From Psammoneis japonica (lineage: Eukaryota): a DNA stretch of 64,000 bases. This document shows, piece after piece, positions 1 to 64,000 of this stretch. How positions within the stretch are numbered: the first letter of the stretch is position 1; every line of letters begins with the position of its first letter. A model generated the notes under the pieces. It made no database searches. It was not told the DNA's origin and saw only the letters and a program-made list of their open reading frames with translations. The stretch covers positions 1-64,000 of the forward strand of contig QPGO01000074.1 in assembly GCA_008632985.1 (NCBI GenBank), written 5' to 3'. The translations under genes were made by a program, and so were the position numbers.

Positions 1-1651
1 CCGTGCAGTATGAGAAACGAATGTGGTGCCGCTATTTGTGCCCAATAGGGGCCATGTGTAGAGTTTTCGGAACGATTTCCATGGTAGAGGTCCGGTCGTG
101 GAAGGCCAACTGCGAAGGTTGCAAAGACCCTCAATGTCTCAAGGGCATGTCACCTGTAGTCGATCCGTCTGACACATTTGCACTGAAAGGATGCACAATG
201 AATCTGAAGAACAATCAATTGCGAGACATGGGCGATGTAAGAAATCATGGATTCGATCGTGACGCTTGATCTAACCGACTTTTTGTCTCACACTTAACGC
301 TGCCTTATCCCTGTCCATGCAGTGTACGATGTGTATGTCCTGCGTGAAGAATTGCGAACGAGAGGTGCCCGAACTCAATACAAGACCAATAGGGCTAGAC
401 TATGGTCTTCCTTGGTTCTTGCCTCCTGCTATCCAGCGACCTGAAAACTTATCCTTGTCGCAAGTCGAGACCAACTTTTGGCTAGGTGCCTTGCTGACGA
501 CTCTACAAGGATCTGTATTGGTTCATTACATGCCCAAGATTCTGTCGGACCTTGGCATGGACCCCGACATCGCCTCAGCTACTCCGGCTCTGGATGCACC
601 GTTCTTAGCCCATTCCATCATCACAGCAGGGCTTCTGGCTCTCCCCGGACTCTTGAGTTTGGCTGCTGACAAAGCTTCCCGTCCGCTAGAGTCCAAACTT
701 GCTTTGATGCGAAGTAATCGGGAAAAGAGAACTGATGCGTTCGAGCGAAAGATGATCATCAATTTATATGAAACGATAATGGACTCAGACAAGCCAATCC
801 AGGATACCCTGGAAGAATTTGACCCCGATGGCGACGGACGGATTACATGTTGGGAATGTAAGCAAGCTTTGGACCACCTGAATCTTCCGGAAAATCAATG
901 TGAGACACTAATGGGTCTAATGAAGCGACGCTTCGGAAGTGACGTTGATGCCGTGGAGATAGAATCCTGGCTGGACTACGTGCAGGAGCTGTACGTCAAC
1001 GCCTGTCAAGCCGAGCAGGATTCTACCGAGAACAGGTGGGAGTCTCGCCTACGTCGCCAAGGGAATGAGCTCCCTTCTAAAAAGACCTTTGTCGAGATAT
1101 TCAACGAACTTGACAAGGATAATGATGGTTTCATTTCGGAGGAAGACTTTAGTGCCTTGTTGCTCCAGAGCAAGTTGAAGACTCCGCTTACGGAGGTGGA
1201 AAAGCATGACTTGTTTACCAAAGCTGACCGGCTGCGAGACGGGCGTTTAAATCTCTTCGAGTTCATGAGCATAATGCGAAAGATTGTCCGAGTCGGTATC
1301 CAAGAGATTGGGTATGGCTACCTTCCTCTGGCTTGGGCATCTCTTACAGCTTATTGGATCAGCGTTGGCATGAAGGAGTTTGGTCTCGTTCTCGCTAGGC
1401 TACCTGACACTTTCTTCCTCTTTAATCTTCCCTTTACGCTTCCATACATTTCAGCGAGCAGCGAGACCGTCCATACGGTACAGACAGCATTGATAGTTGG
1501 TGCACTTCCCCTATCAATTGGGTTGACGCAGAAGTTGTGCAATGACAACAAAATTGGAGGACTCCGCTTCAGTCTTCATGCAATTATCCAAGTAGCTGGT
1601 GCGGCTGCGACGCTATATTTGATGCTTTCGTCGACTCAAGATTTGGCGTAA
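1..1651 (+). CDS. 5'-truncated membrane protein with 4Fe-4S binding motifs and EF-hand pairs; intron 237-322
   Basis: CRYLCPIGA, CEGCKDPQC and CTMCMSCVKNC motifs. GTAAGA(237)...CAG(322) intron with CTAAC branch site joins ORFs 3..269 and 317..1651 in frame (MGD|CTMC). EF-hand loops DPDGDGRITCWE, DKDNDGFISEED, DRLRDGRLNLFE; several hydrophobic segments. Confidence 0.8.
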
Positions 1652-2117
1652 TCCTTGCTTAACCGACATCTGAATTTCCAATCACCGGCGAAAAGAATGA
1701 GCGCCCCGCGTGATGTCTCAAATCAAACTCCACGCGCGAACGATCACAGAAAGAGTCGAAATAGATGTCAATTCCTTCTCCTTTCTTTAGAACAAGTCTT
1801 TCGATAACATACCAGTGCCGTTCCCACCTCTCTACACAAGAGAGAGTAACCTTATTCGTGATAATGCGATTTGAAAATTGCTATGGCATGCATGGTAACT
1901 TACCCGCTCTCGAACGCGCACATAAAACGCGCGCATATTTTGAATCGAACCATTCGACTAAAGATTATCGTGAAATTGCCGCGAAACCGTTTCAACCTGA
2001 AAAAGCGACATCAAAACAGACATCAAACAAAACGCTTTCAAAGACAACACAAGGTCGCTCTTTCCCGTATCACAATCATAATAAGTCGCCATATCGTATC
2101 AGCCGGTTACGTCAAAC

Positions 2118-2977
2118 ATGGCTAGATCCACATCCAGCGCGGCGGTAGTAGCTATGGGCAACGCTGCCGAAACAGTGTCAAACAAGAAAAAGAAGCTTTC
2201 CAAGAGAGAAAAGGAAGAATCCAGGAGCGGGTCCGTTTGAGCTTCCAAGGAGGAATCGTGTCGCCGCCACGTCGTCCACGAATCGAGGAGGCCTTGCCTG
2301 TTGAGAACGGTCCGTCGACGATGCCAGCTGTGTCCAAGAGGGGCATCAAACGAAAAGCCACCGCGATGATTACGGTTGACAAGCCCAAGTCAAAACGTGA
2401 GAGAGCCCTTATCGAAGGACAACTTCTTGCTGAAGAATGGGCTTTTCAACGCTACGGAATCCCCAAGAAATTGGCCATTACCAACATGTCCTCAAAGGAA
2501 TCGATTCCGAAGAGCTTTGCGACTGCAACCGCTTCGACGAAAACACTGGGAACGTTCAAAGGCGAACAGGAACGTGCCGAAACACCCAATCGTGTAACCA
2601 AATGGGAGGCTCAAACGCTCCATCCATATGTTCCTGAGGAGACTCCCTCGATCATGTCCGAGAAGAGTTTCGAGTCTGAGGAACTGTTTTCCGAGACGAC
2701 ATTTACGGAGACATCGGAAGCTTCGGAACCAAAACTCAAGCAAGACCTAGTCAAGGCATGTGATCTAATAGTTGAATGGCTGGGGAAATTGTTGGCGATG
2801 CTCGCTCCTTACGTCGAGGAGAACACCGACATGTCTAAAGAGATGGTCTATACGGGTCTCGTTGCTGGAGTCATGGCAATCGCTTTGTCTTCTATCAATC
2901 GGGATCAGTTTGGAAAGCTTATCCTCGCTGTCATGGTTGCTCTTGCTGCCATCAAACTCAGGCATGGGAAGCACTGA
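2118..2977 (+). CDS. Tandem-family unknown protein copy 1, with a 1-nt frameshift near 2218
   Basis: MARST start as in the paralogues; gaagaatccag versus gaagaaatccag in the other copies. Confidence 0.7.
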
Positions 2978-3298
2978 AAAATTTACTTGTCGCCGTAGTA
3001 ACAGCTTCAAGCTGCGTAGTTTATCGTCATTCAAAAAATTTAGAATATCTTGGTTCTCAGAACAAAAAATAAAGACATACCGTAGATTCCCACGCTACTC
3101 CTTCGATGAGAACAAGGATTTCGATACCATAACACCATGCGACTAAAGATTTCACGAGAAATTCCCGCGAAACCGTTCGAACCAGCATCAAAACAGACAT
3201 CAAACAAACTCTTTCGAAGAGAACTGAGAACGGAATCAACAAGGTCGTTCTTTCCCACAACACAAGTCGTCATATCATACCAGCCGCGGAAGCTAAAC

Positions 3299-4120
3299 AT
3301 GGCAAGATCCACACGCGCTATGGCCAACGCTGCCGAAACGGTGTCCACCAGGACTAAGAAGCTTTCCAAGAGAGAAAAGGAAGAAATCCAGGAGAGGGTT
3401 CGTTTGACTTTTCAAGGAGGAATCGTGTCGCCGGCACATTTTCCACGAGGAGAGAATGCCCCGGTTGTTGAGAACGATCTGTCGACAATGGAAGTCGTGT
3501 CCACGAGGGGCATCAAACGAAAAGCCAGCGCGATGATAATGGATGACAAGCCCAAGTCGAAACGTGAGAAAGCCCTTATCGAAGGAAAACTTCTTGCTGA
3601 AGAATGGGCGTTTCAACCCTACGGAATCCCCAAGAAGTTGGCCGTTGCCAACAAGGCTGCATATCGCATCGCTACAATGAAGACGTTGGGAACGCCGGAG
3701 TCCAAAGGCTGCGAAGACCGAGCCAAAACACTCAATCGGGTAGCCGAGCCCCATGTTCCCGTTGAGAGTCCCTCGATCAGATCCACAGTGACTTTCGCGT
3801 CTGATGTTTTTTTAACAGAGGCGACCTTTACCGAGGCGTCGGGAAATTCAGAGCCGACAGTACAGCAAGATCTTTCTAAAGCACATGATCTTATCGTTGA
3901 ATGGGTGGGGAAAGCGTTGGCGATGCTAAATACCAACGTCGAGGAGAACTCCGACATGACTGGAGAAATCGCCTTTACAGGTCTCGTTGCCGGAGTCACG
4001 GCAATTGCCGTGCTTTCCATCGATTGGTCAAAGTTTAAAAATGTGGTCCTTGCTATTGCAGTTGCTTTTGTTGCCATCAAACTCAGGCCTCGGACGCATC
4101 GAATTCTGCTGTTGCCGTAG
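3299..4120 (+). CDS. Tandem-family copy 2 (divergent type B)
   Basis: Intact ORF sharing KKLSKREKEEIQERVRL and LLAEEWAFQ motifs; two C-terminal hydrophobic segments. Confidence 0.75.
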   Translation: MARSTRAMANAAETVSTRTKKLSKREKEEIQERVRLTFQGGIVSPAHFPRGENAPVVENDLSTMEVVSTRGIKRKASAMIMDDKPKSKREKALIEGKLLAEEWAFQPYGIPKKLAVANKAAYRIATMKTLGTPESKGCEDRAKTLNRVAEPHVPVESPSIRSTVTFASDVFLTEATFTEASGNSEPTVQQDLSKAHDLIVEWVGKALAMLNTNVEENSDMTGEIAFTGLVAGVTAIAVLSIDWSKFKNVVLAIAVAFVAIKLRPRTHRILLLP

Positions 4121-4291
4121 TAGCAGCCATCCTATTGTATCGACATTCAAAAAGTTTAGAGCTTCTTGGTTCTCGGAACAAGCACTAGAGTCATAGTAGA
4201 TGCCAATGCTTCTCCTTTCTGAAGAGCAAGGATTTCAATGAACCATAACATTGAACTTGCTTGCGGAAGTGCTCAGTGAGATTGCTGCTGT

Positions 4292-6169
4292 CTACCGGCG
4301 GACTCAACCGGTCCCGCTGCCTCAACCGGTCCCGCCGGCTGACTGACGGACGCTCGCTAGAATTAGTACGTAGCCCTACGCACAAGCCGCCGCGATGGAT
4401 GAGTTTGAGAGTGCCGCCACAACGCAATGATAACGCAAAGCGACTTCTTCCCGAAGGACATGCGATACAATCCTACCCTTGAAGAAAGCTAGAATACTAG
4501 AAGCTATACAATCATATCTCTAAAGAACAACAAAATGCTATAAGTCTATAAGTCATTTCAATGGATTGCTTATCGTCGTCAACGGACAACGCCGAAGATG
4601 CCGCGACGAGTCGAAAATCACAAAAAAATTGATCTCTTACCTTTTGCGCCAAGTTCTACTCTAGAGTGGCACTGTAGCACTCTAGAGAGTAGTAGCCCTA
4701 AATAGAGAGGCCATCCGCACGCACACCCACACTAACTAACTCTACCAGCGAGAAGAAACAGCACGTTCGCCCCAACTCCATCTGTGCCCTGGTCCAAATT
4801 TCATCCATTGCACTTGTACCTCTCTACACCCGACTAGGAACTGAGTGCTCCAGGATCTGATTTCCCCATATGAGCAAAGAGTATCAAAAGATATCTGTCA
4901 TGTAGAACATGGGCCTGGAAATGCCACTGCAAGCTTTAACGGTCAACGACAGTCACACTGGAAAATGACAGGCAAAATGAAAATATGAGTGGAACAACGT
5001 ACACAATAATAATCCATTGGGGTTACATGTCACAGTATACTCACTAGGGCACCTTTTAAATGTAGAGCTGAGTCGCCTTACTAATTTTTATGCCCCCAAG
5101 TAACATCAGCGGTTCGTGGCATCCGCGCATTCAAGAGGAGGCGATGAACCCGCCAACACAAGCCTCAACCTTCCCATTTTACCCATTGCAAAGCCTAGAG
5201 TCGTAGTTACACCACAAAGATCTCCCAAAATAACGTGGACAATATTGTGTCTTAGATAATGATGATAATGCGGTTGAAGGGTAGGTGGAAAGGGTCAAAA
5301 AGGACCAGACACCTGTGCGCATGATCGAGACGCACCAAAAAAGGCTCGTGAGGTATGCAAGTTTCGTCAAAACGAGTCCAAAACTCAATCAATCACAACA
5401 TGCTCACAGGGTTACCTTCTTTGGACTATGGAAAGGCTGTCTGACAAATGCCAATGTCGTGAGTATCCCCGAGACTCCATCGCATCGTTTTGTTCCCACG
5501 GCATGCACTTTCAAGAAATTGTTATCGCCGAAAAACGACATGCTGTGATTACGAGCCGACCAAGACCTTCAAAAACATATCAAGCTTGTCACAAGTCCAA
5601 ATAAATAGTAAAAATAGATGTACCAAAAGATGTGGAGTGGGATGAAGCACAAGGCTCCCAAACGGATGCGCTTTTGTGATGACGACGACGTGAAAAAGAT
5701 GCCAATATTGCAGATGCAATAATCGACCGTACGAGACGATATATCCTCCTATGAAGCTGTAACAAAGCACAAACAACATCTTTAGTGAGTAGATAAACGG
5801 TATAAAATGAGAAAACACAGAAAGAACTTACCACGGCAACGTTGTCGACCATTCAGATGTCACCCGTACCGTGCAGCAATCGAGTCACGAGTCGAGGCAC
5901 GCAACCGTTTGTACCGTGTGTCGCCACCAAAGCCCCCCAGGAAACCAAACCAATGCATCAACCTATTTATAACAACGATAGAAAAAGATCCCACATGAAA
6001 GATACATCGACCCAACGATATATGCCATGGCGAGATGCATCAAAGTACAACATGCCGTTTTCAATGCAAAATCGGGACCGGTTGAGTCCAATCGAATTAT
6101 TCGACTCTCGTGCTTCACCGTGGTGAAATTTCAGTCACGGACGCCGGGACCGGTTGAGTCCTCCGGTAG
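4292..6169. mobile_element. Non-autonomous TIR DNA transposon, copy 1
   Basis: TIRs CTACCGGCGGACTCAACCGGTCCCG / CGGGACCGGTTGAGTCCTCCGGTAG; 4-bp TSD CTGT (4288-4291, 6170-6173); homologue at 50184-52022. Confidence 0.88.
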
Positions 6170-6393
6170 CTGTCTCGTCTCTCCACTCTGGGATTATCAC
6201 TGCGCGAACTCGCGAGCGAGGGCGCGAAAACATTTTGATTCGACCCATTCGACTAAAGATCATTCGTGAAATTGAAATTCAAACCGTTCTCAGACATCAA
6301 ACAAACACTCTCTCGAAGAGAAAACAAGGTCGCCCTTTCCCGCATCACAATCATAGCAAGTCGTCATATCGTATCAAACCCCTTACGTCGAAC

Positions 6394-7254
6394 ATGGCAA
6401 GATCCACACCCAGCGCCGTAGCAGCTATGGGCAACGCTGTCGAAACGGTGCCCACTAAGACAAATAAGCTTTCCAAGAGAGAAAAGGAAGAAATCCAGGA
6501 GAGGGTTCGTTTGAGCTTTCAAGGAGGAATCGTGTCACCGACACGTTGTCCACGAAGCGAGAAGATCTCCAGTGGTGAGGACGGTCCGACGACGATGGCA
6601 GTTGTGTCTACGAGGGGCATCAAACGAAAAGCCACCGCGATGATTGATGCCAAGAATCCCAAGTCGAAACGGGAGAGAGCCCTTCTCGAAGGCCAACTTC
6701 TTGCTGAAGAATGGGCTTTTCAACGCTACGGAATCCCCAAGAAATTGGCCATTACCAACATGTCCTCAAAGGAATCGATTCCGAAGAGCTTTGCGACTGC
6801 AACCGCTCCGATGAAAACGCTGGGAACGCTAGAGTCCGACGGCGAACAGGAACGAGCCGAAACACCCAATCGTGTAACCGAGTGGGATGCTGAAACGCTC
6901 CATCTCTATGTTCCCGAGGAGACTTCCTCGATCAGGTCCTGGGAGAGCTTCTCGTCGGAGGAACTATTAACCGAGACGACCTTTACCGAAACGTCGGCAT
7001 CAGAGCCGAAATTTAAGCAAGACCTTGTCAAAGCATGTGATCTTGTCGTCGAATGGTTGGGGAATACGTGGGCGATGCTTGCTACTTATGTCGAGGAGAA
7101 CACCGACATGACTGGAGAGACCGTCTTCACGGGTCTAGTTACCGGAGTCATGGCAATTGCTTTGTCTTCCATCACTCGGGAACAGCTTGGAAAGCTTATC
7201 CTCGCCGTCGTGGTTGCTCTTGTCGCCATCAAACTCAAGCATGGGAAGCACTGA
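6394..7254 (+). CDS. Tandem-family copy 3 (intact)
   Basis: MARST...KLKHGKH ORF; ATG chosen by alignment with the paralogues. Confidence 0.78.
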   Translation: MARSTPSAVAAMGNAVETVPTKTNKLSKREKEEIQERVRLSFQGGIVSPTRCPRSEKISSGEDGPTTMAVVSTRGIKRKATAMIDAKNPKSKRERALLEGQLLAEEWAFQRYGIPKKLAITNMSSKESIPKSFATATAPMKTLGTLESDGEQERAETPNRVTEWDAETLHLYVPEETSSIRSWESFSSEELLTETTFTETSASEPKFKQDLVKACDLVVEWLGNTWAMLATYVEENTDMTGETVFTGLVTGVMAIALSSITREQLGKLILAVVVALVAIKLKHGKH

Positions 7255-8382
7255 AATTCACTTGTCACCGTAGTAACAGCTGTACGCTGTAGTGTAGTCC
7301 TTCAAAACCAATGCTCGACACGTGTCTTGCTTCAAAGTAGGGTCACAATAGATGTCAACGCCGACTCAGCCTCCTTTCTCCTTCTCTATTCTGAAAGATG
7401 CTTTCGTGAGCTCCCGGCACCAGCTGCGACGATGGTGCCAGCACAATCATCCAACGGCTTTGAGACTTCTCATGCATCAATTGCATGGAATGTGACACCC
7501 GACACTCCAGTACGACCGAATCCACATACAGCCGACCCCCGCGGTTCAAACAAAGGATTACAATTGAAGAGCGTTGAACATGGTGTAATCACAAGAAGGT
7601 TGCCCAGAAAGGAAGCAAATCATTTGTTGGAAGATAGTGGGAAGGGCACATCCTTTGCGGAGTCTAGATTTTCTTCAAATGACTTGCCATTGTATAAATT
7701 CAGAAGGAGTCCAAAGACTGTGGATAACGAGCCGGAACACTCAATCGGGTAGCCGAGCCCCATGTTCTCGAGGAGAGTCCCTCGATCAGATCCACGGAGA
7801 CTTTCGCGCCTGATGAATTATTAACGGAGACGACCTTTGCCGAGACGTCGGGAGCGTCAGAGCCATCAGTACAACAAGATCTTGCCAAAGCACGTGATCT
7901 TAAAGTTGAATGGTTGGGGAAATCGTTGGCGATTTCAGCTACCAATGTCGAGGAGAAAAAACTCCGACATGACTGGGGAGATCATCTCGTTGCCGGAGTC
8001 ACGGCGATTGCTGTGCTCTATGTTGTCCTTGCTGTTGCAGCTGCTTTTGTTGCGATCAAACTCAGGTATGGAAAGCATTGAAATTTGCTTGTTGCCATAG
8101 TACTTGTAGCAACCATCCTGTAGTACTGAGTGGGATTGCTCCTCTCGAATTTCAAATTTGAAAATTCAACGCGCGAATTCGCGTGCAGGCGCTCATTTCA
8201 ATATTTGAACCACTCGACTAAAGATTATGCGAGAAATTCAAACCGATCGTTGCCGTTCGACCCGCGCAACAACATCAAAACAGACATCAAACAAACCCTC
8301 TTTCGAAGACAACACAAGGTCGCTCTTTCCCGCATCACAATCATAGCAAGTCGTCATATCGTATCAGCTGCTTACGTCGAAC

Positions 8383-9242
8383 ATGGCAAGATCCACACCC
8401 AGCGCCGTAGCAGATATGGGCAACGCTGTCGAAACGGTGCCCACCACGACAAAGAAGCTTTCCAAGAGAGAAAAGGAAGAAATCCAGGAGAGGGTTCGTT
8501 TGAGCTTTCAAGGAGGAGTCGTGTCGCCGACACGTTGTCCACGAGGCGAGAAGATCTCCAGTGGTGAGGACGGTCCGACGACGATGGCAGCTGTGTCTAC
8601 GAGGGGCATCAAACGAAAAGCCACCGCGATGATTGATGCCAAGAATCCCAAGTCGAAACGCGAGAGAGCCCTTCTCGAAGGCCAACTTCTTGCTGAAGAA
8701 TGGGCTTTTCAACGCTACGGAATCCCCAAGAAATTGGCCATTACCAACATGTCTCAAAGGAATCGATTCCGAAGAGCTTTGCGACTGCAACCGCTCCGAT
8801 GAAAACGCTGGGAACGCTAGAGTCCGACGGCGAACAGGAACGAGCCGAAACACCCAATCGTGTAACCGAGTGGGATGCTGAAACGCTCCATCTCTATGTT
8901 CCCGAGGAGACTTCCTCGATCAGGTCCTGGGAGAGCTTCTCGTCGGAGGAACTATTAACCGAGACGACCTTTACCGAAACGTCGGCATCAGAGCCGAAAT
9001 TTAAGCAAGACCTTGTCAAGGCATGTGATCTTGTCGTCAATTGGTTGGGAAAAACGTGGGCGATGCTTGCTACTTATGTCGAGGAGAACACCGACATGAC
9101 TGGAGAGACCGTCTTCACGGGTCTAGTTACCGGAGTCATGGCAATTGCTTTGTCTTCCATCACTCGGGAACAGCTTGGAAAGCTTATCCTCGCCGTCGTG
9201 GTTGCTCTTGTCGCCATCAAACTCAAGCATGGGAAGCACTGA
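8383..9242 (+). CDS. Tandem-family copy 4, with a 1-nt frameshift near 8752
   Basis: atgtctcaaagg versus atgtcctcaaagg; otherwise near-identical to copy 5. Confidence 0.7.
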
Positions 9243-10289
9243 AATTCACTTGTCACCGTAGTAACAGCTGTACGCTGTAGTATAGTCCTTCAAAATCAAT
9301 ATTCGACACGTGTCTTGCTTCAAAGTAGGGTCACAATAGATGTCAACGCCGACTCAGCCCCCTTTCTCCTTCATTATTCTGAAAGATGCTTTCGTGAGCT
9401 CCCGGCACCAGCTGCGACGATGGTGCCAGCACAATCATCCAACGGCTTTGAGACTTCTCATGCATCAATTGCATGGAATATGATACCCGACACTCCAGTA
9501 CGACCGAATCCACATACAGCCGACCCCCGCGGTTCAAACAAAAGATTACAATTGAAGAGCGTTGAACATGGTGTAATCACAAGAAGGTTGCCCAGAAAGG
9601 AAGCAAATCAGAAGGAGTCCAAAGACTGTGGATAACGAGCCGGAACACTCAATCGGGTAGCCGAGCCCCATGTTCTCGAGGAGAGTCCCTCGATCAGATC
9701 CACGGAGACTTTCGCGCCTGATGAATTATTAACGGAGACGACCTTTGCCGAGACGTCGGGAGCGTCAGAGCCATCAGTACAACAAGATCTTGCCAAAGCA
9801 CGTGATCTTAAAGTTGAATGGTTGGGAAAATCGTTGGCGATTTCAGCTACCAATGTCGAGGAGAAAAACTCCGACATGACTGGGGAGATCATCTCGTTGC
9901 CGGAGTCACGGCGATTGCTGTGCTCTATGTTGTCCTTGCTGTTGCAGCTGCTTTTGTTGCGATCAAACTCAGGTATGGAAAGCATTGAAATTTGCTTGTT
10001 GCCATAGTACTTGTAGCAACCATCCTGTAGTACTGAGTGGGATTGCTCCTCTCGAATTTCAAATTTGAAAATTCAACGCGCGAATTCGCGTGCAGGCGCT
10101 CATTTCAATATTTGAACCACTCGACTAAAGATTATGCGAGAAATTCAAACCGATCGTTGCCGTTCGACCCGCGCAACAACATCAAAACAGACATCAAACA
10201 AACCCTCTTTCGAAGACAACACAAGGTCGCTCTTTCCCGCATCACAATCATAGCAAGTCGTCATATCGTATCAGCCGCTTACGTCGAAC

Positions 10290-11150
10290 ATGGCAAGATC
10301 CACACCCAGCGCCGTAGCAGATATGGGCAACGCTGTCGAAACGGTGCCGACCACGACAAAGAAGCTTTCCAAGAGAGAAAAGGAAGAAATCCAGGAGAGG
10401 GTTCGTTTGAGCTTTCAAGGAGGAGTCGTGTCGCCGACACGTTGTCCACGAGGCGAGAAGATCTCCAGTGGTGAGGACGGTCCGACGACGATGGCAGCTG
10501 TGTCTACGAGGGGCATCAAACGAAAAGCCACCGCGATGATTGATGCCAAGAATCCCAAGTCGAAACGCGAGAGAGCCCTTCTCGAAGGCCAACTTCTTGC
10601 TGAAGAATGGGCTTTTCAACGCTACGGAATCCCCAAGAAATTGGCCATTACCAACATGTCCTCAAAGGAATCGATTCCGAAGAGCTTTGCGACTGCAACC
10701 GCTCCGATGAAAACGCTGGGAACGCTAGAGTCCGACGGCGAACAGGAACGAGCCGAAACACCCAATCGTGTAACCGAGTGGGATGCTGAAACGCTCCATC
10801 TCTATGTTCCCGAGGAGACTTCCTCGATCAGGTCCTGGGAGAGCTTCTCGTCGGAGGAACTATTAACCGAGACGACCTTTACCGAAACGTCGGCATCAGA
10901 GCCGAAATTTAAGCAAGACCTTGTCAAGGCATGTGATCTTGTCGTCAATTGGTTGGGAAAAACGTGGGCGATGCTTGCTACTTATGTCGAGGAGAACACC
11001 GACATGACTGGAGAGACCGTCTTCACGGGTCTAGTTACCGGAGTCATGGCAATTGCTTTGTCTTCCATCACTCGGGAACAGCTTGGAAAGCTTATCCTCG
11101 CCGTCGTGGTTGCTCTTGTCGCCATCAAACTCAAGCATGGGAAGCACTGA
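10290..11150 (+). CDS. Tandem-family copy 5 (intact, 286 aa)
   Basis: Complete ORF. Confidence 0.8.
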   Translation: MARSTPSAVADMGNAVETVPTTTKKLSKREKEEIQERVRLSFQGGVVSPTRCPRGEKISSGEDGPTTMAAVSTRGIKRKATAMIDAKNPKSKRERALLEGQLLAEEWAFQRYGIPKKLAITNMSSKESIPKSFATATAPMKTLGTLESDGEQERAETPNRVTEWDAETLHLYVPEETSSIRSWESFSSEELLTETTFTETSASEPKFKQDLVKACDLVVNWLGKTWAMLATYVEENTDMTGETVFTGLVTGVMAIALSSITREQLGKLILAVVVALVAIKLKHGKH

Positions 11151-12198
11151 AATTCACTTGTCACCGTAGTAACAGCTGTACGCTGTAGTATAGTCCTTCA
11201 AAATCAATATTCGACACGTGTCTTGCTTCAAAGTAGGGTCACAATAGATGTCAACGCCGACTCAGCCCCCTTTCTCCTTCATTATTCTGAAAGATGCTTT
11301 CGTGAGCTCCCGGCACCAGCTGCGACGATGGTGCCAGCACAATCATCCAACGGCTTTGAGACTTCTCATGCATTAATTGCATGGAATATGATACCCGACA
11401 CTCCAGTACGACCGAATCCACATACAGCCGACCCCCGCGGTTCAAACAAAAGATTACAATTGAAGAGCGTTGAACATGGTGTAATCACAAGAAGGTTGCC
11501 CAGAAAGGAAGCAAATCAGAAGGAGTCCAAAGACTGTGGATAACGAGCCGGAACACTCAATCGGGTAGCCGAGCCCCATGTTCTCGAGGAGAGTCCCTCG
11601 ATCAGATCCACGGAGACTTTCGCGCCTGATGAATTATTAACGGAGACGACCTTTGCCGAGACGTCGGGAGCGTCAGAGCCATCAGTGCAACAAGATCTTG
11701 CCAAAGCACGTGATCTTAAAGTTGAATGGTTGGGGAAATCGTTGGCGATTTCAGCTACCAATGTCGAGGAGAAAAAACTCCGACATGACTGGGGAGATCA
11801 TCTCGTTGCCGGAGTCACGGCGATTGCTGTGCTCTATGTTGTCCTTGCTGTTGCAGCTGCTTTTGTTGCGATCAAACTCAGGTATGGAAAGCATTGAAAT
11901 TTGCTTGTTGCCATAGTACTTGTAGCAACCATCCTGTAGTACTGAGTGGGATTGCTCCTCTCGAATTTCAAATTTGAAAATTCAACGCGCGAATTCGCGT
12001 GCAGGCGCTCATTTCAATATTTGAACCACTCGACTAAAGATTATGCGAGAAATTCAAACCGATCGTTGCCGTTCGACCCGCGCAACAACATCAAAACAGA
12101 CATCAAACAAACCCTCTTTCGAAGACAACACAAGGTCGCTCTTTCCCGCATCACAATCATAGCAAGTCGTCATATCGTATCAGCCGCTTACGTCGAAC

Positions 12199-13061
12199 AT
12201 GGCAAGATCCACACCCAGCGCCGTAGCAGATATGGGCAACGCTGTCGAAACGGTGCCGACCACGACAAAGAAGCTTTCCAAGAGAGAAAAGGAAGAAATC
12301 CAGGAGAGGGTTCGTTTGAGCTTTCAAGGAGGAATCGTGTCGCCGACACGTTGTCCACGAGGCGAGAAGATCTCCAGTGGTGAGGACGGTCCGACGACGA
12401 TGGCAGTTGTGTCTACGAGGGGCATCAAACGAAAAGCCACCGCGATGATTGATGCCAAGAATCCCAAGTCGAAACGGGAGAGAGCCCTTCTTGAAGGCCA
12501 ACTTCTTGCTGAAGAATGGGCTTTTCAACGCTACGGAATCCCCAAGAAATTGGTCGCTGCCAACCTGCACTCCAAGGAATCGACTCCGAAGAGCTTTGCG
12601 ACTACCGCCGCTCCGATGAAAACGCTGGGAACGCTAGAGTCCAAAGGCGAACAGGAACGTGCCGAAACACCCAATCGTGTAACCGAGTGGGATGCTGAAA
12701 CGCTCCATCTCTATGTTCCCGAGGAGACTCCTTCGATCAGGTCCTGGGAGAACTTCTCGTCTGAGGAACTATTAACCGAGACGACCTTTACCGAAACGTC
12801 GGGAACATCAGAGCCGAAATTTAAGAAGACCTTGTCAAGGCATGTGATCTTGTCGTCGAATGGTTGGGAAAAACGTGGGCGATGCTTGCTACTTATGTCG
12901 AGGAGAACACCGACATGACTGGAGAAACCGTCTTCACGGGTCTCGTTGCCGGAGTCATGGCAATTGCTTTGTCTTCCATCACTCGGGAACAGTTTGGAAA
13001 GCTTATCCTCGCCGTCGTGGTTGCTCTTGTCGCCATCAAACTCAAGCATGGGAAGCACTGA
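12199..13061 (+). CDS. Tandem-family copy 6, with a 1-nt frameshift near 12825
   Basis: tttaagaagacc versus tttaagcaagacc in the other copies. Confidence 0.7.
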
Positions 13062-13731
13062 AATTCACTTGTCACCGTAGTAACAGCAGACGATGTAGTA
13101 TAGTCCTTCAAAACCAATGTTCGACGCGTGTCTTTCTTAAAAGTAGGGTCGCAATAGATGTCAACGCCGACTCAGCCCCCTTTATCCTTCATTATTCTGA
13201 AAGATGCTTTCGACAAAGCCCCCGGCGTCAGCTACGACGGCATTGCTAGCACAATGATCCAACGGCTTTGAGCCTTCTCGTGCATCAAGCGCATGGAATA
13301 TGATACCCAACACTCCAGCACAGTATCCACAGACAGCCCGAATCCCATGGCTCAAATAAGTTTATATTGAAGAGCATTGAACGTGATGTAATAAAAGAAT
13401 GTTGCCCGCAAGTCAAGCAAACCGAAGTGCCCAGATTGGAATATTTTGGAGTGAAACAATCATTAATGTGTGAGAACTTGACTTGTCAAATCATTTGTTC
13501 GAAGATCGCAGGAAGGGCATATCCTTTGCGGAGTCTAGCTTTCCTTTAAATTCCGCAGTTCTTAAAAGATGCAAAAGGCTTCTGTTCTTTCGGCACGGTA
13601 GCTCGTCCTTCGCATCATACACCATCCCAGTGCTGAGTCGCTTTGATCGAGAGCGGTGGGAGATTATTTCTTCCAACCTTCAGGGCTCGATCGTTCTATA
13701 ATTCTGAAATTTTGTGAAGAGGCTACTCCGT

Positions 13732-14996
13732 TCATTGATTCTCATCAAACTTTGCTTCATGACTATTATCCTCAGGAGTTTCGTCCACGACAATACAATC
13801 AGGAATTCCCGTCGTAGTTTCACTCTCCTGTTCCTCGTCAACTTGCGCAAGGGAAATCGAATAATCAAAGCTATCGCTTTTTGCTACACAGACATCCTCT
13901 TGGGTCGTCTCCCGATGCAGCGAGCTACTCGCATCAACAGAATACGCGTGAGAAGCGTAGACAAGGCTGCTTACATTGCGATGCCTCTGGTTGCTTGTTC
14001 CTGTATCCATGGAGGAACTGAAACCTGCAGATACACTAGCGGTATCTGGCTTTTTTGTTTTCTTTTTCTTCTTCTTCTTCCAGAATCTAGGTATAATGTA
14101 AACGACAGCGTTGAATGCTCCTTGCATCGGTACAAAGACGGATGTCAGAACGATCAACGGAAACGGCGTCTGACCGGTAATGAGCTGCACCATTCGAGTA
14201 ATGGTCGGGAATATCCATGTCAACAGGAATGCCCCACAATACAAATACCCTTGTCTGGCTACCAACCTTGTGTTTTTACGATGGACTTCCCCGTATTGTC
14301 TAGCATCCTGGTATCGGTCAAAGCGACGTTCAAGCTGCAACACGCCGCGATAGACAACGTACATGTTCACAATGACCACGAGAATCGCAGCCCATAACCA
14401 CGCGTAATACAACACCCATCGATACAAAGAGGCATTGTTTCCTCGTATACAGTTTGTTTCTCCGTTGTTTTTCCAGCTTTCTTTGCAGTCGGGGGAAAAG
14501 GCGAGATCCAACATTCCCAGCTGTCATTATTGTAAGCTTTTAAAAAATAAGCAATGGTAGACGTGGCAATACCAAAACCAAGCGACCAGGCGTGTAGAAT
14601 CGGCTCGAGCTTTGTCGCGATGCGTTTCGAGTGCCATCCAAAACGAATTTTGACCAAGTAAAACACAGACAAGGATGCATTGTACATGACCACGGCAATA
14701 CTAAACTGCGAGAACCAACCCTGTGCGTCACATGTCGCCTGATTTCCGACGGCACCCCAGACATCAGGTGTACCTTTTGGTATTGGCCACGTGGTTAGAA
14801 AAAACCAGAAGGAAACCATGACATCACAGATGCTCATTCCGAGCATTAATCTGTGATAGGATGTTGCTTTTTCTCGCTTCTTGAACAGCTTGAGAAGAAT
14901 CATGGAAATTATAAAGGAAGAACCGATTATGGAAAACATGCTGACAATCTTGGGCAGAATAACAATCGTCTTTTGCTTGGCTGTGTAGTCGCTCAT
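13732..14996 (-). CDS. 7TM GPCR-like protein (cAMP-receptor/Git3-like), with a 1-nt frameshift in the G5 run at 14491-14495
   Basis: ORFs 14367..14996 and 13732..14514 join as WECWISPFP-DCKESW; YHRLMLGMSICD, CDAQGWF and PMQGAFNAVVY motifs; seven hydrophobic segments in total. Confidence 0.8.
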
Positions 14997-15960
14997 TGTA
15001 TATCTTATCTCTTCAACGTCGCGTTACTGTAATGAAATTCGTGAACAGACCATTGCCATTGCGCGCTGTGCTGTGCTGATGGTATGGTAGTCTAACTTCC
15101 GGCATCGTCAGTCCCACTCCATGTGCAGGGGTTTGGTTATGAGTCCGAAAAACCGGGTTTATTTGGGCAGATTTCTGGTACAAAAATCACGTAGAAAATT
15201 AGGCCTCTTACATGCCGTACGTACAGTGCCGGTGCTGGCAGTGGAGCAAGCAAGGTAGTGCGGTGCAGTAGATGGAGTCACCAGTGCCTGCTCTCTCTGC
15301 TAGCTGCTAGCAGCTGGGAGTAGCTCTCTATGGTAGAGAGCAGCAGCCAGCTAGCCAGCTGCTCTAGAGCAGCTCTGCTCTCTGCTAGAGTGGCCAGAGC
15401 AGAGAGCAGCAGAGGGGGCTCCCATCCCTGAAGCGGCTGTGATGTCATGTGCAGAATCGTGCAGGCTCTGGCACAAATGCGAGTGATGATCACTTGACCC
15501 CATTCTTTGTTTGTTACAACAGGCATTGTGGCTTTCTACAGAATCGTCATCCACCAGATTTCCGCTGCCCAATTGTTTTTTACGTGGCTGGGGGTGCAAA
15601 TGGGTTTGGCCAGCACACACAGCTTTGAGCAAACAGCCGTCATGGAACGAGGTCTTTTCCACGCTGGCAAGTGCAACATTCTTTCATTGCGAGATTGTTT
15701 GTCAACAATCACTTGCCACATTTTTCCTCACAAAAAGTTAATGAAGTTTTGGGTCTCAACACAGCTGCTCATGAAAACTTGCACAAAGTGCCCAGAAGAT
15801 GCGCGCGACTGCACATTTGAGAGTTTCTTCTTGGTCTGCATTGTCAGAGTCACTGTTGGCACCCAAAGAGTCTTGAAGCCTTGAATTGAGCTCATCAAGA
15901 TCACACTTTTCCTGAATGAAAACAGAGTCCAGATGTTCTTTGGCAACACTCCACTCTTCA

Positions 15961-18900
15961 TGACAGGATTTGAACAGGATTTGGGTGCGCGCGAAATGTC
16001 GCGCGCTGTTTAGTTTACCGCGCACAGTTTTGTGTGCTTTAGTTCCGCGCGTTCGCGCGCGATGTAGTTTGCTTTCGAGCCACAAGGCTCACAAGAATAA
16101 CAACAGTGGCCCGATTGTGCCGACTCACACGTCTTTCGGCTCCTGTGACGGTCTCTGAGTGGAGACTCATCTGCCATTTAGACAGCAGCAAGGAGTTGTT
16201 GTTTGAATTCTTGCCATTTGCCTTCATTTTCTGTCAGATTGACAGTCTTGCTCATTGTCAACCCATTGAGCAACCGCCATCGTCGTCCTTGATTTACCGA
16301 CGACGCTTTCAATTCTGCGTGGACCTCCGCATGTGTTCTACGTACATCGGCAAGTCTACGCGCATTCAATGCCAGGCATCGGCAGGAAGTTAACGTCACA
16401 GTCAAGTCTCCTTGCCGCTGGATGTCTGGATTGATCACACCACCTTTCATCACTGAAGACACACATTCAACGGTCACATCCAAGTCCATCCTTGATCCTC
16501 ATCCCTTGACACACCCATTCAACGGTTAACGGTCAAGAACCCTGCATGTTCAAGGATCTTCGTCGCTGAAGACATGCACACACACACATCTTCACGGCCA
16601 AGAACTTGTGCCCACTCTTTGGGCTGCGGCTTTGCTGCCACTCTACAAGCACACCGAGTCCATTGCACCTGATCTGCCCCGGACCACTGGTGCTCTGCAG
16701 TTCCACTGGGTCCACGAGGACGACTGTGAGAGCAAGCAGCCGTGATTGCAGCCTGCGTTGGGGCGAGGGTGTTTTTCCCGCGTTTGTTCGTTCGTCCACA
16801 GCGCCCAACGCCCACGTCAACTGGCCAGCCTGATCGGGAAATCCAACCGACATAAAATGAGAACGGTTCGGGGGTCTTGTCCACCTCTGGTCAGCTTGCC
16901 TGCAGGGGTTTACAACCCGCTGCTCCACTCGCAAGCAACCCAAAGTGCCGCCAGCTGCGGGTTCGGACGTGCCGGCACAACTCTACGGACCGGATGGGAA
17001 GTTTAGCACTTGACAACGAACGGGACAGCACAACCCGGCGACTTCTGATTTTAAGACAGTCCAAGATTTCAAGTCAAGTCTGGCTCAAGTCAAGTCTTTT
17101 TCAAGCCAAGTTCCAAGTCAAAACTCGAGTCAAGATCGCGCTCTAGATTGGATCCTGTCTTTTGTTTCTGCTGCACCGTCCTCCATCATGGTTCTCACGC
17201 GACAGCAACAAACCGAAAGCTTCAAATGCATTCCAGGCACTGTGCTCAATCAAGACGATGACAGCCCTCTTTGTTCTGCCCTGTCCATCAATGGGATTGA
17301 ATCGTGCGAGGAATTGTTCACGTTCTCACCCACCCAAATTGACGCCCTCACTCACAGAGACGGCGCCAATGCAGTGCCTTTGCCACGGACCCACAGAAAC
17401 CTCCTGGCAGCTTTGATCAGCTTCTACTTTGTCAAAGTTTGCAACGGTGATGATGTGACCAATGAACCCCAGTTGCTCACACCCGACGAATTTCGCAACT
17501 GCCGCCTTGGTCCGGACTGCTTGACCTCTCTGGCCACTGGCGCAGCACCCTCCGCACCTGTGCCGAGTCCCTTTCCATCCAAACCAGGTGAACCCAGTGC
17601 CATTTTGACACCAGCCTTGCACTGTGCCGCCACTCAGGTGTCCCCTGGAAGTGGTGTCAGTCGCGCCCCGCATGTCTTGACCAACCCGCCTGCAAGCAAC
17701 CTCGGCCCAGTGCAGGATTGCAGCCCTTGCACAGGCCCGCACTTCGAGACCAGTTGGGACACTCCACCCATGGCTTCCAAAGCTGCAGTCTTTGCACCCT
17801 GCAAACCACGTGCTGCCAACCTCCACGTGTTGACCGCTGTCACCCTTCACAGTCTTCATTTGGGAAGTGATGGAGATGACAACTTGCTTCTCGCATCTCC
17901 TGATGGGGAGCCTCCTTTTCCCATCATTGAATCTGTTCACAACAGTTCAACCGGTTCATCAGATGGGGAGTTCAGGACATCCAAGCAGCTTCATTGTCTT
18001 CGGATCCTCCAAGCATGCACCATGAGACCAGGCCTCCTGACTGGATGCTCCAAGTCTCGCACCTCGAGACTGGGCCTCCTGATTGGATGCCTCAAGTCTC
18101 GCACCTCGAGACTGGGCCTCCTGATTGGATGCCTCAAGTCTCGTGCCTTGAGACCAGGCCTCCTGACTGGATGCTCCAAGTCTCGTACCTCGAGACCAGG
18201 CCTCCTGATTGGATGCCTCAAGTCTCGTACCTCGAGACCAGGCCTCCTGATTGGATGCCTCAAGTCTCGTGCCTCGAGACTGGGCCTCCTGGTTGGATCC
18301 CCCAAGTCTCGCACCTCGAGACTGGGCCTCCTGATTGGATGCCCCAAGTCTCGTGCCTCGAGACCAGGTCTCCTGATTGGATGTCCCAAGTCTCGCACCT
18401 CGAGACCAGGCCTCCTGATTGGATGCCTCAAGTCTCGTGCCTCGAGACTGGGCCTCCTGATTGGATGCCCCAAGTGTCGCACATCGAGACTGGGCCTCCT
18501 GATCGGATGCCCCAAGTCTCGTGCCTTGAGACCAGGCCTCCCAACTGGACTCTCCACGTCTTGTGCCTCGAGACCGGGCCTCCCAATTGGATCCTCCACG
18601 TCTCACACCTCAAGACTCGGCCTCCGGATTGGATCCCCCAAGTCTCGCACCTCAAGACTTGGCCTCCTGATTGGATCCCCGAAGACTCGTGTCACAAGAC
18701 TGGCAAGTCCTTGTGGATCCCAGAAGTCTTGCAGCACGGGACTGGTTGCCCCAATCAGACATCTGCAGCCTTGCACCACAAGATGTCTTGCTCCAATCTG
18801 ATCCCCGAAGGCTTGCACCTTGAGACTCGTTTCTCCAATTGGATCAGTCTCTCAGGAGATGCAGCTGAGCTTGCAATCGGACTGGTGGAACACAAGACCA

Positions 18901-19667
18901 CCGCTTGTGCCTTTGAACTCATGCTTGCTCTGTTCCCCAAGTCGTGCAAACGCCATGCCACCCTGCACGAGCACTGCTCTGTTTTTCTGGCAGCAGCCCA
19001 GTGTGGCAACCGTCCCAAGAACCAACAGACAGCCATCAGTCTTCATGACCTTCGCTCAGGAAGTGAAGGTGATGTCAACTTGTTTGCATTGTCCTGCAAT
19101 GTTGCCCCGCCGTTCAACATTGTCAACCAGACCAAGCTTTGCTCCTTCCATTGCAAGTGCGGATGTGGAATCCCACAAGATCCCAAGTGTGCCTTGAGCT
19201 TTGAAAAGCACAACGGCATCTGCAATTGGGGAGACGCAGCTCATCTCAAGATGACACGCTTGGAGAATGCAGCGTTGCTCTCGGATCTTGATCCTTTCTT
19301 GTCTCCTCATGTTTTGGTGCTTTGACTCCAAAGTTCTTCAGTCAATCCGAAGTCGAATCTGTTTCTGTGACTCCTCAAGCAAACTGGGGAGTGACAGGAT
19401 TTGAACAGGATTTGGGTGCGCGCGAAATGTCGCGCGCTGTTTGGTTCACCGCGCACAGTTTTGTGTGCTTTGGTTCCGCGCGTTCACGTGCGATGTAGTT
19501 TGCTTTCGAACCACAAGGCTCACAAAAACAACAACAGCAGCCCGATCATGCCGACTCACACGTCTTTCGGCTCCTGCAACGGTCTCTGAGCAGAGACTCA
19601 TCTGCTGTTCAGACAGCAGTGAGGAGTTGTTGTTTGAATTCTTGCCATTTGCCTTCATTTTCTGTCA
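15961..19667 (+). mobile_element. Internally deleted Ty1/copia (CoDi-like) LTR retrotransposon
   Basis: 276-bp LTRs at 15961-16236 and 19392-19667 (TGACAG...CTGTCA); 5-bp TSD CTTCA; GGGGAG before the 3' LTR; gag-like start at 17188 (MVLTRQQQ...DDDSPL); pre-RT remnant KCGCGIPQDPKCAL...NGICNWGDA near 19155. Confidence 0.92.
18020..18850 (+). repeat. 42-bp tandem repeat, about 16 good plus about 4 degenerate units, inside the copia element
   Basis: Unit ACCTCGAGACTGGGCCTCCTGATTGGATGCCTCAAGTCTCGC; 14-aa periodicity in the overlapping ORFs. Confidence 0.95.
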
Positions 19668-19807
19668 CTTCAAGAGCCTCCTTCTTTGCTTCTCAATGCT
19701 CTTCCCCAACAAACTGTCATTTGGACAAACTGGCAAAATCAAGATCTTCAGGTTCCCATCCTTCAATGTCTTGTGTGCACTGCACTGAGGCACAGCAGAG
19801 CAAAGTG

Positions 19808-20206
19808 CAGACGCGTTCCAGCCCAGGTGGGAGCTCGTAGTGCTGACGTGTGACAACAATAATTTTTGTCATCCGTCGTATGTTTCGTACGTAGATTTCT
19901 ACGTGTGACATTTAAAAAAAATTGTCCATGCTCGCTGTTTTGCGAAGCCCCAGACGTTTTATATAACAAATTTATAGAAACAATAATGCGCCAGTTACAT
20001 TCTTCAATGTCTGAAGAATGTAACTGGCTAAGTAAAAAATGATGTACTTCAATCATGTGCGAATTTGTGCGTTCGCAAAATTGCCTCATTTTCTGTTGGC
20101 GATCATTGACATTTTTATTACCGTATAATTTTACTACGGAGCTCGCACGTAGAAGTCTACGGGCCCAATGTCACACGGATTCCCACTTACGTCTGGAACG
20201 CGTCTG
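19808..20206. mobile_element. MITE of about 400 bp, possibly Tc1/mariner-type
   Basis: Perfect inverted repeat (TG)CAGACGCGTTCCAG ... CTGGAACGCGTCTG(CA); AT-rich non-coding interior. Confidence 0.75.
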
Positions 20207-20599
20207 CATCACACTTGAGGAGAGCTTTTGAGAGCTTGGCGATGTCAGTCTTCAGAGTTTCATTTGGTGCTCTGCTTTGACAACATGGGTCATCTTTGTC
20301 TTCATGTGGCATGTGGCAGCAATTGCACTCTCACCTTGTGCCATCTTCACAGTGGCTCTGCGTTTCTTCTTGTCTGACAGTTGTTTGGAAGCACCCACTG
20401 CACCAGCAACTGCATCCTTTTGCTTGAAACCAGCAAGCATGCTCAACATCATTGTGTGCATTGCAGTGCTGACAGCATTTGCAGCACTGCCATTCACCTC
20501 TGCTTCAAAGCCATCAATCAAAGCTCCAAGTGGTTTCTCAATCATCTCTTTCAATTGCAAAAAGGGTCCTCCCTTCTTTGCTCTTCCCCCCCCCCTTGC

Positions 20600-21650
20600 T
20601 GGCCTTTGCCCTTGCTCTCTTTCCCAAGCTCACCCAAGCAAGCACTCTCTCTGCTGCCCAACTCGCCCTCCCCAGTGGTGTCTTCCTTGCCCATGTGGTG
20701 ACTTGCACCCTGACCTCCTTGGAAACCATGCTTTTTCTTGCTCCAAGATGCATGAGGGTCCTTTGTTGAGCCACATCCACAATGCTGTCTGCACCACACT
20801 TGAAGCCCTTGCCCTCTTTGCGGCTTGCGCCACTCTCGCTGACAAGAAGTCCACCTCAAGCCTGCAGGACTTCTCCCCAACCATTCTCTCAAGCACCCTG
20901 CTGATGCAGGTGCTCAACTTGCTCCAAGCTCTGCACCTCCCCATGCACACTCTGTGCACCAATGTGTTGCTGTTGATGCTCCAGCTCCCCCCCTGCTCCT
21001 CCCCATTCTGCACCTGGTTTTCCCACCCCTCCCAACCAACTTGCCAAGGCTCACCTCAGCAGCACTTGGGGCGAGCTTCTTGGATGCAGCACCTCATCTT
21101 CCACAGGCTCTTCCATCATTTCTGCCACAAACCAGAGTCAGGCCTTTTCCTTCTCCCTTTTGCCCTTGACCACCTTGGCAGAATGAGCTGCCAACTTCCG
21201 CACCTTTTTCCCCATGGCTTTTCTCACACAACACCTCCTCTTCTGTTCCACCACCTCTCCTCCCAAGCCCCCCTGGAATGATCCCACTGACTTTTTGAAC
21301 TCCACCAGTGCCTCCTTTGCAGCCTGCGCCAACTCCCCCCCCCCCCCCCCCNTCCTCTCTCTGATGAAGTTTCTTGCCCCCAGTCCAGTGTCTCGACTCT
21401 GGCGGGACACACCTCTCTCCCGACCATTTTGGCTCTTCCAATCACACCTCTGCCCCTCAATCTTGGGCCACCCAACTCTTGAGCCTCAACTTTGGTCTCG
21501 CCTTTTCCAATCACCTTGCCAACTGCCAGTCCTTCCTGGCTCGGCCTCCTGCCTGCCTTAAACCTTCACCCCTCCGTCTGTCCGCACCTCCGCCCCCCTT
21601 CTGCACCTCCCATCCTGCCTTGTTGTTCCTTCCGCCTTCCGCGCGCTCTC
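20600..21650 (+). mobile_element. Decayed 3' part of an RLE-clade (CRE-like) non-LTR retrotransposon
   Basis: Zn-knuckle CPCG...DLLGNHAFSC...HN, then KPAGLLP...KHPADA, VAVD and LLPFALDHLG across frameshifts, matching the CCHC + restriction-like endonuclease layout. Confidence 0.6.
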
Positions 21651-21777
21651 CTCCTCCGCAGATTCAACATGTTTCTTTGGTTGAAAATGGCGGCGATCCT
21701 AAAAGAAAAGCACTTCTATCTCTTCTAATAGAAAGAGAGCAGCATGATGTTACTGTGATTACATGCAGGGCACAAAC

Positions 21778-22320
21778 ATGGCATTTACGTTTCGGACATC
21801 ACGTCTCCTTGTCGCTCCTTGGCATGCGTCGAGTGATGCTGCAAGCAGGAAAATGTTCTTTGAGGATCTTTCCACAATTTTGTCGCCTCGTGTTACCGAG
21901 TTTCTCCCCCCACCTCTTCACTACAACAACGATGGCGACGACAAGTGTACAGCGGAGGGGTGGGTGGGAGAGCTGGAAAAACAGGGCTGTACTACGACGA
22001 TGCACACTGTGCGGCTGCTAGAGTCGTCAAAGCCACCACCATTGGCCGGACTCTTGATTCTCGACACTGCAAGTCATGAACGAGTGATTAGAATAGGATA
22101 CTTGTTTGGAGAATCCTTTTGGGGGCACGGATTCGCGAGTGAGCTTGTCAAAGGACTTGTGGACGAAATTGAAAAGGACGGAAACTATTCTGGTTATGAG
22201 ATGATTGGTGGAGTCGAGAAAGGGAATCCAGCGTCCTCTGCTGTGCTTGTCAAGAATGGCTTTGTCGGACAAGGAGAAACTGAAGTGGGTGTAACAATGT
22301 ACCACCGAAAGATCTCTTAG
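21778..22320 (+). CDS. GNAT acetyltransferase (RimJ/RimL-like)
   Basis: FRTSRLLV start, IGYLFGESFWGHGFASE (acetyl-CoA motif A), NPASSAVLVKNGF. Confidence 0.85.
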   Translation: MAFTFRTSRLLVAPWHASSDAASRKMFFEDLSTILSPRVTEFLPPPLHYNNDGDDKCTAEGWVGELEKQGCTTTMHTVRLLESSKPPPLAGLLILDTASHERVIRIGYLFGESFWGHGFASELVKGLVDEIEKDGNYSGYEMIGGVEKGNPASSAVLVKNGFVGQGETEVGVTMYHRKIS

Positions 22321-22365
22321 AAATGAGAGAGACATCAAGACCAAAAGCGTGCAAACTAGAGGCAT

Positions 22366-24132
22366 CTAGTCTTCATCAAACAGCTCGTCAACGTTTACTC
22401 CATCTAAAGCACCAACCTGAAAGAGCGACGAAGCCTCATTTTTCTGTTCTGATGTTACAGTCCGAACCGTCTCTTCCTTATGATCATCGTCGTCATCATC
22501 CAGAAAATCCATCATGGTATCATCTTGCATAACCCATGCTGTCGTCGATAGACTTTCAGTTTGGTTAGTAGAGATTTCATTGTTCTTTGACGACTTGTCC
22601 CCTGTTTGCACAAGTTGCTCTCGTGGCTCGTCGTTTCTGACCACGCTACTGTCGTTTTGAGGTAATGGATTGATCGGCACGAGCACCTCTCTTGTCGTCC
22701 CCCCATCAGTTTCCTTGTCGGGTACGTCCAGAGCAACGACTTTTGTATTCTGTCCAACCGTACTGTCATGTTGTGCGCGACCGGGTAACTCGTTTTCCTT
22801 GCGTCTCTCAATGCGGATAGGACTTGAAGCCTCCACTGACTGCATGCGAGGCGTACTACCATGTCTTCTTTGGGCGCTTGGCAGCTTGTTTGCAGTAGCC
22901 GGAATGCCGTGATCGTCATTGGAAACTTCGATACATAGAATCTCATCTTGCGTACCTGGAGAAGCTGTGGAAATACCTGCACTAGGAGTCGGCCCTTGAG
23001 AATTGTTCTCGATGCCACCAATGGGCTGAACTTGTAGTTGCTGGTTCGGAACAACGACAGCTTCTCCCGAAATGTCACGGTTTTCGATAGATGCACCGTT
23101 ATTCACTGAAAAAGGAATGCCTACAGGCACCTCCTGTTGATGATCCGTTTGCATTATTGCAAGCACTTCTTCCGCATCCACATCTTCCTCTCCACGAATG
23201 CTGGCCCGCTGTTGCATCCACTCGAGAAACTCACCATCGGTTACCTCATCGGAGGCTTGTTGAGGAGTCCACATTTTTGATATATTGCTCTCTGAGACCA
23301 AGAGCATTCGTTCCACCGACGAGCTTCCATCCTCTGCAGAAATCGCCATGGAAACGTTTGAAAGACGCCAAACGTCACCCAAACGCACATAGTGAGGCGC
23401 TTCTTGCTCTCGTTCCACCAATTCCGGTTCCAACCAAGCCCGAATCCGGTCTCCGCATTCATCACGAAGCTCCACCGTCCAGTCGACATGACCGTGATAT
23501 TGTACAGAATGTACCAAGACAATAAGAAATTTGTTCTCCTTAAGCCTCAAGTCATGTAAACCTCGGTGTATTTCAGGCAACAAAACGTATTGAGAAGGCA
23601 CATACTCGCGTACCGAGTCATATCTCTCCAACGTTGTATAATACGACGGCAAAAACGGAGTACACAATCCAAGATCCTTTTGCATACACATCCATGCCGG
23701 ACACGAGGATATATCTTCCATTTCAACCACATTGTCTTCTTTTGTTTCATCATTGTTGTCTTGCTTTCCGGTCGAGTCGTCGCATTGCAACGAGTGCGCA
23801 CTACTACTGTGCCCCCCCTTTTTGTGCTTGGCGTGTCGATGTGAGTGATACCAAACACCGGCCGGTCCGGGTGGAGGATATCGCTTACGAGGATTGGATG
23901 CCTTTTTTGTTGGTCTTGTTTCTTCCATCGAAGGATCCACTGTCGCTTGATGGGTTACCGAGGTTTTGGGGTGATGGGATCGAGCAATTTCGCTGAAGGC
24001 ATCGTGTTGCTGTCCTGACGCACCGACGGCTGATGATTGATGTTCTCTTGTCAGAATCCCTTGATTCTGTGGAGGATTATATGTTGCAGCAAAGGCAGAA
24101 CGGTCTGAAAGGTTATCTGACGGCGGATGCAT
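22366..24132 (-). CDS. HROB: HROB/MCM8IP-like OB-fold protein
   Basis: PGPAG motif followed by the OB-fold-like segment VELRDECGDRIRAW...LGDVWRLSNVSM...LLVSESNISKMW; disordered flanks. Confidence 0.6.
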   Translation of the reverse strand: MHPPSDNLSDRSAFAATYNPPQNQGILTREHQSSAVGASGQQHDAFSEIARSHHPKTSVTHQATVDPSMEETRPTKKASNPRKRYPPPGPAGVWYHSHRHAKHKKGGHSSSAHSLQCDDSTGKQDNNDETKEDNVVEMEDISSCPAWMCMQKDLGLCTPFLPSYYTTLERYDSVREYVPSQYVLLPEIHRGLHDLRLKENKFLIVLVHSVQYHGHVDWTVELRDECGDRIRAWLEPELVEREQEAPHYVRLGDVWRLSNVSMAISAEDGSSSVERMLLVSESNISKMWTPQQASDEVTDGEFLEWMQQRASIRGEEDVDAEEVLAIMQTDHQQEVPVGIPFSVNNGASIENRDISGEAVVVPNQQLQVQPIGGIENNSQGPTPSAGISTASPGTQDEILCIEVSNDDHGIPATANKLPSAQRRHGSTPRMQSVEASSPIRIERRKENELPGRAQHDSTVGQNTKVVALDVPDKETDGGTTREVLVPINPLPQNDSSVVRNDEPREQLVQTGDKSSKNNEISTNQTESLSTTAWVMQDDTMMDFLDDDDDDHKEETVRTVTSEQKNEASSLFQVGALDGVNVDELFDED

Positions 24133-24134
24133 GG

Positions 24135-24746
24135 TGTGGGATTATTGGACCACTGCGCCACTCGTCACCAAAAGAGCTCCCCGTAGAGGGGTGTTGATCG
24201 TTTTGTAATTTATTCAGTGGAACTGCTGAGTTAGCAGTGATGCGCGAGGTGCGCGCAGAATCATCGGAATTGTGGATATTCTCACACTCCCCGGCGGACG
24301 GATCACGGATGGATGTTCAAGGTGAAGGAACTGGAGTGGTCTGGACGTAACTGAGTCTTGAAGATGATTCGATGTAAGCGTGTGTGCTTGATGTGGTGCG
24401 TGCCACGTGATGTCAGCGTTGTGACGTTTGACGTTTGACGTTCTGAATGTTGTCTTGTTGAAGATTGAGCTCTTCCCCGCGGTGCAGACATGCGTGCGAG
24501 TAGGGGAGGATCAGCTTTCCGAGGTGAGCGAGCGTGCTGAAGGATCTGAAAGTTGGGAATCGAACCCTTGGCCTCTAACGTCGTATTGCAACCATGTGGG
24601 ATTATTGGACCACTGCGCCACTCGTCACCAAAAGAGCTCCCCGTAGAGGGGTGTTGATCGTTTTGTAATTTATTCAGTGGAACTGCTGAGTTAGCAGTGA
24701 TGCGCGAGGTGCGCGCAGAATCATCGGAATTGTGGATATTCTCACA
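24135..24746 (-). mobile_element. TRIM (612 bp)
   Basis: Identical 152-bp TG...CA LTRs (24135-24286, 24595-24746); TSD CATGG; minus-strand TGG-starting PBS-like site after the 5' LTR and GGGGAG before the 3' LTR. Confidence 0.95.
24555..24620 (-). promoter_or_regulatory. tRNA-type Pol III A box and B box in the TRIM
   Basis: TGGCGCAGTGG (24620-24610) and GGGTTCGATTCCC (24567-24555), 42 nt apart. Confidence 0.65.
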
Positions 24747-25290
24747 CATGGGGATTCAAACGGCAAGCGGTGAAAATGTCATGGCGAAGCAGAAAAAAAG
24801 TAAAATTATTGCTTTGTGGAGATTGGAGATTTGAACATTTGTGTGATGTGAAAATGCGGCGTTTTGCAGCACAGCCACCCAACCTGCTGGCGGCCCGAGC
24901 CTTTCCCGCGCTTTGGCGGTCCCACGCGCGCTCGGGATGAGCGCGCAAAAGACAAAAACTGCTCGGGAGCAAAAAACTCCTTTGGCCCAGTTTCCCTTCT
25001 TCCAGAGCTCATTGGAGTCATTTCTTGCACCTTCTTGAAGCACAGTGTTCCTCTGCACTGAGCAGGGCTCTAAACAGAGGCTGTGGTGGCAGCCCACCAC
25101 CACTGTGAGCAGGGCCCCCCTGACAATGTCACACCCACCAGGGACGCTCGTCACTCACTTTCCCAGAAAACTTGATCTCTTGATCAGAGAAATCACCCAA
25201 TGAAACAAAGTCACTCTCAATGACTGCTGAGGTCACCATCCAGCACAACTCCCTGCTTGATGACAGGAGACTGCAGAGCATTCGAGCGCA

Positions 25291-25580
25291 CAATTTCAGA
25301 TGAGCGTGCCCAGAGCATCTGTGCATGTGGCACTGGTCTGCTGTCTGCCCCCCAATGGCAGTGTGGCATGTCACAATGACATCACTGATGAAAGATGCAT
25401 GATGGCCTGACTGGCACAATCCACAATGCAAACAGCAACAGTTTTGGTGCAACACAAAATCCAACAAACAAGTGGCAGTTTGACAAGATTCCCTGTTTGC
25501 ACGACCCCACTTTTTCCAGAGCAAACCAGCTCAGAATTTTCACAACAGTGTTTTTGCAACACATCCACATTTTCATCAAC
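25291..25580 (+). repeat. LTR-like repeat homologous to 35651-35937
   Basis: Alignable over about 290 bp; one copy lies before gag, the other after an integrase. Confidence 0.7.
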
Positions 25581-25599
25581 CATCAGGTGCACAGGACAC

Positions 25600-28500
25600 A
25601 GCAACATTGCCCCTGCACAGTCAGTGAGCAAGGTTGCAAATCCATGAGAAACAAGGCTGCAACATGCTGGCAGGAGGACAGACAGCTGCAAAACCAACCA
25701 TGAAGAAGCGGTTCAACCACTGACTCCATTTGCATTTGGCATGCCCTGAAAAAAAAGAGCTTCAGAAGGGTGAGCACCAGATGCACAAGCTGTGCAACAA
25801 TCCTGCAGATCCAGACAGCTCCACATGTGAGCCGAGTTTGCCGCACTTTTCCATGGGAACATGTGAGGAGTGGCTGAACTTTGAGTGCAATGCCAAGCAC
25901 ATGTTCCAGGGACAAAATGACATTGCAGGACCAGCAAAGTTTTTGCTCATGTGCAGGCTTCTTGAGGTGATGCCCTGATGACATTTGAGAATGTTGCGGT
26001 GATGCTCAAAACACTGAGACTGATGTCACCTTCAAGAAGTGTGTGGCAAAGGTCATGCAGAGCGTCTTCCTGTGCATGTCTGTGACATCGCATGTGCAAG
26101 CTGGCCAATGTCAAGACCCTCAAGTGTGAAGCAAGGGCAGTTGAGATCAATGGCTGCATCTCTCAGTTTCTGCCAGTGATGAATGGTGGAGATGTGCCAG
26201 AGGCATTGCCTGATCATGAGCTGCATGACTTGCTCAAGTGCAGTGCACCAAACGCATGGCTGGTCATGCTGCAAGATTTGGACTGGCAGCTGGCACATGC
26301 TGTGGCCAAATTTGTCTCATTCTGCAAGCAAGTTGAGAACAGGCAAAGGATGTGGAAGGCATCCCAGACAAAAGAACATGACTGATGATTGCCAAGCACT
26401 GGAGCACCACATCAAGCATGTCAAGACATCACATGAGAGTGGTGGTTGCAGCAAGTCCAACCAGAAACCTCATGATGAGAAAGAGTCAAACTTCTTTGTT
26501 GAGAAGAAAGCAGAAACCCATGACTCCAATGCAAAGAAGAAGCACAAGGAATGTGAGGAGGAGCTCAAAGCTCAATCACTTCTGTGATCCACATGTCAGC
26601 AACTCTAAAGATGAGTCCAAAGCAGACCTTTGAAGAGGAGGCTGACACAACACTTGTGGCTTTAATGCATTGGATGAACATGTGAATGAAAATCTGTCAC
26701 AGCATTGCACTTGTGTTGTGGACCAACTCTGCAAGCATGTTAAAAAGACTCACTTTTTGACGCCTGTCTTGTTGACATCCATGAACACCATGCACAGCAA
26801 GGGCAAGACTTGAACAATTGAGGCACTGCTTGACAATGGCACCAGCAGCACTTTGCCAAATGAGCAACACTGCAAATGTCTGTGAAGCCATGCAAAGGCT
26901 GAAACACTTGTGCATCAAGTCCACGTGCACAGCAGAAAGTTGGGCAACTGTGATGTGATTGTTGGACATGACACTCTGGAGACACAGGACATCTACACAG
27001 CCTTCTCTAAACACAGATGATTGAGTGGCCTGCGGTCAATGGAGGAGTTCCAATGAGGCACACAGATGCTGTGGCAGAAACCTCCTTTTTCATTCAAGAT
27101 CCAGAGCTCTTGATGTTGAAAAGTGACCAAATTTCACTCATTTTGGATGCTGAGCACATGCTGGCATGCCTCAAGGACATGACACAAGGGGCAACAGGAC
27201 TCAATGGAGCTCAACAAGCAAAGCTGTTTGGCTCATTAAAGAGACATTAATCCCCATTTGATGGGACACCAGGACAGTGGAAAGGAGAACCCTGCCAAAC
27301 CCAGCTGAAGAAGGGCATGGAACCATGTCATGAACATCCACACAATGCACCTCATGCATGCAGAGCCACACTGTGCAAGGAAGCAGAGTGCCTTGCATGT
27401 CCATGTGTTCTCAAATGCATCGACCAATCCCAGTGGGCAGCTTCATTGTTTGTCACACAAAAGAAAGACTTGACAGTTGGTTTGTCAATGATTTCAGGGA
27501 GCTGAACAAAAGGACAAAGTGAGTCCCTTGTCCAATCCCTCATGTTCAAGATGCACTGCCAAAGCCAGAAGGCTTTAAGTGGGCTGCATCGTTGGATTAA
27601 AACATGGGCTGTTGTCATGCCCAGTTGGACAATGACAGCAAGAAGCTCTGTGCACTTATTTTCCCATGGGGAAAGTGCAAGATGCAGGCATTGCTGCCCA
27701 TGGGACAGTGCAATTCACCTGACAAATTTCAGGAGAAAATGTCAACCGCATTTGAGGATCTGTTCTTGTTCATGTGAACACATTTAGATGACCTTCTTGT
27801 TGTGATAAAAGACACCTGCTAAGATCCTCTCAACAAACTTGAAGAAGTCTTGTTGCAAGTCAAGAATGAAGGGCTGAAAGTCAACAATGAAGTCTCATTT
27901 CTGTCAGATCCAACTAGAACACTTGGGCCATTTGGTTGACTGAGAATGCATGCAACCAACACCCACCAAAGTTGAATTCATTGAGTGCATTGCAAAGCCT
28001 GCAAATGAGTGCAAACTCCACTCATTTGTGAGTGTGGTGAACTGCTGTTGCGATGCATGGCTCATTCCCTTGCAAGACTTGCAAGCAGGGCTGTCACCTG
28101 GAGCCAGACATCCATTGAAGTTGAGGCATTTGAGACTGTCAAACAAGCACTGTTTGAAAATGTCTCATTGGCACTCCCAGACATTGACAAACCTTTTGAG
28201 ACACATGCGATTCCTCTAAATGTCATCTTGGAACAGTGACATCACAAAATGACAAACCAGTTGTGCTCTGCAGAGCAGAAAGCTCAATGGTGCACAATTA
28301 AACCACACAACAATGGAGAGAGAATTGCTTGCCATTGTGAAGATGTTGAAAAATTTTGCACAATTCTTCTTGGTCAATGAATGGCAGCACATGCTGATTG
28401 CAAAAATCTTGCTTGTGTGGGGTGATCAACACCAAACACATGATGTGCTGGAGGTCAATGTGTGAAGAATGTGGCCCTGATTTGTGGTGTGTCAAAGACA

Positions 28501-29400
28501 ACATGATCCAGTTGCTGATGAATTGAGCCAACTTCAACTGGCACCTGGCTTGCCTTCCAAGTGTGGTCTGAAAGTTGTTAAAACACCAGATTGTCATCTG
28601 TTGTGTGCAGCTTTCAATGCAGATGGCATCGCTGCTCATTTGCTTCAAGAGGATAAAAAAGAGCAGCTGCAGGACAAATGCCTGCTGTTGCAAACCAAGG
28701 ACTCATCCAACTGCTCCATCCATGCACTCCATGGGGGTGGGTGGGGGGTCATCACTGCTGTTGATGCTTTGTGAGGACAAAATTGTTGCACCACAGTCAT
28801 CGCAGGTTGCTCTGACTGAATGGCACCACATGCAGCTGTGTCATCCCAGAAACATCTGTTGCCCATCACTTCTGTTGTCCTGGCATGAGGTTTGTGGTGC
28901 ATGCCATGTGTGCCAAATGCTGTCAATGCCAGAAGACAAAAAGCAAAACACAGCACCATGGGAAGTCACCAGAAAAAGTGGCACAGATGATCCCTTGGGA
29001 GAGTTTGAGCGTGGATGTGATGGGGCCCTGCAAAATTCAAAGAAGTGGCAAAGACACCTTGCATTGTGGGTGATCATGATGATTGACCCAACAACTGGAT
29101 GGTTCAAGATCAAGGAAGTGTCTGCAAAGTGGTGGCAAATGTTACAAAACAAGCCTGGCCATGCAGATGCCAATGGCCAGCCCAGGTCATTCATGTCCAC
29201 AAGACAGAATTTGTGGCAGAATTCAGCCAGAGAACACAAAAATGTTGTGACATTGAGAGCCATGGTGGAACACACACACCAAATGCTTGGCAATGTGGCA
29301 TGTTCATTTTCAGTGAAGGATGTGGAGCTGGACAAGAACGACCCATGGAGTGGCATTCTGTCCACCACAGCTTTTGCTGTGATTGCAAATGGGTGGAGTG
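25600..29400 (+). mobile_element. Decayed Ty3/gypsy gag-pol
   Basis: Order PR (ALLDNGTSS, about 26820), RT (DFRELNK, NMGCCH, FPWGK, HLDD at 27781), RNase H (SRKLNGAQLNHTTMERELLAIV), IN (LCHP, PWESLSVDVMGPC, MIDPTTGWFKI). Confidence 0.9.
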
Positions 29401-32400
29401 GCTCTAAACCCCTTTGTTTTCTTTTGTCCATGTGAGAAGCTGAGGCCTGGGGTGTTGCAACCTCTGGCAGCACTTGAAATCATCATCTTCAAGTCCAGTG
29501 GGCAGAGTTGGAGGCACAGAGTGTGCAACAAGACCAGCTTGACATGGGCTCAGCGCAGCATGGCTTTGCTTTTTGGTTTCATTGGGTGGAGCTGGAAATG
29601 ATGTGCTGCCATCCACAGCTGGCATGAGGTCACCCACCATGCCCTGCACAGTGCCAGTCAAGAAAAAACATTTTGGAAGTGAGTGGATTCTGGTGGGTAA
29701 AAAATTGAGCTGTGAGGTGAGATTTGAGCAGTTTCTGACTTTCCATCTCCTTGGCATCAGAGTCAGAAAACTGAGCTGTGGTCAGAGCCAACAGCTGGCA
29801 CTTGAAAAGTGGCTGCTGCCACAATTTGTTGCAGTGGTGACAGCAGTGACAGAGCATGGCACAGCAGCACATCAAGAAAGATGTCAGTGTGTGGCAATGA
29901 GAGAGCATTTGCAATGCAATGGACTCTGCTGGGTGCTGTCTCATCTGTTTTGAGCATCTTTGTCACACATGGCAAAGCAAGGCAGCAGAGTCAATGACAA
30001 ATTTGCACCAGATAAATTGTTTGTTGATGCACATGAATGACAGACACATGACAGGGTCCATCCATCAGAGCATCCTTGCTCAGTCACATGACTTGTTCTT
30101 GTGCCACTTCAGAAAAGCCATCAATTTGTCCAGCTGATGGGCAGCCTCACAATGCTGTGCTTCTTCCAATGAAGTCATGCAAAAAAGGCCAATCACATGA
30201 CTTGCAAGCCAATTTTTGGCATGTGAAACCATGTGAAATGCTTGTTCACATCATGTCTGTGGCATGTCTTCTGTGCAATTTTCCTGTGGGATGCTCACAA
30301 GACTTGAGTGAGAAGCCTTGCTCTCCTCTTCATTTCCAAAACACAAAAACAAACAGCAGCCATGACCAGCCCACATCATGCCATGGCAAAGAACAAAAGA
30401 ACAAAAGACTTGGACAGTGCTGCTGATGCTCTGCTTGCCCCAGAGGAGAGACTTGCCACTGGAGATGAAAACCATTCACCAACTGGACACTCATCTGAAA
30501 GGATGGCTGCTTGGCCCTGCTTTGATCCCATTGAGGTGAAGCCTGTGGTGGACAACAATGAGAGCAGGCCACCTTTGCTGGAGGGGCCAAACATTGGGGG
30601 GGTGGCAATTTTGAGTTGGTTGCACCAGACAAGAAGAGGCTGCCAGACTGACAAAAGAAACAAACAGCGAGCTTTGCTGGGAGCTGCTGATGATCATCAG
30701 CATGCACAGTGCCCATTTGCCTCAGCCAAGGGTGAAAGTGATGGAAAGTGGGAAGATGTTTTTGGCACTTTCTGTGATCCAGTCACAGGACCAGCCAGGA
30801 ACTGCCAGCAGCCAGAAGCATGAACCAAAAGTCATGCAATTGGTGTGAAGCAAAACTGTGCAGAACCAGAATTTTGGTGGACAACTTTGGCACCAAGGAC
30901 AAAATGGGAGGAGGCAAAGAGGCCACAGGGTGTGAGGTTCCAGCCAAGAACCTGCACCAAGTTTGGCTTGTGGCAGTGGTGGCAAAGCAGGAGGAGACTC
31001 AAGAGGAGCAAAGCAAAACTGTAGACAGGAAAGCAACAAATCAGATGTCAGAAGTGGAGCTTGGGCTCACTCCTCTGGCTCCTTTCAATGGAGGCAAACT
31101 GTCTGTGAAATTGGACATCAATCCAACCACAGTTGCAGCTGGAGGATGCCTTGATGGAGCAATCAGCAGAGCTCCTCAACCCCCCCCCCCCCCCAAAGGA
31201 TTTTGCAACAAGCCCAGAGGGCTCACAAAAAGAAGAGGTGGAGTCCTTGATTTCAAAGCTCACAAGTGATGCAGTGCTCAGCTGCTCCCCTGAGCTGCAA
31301 GGATCCAAGAAGCCTGAGCGGGATGTGAGGACATTGTGGGAGCTTTGCATGCTCAAGAGCAATGCTGTGAAAAAAAGTGGAGAAAAGGATGAGCATCCAA
31401 ATGCTTTCTGTGAAGCCACATCTGAGGAAGTTTTTTCATCTTTGGGCAAAAAGCCTGCTGAGTCCAATGCTGCCACCAAACCATCCACAAAATGAAATTT
31501 AAAATGCTTGGTTTCTTGCCATTGTCAGCTCAGATTCAACCAATGTTTGGCAAGTTCATGTTTTTGGTCAACAGCATGTTGCATCTTGTGGCCCATTTGA
31601 CTGTGTGGCATGTGACCTGCAGGAAGCCACAAGATTGGATCCATTTGAGGTGTGAAAGCAAAAGCAACACAACTGGAAAGCACTTGTTCTGCAGATGAAA
31701 TTGTTGCCATTGATTTTTGCAAAACTCTTGGTGCTTCTGGAGCAATGCCTGGTGCATGAAAAAACGTGCAAGCAATCACCAGACAATTGCCCTCTGTTGC
31801 TCTCTGACTCTTCTCTCTTCTGGCGGCTGATGCTCCTGGCTGAGCACTCTGGTTGGTTGTGGTGCAAGCCACAAGCACCAGGCCTCAGGCCAGAGCTCAC
31901 AATGTCAGGGACCCCAGAATTGGAGCTCAATCTAGAGAGCCACAAAGGGTGGGTGGCATGGGCTGCAAGTGAAAACTTGCTCTTGACTCATCAACATGCA
32001 ATGCAACATTGATGAAAGAAAAGATTGAGGTTGCTGCAGCTTGCAAAGGTGCTTGTCACAGCTGCACATGCTGCTTCTGTGGTGCAACACATGAAGCAAG
32101 CAGCAACACAAAGCAAACCCCACCCCCCAATCATGCAGGAGGAGGCACAGACCACTGTCTCCCATTGGTCTCCAATCTGTGCCAAAGAATTTGGTGCACA
32201 ACTGGCAACTGCAGCAACTGCAAAGTCATTTGGACAAGTTTGCATGCAGTGTGTTTTTATTTTCACGATTGTGGAGTTGGCAATGCAAGCACTGAGGATT
32301 GAGGACTGGGAAGCCGTGGCTGTGGGCAGGCCGTGGATCAGCAAAACAACATGGCAGCATTGACACACAGCAGTTCCAACTGCAAACAAGAATGCAAAAC

Positions 32401-32879
32401 AACAGCAATGATGAGGACACCAGTGTCAGGAGTGGAGACAAAAGAGCAAGAAGCAACTGAAAGAAAGACAACAGAAGTGGAGAGGAAAATGTCAACCACC
32501 GCAGAAAAAATGGCCGTAAAATCAGAAAAGTTGGAGGAAATTGAGAATGAGCTGCTGTCAGACCCACAAATGAGAGCAGTCAAATGGCTCTAAGCTGTTG
32601 CTCAAGAAATGTGAGAGATTGTCTGACAAGCACAAAATCCTCCTGCAAGAGAAGGATGTCCATCTTGCCCATTTCAAGAGCTTGCAAAGCTGATGCGACC
32701 AAGTCGCTGACAGGGTGACCTTTGACATGATGGTCACTCAGAGCCCCACAGCTGTGCACACCCACAATGCAGTCACTTCCCTTGGTGTGTGAGTGCTGTT
32801 GCTGTTTGGAGCTTCCATCAACCAAAGCCTGAGTTGTTGCAGAATGACAGAAGAAAACTCTGCAGATTGACTGCAATGC

Positions 32880-33310
32880 ACTGCAGAGTGCACAAGAAAA
32901 AGGGAAACATGGTGAAGTGTCAGCTTTGTTGAGTCTGGGGAAATTCTGAACAAGTCACAACAAGTCACCTGTTGGGGCATTCTGCAAAGAATCATGTGAG
33001 GAAACGCATCAAAATCAACAACATCAATGACAAGCAAAACCTCCTCATGCTCTCCAAAGGTGTGAAAAAAGCATCTGAGATGGGTCAAATCTATTTTTGG
33101 GGGGAAAACAACTGCACTTTCTTCATCATGAGGATTCTGGATGATGAGGTGAAACAGGACCCTGTCTTTCATGGTTCAACAGTGGTCATTGGCAGTCTGG
33201 AGGGGAAATTGTTGCCAATTCCAAAAGATGTCAAGCTGCCATTCAATTGAGTTCTCAGTCATCATGCCCAGCATGCCTTCCAAAGAGTGCTGAAAGAGGG
33301 ATTTGTGCCA
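32880..33310 (+). pseudogene. Decayed Crinkler-type HNH nuclease domain
   Basis: SHLLGHS...INDKQNLLMLSKGVKKASEMGQIYF...LPFN*VLSHHAQHAF resembles the HNH_2 pattern AHI...IN...NLLxL...AFDxGxIxF...PFRRxLxxHA. Confidence 0.5.
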
Positions 33311-34379
33311 AAGGAAACAACTGCTTCAATCAAGCATGGATTGACCCTCAAACAAAAAATTCTGAGAGTCACCCAAGCTGCCACAGACAGCCATGTGAGC
33401 AATGACTCCACCGCACTTGATCTAGAACAAATGCGCAAAAGTGAACAGACCATTGCTGAAGGATTCTGAGCTCGGAGTCCCCAAACAACCAACATTGGAT
33501 GTGGAATGTCAAGTTTGCATGTCATCATTGTGCCATTGTTTGTGAGGGCACTTTGTTGGCATGCTTGGTGGAGTGTTTGTGAATCTGCTGCTTCCTCATG
33601 GATTGCATCCATGTTGAGAAGCAGTGAGGCTCACAACAAATGTCATTTTATGGCTGTGCCTGCACGGGTTTTCAAATTGCTGCAGAGAGGTCCAGGAGCC
33701 TCTAGAAGCAGTTTGCAGGATTTGTGTCATTCTAGTTTCCTTGGTCACACCATCCAACTCTCATCATGAGTTTGATGCCCCACTCCAAATGGTCCATTGG
33801 TGCTTGATCCTTTTGACTGCAGTTGCCACAACAGCCGTGGGACTGCTGGACAGGTTGGGAAGCTTGTCAGGGCAGCGGTTGGCTGCAATCAAGAAGAGGG
33901 CATTCAGTTCAGAAATTGCAACAGAATTGGGATTGTGAATCCACTGACCATTGTTCATGCCAACATCGGTGTTCATTGCCTGAGACTGCATTGATCCATC
34001 CCATCACTTTTTTGGTGTTGCAGGCCCTCTCCAGCTGGTGGCAAGACTGGCAGTGTTGGTGGTGTGTTGGCAGTGTCATTTGTGCTGCACCTCATGCTCT
34101 GAGCTTTGGCATGTGTCCTCGCCCTCCAAACAACTTCTTGTTTGTCATGCTGGGAGTCATCATGACTCGCAACAAGCACCTCCAATGAAAACTCCAGTCA
34201 ATTTGGTGGTTTCAAATCTTTTCAAAGAGAAACAAAAATTCTTCTTGAAAACCCACTAAGCTGATTTGGCAACAATGGAGCCAGCCACATTGCCGCTGCC
34301 ATTCCACCAGCTTGTGTTGCCATTTTGGGGCTCTCACCTCTGTGGGCAGTGGGGTTTTGTCCAGTGGAGTTGCTCTGCT

Positions 34380-35520
34380 GTGTCATTTGTCCCATCCAAG
34401 CATTCTCACTTGCAAGGTGTTTGGTGCTGAAAGTGTGATGTGCTGGAGGTTATCATGCAAATTGTGTGGCCCTGAGTTGTGGCATGTCATGGGACAACAC
34501 TGCCTGGTTGCTGATGTGTTGAGCCAACTTTCACCAGTGCTTGGCTTGCCTTCTGAGTGCAACCCAGAAGTTGTTGAAATGCCAGATTGTTGTCCATTGC
34601 ATGAAGCTTTCAATGTGGGCACAATGTAGATGGCACTGCCGCCCATTGGCTTCAAGGATCCAAAAAGAGCAGCAACAGGACAAGTGCCTGCTGTCATGAG
34701 CTCAGGACTTGACCGACTGCTCCATCCATGTGTTCTCCATGGGGGGAGGTTGTCATGACAGCTGGCATGTCACAAAAGAAAATCATCACACATCAGTTGT
34801 TGCAGGTTCCTCTGACCAAATGGCACCATGAGCAGCTGTGTCACCCTCCCTGTGAGACATGTGCAAAAACATTTGTTGCCCAACATTTCTGTTGGCCCAG
34901 CATGAGCCCCATGGTGCATTCAGCATGATGCATCAAGTCATGCAATCAATGCCAGAAGGCAAAACACAAAATGCAGCATTGGTGGTTGTGCTGGGAAGTT
35001 GCCAGAAAAGGCGGCACAGACAATTCTTTGGGAGACTCCATGCATGGATGTGACAGGGCCCTGTAAAATTCAAAGATGTGACAAAGACATGTTGCAATTG
35101 TGAGCAGTCATGATGATTGACCCAGCAACTGGGGGGTGGTTTGAGATCAAGGAAGTGTCTGCAAAATGTGCAGATGCAGCTGCAAAATGTTGCAGAACAA
35201 GCCTGGCTGTGCAGACACCCGTTGTGAGCCCAGAGGTCATTTGTGACTGTGAGACAGAATTTGTGACACAAAACAATTGTGGCATTCAGAAGAAGCCTGT
35301 GCAAGCAAAAGAAATCAACAGGCAAATGCCACAGTGGAATGTGCACACCACACTCTTGGTGATGTGGTGCACTCATTTTCAGCACAGGACATGGAGATGG
35401 ACAAGGATGGCCTGTGGAGTGACACTTCATCTGCTGCAGGCAGCTTTTGCCCACATGCACTGTGGCACATGCAATCACATGGCATGCCAGCCCCATGCAG
35501 CTGGTCTTCAGACATGATGC
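34380..35520 (+). mobile_element. Second decayed gypsy RNase H-integrase segment
   Basis: VMCWRL, WHHEQLCHP and MIDPATGGWFEIKEVS; paralogous to about 28400-29380. Confidence 0.85.
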
Positions 35521-35650
35521 AAGAACTTCATCTGTTGCCCATCATGCCAAGCATCTGCTGGCCAACATGGCAAGCACCAGCAATGCAACACTGCTCATGT
35601 GTGCCTCCTGGGAAACATGATCCAAGGAGGACATGGCTCTTTGACTCAGG

Positions 35651-35937
35651 CAATTTCAGAGGAATGCCTGGAGCAGCTGCGCACATGGCACTGATCCATT
35701 GTCTGCCCCTGATGGCAGTGTGCCTGGCATGTCATGACAACATCACTTGCGGAAGACATGTGATGGCCTGGCTCACACAATCCATGATGTGAACAGTGAT
35801 GGTTTGGGTGCAACACAAAATCCAAACAAACAAGGAATTTGACAAGATTCCCCATTTGCACGATCCCACTTTTTCTAGAGCAAACTGGCTCACAATTTTC
35901 ACAACAGCACTTTTATGACACATCCATGTTTTCATCA
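35651..35937 (+). repeat. LTR-like repeat homologous to 25291-25580
   Basis: Direct alignment; differences are mainly TG/CA swaps. Confidence 0.7.
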
Positions 35938-38900
35938 CTCACTGGGTGCATCAGGCACTTGCATCTCCAATTTTTTGTTGCTTCTTCTCCAAAAGAAAGA
36001 AACATGATCTCCATCAGGTTTGCACTGCATGCTTGAAATTCAAAAGGCCAAGGGAACACACCAGGCCTCTTTGCCCTCCAAATCAAATGTTTCACCAGCT
36101 CTGGATCTTGGGCATGTTCACAAATTGGCCTGGGCCAAGGCTGCTGCAGCCACTGAGGAAATGCAAGATCCAAAACAGAGCTGGAAGAGCCCAAGGTCAA
36201 AGCACTTTGCAGCTGGTTGTCCAAGCTCAAAAATGAGCTTGCCATGTCCAACAAGAAGGTCAATGAACTCCTCTGACAGAACAATGAGAAAGCCTCAAAC
36301 AAATTGAAAACAGAGCACAGCAAAGTCATTTCCTGCATGAAGGCAGAGAGCTGGAAGAAGTCCAGAAACAAGCAAGTTGCAAACATTGGCTGCAGTTGTT
36401 GAAAGTTCTCTGGGAAGAAAAGAGTTCTCCAGGAGAAAACTGCTTTGACAAGACAAGAAAACATGTGACAGAGCTGCACTTGTAAAAAAGGAATAATCTG
36501 GAAGAAAAGCCAAGAAAAAACTCCAGCAGCTTGCAGAGGCAACTCTTGCAATTAAAGAGTGGCACAAGAAACATCACAGATGTGTTGCAAAAAAATTGTT
36601 TCTTGCCACTGTGCTGTTGAGAAGATGGAGAAAAGTGTGGTGGTTGGCTGTCCTTGTTGCAGATGAACAAAGTGCAATGTCAAGAGGTTGGTGCTTGCAC
36701 GCTCACTTTCTCTCTCTTTGTCTGCCCCCCCCCCCCCCCCCCCTCTTTTGTGCACCCCGACTCTCTTCTGAGCACAGAGGAGCACCCATTGCTTGAGAAA
36801 AAATGCCCCACTGACAGGTCAGGTGAGTCCCAAAGGGGCCACCAGAAAAAGGTGCATTGCAGCTTTTGACCAGAGTGGGCACTCTGTCAAGAACAAAGAA
36901 AAGTGGGAGTCAGCCACCCTCCTGTGCTGCTGAAAGTGTTGGGGGAGAGCCAGAGCTGTCAACCCCACTTTTTGAGACCTTCTCTTGCAAAACAAAAAGA
37001 GCTGCAATTGAGAATGGCATTGTTTTTGATCTGTTTTGAGTTTGCAGTTTTGATGAAAGCACTGCACCTCCATTTGTGTGGTTTGTCTGCACGTTGAAAA
37101 TGACAAAATGAAGGCCCCCATGGGCTCCACACACTGTGACAACAATGCATGCAGTGTGTTGTTGCTTTGCAGCACTTTGTTGCAGCACCATAAAACATGG
37201 GGGCTGATGGGGGGCCACCCAATTGATGATGGCTTAAAAGCATCTGAAAAAGTGGCTTTGGATGATTGGTGGTGAGATTCTTGCCAACATGGTGACAAAG
37301 CATGGCATTCCACCACAGGTTTCAAAACCCAAATCCCTGTCAAAACAGCACATGTTTGGTCATGCAGGTGGCTCCAAGTTTGTGAAAAAAGAAGAGGGAA
37401 AGTGGTGGAGGAGGGCAGAGAGGTCTGTGCCCAATGTGCGTGCATGACAACCAGACAATTGATGCTTGGGTGACCCGCCCAACACCAACACCACAAACTT
37501 GCCATGATGGTGGCACAACCGATGCTCAATTTTGCCACCAAACCTGTTCCTGCCAAAAACACCAGTGCACAACATGCCACATTTTTCTGACAAGTGCATC
37601 AAGAAAAAGAGAGATGAGGGAAAACCCAAAAATGGATGACAAATCCTTTCTGTGATTTCATTGCTGTTCAGCCGTGCTTGATTCTCACAACTTGCACATC
37701 AACAACCTGTGCTCTGTTTTGCTGCCAAACCTTTCCCACCAAAATGCCAACATGTGACATGCTGCACATTTTTCTGACCCGTCAAAGTGCAGCCTCCTTT
37801 GTTGCACCTCATGAGATGTCAAGAGAGCAAAGGTCTGTTGGTGGTGGACCATTTCAATTCTCCTTTGTGAAAGTCACAATGCATCCTTCTTGGTGTCCAT
37901 CAAAATGCACCCTTGGTGTCCATCAAAGGGCGAACAGCACATTGACAAAGGCGCCAAATCAGCACAAAGATGAAGCCATCAACAAGAGCAAAGTGCTGCC
38001 CAGTGCTGACCATGCACTGCCCATGCTCATTTTGGCTGTTCTTTCAGTGCAACCAACAACCAACGAACATGGCGCACAACATCAAAATTGCACCAGAGGT
38101 GTTTTGTCCCTCTGAGTGCATGGCTTGAGAGGGGAAGCTGGGTGTGCTGCCTTCACAAATTTGCATGGTTCCATTCAGTTTTTATGAGATTTGAACATTC
38201 ATTGCACCAATCAAGGAGCTGGCACCCTCCACATGTGTCTCCATTCAACAAAAGCTGTGAGATGATGGATTGGAAAGAAGTCGAAGTGGGGCATTGGAAA
38301 AATGCAAGCTGAAGAGGAGAGGGTCAGATGAACAAGTGGCAAAGTGATGAGAGGAGTTGCAAAGAGCAGCACATGGCCACACCACCCGGGAATCTCAGCG
38401 CTGCTCAAGTGGCAGCTGCACACTTGCGTGGTGACAAAATTCGCTCACATCCACAAATGAGGCAGGAGGATTGTCAAAGAACAAGTGGGTGCGAGTGGCA
38501 AACCAGAGAGTGACAAGAATCTGAGGAATTAACCATGCTGTTTGTGAGGAAGCAGCTGCCTCTACTTGTCCTTGTCAAAATGGAATTGCGTCCTCATCAA
38601 ATTCTACACAAGTTCCGGGGTTAAGTCCTGCACGTTTTATGAAGAGCCACCCAAAAAACTGAAAACCCCTCGAAAATCGAATGAGGTTATGAGCTAGACC
38701 ATAGATGGTGGTACTGTAGAATAAGTATGTTGTGCTACGGCCCAAGCAAAATAGCATGTTCCTCGTGGACAGAAGTAGATCACAGAACACAACGCCAACG
38801 CAAAAAGATCGACAACAAACAACGAACTTGAAACTGAGTGTCTTGTACCGTTACGCAATCGCCGCTTCCTCATTCAACGACAAGGATCTGACCGACCCTT

Positions 38901-38974
38901 GTTGCTATTGATGCTCGTACAGGAAACGAAAAGCTGCAATAAAGGAACAGAGAGAAAGGAAACACTTCTTGACG

Positions 38975-40708
38975 ATGAAGAATCATCGCATTGGTGCGAT
39001 CGGGCGCATTGTGGTGCTTTGGATACTACTGCCGAGGGCTCTTTCGAGTGTTTTACCTGTACTTTCTGAAAGCAGACGCTTGGACCAAGATACTTGTGGG
39101 ACGGAAGGAAACGATCCCTGTCTGATTTTTTCGCAACAAGACTTGATCAACATCAATATCAACAGGGCGCATGACAGGCACTATGTATTGATGAATGACA
39201 TTGATGTTGAATTCCACTGGCCCATAAGTCCATTCTCTGGTGTGTTTGATGGCAATGGTCATACCCTTCGTTTTACTTTTGATGATTTTGACGCCAAGGC
39301 CAAACTATTTGGTGGTAGTGACGAAGAAGGGTTATTCGGCGTGGCTGGACCGAATGCCCTGATATTCAACCTTACAATTGCAGATTCGTTTTTTCTGGGC
39401 GGGAACTCAGCTGGTGCACTCGTTGGGGGCATTTATGAAGGCGGTGTGACAATACGGGATATTGAGATTGTCAATACAACAGTGACAGGTTTCAGGGGAC
39501 CATTTCGCCTAGGTGAAGGTGGCGCCGGTTTACTTGTAGGGTTTCTTGGTGGTGACAAAGCATCGTCTATCTCGTGTTGCCACGCTCGTGGAGGTAGCGT
39601 CTTGGGTGAGGAATCTGTCGGTGGCCTGATTGGCCACTTTGGTAACGGCAAGATTGACCGATGTAGCGCTGAACGCGTTATCGTTCAGGGAACTGATGGG
39701 TCCAATCACGGAGGCTTGGTTGGTAAAATGGATCGAGCGGCCATTGACAACAGCTATGCAACCGGCAGTGTACAAGGCGTAAATGCAGGTGGACTGGTCG
39801 GAAGCTCTTACAATGGCTCATCCATATCGAACAGCTATGCTCTCGGCAATGTCAATGCGACAGACGGTGCTAGTGGGGGACTTGTTGGCAGAGTCCACAA
39901 TCAGGGTGGCTTTGTTAGGAACAGTTTTGCGACCGGAAGAGTTTCAGGCGTTGCAGGGAGCGACATAGGTGGTCTGATTGGCCACTATAAGAGGTCGGCC
40001 TCACTAGACAACAACTATTATCTGTCGGAACCAGGAGTTGGTAACTACGAAGCAATCGAAACCGAAGCACAACGAATTACTAACCTTCGCTATTTCCAAA
40101 ATTCGGATAATGAGCCAATTTCAACCTGGAACAAAGACGTTTGGGCATTTCCGGATAATGCCTTTCCAGTCCTCAAGGAGTGTCCGCCAGATGCTGACAT
40201 TGGGATCGACGCGGGAGGACCATATCCCGAGTTCAGCCAAGTAACCTGTTCCTACACCTCGTGCCTTGGTGAAGTTCTCAAAACACTAGAGAGGCGCACC
40301 ACATTCAGCAAGGATCAGCTGGCATATAACGCAGCCAAACGCAAAGCATATGCTTCCATGACAGCAATCAAGACTCAAGGGTATGTCGTTGGATCCCTCA
40401 ACAAGCTCACGCGGTCCATGGAATATATGGAGGATCTCCGAATGACTGCTCCCGGGTTCTCCGACGATATTGGTAGAAAAGCAAGTACCTGTGCTATTGC
40501 TCTTGTTGAAAACTTCATTGGCGCATTCAAGCGAAAGGGCTTCCTTGACGATGGATTCCTTGATCAGGTGAGCAAAACAAGCTTGTCTACTGCTGTGTTC
40601 AAGAAACAGTCCAAAGAATGGAAGAACAGTGTAGCAAAATGCCAGGTTGCAATTTTGAGGATTATGAACAACTTGGGGGAAAGGAGTGTTCCTCGCTGCC
40701 ATAGTTAA
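38975..40708 (+). CDS. Secreted GLUG-motif repeat protein with a shared C-terminal helical domain
   Basis: Signal peptide; YVLMNDID...FSGVFDGNGHT cap; repeated GGLVG / NSYATG units. Confidence 0.85.
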   Translation: MKNHRIGAIGRIVVLWILLPRALSSVLPVLSESRRLDQDTCGTEGNDPCLIFSQQDLINININRAHDRHYVLMNDIDVEFHWPISPFSGVFDGNGHTLRFTFDDFDAKAKLFGGSDEEGLFGVAGPNALIFNLTIADSFFLGGNSAGALVGGIYEGGVTIRDIEIVNTTVTGFRGPFRLGEGGAGLLVGFLGGDKASSISCCHARGGSVLGEESVGGLIGHFGNGKIDRCSAERVIVQGTDGSNHGGLVGKMDRAAIDNSYATGSVQGVNAGGLVGSSYNGSSISNSYALGNVNATDGASGGLVGRVHNQGGFVRNSFATGRVSGVAGSDIGGLIGHYKRSASLDNNYYLSEPGVGNYEAIETEAQRITNLRYFQNSDNEPISTWNKDVWAFPDNAFPVLKECPPDADIGIDAGGPYPEFSQVTCSYTSCLGEVLKTLERRTTFSKDQLAYNAAKRKAYASMTAIKTQGYVVGSLNKLTRSMEYMEDLRMTAPGFSDDIGRKASTCAIALVENFIGAFKRKGFLDDGFLDQVSKTSLSTAVFKKQSKEWKNSVAKCQVAILRIMNNLGERSVPRCHS

Positions 40709-41973
40709 GAAAGATGTCTACGCGGCACTTTGCCGTCTTTAATTTTAGACATATTACTTGTAGTTCGGATAAGATTATGGGCAAGGATGCTTTGATTAAC
40801 AAGCCTCTAGGGCGACACTCGGCTATAGAGAATTCTTCCGTTGATTTTAATAAAAACGAATTGCAAGGATTCAAACAACTGATTATAATAACAGCAATGT
40901 GGCTGAAAGATCGTGTCCACATTCTGATGAAAAGACATGCTTCGGCACAGGCCCTCAGCACACACGTGTCGAAGGAATGCTCAATACATTTCACCTTGTC
41001 CCTTGCTCTGCCACCATGTGTCTTGAAAGCACGCAAATGACACGGTTGCCACCCTGCATCTCATGAAAGGAGCTGTCTTTTTTTTTCATCGCTGCATTGC
41101 TGGCATTCACATTTTCAGCTCCATGATTCAGCACTGTGATGGTTGGTAGCTACAAAGTTGAAAGGCAGGAACAACAAGAAATGATTGCATTGCAATCTTT
41201 GCCGGACATTTCACGCAAATGCCGGTGCAAGATGCAACCACTCATGCACTCCCCAGAGCTCGCCCTGTTTCCATGGTCTGCACAGAGAAAGACAGTGGCT
41301 TGCCCTTGTCCCAAGAGAAGGTGCTTGCTTTCTCACTCATCAACTTGACCTGCCCTCATGCCATGAGAATTTGGAGCTGCTGCTGGCTGTGCAAGCAAAC
41401 AAAGGCGTGATTCCTCCTGTCTTCTTGCCGCAACACAGCGTGTGGCAGCAGCCACACCCAGTGGCGCCAGCTGCTCTGGCTGTTGGCGACATTGTGTTCG
41501 TGAGGCTCACCACTCCTTGGGAGAGTCCTGTGTGCCCCTCCAGTGCCACCAGCCTCCTGGGGTTGCTGCTCTTCTTGGAGCCACCCGCCACAACATCACA
41601 CACTGTGGCTCTGCAGTGCCCTGCCTGAGAGGCCTTCGTGGGGTCTCCTCTGCCGCCACTGTCCCGCGCACCCACATCAGAGGCAGGTGGGAACTGTGAG
41701 CCCCCTGGCTTGTAAAAGAATGCTCTGTGGAGGCTTTTGCGAATTTTAGGAGGACCGATTTTTGCCACCGTCCGTCGTCATGGTGGAAACAGGGGGGGAG
41801 CGGGAGGCTCGAGCACACTGCTGGCTGGCAGCACATTGCATTGAAGAGGCCAGCACGGGCGGCGGAAGGGCGGGCGGCCGGGCTTCGCGCAAGGCGAAGA
41901 GCACGACCGGCTGTCGAGCATAGAATACTTCCAACCAAAATTTTGATGGCAAGAAGCACGACGCACGACGGCC

Positions 41974-43568
41974 ATGGCGTCTCGTCAAAGCGCATGGGAA
42001 CATCTTAACGTTGCTCTGCCGAATCTACCTTATCGACAGAATGAATTACAGAGGCAAGGGAAAGGATCAACGACTTGGGCTTCGCATTCGCACACTCCAA
42101 TCTCTGTAGAAAAGTGGCATGACTTCCCGACTAAGATACAACAGGCATCACAAAGACACGAGAACACCCGCATAATTGCCGCCAATGTTGGTGCAAGCAT
42201 CATGAACACTAGATTGAAGAAGGTCAAAACAGAAGAGCATGTGACAGACAATGCTGAGGGTTTACTCGCGACGGCCTTTGAGGAGATAAAGGCGGACTTC
42301 GACATTGAGCAACACGCGTCATTTACATTGTGTCAGCCAGACATGGTTGCGCTAAGGCGAGAAGGAGAAGGGAAACTGGTTATCTCCGCGTCTGAGTATA
42401 GGTCTCCAGTGAACCGACAAGCAGTGGCAAGACAGGTCATCCAAGACACCGTTCCGCTATGCACTTTTGAAACCAAGCCGTTCTGGAAGTTCAACTTCCT
42501 CCTAGGGATGAACAGCACGGAAATACTAACAACTCAATTTCAATATCCGGATGGCTACAGGGCTGAAGATTTGAACATGGAAAGGCCTCTTCCAAAAGTG
42601 TGGACCAACGAGAAAAAGAAGGTGTTTCACCTGATCCGTCAAGTTTACGGACAAATGATATCTTCGAAGCTAAGGTACGGTGTGATCCACTTGTACGAGG
42701 TCTGGTGGTTTTGCTGCCGCGATTCCCAAGGTACTCTCCAGATATCTCGCCCATTTCGAAAGGAAGAGACCTCACCATCAGTACTTCAGGCAATCAAGAC
42801 CCTTTTAGATTTTCCTGACTTTATCCTACCGTAGAGGAGACGCCTTTCCACCCTGGTTCTGCGGTGAAGCCCGGTCGTCCCGGAATAATTCCCGATCAAC
42901 ACCGGAGGGATGCCGGGAATGTACCAAAACGGACAAGAAACAGAAGACTACCAAACAAAGACAGAAAGAAACATGGTGATGGCGAACGAAAGGCACGAGC
43001 AACACCGGCCTACTCTGACGAGGCGGGTGGATTCGCTTCGAGCGTCTTTATGTGGGACTGCGAACTACTTGATTTCAACAGCAATGTCAAACTCCTTTCT
43101 AGCAAAAAAGATCCATCCGTTCTTGTCAAAATGCAATACAATACCCGGGCGGAACGCGTTGCGGAAGAAATGGCACGGGAGGCATCGATTTACCGCAAGC
43201 TCTCTGAGAATGCTAATGTAAAGAATGCCATTGCCGAGTTCTACGGGTTCAGTACCCATCTTGGAGTTCCCTTGTTGTGTTTGGGAAAGGAAGGCCCTTG
43301 TTTTGAAGATATTGGTCTCGAAAACATTTCTCTTGAGCTGCGAGCATCGGCAGTAGAAAGTCTCCGTCTTTTGAGCGCAGTTGGCCTTGTGCATAACGAT
43401 CTGGATCTCCGAAACATTGTCCAGAGCAGAGAGGATCCGAAACGCGCCAAAATTATCGATTTTGGCCGTTCTGAATTTTCCAATGACGACAGGTTGCTGC
43501 AAGCTCAGGTGGAGATCCTAAAGTCCATGTTGAGACTCTCTGGTGATATACCGGTAGATATTTTTTAA
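41974..43568 (+). CDS. Crinkler-like PD-(D/E)xK domain + protein kinase, split by a 1-nt frameshift at about 42819-42832
   Basis: QPD...FETK...RQVYGQM...RYGVI, then VLVK, EASIY, VHNDLDLRNI, IIDFG; the second frame is open from 42819. Confidence 0.7.
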
Positions 43569-43811
43569 AAAGGAACATGGAAGTACCAGCATGCTGCGGT
43601 GTAACAATATTAACGTTTCTACATGCGCGCCTTGCTACAGAGTAGGTAGAAGCACTCCTAACCACTCATACACTCTCTCTATGTAGAGCCACCATCAACA
43701 ATGACGCTTCCAAAAGAAAGAAAGCTATACAAGTAGTACTTCGCATACAATATTTTGAACAAAACATACACTACTATTCTCCGTTTCTAATGAAAGGTTC
43801 AAAAACTACTC

Positions 43812-45459
43812 TCATGCCGCCGTCTCGGTGGAAGTGACCTTTCCAAGCATTTTCAAACGGTTAGAGTCCATCACGGCAATACGTCCAAGAGCGGCGCACG
43901 TCTCGAAAGGCTCGACAAAAAGAGGCTGGCTGGGTTCAAACTCAACTTCAGCAGACTCAAACTGGGAGAGCTCCGGAGGGTTCTCCACCTTGGCACCACC
44001 AGTCTTCTTGGACTGCTTCCAGAGAATCTTGGTCATCTTGCACGCAACCTTGGCGGTACGGCAAAAGACAACGGGAGTGTATCCAACCTTGAGGACACCA
44101 GGGTGCTCCTGGACGGCAACCATGGCCTTGAAGGACTTGATGGGCTTGAGTTCACCCTCCTTCTCGACGTAAATGATATCACCGGGCTGAACCTTCTCGT
44201 CCTTGGCAATACCCTTGATGGACATACCAACCGAGTTACCGGGTCCGGCAGACTCCAAGGTCTTCTTGTGCTGTTCAATGGAGAAGATCTTCTTTCCCTT
44301 GAGGCCACTTGGGACGATACCAATCTCGTCACCAGGCTTGATAGTACCCTGTTCGACGGTACCGCAGATAATCTGACCCACACCCTTGATGTTGTACACG
44401 TTGGAAACGGGAAGACGGACGGGAAGCTCGGGGTGACGGACAGGAGGCTGGATGAAGTTGTTCAAGGCATCAACCAAGGTGAATCCCTCAACGACAGTCT
44501 TGGGGTTGAGGTTGGCCTTCCAGCCCTTGTACCAGGGAGCCTTGTCGCTCTTCTCGACCAAGTTGTCTCCGTTGAATCCAGAGTAAGGAATGAAGGGGAC
44601 CTTCTTGGGCTTGAAGCCAATCATTTGGAGCATCTTGACAAACTCGTCCTTGATCTCGTTGAAACGGTCCTCGGACCAGTTGCAGGCGTCCATCTTGTTG
44701 ATACCGACGATAATCTGCTCAACACCCAACAGGTAAAGAAGACGGGCATGCTGACGCGTCTGTCCTTCTTCCACACCCATCTTGGCGTCCGCCTTGGCAA
44801 TGGCAGCCTCGAAACCACCCTTCTCGGCAGGGACAAGCAAAAGACCGACATCGGCCGTGGCGGATCCGGTAATCATGTTCTTGATGTAATCCTTGTGGCC
44901 GGGGGCATCGACAATCGTGTAGTGGTACTTGTCCGTGAAGAACTCCTTGGTGTTGCACTGAATCGTCACACCACGCTCACGTTCCTCCTTGCACGTATCA
45001 AGGTAGTAGGCGAAACCGAAAGAAGACTTTCCCTTCTCTTCGGCCATGGCCTGCAACTTTTCCATCTCACGAGCCGAGATACCACCCTGCTTGAAGATCA
45101 AGTGACCGCAGGTCGTGGACTTGCCTAAAGAACGATTGGAAACAAAAACAGAGGGGGGGGGTAAGTTCAGGTTTTACACAAACAGTGTTTCTCAGGACCA
45201 GAAATTGTCGATACAGCGCAATTCAGCGTCAAGACTCTCGCCATGGTCATAAGTCAACATGGACGAGCCATAGCGCACGTCTCCAAGCTCTCCATCGACT
45301 CAAACCATGTCGATCCCGTCAACACCACACGTTTCAAAAAGGGTCATTGTTCCAAAAAAAGATGCATCGGACGAATCATCTTGCGCTTCCGCTCCACTTA
45401 CCGGCATCGACGTGCCCGCACACGACAAGGGAGAGATGCTCTTTTCCTTCACCGCTCAT
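43812..45459 (-). CDS. EFL: Elongation factor-like GTPase (EFL); intron 45125-45401
   Basis: [29 protein letters not shown], the EFL-type insert before [19 protein letters not shown]...TTTAG intron restores the frame. Confidence 0.93.
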
Positions 45460-46828
45460 GGTTGTTGTTTACTGTTTTTGCTGTCTTGCAATTTATGACC
45501 ACAAGCTGTTCCACTTCTCACGATGAGAATGATTTTGTGGTGGAGAGGATCGACGTTCGAAGAGAGGCAACGAAGACCGTCGGCGGCCGGCGGGGGTGCC
45601 CGACCCGTTCAGAATTCGATGGCTGAGATTTCTTGCGCGCGGTGTGCGCGAAAGATATTGTGTGGTCGCGTGTGGTTCTCCGGGTGTCCACGTCATTCCC
45701 ATTAACGTCAACTTGACGTCATGACGAGCTACGAGGTCCAATAATGTGTGATGGAGAAAACAAGCCATTTTTTAATCCAGACCCTTTTCCTCTTTGTTCT
45801 TCTTTTTTTGTACACACATGCTTCCATGCATAGATTTGCAGGCAAGTGGCATAGCTGCTGCTGCCAGACAAGTTCACACCTTTTGGCTGCTCTCTCACAC
45901 TGTGTTCTGCACTCGGCTTTGTTGCCACACACGCTGCGGAGGCCTCTTTGGTGCTTTGGGGGACACGATGGTGCCACGCTGTTGTGGGGTTGCAGGAGTG
46001 ACAAGTTTTCATGTGCTGCTTTGCTTTTTCATGATGTTGTTTGTGTGGTGATGGGTCTGCAGAAAAGGCACGTCCAAGGAAGCTTGGGGGGGTTGGAAGA
46101 GCTGCACTTGCGGCCCGTTTTCAGCATGTTTGTTTTTCGAGATTTCTTCCAGTTGCTTTTTCTTGCAAGCTGCAAATGCTTTGGCAAAGTCAGATTCAAG
46201 GTGTTGATGGCCACCTGGACGCACATCGAAATGGTGGGACAATGGATCCAAAAGTCAAATTCGCTGCAAAAAATTATGATGATCTCGATGACCACAAAAC
46301 ATTTATGTGTCGCACAGACATACGAGCGACATTTTTATTTAACGCCAGAACATGTCGTGGGTAATTTAGAGGGTTCTGATTGGCTCTGACAGAATGAGAA
46401 CTCCAACCACGAGAATTTGGCGGGCGTCGCAAGGCTCTCCAAACGCATCACAAAAGAACATGAAACACCGTTCAACAAGTGCAACACACCTCAAGCACGA
46501 GACGACAAAAGCAAAGTAGAAAAATCTAGGTGCGCGAGACGAATATCTGTATGAGGCATTATAGAGAACAGATGTAGTCGTAGGGTTCTCGAATAAGAAT
46601 GCACCGAGAGATCGGTTTCTTCACGGTTCCGTGACTCGTGTGAGACGATCGTGTCAATTTCGATCCTATGATATCGCCGCGCCCACTCAAGTTCTCTGTC
46701 ATTCAAATAGAACGATTCTAAAAACATCTTTCGTTGTCTATCCATACCTCACAGAATCGACAACAGAAACTCTGTTTCCAGACCCCTTCTAAATCCAAGG
46801 GACGAGAACAAAAAGACTGAATAAACAA

Positions 46829-48662
46829 ATGCGCTTCAACACGCAAACGATCCTACCAACACTACTACTGCCGGCACTTTCTTTTTCAATAGCTGACAGA
46901 ATAGATTTCTACCAAGAAACACAAGAAGCGAAAGTTCGTTTGCTCAGAACTGACAAATACCTCCAGAATGAACAAGACGACGCAGTGCCCACCGCTACTA
47001 CTACGGCCCACCACCGCTCCATTCACCAGCGTCGTACTTTGGTCGGCATGGGGGAATGGGTCCAGATGGGAGACGATATCAATGTTGGAGAGAGAATAGG
47101 TTCCTTGGAAATATCTCGCGATGGGAATCGCGTTGCCATGATGGTAAATAATTGGATAGTTGGTGGCGTTCGTGTATTCGAGAGAAATGGTTCCAGCATG
47201 ATGTGGCAGCAGCTGGGAGACGGTGTCGGTCAAGCCACTGGCGTCGAAAGACCGGATCATTCGTCATCATTCTCCATGACAGACAATGGGCTCCGCGTTG
47301 CCGTTGGTGTTACAGATTATAGAAGAGTTCCCATGTATGATTGCAGATTTGACCCGGTTCCGAATGACTGCAATTGGGTTCCCGAAGATGGATATGTAAG
47401 CATTCATGATTGGAATGGAGTACAATGGAAAAACACTGCACTATTTATTGGTAACGCGACTCGCAAAGGCGCTCATGTGTCATTGTCGGGCGATGGACAG
47501 CGCATAGCGATAGGTACCGAAAGCATTTCACAGAACAGTGTTGAAGTCTTTGAGTTTCATGGGAAGTCTTGGCAGCTCATAGGGACCTTAGGTCCTTGGC
47601 CCACTCCACATCCTCTTTCCGTTCACATGTCTAGAAATGGACAACGTGTTGCCGTCTTGAGGGGAAATCGTGATGTCGAAGTTTTTGAGCAGGTTAAATC
47701 ATCCTGGACTCAGGTGGGACCTGCGATAGATGGTGATGGAATGGCAAACAACGCCGTGTCCTTGTCGGATGCGGGAGATCGTGTTGCTATTCTCGCCTTC
47801 ACCTACACCCCGTCTCGCCAGAGGCAAACATCTGTTCGCGTTTACGATTTGATCGATAATTTGTGGGTCAAATCAGGGAATGATATCATTGGCAACGACA
47901 GGTCCATGTCATTATCGGGTGACGGACGGCGTGTCGTGGTTGGTTTCCAAGAGGAAGGCTCTAGAGGCGTTTTCGGAAAGCTGCTCGTGTATGGACAACT
48001 TGATGGGTCTTCATGGACGCCAGTGGCAAACAAGCTCAGATCAAAAGTGCAACGGGACGGCTTTGGTGATATCAACGCAATTTCATCAGGAGGAAATGTA
48101 CTTGCCATCGGAATACCAAGGAGGAATGTCGTACGAGTTTTCAAATTTGAAGGCGCACCGGTACCCAAGGATCCCTTTCCCGAAGATTTCAAACGAGTCA
48201 CCTGTGCCTACATCTCATGTCTTCGTAAAGTTATCAAGAAATTGGAGAGTCGCACCACATTCAAAAAGGGCCAGCAAGCGTACGACGTATCCAAACGCAA
48301 AGCATTTGCGTCCATGGCCGCAATCAAGAATCAAGGGAATGTGGTTGGATCCCTCAACAAGCTCAAGCTGTCTATGGAATACATGGAAAGTCTACAAATG
48401 ACGGCTCCCGGGTTCGTAGAAGACATCGGTAGGAAAGCAAGTACCTGCGCAATCCTTCTTGTTGAAAACTTCGTTGGTGCATACTCTGGAAGTGGCGTAC
48501 TTAATGCTGGATTCCTTAATCAGGTGAGAAAGACAAATTTGGCTATCGCTCGGTCCAAGAAAAAGGGCAAGCAATGGAAGAAAGTGTTGGTACTAGTCAG
48601 GCAGCAATTTGGAGGATAATGAAAAGCTGGAGGAGACGAGTGTCCCTCTTTGCAGGAATTAG
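46829..48662 (+). CDS. Secreted beta-propeller-like repeat protein with the same C-terminal domain (ORF stops at 48619; homology continues to 48662 across two 1-nt gaps)
   Basis: Signal peptide; repeats WxQxGxxI and VSLSGDGxRxAIG; C-terminus aligns with 38975..40708. Confidence 0.82.
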
Positions 48663-48699
48663 CTAAGTGGATTTCGCGGGATATTCGCATCCATCATAG

Positions 48700-49440
48700 T
48701 CTGCATTATACTTATCTGTCGGAAGGCTACATCCTCTTTCCGTTCGAATGTCTGGAAGTGGGTAACGTTGTAGTTTTTGAGCAGGTTGAATCCTCTTGGC
48801 TCAGGTAGGACATGCGATCGAAATTCGTACATCGTCTCACTTTCCATTTCAATCGGGGGGCCGCATTGCAACTCTCTCCTTATTGACTCGTTGTTGGTCA
48901 AATCAGGACATGAATTCATCGGCAACGACGACTCGGTTAGAGATTGAAAAGGAGCTTTTGGCGATATCAGTGCAATCTCAGCTCATGGAAATCGAATTGC
49001 GTTCGGAAGTCCGTTGAGTGAGGACGTTCTTGTTTTTAGATTTGAAAACATGACTAAGCAGAATGATCCCTTTCCCGAAGAGTTCAAATGAGTCACCTGC
49101 GCCCACACCTCACGTATTCGTATGGTTATCAAAAAGTTGGAGAGGCACACCACACCCAGCAAGGGCTATAGCAAGCGCACGATGTATCCAAACGCAAAGC
49201 ATCTGCGTCCACGGCAGCAACCAAGAATGTGAAGGGAATGTAGTTGAATACCTCAACAAGCTCAAGCTGTCCATGGAATCCCTGTCGGCTCCCGGGTTCG
49301 TAGAAGACATCGGCAGGAAAGCGAATACATGTGCAATCGAAAAAGGCCAAGCAATGGAAGGAAGTGTTCTCGCATGTCAGACAGCAATTTGGAGGATCAT
49401 TAATCACGAACAAACTGGAGGAAACTTTTCCAGGAAATAG
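48700..49440 (+). pseudogene. Degraded partial duplicate of the preceding gene
   Basis: LNKLKLSME...APGFVEDIGRKANTCAI with deletions and frameshifts. Confidence 0.8.
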
Positions 49441-49603
49441 GTAAGAGGCTCTCGCACAATTGGTTTCAATGACACTCTACATTTACAACGCTTGTAATGA
49501 AGCAGCCACGAGCCTCTTCAAATAATTATTATTGCGTTTTTACGCACGGCATAGAGAGATGAGCATTGACCGAATCTGGGCATTCCTCTCGCTCCAGAAA
49601 AGG

Positions 49604-49816
49604 CTATGGTCGGATAAAGTTGTTGACTGGGATGGTGACCAACTTGATAAACAGACCGAGGAAGCCCATAAGTGCAAACCCCATCCCTGTTGCTTTTGCG
49701 TCTCTCACAAACTGTTTCCGATCAGGCTTCTTGCATCGATTGCAGAAGAACTTGGAATCCTTGTAAAACCTCTTTAGCACATCGAAGGGATTCTCAAACT
49801 GGCCTGCGTCGTCCAT
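49604..49816 (-). CDS. SEC61G: Divergent Sec61 gamma paralogue
   Basis: FYKDSKFFCNRCKKPDRKQF...ATGMGFALMGFLGLFIKLVTIPVNN. Confidence 0.85.
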   Translation of the reverse strand: MDDAGQFENPFDVLKRFYKDSKFFCNRCKKPDRKQFVRDAKATGMGFALMGFLGLFIKLVTIPVNNFIRP

Positions 49817-50183
49817 GTTTATTCTTTTTCTTGATAGGTACCGTCGTCGAAACAATAATCAATTTTAAAAGTGTGAGAAAGTAGAACGACGAGCTACAGA
49901 TAACCAAAGCTTGCATCAGACTCGGCGTCGGCGTTGGAGCGCTGGAGTACTGGGATCCGGGAGATATCAGTGGAGCAAAAAACAAAATTGCTCGCGGGAG
50001 TCGCGATTCATATCGCTGCTCATTCATGCTAAATTTACGAGACACCTTACAGCATACAAAACAAGGCAGCACGGTCTAACACGAGATGCAACGCTCACCT
50101 ATGGGCCTTTGGGCAAGCGAAAGATGACAGAAAGAGTGTCAGCGTTGAATGATGAGTCCATAGTCCATCCTCCATCCACCATC

Positions 50184-52022
50184 CTACCGGCGGCCTCAAC
50201 CGGTCCCGGCGTCCGTGACTGAAATTTCATAACGGTGAAGTACGACAATCGAATAATTCGATTGGACTCAACCGGTCCCGATTTTGCATTAAAAACGGCA
50301 TGTTGTACTTTGATGCATCTCGCCATGGCATACGTCGTGATGACGATGCGTTATGCAGGGGGTATCTTTTTCTACCATTGTTTTAAAGAGGTTGATATGT
50401 TGGTTTGGTTTCCTGGGGTGCTTTGGTTGCTACACATGCTATAAACGGTTGCGTGCCTCGACTCGTGACTCGATTACGGCACGGTGCTGGTAACATCTGA
50501 ATGGTCGACAACGTTGCGTGGTAAGTTCTTTCCATATTTTCTCATTTTATACCGTTTATGCGCTCACTAAAGATGTTGTTGGTGCTTTGTTATAGCTTCA
50601 TAGGTTCATTGATCGTCTCGTACGGTTGATTATCGCTTCTGCAATATTGACATCTTGTTCACGGCGTTTGCACCGCATCAGCGCTCCAAGTAAGGAGCCT
50701 TTCGCTTGCTCCCACGCAATGATCTTTTGTGGAAAGTTTCATATAATATTGTTGGGCTTGTGACACTCTTGGCTTGCTTCTAAGGGACTTGATCGGCTCT
50801 TAATAACGGCATTTCGTTTTTCGGCCATCACAATTTCTGAAAAGTGCATGCATTCAGAATGAAACGATGCGAAGGAGCATCGAGGACACCTATGACGTTG
50901 GTTTTTGTCAGACAGACGTACCATAAACCAAAGAAGCTTTCCCTGTGAGTATGTTGTGATTGATTGAGTTTTGGTCTCGTTTTGACGAAACTCGCATGCC
51001 TCACTAGCGTTTTTTGGTGTCTTCAGTTCATGCGTCAGGCATGTGGTCTATAATGACCCTTTCTTCCTACTCTGCAATGGCATTATCATCACTATCTAAG
51101 AAATTATATCGCCCACGCTATTTTGGGAGATCTTGGTAGTGTATCAACTAGTCTAGGCTTTGCAATGGGTAAAATGGGGAGGTGGAGGCTTTTATGGCCG
51201 GGCTCCTCGCCTACTCTTGGATGCGTGGATGCAACGAACAGCTGGTGGTACTTGATGCAATGAAATTTGGTAATGCAACTCAGAACTACCTCTGAAAGGT
51301 GCACTAGTGAGTATACTGTGATTTGTGTCCTCATTGGCTTATTGTTGTGTGCTTTGTTCCGCTCATATTTTCATTTTGCCTGTCATTTTTTCAGCATGGA
51401 TATCTAGGACTGCGAGCGCTTAAAGTGGCCTTTCCATGCCAATGCTCTACACAACTGAAGTCCTTTGATAATAGTTGTTCCTTTGGGGAATCAGATTGTG
51501 GATCTTTCAGCATCTAGTGGGGTCTAGAGAGGTACGAGTTATGGATGCACTGTACCGCTAGAGTGCGCGTGCGCGTGCTTCGCCATTGCGAATGATGACT
51601 AACCGATCTTACAGATCTTAGGTGGAGACAATTGTCCTGGTCTTGCATCCGTGAGGCAACTGTGGAAGTATCAAGGAAACTATCGAATGCATTGTCCATT
51701 TGTGATCTTCTACGGGTACTCGAAGCGGCGTTTTCGGCATTTTCCGTCGACGACGAAAAGCTTGATAATCCATTAAAACGACTCATGGTATTTTGTCATT
51801 CTTTGGAGGTATGATAGTATAACTCTTGGTATTGTAGTTTTCTTTAGTGGTATGATTGTATCGCTTGTCCGTCGGGAAGAACAAACTACCGGTATCTTGC
51901 GTTGTCATTGCGCTGTGGGGCTGATGCGGCGCAGCGGCGCTCGGAATTCAAATCGAGCGAGCGTCCGTCAGTCAGCCGGCGGGACCGGTTGAGGCAGCGG
52001 GACCGGTTGAGGCCGCCGGTAG
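50184..52022. mobile_element. Non-autonomous TIR DNA transposon, copy 2 (inverted relative to copy 1)
   Basis: TIR CTACCGGCGGCCTCAACCGGTCCCG at both ends; 4-bp TSD CATC (50180-50183, 52023-52026). Confidence 0.88.
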
Positions 52023-52199
52023 CATCCAGCGCGGCGCCAGAGCCAGGCTCAGAGCGAGTTGTGATTAGTTTCCGTTTGCGCGCGCGCGCATCGGAAGGCA
52101 GTCGGTCTGTCCGTGTGACAAGGAAATAAAGGTGTTGCTTTAGGCCCTGGGGCCCTACAGCACAGTGCAGGGCCTCTCTGCCGGTCAACTAAAATGGAG

Positions 52200-55100
52200 C
52201 CAGATCTCCTTTGAGCTGCGAGATCAAGAAAGCAATGTTCAGAACATTTTGTGACTCACTGTGCTCTGAGAAAACAGCAAACACACTCTGCTTTTTTGTG
52301 CACAAATCTCAAGACAGTCTCGCGCAAGTCAGCTGTCGCTTCAACTCACAAGAAAATGCAGCCAAAGCCAACCCAGTTCAATTGTCAAAAGCACCTTGCA
52401 TTCCATGTGCCTCCATGTGGACTTCCACAGATGCTCGCTGATCTCTCTGGGCTGCAAAAGGACACATTTGTGTTGAGAGGGGGGTGGCATTTTTGGAGCT
52501 TCCACATTGACGAAGCACAAAGCACGCTGGTCACTCTGGCAAAGACATCTGGTGGTGACAGGCAAACATGTGGGCAGAGTCTAAAATGAAAGAGATTTTT
52601 CCAGCACTTGCTTTGAAACAAGAGAGCCAAGCATGGCCAAAAAGTGCTCCAGAATGGACTGACAAACAGCGGCGCATGAGCCATCGATGTTGTGACAACC
52701 AGGCACAGCAGCTGTTGCAAGCAACACTGCCTTTCTTCATTTCATGATGGACAGACTGCATGTCAAGCAGAAATTGAGCAGAGTTTCATCTTGTTGCAAC
52801 TCTCTGTGCCACATGTGAGAACACATTGCACAACAATGACAACACAAGCAGCACACCGTGAAGACCAGTTGCCACCTTCCTGCAAATTGCGCTGTGTGCA
52901 ACATCATTGTCAACTTTGGCTCTGATGTGTTTTGAGCAGCAATGGCAAAAACTCTGGGCTTTTGGCATCCCTGACAATGGCGCACCAGGCTTGGCATTGT
53001 TCAGCGAGTTTGTCAGAGATGACAGAAATGTCATTGACCCAGCAGTCTGTCAAAGTCAGAGACACTGTGTCATTCATGGATGCTCTTGGCATCCTCATTT
53101 GATGGACAGAGAGGAAAGCTGAAATGAGAAAAGGGGCAATGTTGGCAGCACCTGCTTCTTGGACCCAAGTTTGCACCATGATGCAACAGCCAACCAGCAC
53201 CCACTGCTTGCTGCTGTGAGAATCCAATCTGTGAGGGCATCATGGGTGCTCTCACTTCATTTTGTTTTTTCTTCCTGATGGTCAAATCATCATGTTTTTC
53301 TTCCCAATGGCCAAATCCAGGTGCATTGCAACATGCCCCTCTTGGCACCTGCACCACCACAACCAGAATCATGGCAAAGATGGAAGACTCAAGATCACAA
53401 AGAGCATGACTGAGATGGAGAGAAATTTGTGCACCCCATTTCTGCCTCCAAATTGCAATTCACCTGAGTGAGAGGAACATCTTTCACCTTTCAAAAGAAG
53501 AGTGAGGCCATTGGTTTCAGCTCCATTGGGTCTTGTGCAGAGCTGGCAAAAGCTCTTGGTGTTCCCAGCTTGTGTTGCACATCTTTTTTCTTGTGGGAGC
53601 TGGAGTGAGATCATGACAAATCATTGCATGAGAAAAGCACGAGTGGGCAATTTGCACCCATCAAGCATCATGTTCTATGAAGCCCCAGTTGTGCTGTTCA
53701 CAAGTCACTTCTGTGGTCTCTTCTCAGAGCAGCAGCAACTCAGACCTCATGTGTTCTTAACAAGGTTCTTGTGTTGACATTTGACATCTTGCAACATCTG
53801 TTTGCATCTGCAACAACCCACCAATGATGATGACAACAAAACAGTCACATGGCACTGGCAGTGTGACTGCCAACACATGACAAACTGATTCTGCAGCTGG
53901 CGCACGACCTTCCACTGAAGCACCATCATTGACCACCAGCCAGCAGTCCACTCACTCAATTGCTGCCTTCACACAAAAAAGTGCCTTGTCTAAAAGTGCA
54001 AACAAGTCTTGGAAAAGAACAACAGGAGCTTTTCCACCCAGCCTGGACTGGACCCAGTCAACCTCATGCACTTTGCAACATGGACGAGCCTTCTTGCTGT
54101 GCTCTGCTGCTGCAAAGTGCACTGCCCACATCTCAGCACAAATGCCCAAAGGATCACACTTCCTCTTGGCAGATGATGTGATTTGCAACTCAAGACAATC
54201 CCAAAGAGCTGCGCTGCCTGACATCATCATGACAGTGTCCCTCATCATTGTCTTGCCATGAATGAGTTGCAAGAGCATGTTGGCAATCTCTGCAGCTGTT
54301 CCAAGCAAGCATCAATCATGATTTCTTGCCACAAGCCAGCACCCTCTATTTCAAACACCTCACAGTCCACAAAACAAATGACTGTTTCACAGAGGGACCC
54401 CATGAATGCCCAGACCAAACAAAACTGGCACGTGGTGTGTCCCTGTGGTTGATTGCTTGGATTGTGTGTTTTGTCTTTCCACCAGAGGTGTGGTTCCATT
54501 GCTCAGAGCTGAATCAACCAAGTCAAGCTTGCACTTTTTTGCACAAATGCAGCAAATCTCCAGTGCACAACAAGTTGCACTGTCAATGCAGAGAAGCCAG
54601 AGCACCACACATGACATTGTCATCCACTGACCCACCAAACAACAGTGCGCTTGACTCCTCTTTGGCATCAATGGCTTGAACTGCACCGCTGGGAGGCAAA
54701 GCACCATGGGCAGCTTGGCATCTTTCTCATCATCACAAAGAGTCAATTCTGAGTCCAACAAAATTTCCAGTTCTTGTGCCATCACCTTTTCCTTGGCTGC
54801 GCGCAACATGAAAAAAAATCTGTCCAAGAATTGAGTTGTTGGGAAACTTTTTCCAATCCTTGAGAGCCTCCAATTCAGTCTCTCATGATTGATTGGCACA
54901 CACTTCAACCCCAGTTTGGACATGGACTGTGGCAAGTCTGCAGCACTGATGGCTCCCCACAGACAAGCCTTCAAGCATTGGACATGGTGACCAAGTCACA
55001 GACCGTCCAATCTTTGCCTGCAGGAGTGTGCAGAGAGCATGCTGTGCATGCAACACACAAGCCATCAGCATGTTCTGCAGCACTCTTGATGTGTTCCATC

Positions 55101-55720
55101 TAAAACACCACACTAAAAAGGAAAGCTCATGTGTGCAAAGAGAATGGCTCCAGCAAAACAGCACTGCAACACCCCCTGCTTTGGCAACTTGTCTTCTCTT
55201 GACATTTTTTCTCAAGACGGTTCTCTGCACTCTGAAGACAAAATTGACCTTTTTTTAATGCCTCTTTTCCTGAATCTTTTAGAAACCAGGCTTTTGGCAA
55301 GCACAAAGCAAGTCCTGACATTTGACATGCAAACCCAATCTACAAGCATCAGTCAGAAGGTCAATGAAGATCATGGTGAAAACAGCGGGACAAAAGAATG
55401 TTGCATCATGGTGCAAGCAATTGGGGGCGCCAGAAGCAGAGCACCACCGCTGTCGTCTGAGAAAAATGTGCCGTTTGAGAATCCACAGTGCCGTGTGCTT
55501 GCCGGCACCACAAGCAATTCTGCACTGGGAATTTTGCTGTGTTGCTGTGACAGTTTTTCAAGTTGGTGTGGCATTTTCATGGTTGATTCTCAAGTGGGAC
55601 ATCAAGCTGGTTTCTGGCGCAATGTTCTTCCAAGAAAGAGCAGCAGGGAGGAGGAAGCAAAGGGTGCACATGAGAAGCACACAGCTCTGGGGCAGAAGAC
55701 AATCCAGACAATGGGAAGCC
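52200..55720. other. TpA/CpG-depleted decayed block, probably TE-derived, family not recognised
   Basis: Composition only; no diagnostic motif recognised. Confidence 0.5.
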
Positions 55721-56033
55721 ACTCTTAAGAGGAGTCGCTTTACAAAGTGTTTGCTCTCTTGCAAGAGGACAGACAGGTCGCGGAAGAGGACAGACCGGTC
55801 ATTGGCACGTTTCGAATTGTCTCGCGCCAGAATTCGCGAATCATCATCAATCTCAAAATCGTGACAGCAAACATCCGCGGTCGCGTGGATCGTGGAGAGA
55901 GCCCACACTGCATCAAGAGGAGTTGCGGAATCGCATTGTTCCGATTGCATAAGCACCGCTGCTACTGTCGAAACGATTGCCGAGAGCCAAACGCTACAAT
56001 ACCAACGGCTGGTTGACAAAACAACTAAGCATC

Positions 56034-57309
56034 ATGGTGTATATTGCATCCGACGGAAGCATCGTACAGGGCAACCGCCCGCCGCCGCAAGCTGTACAAC
56101 ATCACATCAAGTCCTCCTGGACAAGTATCCCACTAAAAGCGCGAGCACTCATTGTCTTGGCAGCCGCCATGGCTCTGCGCCATAACTGGTCCAACAATCC
56201 TTTGGCCAACGGCGGCATTCCCGCCTCCGACCGCCTCCCCCACCAACATTGGTCTTACCTCAAGGACGATTCCGTCTTGGTTCGAACCTTGGCCGACTAC
56301 TTGAGTCACATGGGTCCGCCGTCCACATCCGAGGGCCGCCAAGCGGTTCTGCAACACAAAACGTATGAATTTCTGGAGCACGTGGACTTTGGTGGTGCGG
56401 ATGGACACGTGGCGCAAGTCATGGACACGGGCAATATGGAATCGCTACAAACCACCCGTTGCTCCACGACGCAGTCGGCCCTTACCGCCTACTTTTGTGG
56501 TGCGGCCGTGGCTACCAATCAAGATTTGAAACTGGGTAAAAACCGAAAATGGAGCAATCGAGGGCTTGACTCCTTTCGAGACTTTATAACGTGTCGACAT
56601 GGACAACAAACAAAGGACGGGCATAAGCGATCCGTCTATCGACTGGGTATTGGCTGCAATGAGAAGTGAGTAAAGTCGTTCTTTTTTGTGTGTACTTTTG
56701 GCAGAATTGCTACGTTTTTCTTATTTTGTTTTTACATTATGTTACTTACATTGCACAAGACTGGCGGGATACGCCCATGCCTGGAGCATTGTCGCACAAC
56801 CCGACGGGACCTTTTTTTGGCTGCAACCCTACATTAGTCAGTACTCGTTGGCCCGCTGGATGAATCGTATCAGTTCCGCCACGGGTCGTCCGTTGGGTCA
56901 CTTGACCTTGACGGAGCTCTTGGCAAAATTGGATCGGATGGAACGTTTGATGCATATCGACAAATGGACAGAGCAAGCCAATGCTGACTATGACGAACTC
57001 TTTGCTGTCAACAAGAACCAACAAGCGCACAAAAATGGCAAAGTGGTCGTTTGGAATCCACAACAGCGTTTAGACCATTTCTATTGGGATGAAGCGTGCG
57101 AATATCCCATGCCCATGATGAGTAGCGACGCAAACAACACCACGGCAACTTCCAAGGCGAAAGATCCCCCGAAAACAGACAAAAAGGACGGTCATCATTT
57201 TGATGGGGAGGCTGGTTTGGATGAGTGCCAACTGCAAAACACCAGGGCACAGTTGCGACTAGCTATGCCACTGGAATCTGCGTTGGAGGATATGGAAATG
57301 AAAAGTTAG
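56034..57309 (+). CDS. Unknown protein with an N-terminal membrane anchor; intron 56666-56759
   Basis: GTGAGT...AAG intron joins ORFs 55977.. and 56686.. in frame (NEK-LAGYAH); normal composition. Confidence 0.75.
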
Positions 57310-57521
57310 CACCTTCGTTATCAGCAATCGTTGAGAGCACGACAAGCAAGTAGCTACGGCGCAGACTAATAAGGAAGAAAAACTTCTTCGTTCCTCGCAT
57401 AAACAGCAGAAATCAGATTCCAATAGCGACAATTACAATCAAAGATAGGATGGCAGCTTTCTGTCAACGAAAAAACTCGTTCTCTAGTTTCAATAACTTG
57501 CGACCCAACAAGCATATTTTC

Positions 57522-57737
57522 TTAGCTTCCGACAAGAATATTGTTAATGGGAATATGAACCAACTTGACAAAGAAGCCAATGAAACCCATAATCAAGAAA
57601 CCGATACCCGTCGCCTTTGCAATGGTTGTAAACTCCTTACGGTCTGGCTTTGTGCAACGCTTCACCAAGTGCAGCGAGTCCTTGAAGAACTGCTTGAGCG
57701 GTTCAATAGCGACCTCCTGGAATCCTTCCTTCTCCAT
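57522..57737 (-). CDS. SEC61G: Sec61 gamma subunit (canonical)
   Basis: [13 protein letters not shown]...[20 protein letters not shown]. Confidence 0.95.
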
Positions 57738-58199
57738 TTTTCAAAGTATGTTATTCTGCAGAATTACAAGGCGGGCAAAGAGTAAGAAACACAAAAGCAT
57801 CGGTGCATGTAATTCTGACGGGCGTTTTTTAGTGTACGTGCAGAATAATGGTGCGACACGTGTTACTGCATCGGTCCAGAAAGGTTGTTGGGCACGTTTC
57901 AAAACAAAAGTGCGATCCATGATTGAATAGAAAGTATCTTCGATTCTTTAACCACGCGATTCTAGACTAAGCAAAACTGTGAGGAGCGCCATGGTCATCA
58001 GTCATCATAGAAAGCACTCACCGATCAACTCAAACTGTTGTGTGGTTGTTCGAGTTCGTTGCAAGCAATGACTGTTTTGTGCGCTCCGCGCGCACGCTGG
58101 CCGTCGAAACTGTTCCACGTACTGACGTGCAGTCTACCGGCACCGGTACAGTACGCACGTACAGACAGCAGTCCTACAACACCAAGGGAATGGACTGCA

Positions 58200-60500
58200 C
58201 GTAGTTGCTTGTGCTGCCAACACCCCAATGAAGAGCCAGACACAACCAACGCTGAGGCGTGGTCTGCCAATGCTGGTGCTTGTGCAGTGCCTGATGCCAT
58301 GCAACCTGCAGTTGGCACTCTCACACACACTGACTGCTGTTGCCATTTGTTGAGCCCTTGCCTTCCTCTTTTTCTTCCGCACAATGAACAAACCTTCCTG
58401 CAGGGAGTGTGCACTCTTTCAGCACAGGAAATGAGTTCCCACAGCCTTTTTTCAACTTGAGGGATTTTTCTGCCCTTTTTTCCTCCATGTCAAGGGTTTC
58501 TGTTTTCCTCCCTTGTGTTGGGTTCACATGTCAGGGGCTTGGCATCTCAAGCGAGTTGTCCCCAAAACCCACGGTTCCCTTGAGTTGGTGGTGTCCCACA
58601 GTGGGTCACACCATGCCAGACATTTTTTGTTTCATGACAACTCTTGATGTCAAATGATGTTGTCACTGCCACAGTGTGAAGCGCTCTTCTCACTGCTCTC
58701 ACCCTGGCTGCTGATGCAACTGCCGTGCAGTCAGACCATGACGACCACACTGTCATGACATGATGATGTGCCAGACAATGTTGCTGGCCTGTTCCAGCTC
58801 CAGGTGATGTGCACAGGTTTAATTCCCATCACTGGCCCATTTTTCATTTGGCTCAATGAACTCCTTCAAAATCTTGTTTTTCCCAAATCGAAGGGGAGTG
58901 CACACAAAACTCATGTTTTTTGGTGTGCACTCACCTTTCAATTTTTGAAGCGATCAAATTTGAAGGAGTTCAATGTGCCAAACTGCACAGAAAATGGGCC
59001 TTGCACATGATGGATTTCTAATCACCTGGGGCTGGAAAATGCCTGCTTTCACAGCGTCAAATGTTTGTTGCTTGCTGTGGAAGTCTGGTGCTGCAGAAGA
59101 CATCAGCGCCACACTGTCAGATTTTTTCTTGCTCCACAAGGATGCATCATTCTGTGTCACTGCCATCAGTGTCAGTGCTGTCAGATTTTGTTGTCCATTG
59201 ACTGCACAGCCCGTCCAATCTCAGCAGGGCCAGCACAGCACAATGTCATTTTGCTTGTGACTTGAGATGCCAGACATTTGGGCTGATCAAATGGTGCGTT
59301 GCAGTCAACAAAATTCCCAATTGTCAGAAATGACAGCACAAACATGCCTTCTCATCAATGCAGCAACATTTGGGATGGCATCAAACAGTGGCCATGCAGG
59401 CCAATGTGCCTCTGTGGTGCTGGCTTGCATGTTGCCAATGTCAACGCCAATGTTGTCAAGCTCATTGTCTGGCAACCCATCAAATTTCATTTTGTTGCTG
59501 TGCACAGAAACACTGCTGCCATCTGTTGGCATGTTTGCGGCAGCAACAGATGACATTGTTCCCATGCTGTTGTCCTCCTCATGTTGCGCCGATTAAAAAG
59601 ACTGGTCATCACACCACTGTGGCTCCACTTCTCTTCATTTTCTTGGGGCAGCTTTGACAAGCAAAGAAGTGGCTTGTGCAACTTTGCAGCCAGAGCCAGT
59701 GGCTTTTGCTTCTCATGTGTGCTTGGGAGATGATTGCCTTCCACAGACAGGACACACGGCAGCACCCATGTCATCTGCATCTTCTCCTTCAACTGGCTGC
59801 ATGCAACACAATGCACTGACAAGAAGCAATCCATCGCCAACCCACTCTTCACATTGTTGAGGTGACAAAGCTTCAAAGGAAGCAATGTGGCAAAGACATG
59901 TGTCTTTTTTGTTGCTCAAACTGCATCGGAACAGAACCGGCACAACTTCGGTGTCTTTTTGAAGTCTTGACACACCACCTTGTGTCCGCTTGGCAGCTCT
60001 GAAAAACTGAACTCTTCACTCTTGCTGCCACAAACACATTGAAAGGGCTCTGCTCCTCTCACGTGGAATGTGTTTCTGTCATGAAGTGGTGACACAATGC
60101 GTGACAACATGGAGAGGGCTGAAAAATCTTGCCGGCTTCCCCCCAGCACATCTCATGGCACACACTGCATTCCATGGTGCAGTTTGAACAACACCCTTCA
60201 GCACGGAGCTGCTGAAGTCATGCAGTGAGGAGTTGCAAATGGTTTGGTGTGACGGGGATTGCCGTGGGGGCAGCAACATGTCAACACCTTGTGGTGGGTG
60301 TCAAAAATGAGGTGCAAATGAAATTCAACTTTTTGCTTTTTTACAAACAAAAGCATCGCGCACTGGTGGCAAGACGGTTGGTGCCGCAAATCACAAAATC
60401 ACCCACCTTGTGCAGCATGACAAGGCAAATGACCCGTTTTTTGACCGTTGGGTCATGCAAGCCATTTGAACTCAAATTTGAACACGCTTGCGCGAGCTTG
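58200..60500. other. TpA/CpG-depleted decayed block, family not recognised
   Basis: Composition only. Confidence 0.5.
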
Positions 60501-60585
60501 GTGAGCAAATGACAGTTTGTTGCTCTTTCTCTTGCTTGTTTTCACTCATTCTTCCGAAGAGCAACAAAGAGCAACAAGCCGCTAG

Positions 60586-62950
60586 ATGGCTTTTGACACT
60601 GTCGACGTGGCGCAGGACACCTCCGCTGCAGCTTCCCATTGTTTGCAGGAAGAACTTTTGTTCAGTCCATTGTGGATGCGCAACAGCAGCAAAATGCAGG
60701 TCAAGGGGCCCAAAACGCCCCAAATGCCAACGACCCGGCTCCACCGCAAGGAGGAGCTGCAGCAGCCGCTGCGGCGGTCCCAAACGCTCCGCCACCGCCT
60801 CCGCCTCAAGTTCCGGTGCCTCCGTTGGCACTGCAAGCAGCAGGAGCCTTTGCACAGCCACCGCCACCGGGTGCCCAAGCTGTGCCGGCGGCGCCGCCGG
60901 TCATTTCGACTTGTCGTGATTTTTACCTTGCTGCCGCTGACGACCCACATCGGGGGGCATGCAACGATTCGATGCTGGATTTCGTGGTCCCGGTTCAGGG
61001 ACCTTCCAGATGCAACCCCGGAATGCCACATGGGCAGGTTGCAGTGGCGTCAAGTCATGATCAGCCGATGGCAGTCATCACACACTGTCGAGAGGCTGGT
61101 GCAGCGGACGAAGGACAGATTCAAGTCCTCCACCGCATCACCACTTATCCGACAACCGTGGTTGGGCCCGCCGAACCGTGGGATGGTGAGACGCATGCAA
61201 CAGCGGGTGATCCAACCCATGGACAGTTCACTCTGGTCGAATTTGGAGACGACTCGTTCAACCCAGCACAGCAGGGGACTGGGGTGCCGACTCATGCTGC
61301 ACTCCTGGAGCATGTCACCAACAATGCGGACAGCCTGCATCCGCATCTGGCTGAGAATGCACAAAATTCGGAGGTCGTGCGAACTGGGAATGCAGTGCAT
61401 GTGCCATTTGAGTTTGTGCCACTCTTGTTGGCACAACCCTTGTGCCCAAAACAAGCCCATCAGCGGGTGCACGGCGCCGCCACAGCAGCTGGCAAAGTGG
61501 CTGCCATTCGACCACTGCTCGATTTTCTTCGCGTCGCCTGCTGTGCCATTGCCAACAACCAAATGGTGTCTGTTGTGACACGACCTTGGCCTGTCATGAC
61601 ACGCCCCCCCAATGAAGCCCTCATTCAATTCTTCGATGCCAAGATGTCGCGTGACATCCCTGGGAGACTGGGCCATGCGCCACCCACTGCGCAGCACTTC
61701 CAGCCGGTCATGCAAGCCATTGAAGGGCTCACCACTGAGCAACGCCAACTTCGACTTGATGCTGCAGCACGTCAGCAAGCGGCTGCCCGGGGCAAGGCAC
61801 CCAACAAATTTTGGGGACCTTTCGGTGTCACCAAGCTTGTGAATTGGTGCCACGTCCTCAACAAGACGGCACTGCCGCCTGTGTGGGCCGCACTTGCCGC
61901 AGCGCCAAAGACAGGTCACCTGGCAGTTGTCCAAAATGCAATTGACGAGCAACGCCAGGCAATGGCCATCCATTTCGACGCACCTGTTGCCGTCAGTCTC
62001 GTCACCAAGCTCGCACAGCTCAAATTTGCTGGTCACAATCAGGACAAGCCTGCCCAAGGCATCACCCTCTTCCAATTTGGGATCACTGCACCAGACAGCG
62101 CCGAACAGATTGCCTGCCACAAGGCCATGCATGTGCACATTCATGGCGGCACTGCGGCCCCGTCCCTCCAGGACACTCAAATCCTGGAAGCTCCAGACAA
62201 GGCGCTCATGGCAACGACAATGCAAGCCGCCCAGCAGTCACACGATGGATGCCATCTGGTGCTTTCTGCTTTGCTTGGGGCCAACCATCCAGTCGTCCAG
62301 TGGCTCACCCGTCAACGTCAAGACATGGACCGGTGCACCAATGAATTGGCAGTGCAGGCCACTTGGCACCCAAACCTTCCGGCGGACTTTCAACGCTGTG
62401 CGCAGATTGAAGTTCGCCATTGGTTCAAGGCTCAAGAAGCCTCACTCCACCCGTCACCATTCGCACCCTTCAACGTTGTGTTTGAAGCAGCTAAAGGAAT
62501 CATCCACTGGCGTCCGCATTTGCCTGCCAACACGCAAGCTGCCAACCCCAGTTCTGTGCTGGGGGCCGCACCGGCTCCAGCATCTCAACGCCAACCTGCC
62601 AACAACACGGCCCCTGCCAGCCAAGCTGCAGGAAGCAACAGCGCAGCCCGCAATCCCTCCTGCGACAACCGCTTTGCCACGCTCCGTGACCGCCCCAACG
62701 TCAGGTCACGTGATGTCAAAAACTGATGTGCAAGGGACAACATCGACCTCCCCAAAGATGCCCAAGGTCGCCCTCGTTGCTTCCCCTGCCATTGCAAAGG
62801 GCAATGCAACACCAACTGTGGCTTGTCCCATGATCATCGCAATGACCACACAGAAGACGAGCAGGCCACCCTTCTCACCTGGGGTGAGGAGAACTGGAAG
62901 ACCGAACAGGTCTTTGGCAACGGCCCAAGTTCGGGGACTTGGAGCCAAGA
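60586..62950 (+). mobile_element. gag-like ORF1, probably of a tyrosine-recombinase (DIRS/Ngaro-like) retroelement, truncated
   Basis: 695-aa ORF continues past TGA(62724) into the terminal knuckle CFPCHCKGQCNTNCGLSHDH; no pol follows. Family call is from memory. Confidence 0.5.
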
Positions 62951-62980
62951 GCCTTCACCCATCACACATGGCATGAGACC

Positions 62981-64000
62981 ATGATGGCAGCTGGGACGAC
63001 CAAAAGTGATGAGTGGCTTGCTCCAATCAAGGGTCGTCTTCAAGAAACAGCAGGAGGAGACAAGTGGGAGGAGGAGCGTTGGACAGATTTCATTGAGGAA
63101 GCATTGTGGTCCCTGCACGAGAATGATGTCGTTGACGGAGACACGATTCGCACCGCCGAGGGCCTTGTCAAGTGCGGAGTACGAACCAAGAAGCATCTGA
63201 TTGCAATGGCCGGAAAGCCTCCCGACGATGAAAAATTGTCGAGAAAGCTTGAGGCGAAAGGCGTGTCTCTCATCATCTGTGCCATGTTGTTCAATGAGCA
63301 CGTCCATGTGAATCGAGATGGAAAGTCTGACTGCTGGCATTGTGCATGTTGAACATGAGTCAAACATGCTGAACTGTTGCTTGCACTTCTGTCCCAAACT
63401 AATGCTTCTTGTCAGTGGTGCAAGAAAACATGTTTCGTTGTTAGATGATTTTATTCAACCTTTCTCATTTTCAATTTTGGTTTGTTCTTAGACTTTCATG
63501 TCGAAGGCTCATCGAGTGCTGTTGAGGGACTCACACTTGAGCCCAAGCAAGAGCTCCATGATCCGACCAAGGATCGCAGCACAACATCTGTGCCAGATTT
63601 TTTCACGCCCACAAAGAGCAACAAGCCCAGGGACATGTTGCTGAATCGCCTTTTGGAATTAGAAGGAAAAGGAGATGGAAAACAAACACCTGATGTCGCT
63701 CCCTTTCTTGCCATTGTTCAATCGAGTGGTTGCGGGAAGACCCGATCAGTTCTGGAGCTAGCTGAGGAACAAAGAGTTGTGCACTTGCTTTGTTCTAACA
63801 TCAAGGGAGGTCTGCACTCTCCAAAGGTTGTCACTGATTTTATCAAAAACATCAAAAAGGCCGGTGCAACCGAATTTCGTGAACGACGAGCTGCCACATT
63901 TCTTCAATGTGTCAAGAAGTGCTCCGGCAAGTGCAATGCAGGACAAGAGTTGTTCTCCGCTCAATTTGAGGACGGGAGATTCGCCAATTTCTACGACGAG
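62981..64000 (+). pseudogene. Crinkler-like P-loop NTPase gene, partly TpA-converted, runs off the window
   Basis: Frame open from about 63492 to the end: APFLAIVQSSGCGKTRSVLEL...RVVHLLC (Walker A at about 63720-63745); upstream exon-like ORF at 62981-63320. Confidence 0.6.

Follow-up and report, generated by a model that had tools for sequence, protein, structure and literature searches.

What has stripped long stretches of this diatom chromosome of the dinucleotide TA? Across the window, by which we mean the whole 64-kb stretch of DNA analysed, 1-kb sliding windows and exact TA positions delimit seven TA-poor blocks (Table 1) that total 29,928 nt and contain 99 TA against about 1,040 predicted, block by block, from mononucleotide frequencies. 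The initial annotation had listed seven TA-poor, TG/CA-rich blocks, and all of them were found, with coordinates that agree to within 300 nt or less. It had seen no TA from 25073 to 26605, which is true: the longest gap spans 25071-26606, and 1,535 nt without TA has a chance of about exp(-57), given a TA frequency of 1273/34072 outside the blocks. Its estimate by eye of about 40 TA in 25000-38500 becomes 46 on exact count. Further TA-free runs occupy 20188-21559 (1,371 nt), 61146-62492 (1,346 nt) and 18228-19496 (1,268 nt). Observed/expected (o/e) ratios for TG and CA are 1.4-2.0 within blocks (1.97 and 1.76, respectively, in the main block, B3, where GC is 0.48) versus 1.16 (TG) and 1.12 (CA) outside; TA o/e in the remaining window is 0.56.

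Block borders are sharp, resolved to tens of bases. The final TA gaps stop at 38530, 52190/52582 and 58202/58820, and directly outside them TA recurs every 5-70 nt. Both the sharp borders and the normal TA of neighbouring genes were seen as first described. The effect had been called domain-wide; it is instead element-wise, sparing the genes between blocks and also a 350-nt island between B1 and B2. This island, which lies between the arms of a 16-nt inverted repeat without mismatches (19806-19821 / 20193-20208), may be a MITE-like element that inserted later and escaped hypermutation, and its presence within depleted sequence indicates that the process was not simply regional or continuous. 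B7 may continue past the window end.

Table 1. Coordinates of blocks, elements and control genes in the window; TA is given as observed/expected counts.
Feature	Coordinates	Strand	Description
Tandem array	6154..13421	+	four gene copies of ~1.9 kb, 92-97% identical; not hypermutated
B1	15582..19838	.	TA 24/231; CpG o/e 0.65; GC 0.53
Non-autonomous LTR retrotransposon	15961..19667	+	LTR pair, TG...CA ends, target-site duplication
TA-normal island	19839..20188	.	350 nt, between B1 and B2
B2	20189..21559	.	TA 0/67; CpG o/e 0.19
B3 (main block)	24808..38530	.	TA 46/927; 87 CG (o/e 0.11)
LTR-like segment	25265..25599	+	repeated at 35625-35958
Degraded Ty3/gypsy-type pol	27011..29387	+	protease, RT, RNase H, integrase; stops and frameshifts
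Second pol copy	34411..35521	+	5'-truncated, integrase part; paralogue of 28441-29221
B4 (small)	40986..41921	.	TA 4/44; CpG o/e 0.50
Host eEF1A gene	43812..45101	-	between blocks; TA normal
B5 (small)	45853..46275	.	TA 0/25
B6	52191..55950	.	TA 12/257; CpG o/e 0.25
B7	58203..63660	.	TA 13/305; CpG o/e 0.55; GC 0.53
709-codon open frame in B7	60597..62723	+	two homologues (46% and 36% identity), function unknown

Mobile DNA that entered a diatom chromosome long ago and is now dead makes up the blocks; the host eEF1A gene between them assigns the window to diatoms. Among the inserted elements are at least one Ty3/gypsy family, present twice, a small LTR element and an element encoding an unknown protein; no coding remnant is recognisable in B6. 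The small LTR element is nested within the TA-poor older repeat that makes up B1. Its LTRs, 276 bp each (15961-16236 and 19392-19667), are bounded by a 5-bp target-site duplication, CTTCA (15956-15960 and 19668-19672), and a 42-bp tandem array lies inside the element (18024-18690). The LTRs differ at 21 positions, all transitions with no transversions, and 17 of the 21 fall in TA/TG/CA dinucleotides; by class there are six TG/CA double differences, five cases of TA versus TG or CA, two CpG-type differences and two others. The 12 visible ancestral TA sites provide 24 site-copies, and 17 of these (71%) have mutated, compared with 2 of 42 CpG site-copies (5%) and 2 of about 420 other site-copies. 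Because both LTRs of one insertion differ at TA-derived sites, the TpA mutation post-dates insertion.

Coding remnants can be read codon by codon. In the B3 pol none of 14 conserved Tyr codons is kept (five are now TGY and six CAY) and 2 of 12 conserved Arg survive (seven are now TGN/CAN), with Phe retained at 12 of 14 positions, Asp at 11 of 13 and Trp at 7 of 8. Further changes of conserved codons, Leu to CCA (three), Ile to ATG (two) and Val to GCA (one), fit TpA to TpG/CpA conversion. In the B7 open frame, the five Tyr common to both homologues have become four Cys and one Trp, and Arg 14/23, Phe 10/14 and Trp 4/4 are retained; pol and this frame together keep 0 of 19 conserved Tyr codons, 15 of them having become TGY or CAY. 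The two pol copies share 74% identity in bases, or 86% once bases are coded as purine/pyrimidine, and show 43 TG/CA double differences versus 46 transversions; for the pair of LTR-like segments, also in B3, the figures are 77%, 92%, 18 and 13. Control gene duplicates show 0, 1, 2 and 7 such double differences versus 2, 38, 71 and 145 transversions. That the tandem genes of Table 1 escaped hypermutation means that duplication alone has no triggering effect.

Are intact relatives of these elements equally TA-poor? They are not: across 80 related loci from metagenomes the median TA o/e is about 0.73, and 77 of the 80 reach at least 0.49. RT fragments free of Tyr make up 13 of 150 homologues; they lie in assemblies (ENA, JGI and Logan) of other samples. 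Substitutions were polarised in a related 24-copy family on metagenome contigs rather than in this genome. Conversion of TA to TG/CA is graded among these copies, from 5% to 75% per copy, with other A/T sites at 1-6%. In the three heaviest copies (L079, 74 of 99 TA converted; L076, 51 of 70; L068, 56 of 88), A>G change affects 182 of 505 A preceded by T (36%), and only 2 to 3% of those preceded by A (22/728), C (16/548) or G (14/623), so that TA>TG/CA exceeds other A:T>G:C changes 12- to 16-fold, an excess for which the initial annotation had proposed to look. After A, the rate is 3.0% in heavy copies and 2.8% in light ones. The choice of outcome is specific to the copy (L079 and L076 agree at 23 sites and differ at 22), and the sense strand in four copies carries 119 TG versus 100 CA. 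Strand-coordinated runs of outcomes were absent in nine copies (z -1.8 to +1.1), unlike the clusters left by processive single-strand deaminases such as APOBECs. The family also shows a preference for T-A-Y (0.197 and 0.193) over T-A-R (0.085 and 0.079), which predicts YTAR among surviving TA. In the window, YTAR accounts for 52 of 99 surviving TA in blocks versus 208 of 1,280 outside (odds ratio 5.7, p=4e-15), and RTAY for 4 of 99 versus 350 of 1,280.

The LTR pair, the Tyr codons and the polarised counts thus bear out what had first been proposed, a change of TpA to TpG/CpA on either strand of mobile DNA after its insertion. None of the three outcomes that the initial annotation had named as refuting it was seen: intact relatives are not TA-poor, TA>TG/CA is in excess, and public reads assembled separately carry the sequence. 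On either strand, the A of TpA undergoes an A:T>G:C transition at a rate well over 100 times that of other sites and close to saturation; copies were mutated separately with 5'-T-A-Y preferred, and neither adjacent genes nor the 97%-identical tandem copies were affected. A TpA-specific hypermutation process acting after insertion is very probably responsible. Its most likely agent would be a TadA/ADAT2-like adenine deaminase producing inosine in DNA, our best guess being adenine deamination at 5'-T-A-(Y), and we infer that such an enzyme would be directed to foreign or heterochromatic DNA. Inosine would be read as G in the next replication, giving A>G, and the result would be irreversible inactivation of mobile elements in the manner of RIP, with the chemistry reversed. 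We consider this explanation as a whole, hypermutation of inserted mobile DNA by a directed deaminase of this kind, to be reasonably probable; adenine deamination as the chemistry is more tentative, falling a little short of an even chance. Statements about defence, silenced chromatin or timing (sexual versus vegetative, for example) would likewise be what we infer.

TpA reads the same on both strands, which makes A>G and T>C chemistry indistinguishable from sequence and all counts equally compatible with T>C. A TET/JBP-type dioxygenase or another enzyme could modify the T of 5'-R-T-A in silenced elements to a 5hmU/5fU-like base that mispairs with G, yielding T>C and the same TpA-specific post-insertion hypermutation; the T-A-Y preference is R-T-A on the opposite strand. 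The base 5hmU pairs chiefly with A. In dinoflagellates, a SAR lineage like diatoms, a TET/JBP enzyme is described as making TE-enriched 5hmU that aids silencing (PMC11572971), and a TE-directed non-cytosine modification of this sort offers a possible route to T>C. That paper presents an epigenetic mark; its main text does not contain the word TpA, and its available text reports neither a mutational footprint nor T>C decay of marked elements, whereas a footprint is what is seen here. We regard thymine chemistry as unlikely.

The blocks have lost CpG as well, strongly in B2, B3 and B6 (o/e 0.11-0.25) and moderately in B1, B4, B5 and B7 (0.47-0.65), against 1.01 outside. Summed over all blocks, deficits of TA (-941) and CG (-1,270), 2,211 together, match surpluses of TG (+1,104) and CA (+1,150), 2,254 together. 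The initial annotation was right that TpA loss contributes to the TG/CA surplus, but it had set CpG decay aside and missed the depletion; CpG decay supplies about half the excess, and TpA loss runs independently alongside. The two losses are uncorrelated over 21 metagenome copies (r=-0.21), and in the LTR pair CpG decay is about 15 times slower per site than TpA loss. This decay makes methylation and T:G repair plausible in the blocks, and with them error-prone patch repair, in which a polymerase-eta-like enzyme, recruited when 5mC is deaminated or a base is excised in methylated TEs, would introduce errors at A:T pairs, much as happens during phase 2 of somatic hypermutation in antibody genes. 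The A>G errors of polymerase eta fall at WA motifs. ApA is one of these, but A>G after A stands at 3.0% against 36% after T; this, the lack of correlation, the contrast between TA and CpG sites in the LTR pair (71% versus 5%) and the lack of transversions among its 21 differences leave patch repair disfavoured, and we think it very unlikely.

Adenosines might instead have been edited before integration, by an ADAR/ADAT-type A-to-I activity on retrotransposon RNA, with the cDNA copy fixed on retrotransposition. The recognisable elements here are indeed retrotransposons; to our knowledge, ADARs are restricted to metazoans. A 5' U/T preference is shared with RNA adenosine deaminases, ADAR favouring an upstream U, according to the available text of a preprint (10.64898/2026.01.13.699255). 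RNA editing is contradicted by the LTR pair: the LTRs share one template and are identical at the start, yet 17 TA-derived positions differ. Edited sense RNA would yield TG only, and so the near-equal CA outcomes on the sense strand (5 TGY versus 6 CAY; 119 versus 100) also count against it, making it highly improbable. That no mutation process acted, the elements being TA-poor on arrival through foreign composition or losing TA by selection, could appeal to the mild under-representation of TA everywhere (o/e 0.56 in the remaining window), but is scarcely credible when conserved Tyr codons have become Cys or His in broken reading frames, intact relatives have a TA o/e of about 0.73 and selection for TA loss cannot operate on dead elements while wrecking their genes; GC-biased conversion would lack TpA specificity, and GC is not raised in B3. 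Equally hard to credit is an artefact of sequencing, base-calling or assembly limited to modified DNA: the stretch is present in one sample only, with library type not on record, but Logan contigs of a public run, a separate assembly built from 31-letter words and drawn from a single sample, probably the same one as the window assembly, match the window over 21452-34692 and 37361-38593, each contig showing 0-8 differences, at a depth over blocks of about 60-70, like the flanking gene, while Tyr-free RT fragments occur in assemblies of other samples, graded copies are present in metagenomes and an artefact would not yield the LTR and paralogue patterns or mixed TG/CA outcomes.

Post-insertion TpA hypermutation resembles several known systems in part. 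Like RIP in Neurospora and other fungi, it is a hypermutation by transitions at specific dinucleotides in mobile DNA that has integrated, and it ruins reading frames and leaves blocks of skewed composition with sharp bounds. RIP is premeiotic and involves a DNMT-like protein. It changes C:G to T:A at CpA and thereby creates TpA, the opposite of the TpA loss seen here, where GC is raised or unchanged; RIP also requires duplicated sequence, and four near-identical tandem gene copies are intact here. The decay of 5-methylcytosine at CpG in methylated transposons likewise ends in TG/CA, and operates here too, but cannot remove TpA. A-to-I editing by ADAR, ADAT2-ADAT3 or TadA shares A>G change with U/T directly 5' of the A (U33-A34 in the tRNA targets); the substrates of those enzymes are RNA, unlike the integrated DNA changed here on both strands. 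APOBEC3 editing of retroelements is also deaminase hypermutation that becomes genomically fixed, but APOBEC3 acts before integration, changing C to U in minus-strand cDNA so that the resulting G>A is strand-specific; here A:T>G:C affects both strands of DNA already integrated, with no strand-coordinated runs.

The closest counterpart is in the chlorarachniophyte Bigelowiella natans, where two viral inserts acquired 231 de novo mutations, of which 230 were A>G or T>C, all at TpA (Mettrop et al., bioRxiv 10.64898/2026.01.13.699255). With this 2026 preprint a process of this kind is no longer undescribed and the initial statement that no eukaryotic system was known is superseded; we found no literature report of TpA hypermutation in diatoms. 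As far as the available text of the preprint goes, both cases have TpA-restricted A:T>G:C change to TpG or CpA on either strand, confined in B. natans to integrated foreign DNA with the remaining genome normal; neither depends on duplication (the NCLDV insert is single-copy), reverse-transcriptase and DDE domains are over-represented among the genes depleted of TpA there, as mobile DNA is affected here, and an ADAT2-like deaminase is proposed there as candidate enzyme. The differences, within the same limits, are that the host here is a diatom (Stramenopiles) rather than a rhizarian, that the recognisable targets are LTR retrotransposon remnants rather than NCLDV and virophage inserts, that loss is near saturation (TA o/e 0.00-0.10 versus 0.45 in the NCLDV region) with CpG decay overlaid, and that a historical footprint alone is seen here, whereas the B. 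natans mutations were caught as they arose; the T-A-Y preference and YTAR survivors have no mention in that account. With the signature present in a diatom and one other marine alga, a little-known DNA-editing process may be widespread among marine protists.

The seven TA-depleted blocks listed in the table, 29,928 nt in all, have a TpA observed/expected ratio (o/e) of 0.00-0.10, against 0.56 in the remaining 34,072 nt of the window. Every block proposed in the initial annotation was confirmed by counts in 1-kb windows and by exact TA positions, block edges show a transition within tens of bases, as sharp as had been described, and genes between the blocks are, as stated there, TA-normal (o/e 0.4-0.8). 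A stretch reported to lack TA altogether proved exact, with one TA at 25071 and the next at 26606 (chance about exp(-57)), and an estimate by eye of about 40 TA in 25000-38500 compares with an exact count of 46. Direction and dinucleotide context of the footprint had also been read correctly: CpA and TpG are enriched in the blocks while TpA falls to an o/e of 0.0-0.1. The explanation of the TG/CA surplus holds in part, since TA loss does contribute to it, but a depletion of CpG had been overlooked. CpG o/e is 0.11-0.25 in B2, B3 and B6 (0.11 in B3 itself), 0.47-0.65 in B1, B4, B5 and B7, and 1.01 outside. With non-block o/e as the baseline, the blocks have a deficit of 941 TA and 1,270 CG (2,211 together) and a surplus of 1,104 TG and 1,150 CA (2,254 together). 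The dinucleotides lost from the blocks turned into TG and CA, with CpG decay contributing roughly half of that excess.

TA-depleted blocks of the window and the mobile-element features recognised within them
Feature	Position	Strand	Remarks
Block B1	15582-19838
Block B2	20189-21559
Block B3	24808-38530
Block B4	40986-41921
Block B5	45853-46275
Block B6	52191-55950
Block B7	58203-63660
LTR element, 3.7 kb	15961-19667		276-bp LTRs ending TG...CA; CTTCA target-site duplication on each side
Tandem repeat, 42 bp (14 codons), 15.9 copies	18024-18690		Inside the LTR element
Degraded Ty3/gypsy pol	27011-29387	+	In B3
Second, partial gypsy pol copy	34411-35521	+	In B3
Open frame, 709 codons, Ala/Pro-rich	60597-62723		In B7; two homologues of unknown function

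Mobile content of the blocks consists of the gypsy pol sequences, the LTR element, and the open frame in B7, which probably encodes an element-borne protein. Homologues of that frame, P0271 and P0272 (730 and 810 aa, from Logan and ENA), share a conserved C-terminal Cys/His-rich motif that is absent from the window copy. The tandem repeat lies in long open frames of both strands, whose length is due in part to missing TAA and TAG. Pfam searches returned only a sub-threshold RT_RNaseH match for six-frame translations of 25000-38550 and nothing above cut-off for 147 stop-to-stop frames of at least 90 aa drawn from all blocks; by the same searches on block translations, no element was recognisable in B2, B4, B5 or B6. 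Recoding to purines and pyrimidines lifted the identity of known pairs to 86%, 92% and 98%, and in a self-comparison so recoded no further LTR pair rose above the background, which lay at about 75%.

The two LTRs of the 3.7-kb element, identical at integration, now differ at 21 positions, and 21/21 are transitions: six TG/CA double changes, five cases of TA versus TG or CA, two CpG-type changes, and two others. Seventeen of the 21 fall within TA, TG or CA dinucleotides. The pair has 12 visible TA sites, or 24 site-copies, of which 17 (71%) are mutated, compared with 2/42 site-copies for CpG and 2 of about 420 (about 0.5%) for all others. Coding decay has the same signature. At positions of pol with at least 60% agreement among at least five homologues, conserved Tyr is kept in 0/14 cases, the codons now being TGY (five), CAY (six), TGG, CCA and TTC (one each). 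Other conserved residues are largely kept (Phe 12/14, Asp 11/13, Trp 7/8, Met 4/4), and Arg is kept in 2/12, with seven now TGN or CAN. Three changes of Leu to CCA, two of Ile to ATG, and one of Val to GCA are those expected from loss of TA in CTA, ATA and GTA. In the B7 frame, Tyr common to both homologues is kept in 0/5 cases (four now Cys, one Trp), alongside Arg 14/23, Phe 10/14 and Trp 4/4; because Tyr is lost while Arg is largely kept, CpG loss is not required for TA loss. Paralogous copies within B3 show 43 and 18 TG/CA double differences versus 46 and 13 transversions; for four duplicates lying outside the blocks and used as controls, the counts are 0, 1, 2 and 7 versus 2, 38, 71 and 145. 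TA loss is mutational, and it took place after insertion.

The TA-free sequence is no artefact, as contigs assembled from reads reproduce the window at the depth of a flanking gene. One public sample contains the stretch. Logan contigs of its main run have a word depth of about 60-70, equal to that of the flanking gene, match 21452-34692 and 37361-38593 with 0-8 differences per contig, and place B3 mostly at single-copy depth. This sample is probably the window's own source, so the reads demonstrably carry the sequence but do not represent an independent isolate. Window and contigs differ at 25 or more places, and the 14 listed, from 24880 to 38885, are these: four of TA versus CA or TG, two that make up one CA-to-TG double change, three CpG-type, and five others. 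Two local irregularities were seen. The single N of the window, at 21352, falls inside the TA-free B2, and near it a contig from sequencing run X1 has a 3-nt insertion (21506), with skips listed at 21185-21443. At the edge of B3, a perfect 153-bp direct repeat occupies 24135-24287 and 24595-24747, and contigs from X1 and a second run, X2, connect 24129 to 24747, omitting 617 nt, which represents either a haplotype length variant or a collapsed duplication.

Relatives of the gypsy element are found in environmental sequence. Thirteen of 150 reverse transcriptase (RT) homologues are Cys/His-rich fragments, ten of them traced to ENA, JGI and Logan assemblies, and eleven are entirely without Tyr (P0127, P0132, P0140, P0157, P0187, P0196, P0202, P0211, P0230, P0238 and P0264). 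Tyr-free predicted proteins with raised Cys and His make a simple database marker for TA-free DNA. In metagenome contigs, 605 stretches gave a match and 565 of them were confirmed. The best 80 were retained, a choice that favours intact copies; their TA o/e is 0.25-1.18 (median about 0.73), and at least 0.49 in 77/80. The superfamily is not natively TA-poor. The window matched none of these 80 loci at the DNA level, and its own element copies have no close outgroup.

Twenty-four of the 80 loci form a family with at least 80% identity over at least 1 kb to one locus, L015, and substitutions in each copy were scored against the family's majority consensus. Between 5% and 75% of consensus TA sites have been converted to TG or CA per copy, from 5/99 in L015 to 56/88, 51/70 and 74/99 in the loci L068, L076 and L079, with transitions of 1-6% at other A/T sites and 8-41% at CpG. 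In the three heaviest copies A became G at 182/505 sites (36%) after T, 22/728 (3.0%) after A, 16/548 after C and 14/623 after G, and the target site is TpA rather than WA. Outcomes are shared by heavy copies at chance level only (for example 23 same, 22 different), so the copies were hit independently, and runs of TG versus CA along copies show no strand coordination (nine copies, z -1.82 to +1.08). The borders of hypermutation are invisible in these contigs because the contigs are transposable element throughout.

The base that follows also matters. In 21 copies of the family, three near-duplicates having been removed, the A of T-A-n is changed at 162/822 sites where n is C, 108/559 where it is T, 54/637 where it is A, and 73/928 where it is G. 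Given such a T-A-Y preference, the TA that survive are expected to be YTAR, and in the window's blocks 52/99 surviving TA are YTAR versus 208/1,280 outside (odds ratio 5.7, p=4e-15), while RTAY makes up 4/99 versus 350/1,280. The match indicates the same specificity in the window and in an unrelated metagenome family.

Outside the blocks, the sole strongly conserved gene of the window is eEF1A (43812-45101, minus strand), whose best named relatives, at 82-91% identity, are from the diatoms Pseudictyota dubia, Nitzschia, Odontella and Pseudo-nitzschia; by this one gene the window is taken to be part of a diatom chromosome. Pfam searches with 16 long ORFs found only EF-hand, GLUG, eEF1A and a weak HROB match, all in host genes. 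The four gene copies of a tandem set at 6291-13421, each about 1.9 kb long, are 92-97% identical, and two more diverged copies (72-84%) lie at 1947-4250; despite the repetition, this array (1947-13421) has normal TA and CpG, and its ORFs have no Pfam match. An inverted pair, 4802-6169 and 50184-51547 (1.37 kb, 80% identical, no long ORF), has the window's highest TA o/e (0.66-0.84) and is a repeat without hypermutation. The 3' part (40229-40694) of a GLUG-motif gene (38969-40708) recurs at 48185-48648 and 48957-49338 with 77% identity, within or after an ORF at 46829-48619, a local gene-family duplication between blocks. A TA-normal island of 350 nt (19839-20188) separates two depleted blocks. 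It is flanked by the arms of a perfect 16-nt inverted repeat (span 19806-20208) and has more inverted repeats inside, but a target-site duplication was not seen. It resembles a small foldback or MITE-like insertion, which would have arrived later than the hypermutation or escaped it. Together with the graded copies of the metagenome family, the island suggests that the process acts in episodes or picks out particular elements, and is not a constant effect on the region.

Several known processes can be set against this footprint. Native composition, selection and GC-biased conversion are rejected by the coding decay, by the TA-normal relatives, and by a GC content of only 0.48 in B3. RNA hyper-editing by ADAR or ADAT, fixed through retrotransposition, would leave identical changes in both LTRs and A>G on the sense strand only; the LTRs differ at TA-derived sites and TG outcomes about equal CA, so editing before integration is rejected. 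Fungal RIP, a premeiotic process with a RID/Masc1-type cytosine methyltransferase, changes C:G to T:A at CpA, enriching TpA, and is triggered by duplication; here TpA is destroyed, the opposite direction, and the four tandem gene copies are untouched, so RIP is rejected as well. Polymerase eta has a WA motif, giving A>G at TpA and ApA; repair of that kind would share the TpA target, but the ApA rate in the metagenome family is less than a tenth of that at TpA, and this reading too is rejected. Decay driven by 5-methylcytosine does resemble part of the finding, in the CpG depletion of B3 and the conserved Arg codons turned to TGN or CAN, but it does not cause the TpA loss: the LTRs largely keep their CpG (o/e 1.1-1.2), as does B7, and in the metagenome family CpG decay (12% in heavy versus 14% in light copies) shows no correlation with TA loss (r=-0.21, 21 copies). 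Taken together, the data establish a TpA-specific, copy-by-copy, post-insertion A:T>G:C process in mobile DNA, one that depends neither on CpG decay nor on duplication.

The initial annotation knew of no described eukaryotic system of this kind, but one was reported in 2026 for Bigelowiella natans. In the available portion of that mutation-accumulation study (10.64898/2026.01.13.699255), two integrated viral regions take 231/302 new mutations, 230/231 of them A>G or T>C and all at TpA, at about 1000x the background rate and in only some lines; RT and DDE domains are enriched in 324 TpA-depleted genes, and the authors propose an ADAT2-like deaminase. Our data agree in being almost wholly A:T>G:C transitions (the LTR pair, and TpA versus 2-3% elsewhere in the metagenome family), in their limitation to TpA becoming TpG or CpA by strand with no excess after A, C or G, and in a footprint that lies in integrated mobile DNA beside normal host genes, B2, B4, B5 and B6 being blocks without an identified element. 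The B. natans mutations arose de novo, whereas here there is the footprint alone, seen in the LTR pair, with a few TA/CA and TA/TG differences and one CA/TG between window and read contigs. We found no literature report of TpA loss in diatom transposons, preprint supplements, which could bear on other taxa, lying outside the search. This is the first diatom case found of a process described in one other alga.

Judged from the footprint, adenine deamination would be the most economical chemistry: an enzyme directed to foreign or silenced DNA would turn adenine into inosine at 5'-T-A-(Y) sites of either strand. Adenosine deaminases of tRNA and RNA, too, act on an A directly preceded by T. The B. 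natans preprint, in its available portion, likewise notes that RNA adenosine deaminases favour T/U before the edited A (10.64898/2026.01.13.699255). Because TpA is palindromic, A>G and T>C chemistry are inseparable by sequence, and a thymine modification at TpA giving T>C may act instead; a dinoflagellate TET/JBP enzyme places 5hmU on transposable elements, according to the part of that report available (PMC11572971). Whether by a DNA adenine deaminase or a thymine modifier, we hold with about equal belief and doubt that a dedicated DNA-editing defence erasing TpA (5'-T-A-Y) from integrated mobile and viral DNA occurs widely among SAR protists (diatoms, chlorarachniophytes and the hosts of the graded metagenomic copies), working copy by copy and independently of cytosine methylation and duplication, as a counterpart of RIP with opposite chemistry.

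New here are the LTR-pair proof of action on integrated retrotransposons, the near-saturation, the T-A-Y preference, and TA loss that does not depend on CpG decay, together with evidence that TpA erasure is common in environmental protist DNA. Blocks free of TA, predicted proteins free of Tyr, copies that differ by TG/CA doubles, and surviving TA in a YTAR context are simple genome-wide markers that permit a survey of any assembly or metagenome, and correlation with deaminase or dioxygenase gene content could reveal the enzyme; a natural editor of A:T to G:C in DNA would be of interest for base editing. Annotators should bear in mind that long open frames in TA-free DNA, those of this window among them, arise partly because two of the three stop codons are lost. 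Few primary producers are more abundant than diatoms, and if the process acts in both diatoms and a chlorarachniophyte, it would be a general protist means of killing integrated mobile and viral DNA, rather than a curiosity of one alga.

Follow-up and report, generated by a model that had tools for sequence, protein, structure and literature searches.

Structure of the element

We analyzed a 64-kb window of the genome of the diatom Psammoneis japonica, in which positions 15956..19672 are occupied by an insertion bounded by two long terminal repeats (LTRs). The 5' LTR (LTR1; 15961..16236, + strand) and the 3' LTR (LTR2; 19392..19667, + strand) are each 276 bp long and align without indels, with 255 of 276 bases identical. 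Both start with TGACAGG and finish with CTGTCA, and thus have TG..CA termini; the start motif occurs twice in the 64-kb window, both times at the LTRs of this element. The same five bases, CTTCA, stand directly before LTR1 (15956..15960, + strand) and directly after LTR2 (19668..19672, + strand) as a target-site duplication, for which the chance of a match is 1 in 1024. The boundaries were also visible in other copies of the family, as loose ends of read contigs started exactly at 15961 and 16236.

The internal region (16237..19391, + strand; 3155 bp) contains no recognisable gag or pol, and its observed/expected (o/e) ratios are 0.10 for TA (16 TpA) and 0.62 for CG. It ends in a GGGGAG purine run resembling a polypurine tract (19386..19391, + strand), located directly 5' of the 3' LTR. 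This run is conserved in the family, the same six bases closing the upstream sequence of other copies at the loose ends that start at 15961. The purine run preceding the 3' LTR is only six bases long, no TGG-type primer-binding site was readable after LTR1, and the 64-kb window contains no tRNA genes with which a primer site could be compared. The longest internal reading frame, counted from its first ATG (17190..18801, + strand), extends into a 14-residue repeat, and an array of 42-bp tandem repeats occupies 17898..18869 (+ strand). The product of this frame is nearly devoid of Tyr (2 of 537 residues) and contains 26 Cys and 32 His residues.

No Pfam family was found in the internal frames, and a search with residues 59-330 of the longest frame among proteins of near length returned no sequence relatives. 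A look-alike atlas search with the element protein gave a best score of 0.76, which is under the chance-match level. Because no gag/pol domains were found and the 3155-bp interior is too short, we filed the element as non-autonomous (LARD/TRIM-like). The element is a non-autonomous LTR retrotransposon of a very abundant family, of which 4591 contig pieces were placed in sequencing run X1. A 142-residue frame crosses the reconstructed empty site; since TA-poor DNA should contain long frames in any case, we drew no conclusion from it.

Mutations separating the two LTRs

LTR1 and LTR2 differ at 21 bases, which fall into 15 sites, and every difference is a transition. The sequence-only reading had reported 15 transition-only sites in this pair, in classes of six, five, two, and two, and the alignment reproduced these counts exactly. 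The first class consists of six adjacent double changes with TG in one LTR and CA in the other (16107/8, 16116/7, 16146/7, 16160/1, 16175/6, and 16189/90). The five sites of the second class read TA in LTR1 and TG or CA in LTR2 (16012, 16016, 16041, 16098, and 16179). Two sites have CG in LTR1 and CA or TG in LTR2 (16055 and 16058), and the last two are other changes, with G in LTR1 and A in LTR2 (16079 and 16095). When 21 mismatches were placed at random on 276 positions, at least six adjacent pairs arose in 59 of 200,000 trials (P = 3e-4), a value that counts adjacency alone and leaves aside that all six pairs are TG<->CA. The probability of obtaining 21 transitions in 21 changes was about 9e-5 at a transition share of 63/98, taken from an ordinary 1.9-kb tandem array of the window.

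The two classes of self-complementary dinucleotide fared very differently. LTR1 retains 6 TpA and 21 CpG, LTR2 retains 1 TpA and 19 CpG, and the two have 19 CpG but just one TpA in common, which bears out the earlier statement that most CpGs were kept. Of the visible TpA-class sites, 11/12 are altered in at least one LTR, whereas 2/21 CpG sites are altered, each in one LTR. These data suggest that the TpA rate was far above the CpG rate in this element. Per LTR, the loss of TpA amounts to approximately 0.5-0.9, compared with two differences in 210 other sites. Of the 21 base differences, 17 are consistent with A:T>G:C changes at TpA (five singles and six doubles), the rest being two CpG changes and two others, and both strands were affected, with 8 TG and 9 CA outcomes across the two LTRs.

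This pattern would be expected if the two LTRs were identical at insertion and were then mutated independently in chromosomal DNA. Alteration of the A on the top strand would convert TpA to TpG, and alteration of the A on the bottom strand would convert it to CpA. A TpA altered in only one LTR would then appear as TA against TG or CA (five sites), one altered in both LTRs on opposite strands as TG against CA (six sites), and one altered in both on the same strand would be invisible. We consider it likely that this LTR retrotransposon underwent post-integration hypermutation from A:T to G:C at TpA steps in the diatom genome.

The differences post-date integration, as had been claimed, since the single CTTCA duplication ties both LTRs to one insertion. 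The proposal that chromosomal DNA was the substrate is likewise supported by the balance of 8 TG to 9 CA outcomes. Editing of RNA or cDNA by ADAR or APOBEC marks one strand only and leaves the same change in both LTRs. The clustered transitions in an LTR element are reminiscent of such pre-integration editing of retroelements, but the two LTRs of this element do not carry the same changes, and the strands were equally affected.

A different origin of the differences would be gene conversion of one LTR from another copy, or LTRs that were already unlike at insertion, in which case the pair would sample the polymorphism of the family. The family is indeed very large and varies among copies at sites of the same type, and all single TA changes lie on LTR2 (5/5, with none on LTR1; chance, 2 in 32), a bias that needs either a 5'-to-3' gradient of TpA loss or chance. 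Such a rise of TpA loss from 5' to 3' is present within the element, and the entire 3' part, not LTR2 alone, is more depleted, which fits regional mutation in place. Reverse transcription yields both LTRs from one template, and the matching target-site duplication excludes exchange between two elements. We regard conversion or initial dissimilarity as distinctly improbable; even if it had occurred, the spectrum and the direction of the changes would stand, the family polymorphism having the same signature.

Post-integration hypermutation at TpA also affects the dating of the insertion. The Kimura two-parameter (K2P) distance between the LTRs was 0.083 over all sites and 0.0096 once the TA and CG classes were set aside (210 sites), which means that the LTR age is overestimated about 8.6-fold, and the suspected inflation of LTR-based ages was thereby confirmed.

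TpA-depleted blocks and the ancestral dinucleotide

We also considered the composition of the whole window. Defining a depleted 1-kb window by a TA o/e of at most 0.43 together with a CA+TG o/e of at least 1.52, we found 25 of 64 to be depleted, and these were grouped in six blocks with sharp edges. The blocks total 28.6 kb, with a TA o/e of 0.01-0.10 and a CA+TG o/e of 1.47-1.86 (up to 2.05 in single 1-kb windows), and the remaining 35.4 kb is ordinary (o/e of 0.54 for TA, 1.0 for CG, and 1.15 for CA+TG). The focal block is the retrotransposon. The others lie at 20201..21700 (TA 0.01, CG 0.26, CA+TG 1.66), 24801..38600 (13.8 kb, with TpA and CpG both nearly gone at 0.05 and 0.11; CA+TG 1.86), 40901..41900 (TA 0.10, CG 0.49, CA+TG 1.62), 52201..55900 (TA 0.05, CG 0.24, CA+TG 1.79), and 58201..63400 (TA 0.04, CA+TG 1.71, with CpG just half lost at 0.54). 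These blocks were not classed as transposons: a Pfam scan of 121 of the 156 reading frames in and around the blocks gave no family except one marginal HNH_2 match below the cut-off. The low TA content had initially raised the possibility of a dinoflagellate with 5-hydroxymethyluracil, which we rejected: a short spliced-leader motif had no match, and two genes of the window indicate a diatom.

The double changes follow the same division. In two older, diverged repeat pairs within 24801..38600, 12 of 14 and 23 of 40 doubles were TG<->CA, compared with 0/9 in the ordinary tandem array of 1.9 kb. Transitions in that array occurred at rates of 0.018 at TA, 0.0095 at CG, and 0.008 elsewhere, indicating that hypermutation is absent outside the blocks. 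In the three oldest blocks, CpG was lost as well (CG o/e 0.11-0.26), and some of the doubles there may derive from CG.

The loss of TpA also depends on its sequence context. Of the 92 TpAs that survive in the blocks, 49 lie in TTTA or TAAA, whereas outside the blocks the figure is 164 of 1287 (odds ratio 7.8, p 1e-18). The LTR pair agrees with this bias, with TT[TA] at four of the five sites altered in one LTR only and at none of the six double sites. These data suggest that the TTTA/TAAA context is spared by the TpA process; TpA with TT on its 5' side or AA on its 3' side would be the slower to react.

The sequence-only reading had traced each double to a single ancestral TA or CG, a self-complementary dinucleotide whose resolution took place on opposite strands in the two LTRs. 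That derivation held, and other copies of the family were now used to read the ancestral base pair. Family data came from the reads of four runs of one sample, possibly the source of the assembly itself, placed on 15900-17000. At the double site 16107/8, T was replaced by C in 43% of depth and G by A in 67% (at least 18 contigs), so that among copies TA exceeds CG by 24 points; this is the one double site of the six with direct outgroup evidence. Position 16126, which is CA in both LTRs, is TA in 75% of the family read depth. Among the 40 variable sites listed, at least 22 single sites have TG or CA in this copy and TA in other copies, TA being the majority state at 7 of these 22, and three belong to the CpG class. 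In run X1, 97 of 102 variable places were transitions. One contig (record 25) links the internal end of another copy to an LTR identical with LTR1 and spans 16012, 16016, and 16041, although contigs from repeat graphs can be chimeras and its support for these three sites is weak. Searches of public collections for further copies with a 20-base LTR probe gave nine loci in metagenome contigs, all of them chance matches of 20-30 bases, and a second LTR probe gave three chance loci in genome contigs and none in viral contigs.

If the doubles had instead arisen by methyl-CpG decay, the six sites would have been CpG at insertion and deaminated on opposite strands, and the TA sites would come from a second process. 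Two LTR sites are in fact plain CpG losses, and the old blocks have lost most of their CpG, as noted above. One column pair of the 42-bp array reads CA 7 / TG 6 / CG 1, with a CG variant and no TA variant, which counts against a TA-only reading, another reads CA 7 / TG 7 / TA 2, and a CpG column is retained in 14 of 16 units; because the units follow a two-unit higher-order pattern, these counts are not independent and carry little weight. Among the hypermutable steps of methylated transposons, CG>TG/CA is the most common, and PMC9998398 describes methylation of transposons in diatoms. The decay of methylated CpG in vertebrates, plants, and diatom transposons (PMC9998398) resembles the process here in producing TG and CA from a self-complementary dinucleotide.

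CpG decay, however, leaves TpA untouched and does not account for the five TA sites, the TA o/e of 0.10 in the element, or the TTTA/TAAA effect. Against 19 CpGs retained in both LTRs and only two altered once, the six doubles (approximately 12 changes) would demand a second, almost completely lost class of CpG located 5-10 bp from intact ones, as the retained CpGs (LTR positions 151, 161, 170, 177, and 189) interleave at this distance with doubles (147, 156, 186, and 200). In a model that assigned a single rate to each dinucleotide class, the lnL was -17.75 when the doubles descended from TA (p_TA 0.80, p_CG 0.05) and -36.69 when they descended from CG, a difference of 19 units in favour of TA that presumes a single rate for all CpGs and would be weakened by patchy methylation. 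The excess of TA over CG among copies at 16107/8 points in the same direction. Owing to the retained and interleaved CpGs, the likelihoods, the family data, the composition of the window, and the context effect, the ancestral dinucleotide at the doubles leans clearly to TA, and we consider methyl-CpG decay a quite improbable source of them. It would nonetheless have proceeded in parallel with TpA hypermutation, at a far lower rate in this element (2/21 CpGs).

The direction of the TpA changes could in principle be the reverse. RIP in ascomycete fungi changes C to T, mostly at CpA, and produces TpA-rich, AT-rich DNA. The window shares with RIP the heavy, transition-only mutation of repeated or mobile chromosomal DNA in a dinucleotide context and on both strands, with the consequent blurring of LTR dating. 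A RIP-like C>T process at CpA/TpG would have made the TAs of LTR1 and of other copies from ancestral TG/CA, and it would accommodate both the five TAs in LTR1 opposite TG/CA in LTR2 and the TAs of other copies where this copy has TG/CA. It is, however, unable to generate the TG<->CA doubles, and TA predominates at 7 of the 22 family sites listed. It also predicts repeats rich in TA and poor in CA/TG, whereas the blocks have a TA o/e of 0.01-0.10 and a CA+TG o/e of up to 1.86. A composition poor in TA and rich in CA+TG implies loss of TA, and gain of TA cannot produce it; TpA was destroyed here and CA/TG created, and the TpA excess and CpA/TpG deficit typical of RIP are absent. According to PMC9998398, DNMT4 enzymes, which are relatives of fungal RID, are encoded by centric diatoms; we nevertheless rate the RIP-like direction as extremely improbable.

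A technical origin was also considered, in which base calling or the consensus step erred systematically at modified bases of silenced DNA and produced the TG/CA calls. On some long-read platforms, modified bases lead to transition errors that are specific to one strand, and just 54% of the words sampled from the element were present in the best run. On the other hand, contigs from public runs matched stretches of the element, with 1031 pieces at least 99% alike and records 25 and 26 showing 0 differences, an agreement of limited independence in that the runs possibly come from the assembly's own sample. The TA, TG, and CA variants appear as separate sequences among copies, and near-complete conversion over 13.8 kb far exceeds known error rates. 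Such an artefact is, in our estimate, highly improbable.

Comparison with Bigelowiella natans and implications

The closest parallel comes from mutation-accumulation lines of B. natans, in which two integrated viral regions gained 231 mutations; 230 of these were A>G or T>C, each of them at a TpA, and the rate was about 1000 times background (Mettrop et al., bioRxiv 10.64898/2026.01.13.699255). The same signature thus arises de novo in chromosomal DNA there, which lends further support to a chromosomal substrate in the diatom. In both organisms, A>G/T>C changes at TpA lead to TpG or CpA according to strand, are confined to blocks of integrated chromosomal DNA, and occur at a local rate far above that of the remainder of the genome. 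Our literature search found no report of a TpA-only signature in diatoms or LTR elements beyond the B. natans preprint.

The two cases differ in several respects. B. natans is a chlorarachniophyte (rhizarian), whereas the host here is a diatom (Stramenopiles), and the targets are giant-virus and virophage inserts in the former and an LTR retrotransposon and unclassified blocks in the latter. TpA erosion is deeper in the diatom (TA o/e 0.01-0.10, compared with 0.45 in a B. natans viral region), and CpG was also lost in its older blocks, whereas the preprint reports almost no G:C>A:T changes. The TTTA/TAAA effect observed here does not appear in the abstract, Results, or Discussion of the preprint. 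The evidence in the diatom is comparative, and that in B. natans is experimental.

The most likely chemistry would be the one proposed for B. natans (bioRxiv 10.64898/2026.01.13.699255), in which an ADAT2/TadA-like enzyme deaminates adenine in DNA to inosine. The same preprint describes a preference of ADAR for U before the edited A. The blocks would owe their targeting to being mobile or silenced DNA.

A TpA-only A:T to G:C process acting on invading DNA has so far been described in one preprint and one organism. A second case in diatoms, which are distant from B. natans and ecologically dominant, would establish that the process is more than an oddity of a single strain and that its targets reach beyond viral inserts; it would also make the search for the enzyme tractable, through a contrast between genomes that carry the signature and those that lack it. 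The retrotransposon family is present as thousands of copy fragments, and each LTR pair represents a natural clock experiment that records rate, direction, and context. In such genomes, LTR insertion ages are overestimated, here by the factor given above, eroded elements lose recognisable protein domains, and TA-poor DNA gives rise to long reading frames that are spurious and may misdirect gene prediction.

We tentatively put forward a broader interpretation, which is conceivable but on balance doubtful, that TpA editing is an old defence across SAR or one acquired repeatedly. In diatoms, it would act against retrotransposons and silenced DNA and spare TTTA/TAAA. In combination with the decay of methyl-CpG, it would remove TA and CG alike, the two self-complementary dinucleotides concerned, leaving fossil DNA saturated with CA/TG that makes up a considerable part of the genome. 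If the systems within SAR are homologous, such a contrast between genomes should lead to the enzyme.

Structure of the element and differences between its LTRs

The element at 15961–19667 was bounded by 276-bp direct repeats, LTR1 (15961–16236) and LTR2 (19392–19667), which aligned without indels. Both LTRs started with TG and ended with CA, and the same five bases, CTTCA, were found on both flanks, indicating that one integrase-mediated event inserted the element. Within its 3155-bp interior lay a long frame, which could be assigned to no known family, together with 42-bp repeats in an array; because a search of this interior for gag or pol found neither, the element is classified as a non-autonomous LTR element. 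Its family, examined with public reads (four runs of a single sample), was very abundant (4591 contig pieces matched in run X1), and the read contigs showed that other copies start and stop exactly at the LTR borders.

Realignment of the LTRs exactly reproduced the counts of the sequence-only reading: 15 sites and 21 bases differed, all 21 by transitions (P ~9e-5, given the transition share of ordinary DNA within the window). These sites comprised six adjacent TG<->CA doubles (16107/8, 16116/7, 16146/7, 16160/1, 16175/6, and 16189/90), five sites with TA in LTR1 and TG or CA in LTR2 (16012, 16016, 16041, 16098, and 16179), two CpGs altered in LTR2, and two other G/A differences. At least six adjacent pairs arose from 21 randomly placed mismatches in 59 of 200,000 simulations. 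The two LTRs had 19 CpGs and only one TpA in common.

Both LTRs of one insertion are copies of the same template, and identical target duplications on the two sides are incompatible with exchange between elements; the differences thus arose in the chromosome, unless gene conversion intervened. Outcomes at TpA-class sites were balanced (8 TG and 9 CA), demonstrating that both DNA strands were struck. Editing of RNA or cDNA, which would mark one strand and leave the same change in both LTRs, is contradicted by this pattern. Loss of TpA increased from 5' to 3': LTR1 retained six TpAs and LTR2 one, and the observed/expected ratio (o/e) of TpA in the interior was 0.16 in the first part, 0.05 in the array, and 0 in the last 521 bp. 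This gradient, which fits the presence of all five single changes in LTR2, suggests patchy or directional action.

Ancestry of the double changes

The sequence-only reading had derived the doubles from one ancestral TA (or CG) altered after integration. The LTR pair alone does not decide between these ancestors, since TG and CA are both one step from either. Our data supported the interpretation, with TA much the likelier ancestor according to five lines of evidence: CpG retention, family copies, composition, an ordinary-DNA control, and sequence context.

First, 19 CpGs of the LTR pair were intact and two were altered once only, and intact CpGs (LTR positions 151, 161, 170, 177, and 189) were interspersed with doubles at 147, 156, 186, and 200. 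With one rate per class, and presuming an equal rate for all CpGs, TA ancestry gave lnL -17.75 (loss per LTR of 0.80 for TpA and 0.05 for CpG) and CG ancestry lnL -36.69.

Second, at 16107/8, the one of the six doubles among the variable rows listed, family reads carried C for T at 43% of depth and A for G at 67%, so that TA exceeds CG by 24 points. Position 16126 was CA in both LTRs and TA in 75% of family depth, a pattern of the kind that the TA model predicts for concealed same-strand double changes. The 40 variable rows listed included 22 single sites with TG/CA in the focal copy and TA in others (TA being the majority state at seven), three CpG-class rows, ten rows forming five TG<->CA doubles, four transversions, and one other transition. 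One read contig, which may be a graph chimera, joined the internal end of another copy to an LTR identical to LTR1 across 16012, 16016, and 16041.

Regarding context, 49 of the 92 TpAs surviving in the TpA-depleted blocks of the window lay in TTTA/TAAA, compared with 164 of the 1287 TpAs elsewhere (odds ratio 7.8, p 1e-18), suggesting that the mutating activity has an extended sequence preference. The TT[TA] context was found at four of the five sites altered in one LTR only and at none of the six double sites; slow and fast TpA contexts thereby account for which sites are single and which double, a split that a CpG origin does not predict.

Composition of depleted blocks and ordinary DNA

The window was a mosaic, in which six blocks (28.6 kb in total) showed TA o/e of 0.01–0.10 and CA+TG o/e of 1.47–1.86, and the other 35.4 kb showed 0.54 for TA, 1.0 for CG, and 1.15 for CA+TG. 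This composition fixes the direction of change as loss of TpA; a RIP-like C>T process would yield the opposite. In the focal element and block 58201–63400, TpA was nearly gone while CpG was only about half lost, indicating that the TpA process is the faster; in the oldest blocks, both were gone. TA-dense islands at 15001–15386 (25 TA in 386 bp) and 19838–20188 (26 TA in 351 bp) bracketed the TA-poor insertion stretch, and the host flanks between islands and LTRs were TA-poor (4 TA in 574 bp and 0 in 170 bp), reflecting either older eroded sequence or spread of the process past the element.

Block 24801–38600 (13.8 kb) had 50 TA and 88 CG (o/e 0.05 and 0.11) with CA+TG o/e of 1.86, and a search for protein domains in it found none. 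Among the doubles of its two old, diverged direct repeat pairs (25291–25591/35651–35950 and 28441–29221/34436–35271), 12 of 14 and 23 of 40 were TG<->CA; these pairs possibly represent LTRs of old elements nested in one another. Just beyond this block lay two identical 153-bp direct copies (24135–24287/24595–24747, 460 bp apart).

As a control for the normal mutation spectrum, we used a tandem array with a 1.9-kb unit (6291–13421; older copies at 1929–4152), whose product had no Pfam family. Its composition was ordinary (TA o/e 0.4–0.5, CG about 1–1.25). Its four copies, 92–97% alike, showed transition rates of 0.018 at TA, 0.0095 at CG, and 0.008 elsewhere, with transversions to transitions at ~1:2, and none of their nine doubles was TG<->CA. 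Ordinary DNA of the window is unaffected by the TpA process. Such DNA also held a 1.36-kb inverted repeat (4812–6169/50184–51539, 80% alike, 44 kb apart) enclosing most of the window and all large depleted blocks except the last; a single N occurred at 21351.

Two genes on the minus strand were used to place the window taxonomically. The intronless EF-1-alpha-like (EF-Tu family) gene at 43812–45173 was 82–90% identical to diatom proteins; the closest cluster, ~90% identical to the query, included a Thalassiosira protein, one cluster member was labelled Alexandrium, and other named matches were from Pseudictyota, Nitzschia, Odontella, Entomoneis, Licmophora, and Minutocellus. The gene at 22366–24141 had 14 relatives, the sole named one being from the diatom Seminavis robusta. 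On this basis the window was taken to be of diatom origin, and a dinoflagellate source, considered initially, was rejected.

Known systems and consequences

An April 2026 preprint describes mutation-accumulation lines of Bigelowiella natans, a chlorarachniophyte, in which two integrated viral regions mutate at ~1000 times the rate of the remaining genome; 230 of the 231 mutations in these regions were A>G or T>C, every one at TpA and yielding TpG/CpA. Its authors reported clustered 1-kb windows with TpA o/e <=0.43 and CpA+TpG o/e >=1.52 and proposed an ADAT2-like DNA adenine deaminase (bioRxiv 10.64898/2026.01.13.699255). These cut-offs were passed by 25 of our 64 1-kb windows. Relative to the B. 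natans data accessible in that source, erosion in the P. japonica window was much deeper, and TpA loss alongside CpG decay and sparing of the TTTA/TAAA context were new. The accessible part of the preprint mentions no diatoms, stramenopiles, LTRs, or retrotransposons, and our literature search for a TpA hypermutation signature in diatoms or LTR elements found no report. Another study reports CpG methylation of diatom transposons and RID-related DNMT4 genes in centric diatoms (PMC9998398); this explains the CpG component of the pattern and leaves the TpA component unexplained.

The 42-bp array (17982–18869) encodes a 14-residue repeat, in which one codon was TAC (Tyr) in two units, CAC (His) in seven, and TGC (Cys) in seven, and Tyr made up 2 of 537 residues of the whole long frame. 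TpA erosion thus turns Tyr into His or Cys and deletes TAA/TAG stops, which explains why long open frames are numerous on either strand of the depleted blocks. K2P between the LTRs was 0.083 over all sites and 0.0096 over the 210 sites outside the TA and CG classes; LTR age is therefore overestimated ~8.6-fold. The LTR pattern is best classified as TpA-directed A:T>G:C hypermutation of integrated mobile DNA, as very recently described, whose chemistry and targeting signal we infer, here acting in a diatom on an LTR retrotransposon.

Follow-up and report, generated by a model that had tools for sequence, protein, structure and literature searches.

The 612-nt element that occupies positions 24746..24135 on the minus strand of the 64-kb stretch of diatom DNA analyzed here (hereafter, the window) is, with near certainty, a mobile TRIM that carries both a box A and a box B of the tRNA type. 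The two promoter boxes lie on either side of the LTR/PBS junction, box A within the LTR and box B behind the PBS-like stretch, an arrangement that is undescribed for such elements. The best single reading, which we consider plausible and hold tentatively, is that the boxes make up a split tRNA-type (type 2) promoter that is used by Pol III.

Examination of the sequence together with the output of a repeat finder delineates a complete TRIM composed of two 152-nt LTRs and a 308-nt interior (Table 1). The repeat finder reports 153-nt copies at 24135-24287 and 24595-24747, which are 100% identical and offset by 460 nt. The LTR proper consists of 152 nt with TG..CA ends (TGTGAG...CCCACA), and the 153rd nucleotide, a G, is included in the repeat because the last base of the PPT and the last base of the TSD match by chance. 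An earlier sequence-only reading of this stretch had identified a TRIM with identical LTRs, and the structure bears this out: the short TG..CA LTRs are indistinguishable, the total length is well within the limit of approximately 1 kb, a 5-bp TSD surrounds the element, and there is no gag or pol coding. With respect to the priming sites, the PPT GGGGAG is present and the sequence TGG directly follows the CA end of the LTR; the window holds no tRNA genes with which the PBS-like stretch could be matched. Inspection by eye revealed no LTR 6-mer or longer word complementary to the PBS stretch that would be indicative of self-priming, and the hammerhead ribozyme that characterizes retrozymes has no match at E<=10 in an Rfam search of positions 23000-26000.

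Table 1. Features of the element and of its insertion site, in order of window position.
Feature	Positions	Strand	Remarks
Host gene, 588-codon ORF	22366..24132	-	Conserved protein; weak HROB OB-fold match
TSD, downstream copy, CCATG	24130..24134	-	Its ATG opens the host ORF
3' LTR	24135..24286	-	Box A at 24160..24150 and T4 at 24173..24170; no box B behind it
PPT, GGGGAG	24287..24292	-	Directly before the 3' LTR
Internal region	24287..24594	-	308 nt, non-coding; TTTT absent from the minus strand
Tandem duplication, CAAACGT x2	24424..24437	-	7-nt unit; private to the window copy, missing in four sequencing runs
T-arm-like hairpin, GGGTTCGATTCCC	24555..24567	-	Contains box B; internal positions 28-40; Rfam T-arm match, 7.2 bits
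Box B, GGTTCGATTCC	24556..24566	-	Begins 29 nt past the LTR end, behind the PBS-like stretch
PBS-like stretch, TGGTTGCAATACGACG	24579..24594	-	Adjoins the 5' LTR end; starts with TGG
5' LTR	24595..24746	-	152 nt, TG...CA; same sequence as the 3' LTR
Box A, TGGCGCAGTGG	24610..24620	-	LTR positions 127-137 of 152; matches the consensus
T4 run of the 5' LTR	24630..24633	-	Box A is 9 nt downstream
AT-rich AATAAATTA in the LTR	24666..24674	-	Some 30 nt before the predicted start (near 24638); possible TATA-like element
TSD, upstream copy, CCATG	24747..24751	-	Carries the duplicate of the host gene's ATG; the empty-site joint has 5 common letters

The insertion point coincides precisely with the first ATG of a conserved gene, whose orientation the element shares, and this ATG is duplicated as part of the CCATG TSD. 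At E<=0.001, the protein encoded by the host ORF is matched by 125 representative relatives, 37 of which reach E<=1e-30; the best of these shows 48% identity over 335 aligned residues, in an alignment that pairs residue 6 with residue 6 and reaches both C-termini. Pfam gives a weak match to the HROB OB-fold family, with an E-value of 6e-4 that falls under the curated cut-off. In the sequence as it was prior to the insertion, an in-frame TGA is found two codons upstream of the host ATG.

Direct evidence of mobility comes from a comparison of positions 23700-25200 with four public sequencing runs, namely two DNA runs from one sample (X1 and X2) and two RNA libraries. In each of the DNA runs, one contig joins 24129 to 24747 and represents the exact empty site: 617 nt (612 + 5) are skipped at the joint, with 5 letters common to both sides. 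The X1 empty-site contig differs from the window by four base differences and one 3-nt insertion, all in the upstream flank, and accordingly derives from a different haplotype or strain. Further contigs of X1 extend from the ends of the LTR into flanks that are unrelated to those of the window copy. On the plus strand, the flank before 24135 ends with ACGTT and the flank behind 24286 starts with ACGTT, which amounts to a separate 5-bp duplication; this copy is either an additional insertion or a solo LTR. A further, third flank is found at 24747 among the X1 contigs. Given that the empty site and copies beside other flanks occur in DNA contigs, the element is mobile and polymorphic. The recent origin of the insertion, previously deduced from the identity of the LTRs, is supported, and the empty-site allele occurs in both DNA runs of a single sample. 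Contig depth reaches 341 for the interior, 619 for the LTR body and 61.6 for the flank; depth is not a copy number, and the ratio suggests several, albeit few, copies with roughly two LTRs per interior. The visible copies are approximately 99-100% alike, and there is no second copy in the 64-kb window. Thus, whatever the nature of the promoter, the insertion is live and polymorphic, affects the start codon of a conserved gene of the putative recombination-type OB-fold class, and provides a usable marker of current retrotransposition in a diatom.

Relative to the window copy, 7 nt at about 24422 are missing from the contigs of each of the four runs. The CAAACGT tandem duplication (24424-24437) creates, in the window copy alone, a 150-codon frame that starts from an upstream ATG and extends through the element; because the 7 nt are missing in the four runs, this frame is shifted in the other copies. 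The 150-aa ORF shows similarity to none of the Pfam families, and its comparison with proteins of 82-263 aa yielded 12 word-sharing candidates, none of which reached E<=0.001. Moreover, no autonomous partner, which the sequence-only reading had anticipated, was found in the window: among the stop-to-stop ORFs of at least 120 aa, a Pfam scan of 133 out of the 134 yielded no match to families of reverse transcriptase, integrase, RNase H, protease or gag (the remaining ORF, 21187-21558, includes the window's one N, at 21352). By the argument that has been made for the fungal Helenus elements, the 5-bp length of the TSD makes a Copia-type partner probable, and the element is probably moved by such a partner.

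The consensus of tRNA-type promoters is TRGCNNAGTGG for box A and GGTTCGANTCC for box B, and the two boxes of the element, TGGCGCAGTGG and GGTTCGATTCC, match it at 11 of 11 positions each; for comparison, the cores of the boxes are given as TRGCY/YGG and GGTTC in the main text of the Helenus paper (PMC10886601). The boxes are separated by 43 nt, of which 15 belong to the LTR end and 28 to the beginning of the interior, the PBS-like stretch included. When a gap of 30-60 nt is allowed, the joint pattern has a single match in 64 kb and none in 100 dinucleotide shuffles. Taken separately, box B occurs once on the two strands of the window (128 kb), and the box A consensus occurs five times, twice in the LTRs and three times outside the element. 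Both boxes are present solely in the 5' LTR with its leader, the 3' LTR having box A alone. Two further claims of the earlier reading, namely that A and B boxes are encoded on the minus strand and that they come together in the context of the 5' LTR only, thereby hold. The A and B pair is best taken to be tRNA-derived or selected, as opposed to accidental.

Beyond the two boxes, no part of a tRNA is present in the element. ARAGORN predicts no tRNA genes in the window, and no tRNA reaches E<=10 in an Rfam search over 3 kb (23000-26000). Within the 121 nt between 24530 and 24650, the sole Rfam match is a 13-nt hairpin, GGGUUCGAUUCCC, which is recognized as a T arm of the tRNA clan with 7.2 bits. 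The predicted fold of the 101-nt stretch analyzed has a z-score of +1.35, with 183 of 200 shuffles folding at least as well. The persistence of two perfect boxes at a working distance, when all the tRNA stems are gone, would be expected if selection acts on the promoter. A similar case has been described in Ajax, where the retention of the promoter motifs in a non-foldable sequence has been read as selection for the promoter (main text of PMC10886601).

If the boxes do function as a Pol III promoter, the following scheme can be proposed. TFIIIC would bind box B together with box A, solely in the context of the 5' LTR and leader; TFIIIB would then assemble on the AT-rich AATAAATTA near 24670 (24674..24666), and Pol III would start 10-20 nt upstream of box A, at approximately 24630-24640. 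The polymerase would cross the interior, which is T-poor and in which TTTT is absent, and would stop at the T4 of the 3' LTR (24173..24170) or leak past it. The predicted product is an RNA of approximately 460 nt that would include the U5, PBS, box B, PPT and U3 segments and could be copied by the reverse transcriptase of the partner. With box B placed beyond the LTR boundary, neither solo LTRs nor 3' LTRs would have a working promoter; for the same reason, there being no box B behind its box A, the 3' LTR could not fire into the flanking gene. On a broader formulation, to which we commit ourselves still more cautiously, the PBS would take the position of the anticodon arm within a functional type 2 promoter, and the element would represent a new stramenopile lineage of Pol III-driven LTR elements, with the promoter split at the LTR/PBS junction, box A copied to both LTRs in each cycle, box B remaining single, and an RNA of near unit length.

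The strand of the element has only two TTTT runs, at 24633..24630 and 24173..24170, with none from box A to the 3' LTR. Therefore the earlier observation that the first downstream T4 lies in the 3' LTR and delimits a unit of 460 nt stands; the T4-free stretch itself carries no statistical signal, given that TTTT is also absent in 53% of mononucleotide shuffles of these 456 nt and in 14% of the equal-sized windows of the 64 kb. The first of the two T-runs lies 9 nt upstream of box A, that is, within the expected start zone. Reverse transcription of the LTR type normally requires a terminal repeat, R. Because it would start just past one T4 and stop at the other, the predicted RNA of about 460 nt would be almost devoid of R. 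Were transcription to start upstream of the T4, a terminator would be encountered at about +6 to +9, and R would amount to only some 9 nt. Leaky termination, if assumed, would solve the R problem. A short R has a precedent, in that the RNA of Cassandra possesses a terminal duplication of only 18 bp, as stated in the main text of Kojima 2024 (PMC10886601).

The difficulty with R is one of the reasons to take seriously a second reading, in which the element is an ordinary Pol II TRIM and the boxes are relics of a tRNA- or SINE-derived piece that was present in an ancestor and has since lost its promoter role. We regard this possibility as somewhat less probable than transcription by Pol III and as far from negligible. 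If Pol II initiated at a more upstream LTR position, a normal R would result, whereas the position of the T4 leaves a Pol III transcript nearly without one. Furthermore, AATAAATTA could be a TATA-like element for Pol III or for Pol II, and the AATAAA motif inside it is a possible poly(A) signal; with this motif in its LTR, the element agrees equally well with transcription by Pol II and polyadenylation. Neither a cloverleaf nor a tRNA call has been obtained, and the element seems to have few copies, judging by depth, as opposed to the hundreds found in many Helenus families. What speaks for promoter function over decay is that neutral decay should not spare exactly two perfect 11-mers at a workable spacing once the tRNA stems are gone, an argument with a limited reach because the visible copies are all young and represent one sequence lineage.

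The contigs from the RNA libraries, which come from two samples of one marine-sediment study, are compatible with transcription by either polymerase. They cover 24296-24572 and 24363-24637 at 95-99% identity, a span that takes in box A, the PBS and box B and stops short of the gene flanks and of U3 in the LTR. Carried-over DNA and Pol II RNA are both possible sources of these contigs, whose coverage carries no information on ends, strand or polymerase; an RNA contig terminates at 24637, where contigs of the DNA runs also terminate (24634 and 24637). The three differences from the window (24490, 24519 and 24582, the last one within the PBS-like stretch, in contig X4) all fall outside the boxes, which is without statistical weight, since three differences would miss the 22 box nucleotides among 268 in about 77% of neutral outcomes as well.

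It is improbable that the boxes recruit TFIIIC without productive transcription by Pol III, as an 'extra TFIIIC site' that would form a chromatin boundary and protect the element against silencing, or would influence neighboring genes. Box B is the main TFIIIC determinant, and a perfect box B that occurs once in the window is what such a site would contain; the T4 upstream of box A would likewise disfavor productive transcripts starting before the T4. However, nothing in the evidence is specific to this interpretation, and box A at the canonical spacing would be superfluous, given that sites bound by TFIIIC only do not need it. Less probable still is a role of the D-loop- and T-loop-like stretches around the PBS in reverse transcription or packaging, whereby they would mimic the tRNA elbow or contact the primer tRNA. 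Some LTR elements do have extended primer-template contacts, and both motifs, one on either flank, lie no more than 45 nt from the PBS; yet these motifs are in the tRNA sense and so could not pair with the same parts of the primer, the region adopts no stable fold by the z-score given above, and the tRNA-like parts of Helenus show no complementarity to the Helenus PBSs (main text of PMC10886601). That the two motifs came together by chance can be practically dismissed: for all the three additional box A matches elsewhere in the window, box B is unique in 128 kb, the pair is absent from all shuffles, and the chance of such a pair arising within a 612-nt element is, by simple arithmetic, approximately 1e-7.

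The closest known counterparts of the element are the Helenus TRIMs, which, in the main text of Kojima 2024 (PMC10886601), are defined by tRNA-derived sequence with boxes A and B inside the LTRs and are united with the 5S-bearing Cassandra and Ajax under the name TRIMp3. The statement of the sequence-only reading that published TRIMs with small RNA-derived sequences carry the motif within the LTR thus agrees with the description of all three groups in that text. With Helenus, the diatom element shares the organization of a miniature, non-coding LTR element with a PBS, here a PBS-like stretch, and a PPT as well as the boxes A and B, from which, in both cases, Pol III transcription is predicted; the 5-bp TSD is the same as in the Copia-linked fungal and plant Helenus families (PMC10886601, main text), and falls within the 4- or 5-bp range that, along with the TRIM architecture, characterizes Helenus. 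The differences are threefold. Both boxes are in the LTR in Helenus, whereas here box A alone is in the LTR and box B is behind the PBS, 29 nt outside the LTR, so that tRNA-derived sequence in the LTRs, the hallmark of Helenus, is lacking as such. Furthermore, tRNAscan-SE often calls a tRNA or pseudo-tRNA in the published Helenus elements, whereas no tRNA finder or model detects one here. Finally, the hosts listed for Helenus in Table 1 of Kojima 2024 are fungi, animals and Selaginella, the words 'diatom' and 'stramenopile' being absent from the main text (PMC10886601), in contrast to the diatom host of the present element.

The hallmark of TRIMp3, an internal Pol III promoter sequence, is present in the element in the form of the two boxes with the 43-nt gap that no shuffle reproduced; its functional membership in this group depends on the predicted Pol III transcription. 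As judged from the main text of PMC10886601, Ajax and Cassandra are similar in being TRIMs with an internal Pol III promoter sequence, and Ajax likewise keeps the motifs without a foldable small RNA, whereas the promoter in both is of the 5S type (type 1) and is located wholly inside the LTR. No match to 5S rRNA, the source of the box A, IE and box C by which Cassandra and Ajax are recognized, was obtained at E<=10 in Rfam searches of 23000-26000 and 24530-24650. The conventional Pol II TRIMs of plants, ants, bivalves and cestodes resemble the diatom element in size, LTR length, TG..CA ends, a PBS or PBS-like site and a PPT, and location in or near genes, and differ in that Pol III boxes are unreported in the available accounts of them. 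Short tRNA-derived SINEs (SINE2) are also non-coding, with A and B boxes near the presumed RNA 5' end and a T-run terminator; here, by contrast, there are LTRs, a PPT, a PBS-like site that starts with TGG and a fixed 5-bp TSD, with neither a LINE-type tail nor an A-rich end, and the LTRs, PPT and fixed TSD rule out the assignment to tRNA-derived SINEs. The literature searched, with subscription journals outside its scope, yielded no report of such an element in diatoms, and in the literature searched, the term TRIMp3 is used in the relevant sense in Kojima 2024 alone.

Relatives of the architecture were sought in other sequence collections. A 22-mer from the LTR/PBS junction has 0 occurrences in prokaryote genome contigs, and a 21-mer has 0 in viral contigs. 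A pattern consisting of box A, 8-20 nt, CATGG, 18-35 nt and box B recovered nine loci from metagenomes (L004-L012), six of which were rejected as ordinary tRNA genes identified by ARAGORN, namely those for Pro (L006, L007, L008 and L010), Ser (L009) and Leu (L012); for the remaining L004, L005 and L011, ARAGORN gives no tRNA. When the box A part of this pattern was relaxed, viral contigs yielded three loci, which served as a gauge of the background. A blastn comparison of the element with the 12 pattern loci (nine metagenomic and three viral) produced no matches at E<=1e-3. Two of the metagenome loci, L004 and L005, located at 7001-7068 of a 134-kb and a 122-kb contig, respectively, contain a tRNA-like unit that is unrelated to the diatom element and combines an 8-bp acceptor-like stem with a middle part of excessive size and with boxes A and B that are both perfect.

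Should the boxes prove functional, the range of TRIMp3 would widen from plants, fungi and animals to diatoms, and the promoter would span the LTR boundary such that only the 5' end of the full element is active. The Pol III reading, if true, would further bear on the supply of transcripts for non-autonomous LTR elements without a Pol II promoter and on the minimum terminal redundancy that is tolerated by reverse transcription. It would likewise bear on the annotation of diatom genomes, in which tRNA-like false positives are to be told apart from real mobile elements.

Several other features of the window deserve mention. A second, older LTR-type element occupies 15961-19667 on the plus strand and is bounded by 276-nt direct repeats (15961-16236 and 19392-19667) that are 92% identical, with TGACAG...CTGTCA ends; the element is flanked by a 5-bp duplication, CTTCA, and GGGGAG immediately precedes the 3' repeat. 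RT and IN domains are absent from this element, the sequence behind its 5' repeat starts with letters other than TGG, and its interior contains an ORF of 595 codons in which a 42-bp unit is tandemly repeated at least 17 times (at about 17.9-18.9 kb). The region 6100-13300 is a tandem array of four units of approximately 1.9 kb each, 96-100% identical, with ORFs that belong to no Pfam family; two more diverged units (63-79% identity) are located upstream, at 2035-4130. Two ORFs of about 600 codons on the plus strand, 38912-40708, which contains a GLUG motif, and 46793-48619, are probably paralogs and have in common a 300-nt stretch that is 80% identical (40229-40528 and 48185-48484). Direct repeats separated by approximately 10.36 kb and 76-82% identical are found at 25364-25464 and 35725-35825 (101 nt) and at 25479-25591 and 35838-35950 (113 nt). 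Lastly, the diatom nature of the host is indicated by an EF-1-alpha-type ORF on the minus strand (43815-45173), which shows 82-90% identity to its best named relatives, from the diatoms Pseudictyota dubia, Nitzschia, Odontella and Pseudo-nitzschia.

Follow-up and report, generated by a model that had tools for sequence, protein, structure and literature searches.

In the 64-kb window analysed here (the whole stretch of Psammoneis japonica DNA, 64,000 nucleotides), a large open reading frame, P0001, lies within one of a series of blocks in which the dinucleotide TA has been lost (Table 1). The initial annotation had described this ORF as nearly intact, with 695 aa and 2 tyrosines. The tyrosine count stands, whereas the frame runs to 709 codons and its intactness has to be qualified, since the first in-frame ATG comes no earlier than codon 126 and the frame is closed by a TGA at 62724. 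The tblastn matches of the homologues P0002 and P0003 cross this TGA, ending at 62897 and 62906, and the Cys and His columns of the C-terminal tail are nearly invariant (alignment A2). As judged from the alignment, the TGA derives from CGA by a CpG-type change that truncated the ORF. Because this stop is present and a start is absent, we conclude that P0001 is a dead copy of an ORF of ~700–800 aa, which belongs to a large, uncharacterised family of mobile elements.

The family counts 1390 representative relatives of P0001 at E ≤ 1e-3. Pfam searches returned nothing for P0001 at E ≤ 1 or for 16 of its homologues at E ≤ 0.01, and a PHROG search returned no family. The structure predicted for P0002 has a pLDDT of 90; its best Foldseek E-values are 0.16 against PDB and 0.19 against BFVD, and its best VIA-align Z is 3.8. 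DNA scans of metagenome contigs and viral contigs confirmed no relatives of the ORF, and a search for longer, fused versions found none, which is weak evidence. In alignments aimed at terminal repeats or a target site duplication (TSD) of the ORF's own element, scores did not exceed those of shuffles, and no repeat pair for this element was found within the window. The downstream ORF at 63449–64000 has one relative and no Pfam family. One contig of sequence run X1 joins 59541 to 63788; run X2 has no cover over 58008–62676 and was not used as evidence.

The openness of the frame is weak evidence in itself, because TA-free sequence can stop at TGA only; frame +1 there runs over 792 codons with just 3 stops. 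Nor does the intactness of the ORF say much about age, since no sense codon becomes a stop when TA is converted to CA or TG, and the sole stop in the ORF frame is the CpG-type change.

Table 1. Features of the window, with observed-to-expected ratios (o/e) of dinucleotides for the depleted blocks.
Feature	Position	Strand	Remarks
Open frame P0001	60597..62726	+	Stop to stop, 709 codons, 2 Tyr
Premature in-frame TGA	62724..62726	+	Arg in homologues (alignment A1; tblastn of P0002, P0003)
Homologous frame beyond premature stop	62727..62906	+	Cys/His-rich C-terminal tail (alignment, tblastn)
5′ LTR	15961..16236	+	276 nt, TG..CA ends; keeps 6 TA, 21 CG
3′ LTR of same element	19392..19667	+	Keeps 1 TA, 19 CG
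TSD of LTR element	15956-15960 and 19668-19672		5 bp, CTTCA
Block B	20250..21500		Both lost: TA 0, CG o/e 0.15
Block C	25000..38500		13.5 kb; TA o/e 0.05, CG o/e 0.10, CA+TG o/e 1.8-2.0
Old direct repeats inside block C	25290-25599 / 35650-35958; 28407-29378 / 34404-35451		
Block D	41000..41750		TA lost (o/e 0.10), CG intermediate (o/e 0.34)
Block E	52250..55750		Both lost: TA o/e 0.05, CG o/e 0.17
Block F	58203..60250		Adjoins block G; both lost: TA o/e 0.02, CG o/e 0.24
Block G	60250..63250		TA lost (6 TA, o/e 0.04), CG largely kept (167, o/e 0.70), GC 0.566

The scarcity of TA and the continued abundance of CG that had been reported for 60600–62950 were both reproduced on recounting. These 2351 nt hold 3 TA (at 60924, 61146 and 62492; o/e 0.03) and 138 CG (o/e 0.69), together with 274 CA (o/e 1.58) and 192 TG (o/e 1.67). 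With 100 TA expected from mononucleotide composition, the probability of finding 3 or fewer is 6e-39; with 55 expected, as the o/e of 0.55 in the window's non-depleted parts implies, it is 4e-20, and with 40 expected it is 5e-14. When the residues of the ORF (60597–62723) were back-translated with the codon usage of 8 long ORFs from the non-depleted parts, the mean was 61 TA and the minimum 43 in 500 draws, against 3 observed. Three intact homologues treated in the same way gave 80–88 TA, and random reordering of the codons present in the ORF gave 33 (minimum 20 in 1000 shuffles). For CG, the codon-usage simulation predicted 148–160 and 130 are observed, placing the ORF at 3–5% of its codon-usage expectation for TA and at 81–88% for CG. 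GC content or codon usage alone, which had been raised as a possible cause of the low count, thus fails to account for it, since 61–88 TA are predicted.

The replacement of tyrosine was examined in columns at which the 10 closest homologues have Tyr in at least 60% (or at least 50%) of cases. At the 8 columns of the 60% set, P0001 has Tyr once, Cys four times, His once and Phe twice, so that five of the eight conserved tyrosines have given way to Cys or His, in line with the initial annotation; at the 11 columns of the 50% set it has Cys 5, His 1, Tyr 2, Phe 2 and Trp 1. Where at least 9 of 10 homologues have Tyr (3 columns), P0001 has Cys at all 3. At the 60% threshold, 17 of 24 Arg columns are unchanged in P0001 and 3 of the 24 show changes of the CpG type (to Gln, His and stop), while residues other than Tyr and Arg are kept at 50–100%. 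The homologues are not equally poor in tyrosine: the Tyr content of P0001, 0.28%, is the lowest among 109 full-length family members, whose median is 2.64%. Two further Tyr-poor members, 30–50% identical, have His at an invariant Tyr column where P0001 has Cys, and these hits are independent. Because Cys and His stand at the conserved Tyr positions of the homologues and the Tyr content is the lowest of the family, we conclude that the loss of TA in the ORF is mutational, not compositional.

P0001 shares this loss with other parts of the window. Outside the blocks, TA o/e is 0.48–0.64. Over seven blocks the CG o/e is graded (0.70, 0.66, 0.34, 0.24, 0.17, 0.15 and 0.10), and in every block the deficit of TA+CG is approximately balanced by the excess of CA+TG (158 vs 178 in the ORF stretch and 1563 vs 1461 in block C). 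When the window was divided into 128 bins of 500 bp, TA below 0.15 was combined with CG of at least 0.5 in 11 bins, with CG of 0.3–0.5 in 5 and with CG below 0.3 in 35; TA of at least 0.3 together with CG below 0.3 was seen in 0, so that across all 128 bins there is none in which CG was lost and TA kept. Block borders are sharp, and the borders of TA and CG loss coincide within about 100–200 bp. The proposal that the two processes are uncoupled therefore holds for their tempo and fails for their place. A Pfam search of the depleted blocks, covering 83 ORFs with a minimum length of 110 aa, gave one match, below the cut-off (TRAPPC8_C_arth, E 0.0084), and a homology search on block F found none.

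A giant-virus insert was considered for the 64-kb window and rejected, because the EF1A-like ORF at 43815–45173 (minus strand) keeps 8 of 10 conserved tyrosines and has a spliced, cDNA-like counterpart in run X2 contigs; its relatives, of 58–68% identity, lie on giant-virus metagenome contigs.

The order of the changes can be read from repeat pairs, whose dating is independent of composition. Over 276 positions the two LTRs of one element show 21 mismatches, of which 19 fall within TA/CG/CA/TG steps. Counted as sites, TA faces CA at 3 and TG at 2, CA faces TG at 6, and CG faces CA at 1 and TG at 1. Counted as positions, 17 of the 21 mismatches belong to TA-vs-CA, TA-vs-TG or CA-vs-TG sites, 2 are CG-derived and 2 lie elsewhere; these last are transitions, with 0 transversions. 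The direction of the change and its specificity for TpA are thus observed directly. Both LTRs keep TA at 1 site and CG at 19 sites. If concordant double losses are assumed to be as frequent as the 6 discordant ones, which gives ~18 ancestral TA, the 5′ LTR has lost ~67% and the 3′ LTR ~94% of its TA; dropping this assumption leaves losses of at least 6/12 and 11/12. CG has been lost at 0/21 and 2/21 sites. The depletion of TA extends 170 bp beyond the 3′ LTR into the flank. Since the LTRs were identical at insertion and have now diverged, the changes struck integrated DNA. TpA conversion therefore follows integration, the proof applying to the LTR element and not to block G itself.

Two older repeat pairs, with transversion levels of 3.0% and 5.3%, show the later state. 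The first shows 9 transversions over 315 columns and has CA facing TG at 18 sites, with 1 CG and 0 TA kept in both copies; the second shows 51 transversions over 1057 columns and has CA facing TG at 62 sites, with 0 CG and 0 TA kept in both. CpG decay thus rises with age, the CG kept in both copies falling from 19 in the young pair to 1 and 0 in the old pairs. A control pair of paralogues outside the blocks has 144 transversions in 1359 columns and keeps 42 TA and 44 CG in both copies, and because these paralogues retain both dinucleotides, the process targets the blocks and not the genome as a whole. In four tandem gene units outside the blocks (6310–14030) there is no clear excess of TA>CA/TG; three near-identical tandem units have 4 TA>CA/TG vs 2 reverse changes among 25 polarised differences. 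In the single-copy region at 44.0–49.3 kb, 5 of 15 differences from run X1 have TA in the window and TG or CA in the run, which is a hint only. Although the dating rests on three pairs, of which one is a proven LTR pair, the young LTRs, the older pairs and the bins all agree with the original proposal that TpA conversion is fast and comes first and CpG loss later, an order shown by neighbouring elements, and with its statement that the older blocks have lost TA and CG alike.

Per site, TpA loss is roughly 20–40 times faster than CpG decay, a difference observed both in the ORF (~20) and in the LTR pair (~40). By our own calculation from the LTR pair, TpA changes ~280 times as often per nucleotide as do positions with non-dinucleotide differences. 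The oldest sequence complicates this picture: block C retains 46 TA and 73 CG per 3139 CA+TG, which, if read as an equilibrium, points to similar rates and misfits a constant 20–40-fold ratio, and the residual TA of the old blocks has an excess of flanking T (46% vs 27%, chi-square p 6e-11) and is enriched in TTA/TAA. The misfit of the residual counts to one rate ratio and the unusual contexts of the remaining TA leave two readings: resistance of some contexts to conversion, or a TpA process that acts in an early burst.

Taken together, these data make it probable that we are looking at a dead mobile element that underwent TpA-specific hypermutation first, after integration, and a slower CpG decay second, in common domains. 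P0001 would be the main ORF of a dead mobile-element copy in eukaryotic nuclear DNA. The mutation process would target whole domains of mobile DNA after integration and convert TpA to CpA or TpG (A:T>G:C transitions), with hardly any change outside TpA; in the ORF it would be nearly complete, with 3 TA left of the 61–88 expected. In the same domains CpG would also decay to TpG or CpA in the ordinary way, at a lower rate and presumably through 5-methylcytosine deamination. This second process would so far have removed only about 10–20% of the CpG in the ORF stretch, including the change behind the premature stop, while older elements of the window have lost both dinucleotides. The element of P0001 is likely to be young, judging by its retained CG and by the neighbouring elements, an argument that is partly circular.

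The same pattern could reflect targeting rather than time, if TpA editing acts on all mobile DNA and CpG decay on methylated elements only, block G being unmethylated. Such a reading would suit the finding that blocks F and G, so different in CG, adjoin in one continuous TA-free zone from 58203 to about 63250, as well as the misfit of the TA and CG residues of the old blocks to one constant rate ratio; block G, moreover, has no independent date. Against this, the three dated pairs fall in time order, with CG kept at 0 and lost at 3–5% transversions, the CG o/e is graded across the seven blocks instead of falling into two classes, and block G already carries CpG-type lesions, both in the stop at 62724 and at 61332, where CA stands against CG in 6/6 run X1 contigs. 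We therefore regard targeting as unlikely.

The standard account of CpG decay in silenced repeats is methylation-driven, and such decay needs no new activity. A rather improbable substitute would be one enzyme for both losses, a deaminase system acting on pyrimidine-purine palindromes, fast on TpA and slow on CpG, with no cytosine methylation. The common borders of the two losses and their common products, CA and TG, would fit, as would the deamination of both A and C in DNA that has been reported for ADAT2 enzymes (cited by Mettrop et al., bioRxiv 10.64898/2026.01.13.699255). Of 211 changes that the preprint describes in the large viral insert of Bigelowiella natans, however, just 1 was other than A>G or T>C (10.64898/2026.01.13.699255).

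Very unlikely is editing before integration, in which an RNA or cDNA intermediate would be hyperedited (A-to-I next to U, ADAR-like) and the copy would have arrived TA-free. The 5′ U preference of A-to-I RNA editors, as given in the preprint (10.64898/2026.01.13.699255), speaks for it, and for block G the timing of the changes cannot be fixed. An ADAR-like pattern would leave the LTRs alike and non-UA adenines edited; here the LTRs differ at TA-derived sites, and the 6 CA-vs-TG sites indicate independent post-integration hits on both strands. RNA hyperediting edits A elsewhere too, whereas only 2/21 LTR mismatches lie outside TA/CG/CA/TG steps, and the 170 bp of depleted flank lie outside the element. 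The same signature also arose in integrated DNA in culture, according to the preprint (10.64898/2026.01.13.699255). Finally, it is scarcely credible that, in the absence of any hypermutation, selection, GC content or codon usage made the family avoid TA and Tyr. Although the region is GC-rich (0.586) and TA is under-represented throughout the window even outside the blocks, the codon-usage draws never fell below 43 TA, the homologues have normal Tyr content, Cys and His occupy invariant Tyr positions, and this dead copy carries a stop and lacks a start.

In light of the preferred reading, in which post-integration TpA hypermutation precedes CpG decay, some practical consequences follow. Edited blocks hold long spurious ORFs in several frames, because TAA and TAG are removed and sense codons are never made into stops, and these can mislead gene callers. 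TpA conversion also conceals repeats from ordinary alignment: collapsing the sequence to purines and pyrimidines recovers the repeat pairs at 86–94% identity in the reduced alphabet, whereas a standard repeat search found a 123-nt fragment of one such pair and missed the other. A more sensitive purine/pyrimidine BLAST returned noise only, beyond the known pairs. In young elements, TpA conversion raises GC by several percent. More speculatively, and with considerable doubt, TpA editing may extend beyond B. natans as a wider eukaryotic defence, in domains of CpG decay and possibly as one pyrimidine-purine deaminase system; if so, TA and CG would form a two-speed molecular clock, fast and slow, for dating insertions.

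Among known systems, ADAR A-to-I and APOBEC C-to-U editing share with the process described here deaminase-like, context-dependent transitions directed against selfish nucleic acids. They act on RNA or single-stranded cDNA, before integration, on one strand and with a looser tie to a dinucleotide, unlike the present process, which strikes both strands of integrated DNA and almost only TpA. With the methylation-driven CpG decay of vertebrates and plants it has in common the CG>TG/CA changes in old repeats, seen in blocks B, C, E and F and beginning in G; unlike in vertebrate or plant CpG decay alone, this is here the slower of two processes, and the role of methylation is presumed. In fungal RIP, C is changed to T, mainly at CpA, with a gain of TpA, a fall in GC and new stop codons as the result. 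Both RIP and the present process consist of dinucleotide-specific transitions that fall on repeats or mobile DNA after integration and leave skewed blocks, but here TpA is destroyed, GC rises and sense codons never become stops. The TpA excess and CpA/TpG deficit that mark RIP are contradicted by the low TA and high CA and TG of the ORF stretch (o/e 0.03, 1.58 and 1.67).

The closest likeness is to the TpA-specific hypermutation of integrated viral DNA in B. natans (Mettrop et al., bioRxiv 10.64898/2026.01.13.699255), the only report of TpA-only hypermutation of foreign DNA that a full-text literature search returned. A literature search on cytosine methylation in B. natans gave nothing usable. 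That 2026 preprint followed two viral inserts and found A>G or T>C in 230 of 231 new mutations; it states that these changes are all on TpA, puts the rate at ~1000 times background, and reports low-TpA coding sequences to be enriched for reverse transcriptase and DDE domains (10.64898/2026.01.13.699255). The two systems share TpA>TpG/CpA transitions only, in foreign or mobile DNA only and in integrated DNA, a rate orders of magnitude above background, and long-term TpA depletion with CpA+TpG excess, which in B. natans appears as clusters of 1-kb windows. The sole published proposal for the signature is an ADAT2-like DNA adenine deaminase (10.64898/2026.01.13.699255), and such an enzyme is a possible, if tentative, candidate here as well. 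The targets in the window are an LTR element and other repeats, at o/e 0.02–0.11, as compared with a Rho of 0.45 for the B. natans viral insert, and TA makes up 3.7% of dinucleotides in non-depleted DNA here vs 6.0% in B. natans nuclear DNA and 3.3% in its viral insert, by the values in the preprint. CpG has 0 occurrences in the preprint and LTR dating does not appear in it, whereas the relation to CpG is quantified here. The present analysis thus adds the TpA signature on an LTR retrotransposon and other repeats, carried to saturation; LTR divergence as proof that integrated DNA is struck, on both strands; a first estimate of tempo, which exceeds that of CpG decay ~20–40-fold and the background a few hundredfold; and the common domain borders of both decays.

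The region 60600-62950 (2351 nt) contains three TA dinucleotides (at 60924, 61146 and 62492; observed/expected, o/e, 0.03) together with 138 CG (o/e 0.69), a recount that agrees with the initial annotation, which had put TA at 3 in about 2.35 kb with CG abundant. CA stands at 274 (o/e 1.58) and TG at 192 (o/e 1.67). The probability of three or fewer TA is 6e-39 against a mononucleotide expectation of 100, and 4e-20 against an expectation of 55 (o/e 0.55, as in the non-depleted parts of the window). The alternative that codon usage might explain the count, which the annotation itself had named, does not account for it. When the residues of the ORF in this region were back-translated 500 times, using the codon usage of eight long ORFs from the non-depleted parts, a mean of 61 TA was expected and no draw gave fewer than 43, against the 3 observed. 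The same simulation on three intact homologues gave 80-88 TA, and shuffling the ORF's own codon order gave 33 (minimum 20 in 1000 shuffles). For CG, the simulation puts the expectation at 148-160, against 130 observed. The ORF thus retains TA at 3-5% and CG at 81-88% of expectation.

The ORF has the lowest Tyr content (0.28%) among 109 full-length family members (median 2.64%), so that its homologues are not equally Tyr-poor. At 11 columns Tyr occurs in half or more of the 10 closest homologues; here the ORF has Cys at five, His at one, Tyr at two, Phe at two and Trp at one, in line with the proposed replacement of Tyr by Cys or His. Three of these columns have Tyr in 9 or more of the 10, and all three read Cys in the ORF. 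TAT/TAC to TGT/TGC is exactly TA>TG, and TAT/TAC to CAT/CAC exactly TA>CA. With the threshold set to 60%, 1 of 8 Tyr columns and 17 of 24 Arg columns are conserved (three Arg columns show CpG-type changes, to Gln, His and stop), with other residues kept at 50-100% of columns. Two other Tyr-poor relatives, P0005 (0.36% Tyr, 50% identical to the ORF) and P0015 (0.68%, 30%), have His at the invariant Tyr column where the ORF has Cys, and these hits are independent. The loss of TA in the ORF is mutational.

The ORF has no Pfam or PHROG family, but a profile built from it and two homologues matched at least 1390 representative proteins at E<=1e-3; the 213 that reach E<=1e-30 are mostly ~700 aa long. 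The members checked stem from assemblies of metagenomes and runs, and their contigs span ~1-36 kb, mostly 2-8 kb. The closest intact homologue (P0002) gave a confident AlphaFold2 model (pLDDT 90) without a fold match in PDB or BFVD. The product of 60597-62906 and P0002-P0151 belong to a large uncharacterised family of mobile-element proteins, and we interpret this frame as the principal ORF of a repeated mobile element. In X1, a DNA-like sequencing run, summed contig depth is 300-494 across 60.0-63.3 kb versus ~56 in the flanks, which fits several related copies without being a copy number. A contig of X1 with depth 28.9 links 59541 to 63788 with 19 other letters between; there are no target-site duplications or terminal repeats at this junction, and 63788 lies inside an open reading frame. 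A paralogue, a chimera or a presence/absence allele could explain the contig.

The initial annotation had also called the ORF nearly intact. The long frame with its two Tyr is there, but this copy is dead: it lacks an in-frame ATG before codon 126, a TGA at 62724 sits where homologues carry Arg (a CGA>TGA change), and homology runs past this stop to ~62906, through a Cys/His-rich tail whose C/H positions are nearly invariant in the family. Nor is openness a guide to age, because TA loss itself opens frames. TA>CA/TG can turn TAA into TGA but cannot turn a sense codon into a stop, and because TAA and TAG disappear from either strand, several frames of the blocks hold long ORFs that overlap one another. 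In addition to its true frame, the region has ORFs of 330, 377 and 395 aa, and its frame +1 has 3 stops in 792 codons; the sole stop of the true frame came from CpG decay.

Scanned in 250-bp bins, the window (whose only N is at 21352) resolves into sharply bounded TA-depleted blocks, A to G, the last containing the ORF.

Coordinates of the ORF, TA-depleted blocks, repeats and EF1A-like gene
Feature	Position	Strand	Description
Open frame, stop to stop	60597-62726	+	709 codons, 2 Tyr
Block A	15600-19750		TA lost, CG o/e 0.66
Block B	20250-21500		TA and CG both lost
Block C	25000-38500		TA and CG both lost
Block D	41000-41750		TA lost, CG intermediate (o/e 0.34)
Block E	52250-55750		TA and CG both lost
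Block F	58250-60250		TA and CG both lost
Block G	60250-63250		TA lost, CG o/e 0.70
5' LTR	15961-16236		276 nt, TG..CA ends
3' LTR	19392-19667		276 nt, TG..CA ends
Old pair 1	25290-25599 / 35650-35958		315 columns, 9 transversions, 16 other transitions, 18 CA-vs-TG sites
Old pair 2	28407-29378 / 34404-35451		1057 columns, 51 transversions, 80 other transitions, 62 CA-vs-TG sites
Control pair outside blocks	4812-6169 / 50184-51539		inverted; 1359 columns, 144 transversions
EF1A-like gene	43815-45173, with 45124-45400	-	intact, 453 codons

TA o/e is 0.04-0.11 in blocks A, D and G. As the annotation had held for older blocks, B, C, E and F have lost both dinucleotides (TA o/e 0.00-0.05, CG o/e 0.10-0.24); the remainder of the window has TA o/e 0.48-0.64 and CG o/e 0.87-1.08. 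In every block the TA+CG deficit is close to the CA+TG excess. Among 128 bins of 500 bp, TA o/e below 0.15 is combined with CG o/e of at least 0.5 in 11, of 0.3-0.5 in 5 and below 0.3 in 35; TA of at least 0.3 goes with CG of at least 0.5 in 67 and with CG below 0.3 in none. The other 10 have TA 0.15-0.3 with CG >=0.5 (8) or <0.3 (1), or TA >=0.3 with CG 0.3-0.5 (1).

Block A is a 3.7-kb LTR element (15961-19667) with a 5-bp target-site duplication, CTTCA. Its interior has no recognisable reverse transcriptase and holds ~23 copies of a 42-nt tandem repeat (17898-18869) within a 595-codon open frame. TA depletion extends 170 bp past the 3' LTR and ~570 bp ahead of the 5' LTR, where CG is also low, and the element was probably inserted into an older decayed block; more TA is retained in the 5' part of the block than in the 3' part. 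Because the two LTRs of an element are identical at insertion, their differences post-date it. The pair differs at 21 positions without gaps: TA-vs-CA at three sites and TA-vs-TG at two (with TA in the 5' LTR every time), CA-vs-TG at six sites (12 positions), CG-vs-CA and CG-vs-TG at one site each, two other transitions and no transversions. Both LTRs retain TA at 1 site and CG at 19. That the LTRs of one insertion differ contradicts RNA editing before integration. For CA to face TG, a TA or CG of the ancestor must have been hit separately in each copy, on opposite strands, and because any loss at all is confined to 2 of the 21 CG sites, the six must derive from TA. If concordant double losses are assumed to be as many as discordant ones, of ~18 ancestral TA the 5' LTR has lost 12 (67%) and the 3' LTR 17 (94%); without this assumption, the losses are at least 6/12 and at least 11/12. 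CG losses are 0/21 and 2/21.

These figures correspond to exponents of ~2.0 per TA site and 0.05 per CG site, a ratio near 40; calculated from the LTR pair, TA loss is faster than other changes by a factor of a few hundred. For the ORF, the ratio is near 20 (-ln 0.04 vs -ln 0.85). Collapsing the sequence to purines and pyrimidines recovered two older pairs inside block C, where an ordinary repeat search had missed the first and found only a 123-nt fragment of the second (D20). Both copies keep CG at 1 site and TA at 0 in old pair 1, and neither in old pair 2. Thus, within the blocks, TA is mostly gone and CG kept at 0% transversions, and both are gone at 3-5%. Dating is based on these three pairs, in which TA and CG loss against divergence follow the order of time; the series supports the initial annotation's view that TpA conversion is fast and comes first, with CpG decay later. 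The control pair, which lies outside the blocks, retains both dinucleotides even with 10.6% transversions (CG 44 and TA 42 in both copies), and this shows that both decays are aimed at the blocks. The claimed uncoupling therefore holds for tempo (a ratio of ~20-40) but not for targets, as the borders of TA and CG loss coincide within ~100-200 bp. No repeat pair of the element in block G was found within the window; its probable youth is argued from CG retention, the three CpG-type lesions and one site that reads CA in the window and CG in 6/6 X1 contigs.

Flanks were compared across 15700-19750, 20250-21500, 25000-38500, 41000-41750, 52250-55750 and 58250-63250. The 95 surviving TA have a T flank in 46% and an A flank in 9%, versus 27% and 23% at CA+TG sites, a difference with a chi-square p of 6e-11. 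The process may act poorly on TTA/TAA, or fresh TA may form preferentially in that context. The old blocks retain 46 TA and 73 CG per 3139 CA+TG, numbers that would not be expected at equilibrium if the ratio were a constant 20-40-fold. Given the flank bias, the TpA process may fail in certain contexts, or it may come as an early burst.

The window is eukaryotic nuclear DNA; contigs of X2, a cDNA-like run, contain GT..AG joints (75-94 and 269-277 nt). One lies at the 5' end of the EF1A-like gene; X2 contigs that cover this gene at high depth leave out 277 nt bounded by GT..AG on the minus strand. This gene has 58-68% identical relatives on giant-virus metagenome contigs, keeps 8 of 10 conserved Tyr and has TA o/e 0.40 versus 0.64-0.84 in those relatives. 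In single-copy 44001-49312 (X1 depth ~56), X1 and the window show 15 differences among the 40 listed of 298; five are TA in the window versus TG/CA in X1 and one is the reverse, which hints that TpA changes also separate the two outside the blocks. Elsewhere, 2035-14030 is a tandem array of ~1.9-kb units, each with a 250-375-codon ORF of no Pfam family; identity among three of the units is 98-99.7%, and there is a diverged fourth unit as well as two diverged copies upstream. An inverted repeat of ~1.9 kb (4292-6169 and 50184-52022, 44 kb apart) is 78-96% complementary, and its arm at 50.0-52.0 kb has high summed depth in X1 and X2 and several X2 GT..AG joints of 75-94 nt.

Fungal RIP changes C to T at CpA and raises TpA, the opposite direction to the TpA loss in the window. 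A full-text literature search returned a single report of a TpA-only signature, by Mettrop et al. (bioRxiv 10.64898/2026.01.13.699255). There, 231 of 302 new nuclear point mutations in Bigelowiella natans mutation-accumulation lines fell in two integrated viral regions, 230 of these 231 being A>G or T>C and stated as all on TpA, at ~6e-7 per site per generation (~1000x background). It also describes 124 clusters of 1-kb windows depleted in TpA and enriched in CpA+TpG, with low-TpA coding sequences enriched for reverse transcriptase and DDE domains, and proposes an ADAT2-like DNA adenine deaminase. TA makes up 3.7% of dinucleotides in the non-depleted parts here, versus 6.0% in the B. natans nuclear genome and 3.3% in its viral insert. 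The blocks resemble the B. natans process in all of direction, specificity and targeting, and likewise in acting on integrated DNA; neither 'CpG' nor 'LTR' occurs in the text of that report. New here are saturation on retrotransposons, the LTR-based proof of post-integration hits on both strands, and the tempo and common borders when set against CpG decay. A process of this kind has already been described for one alga; its quantitative relation to CpG decay is new.
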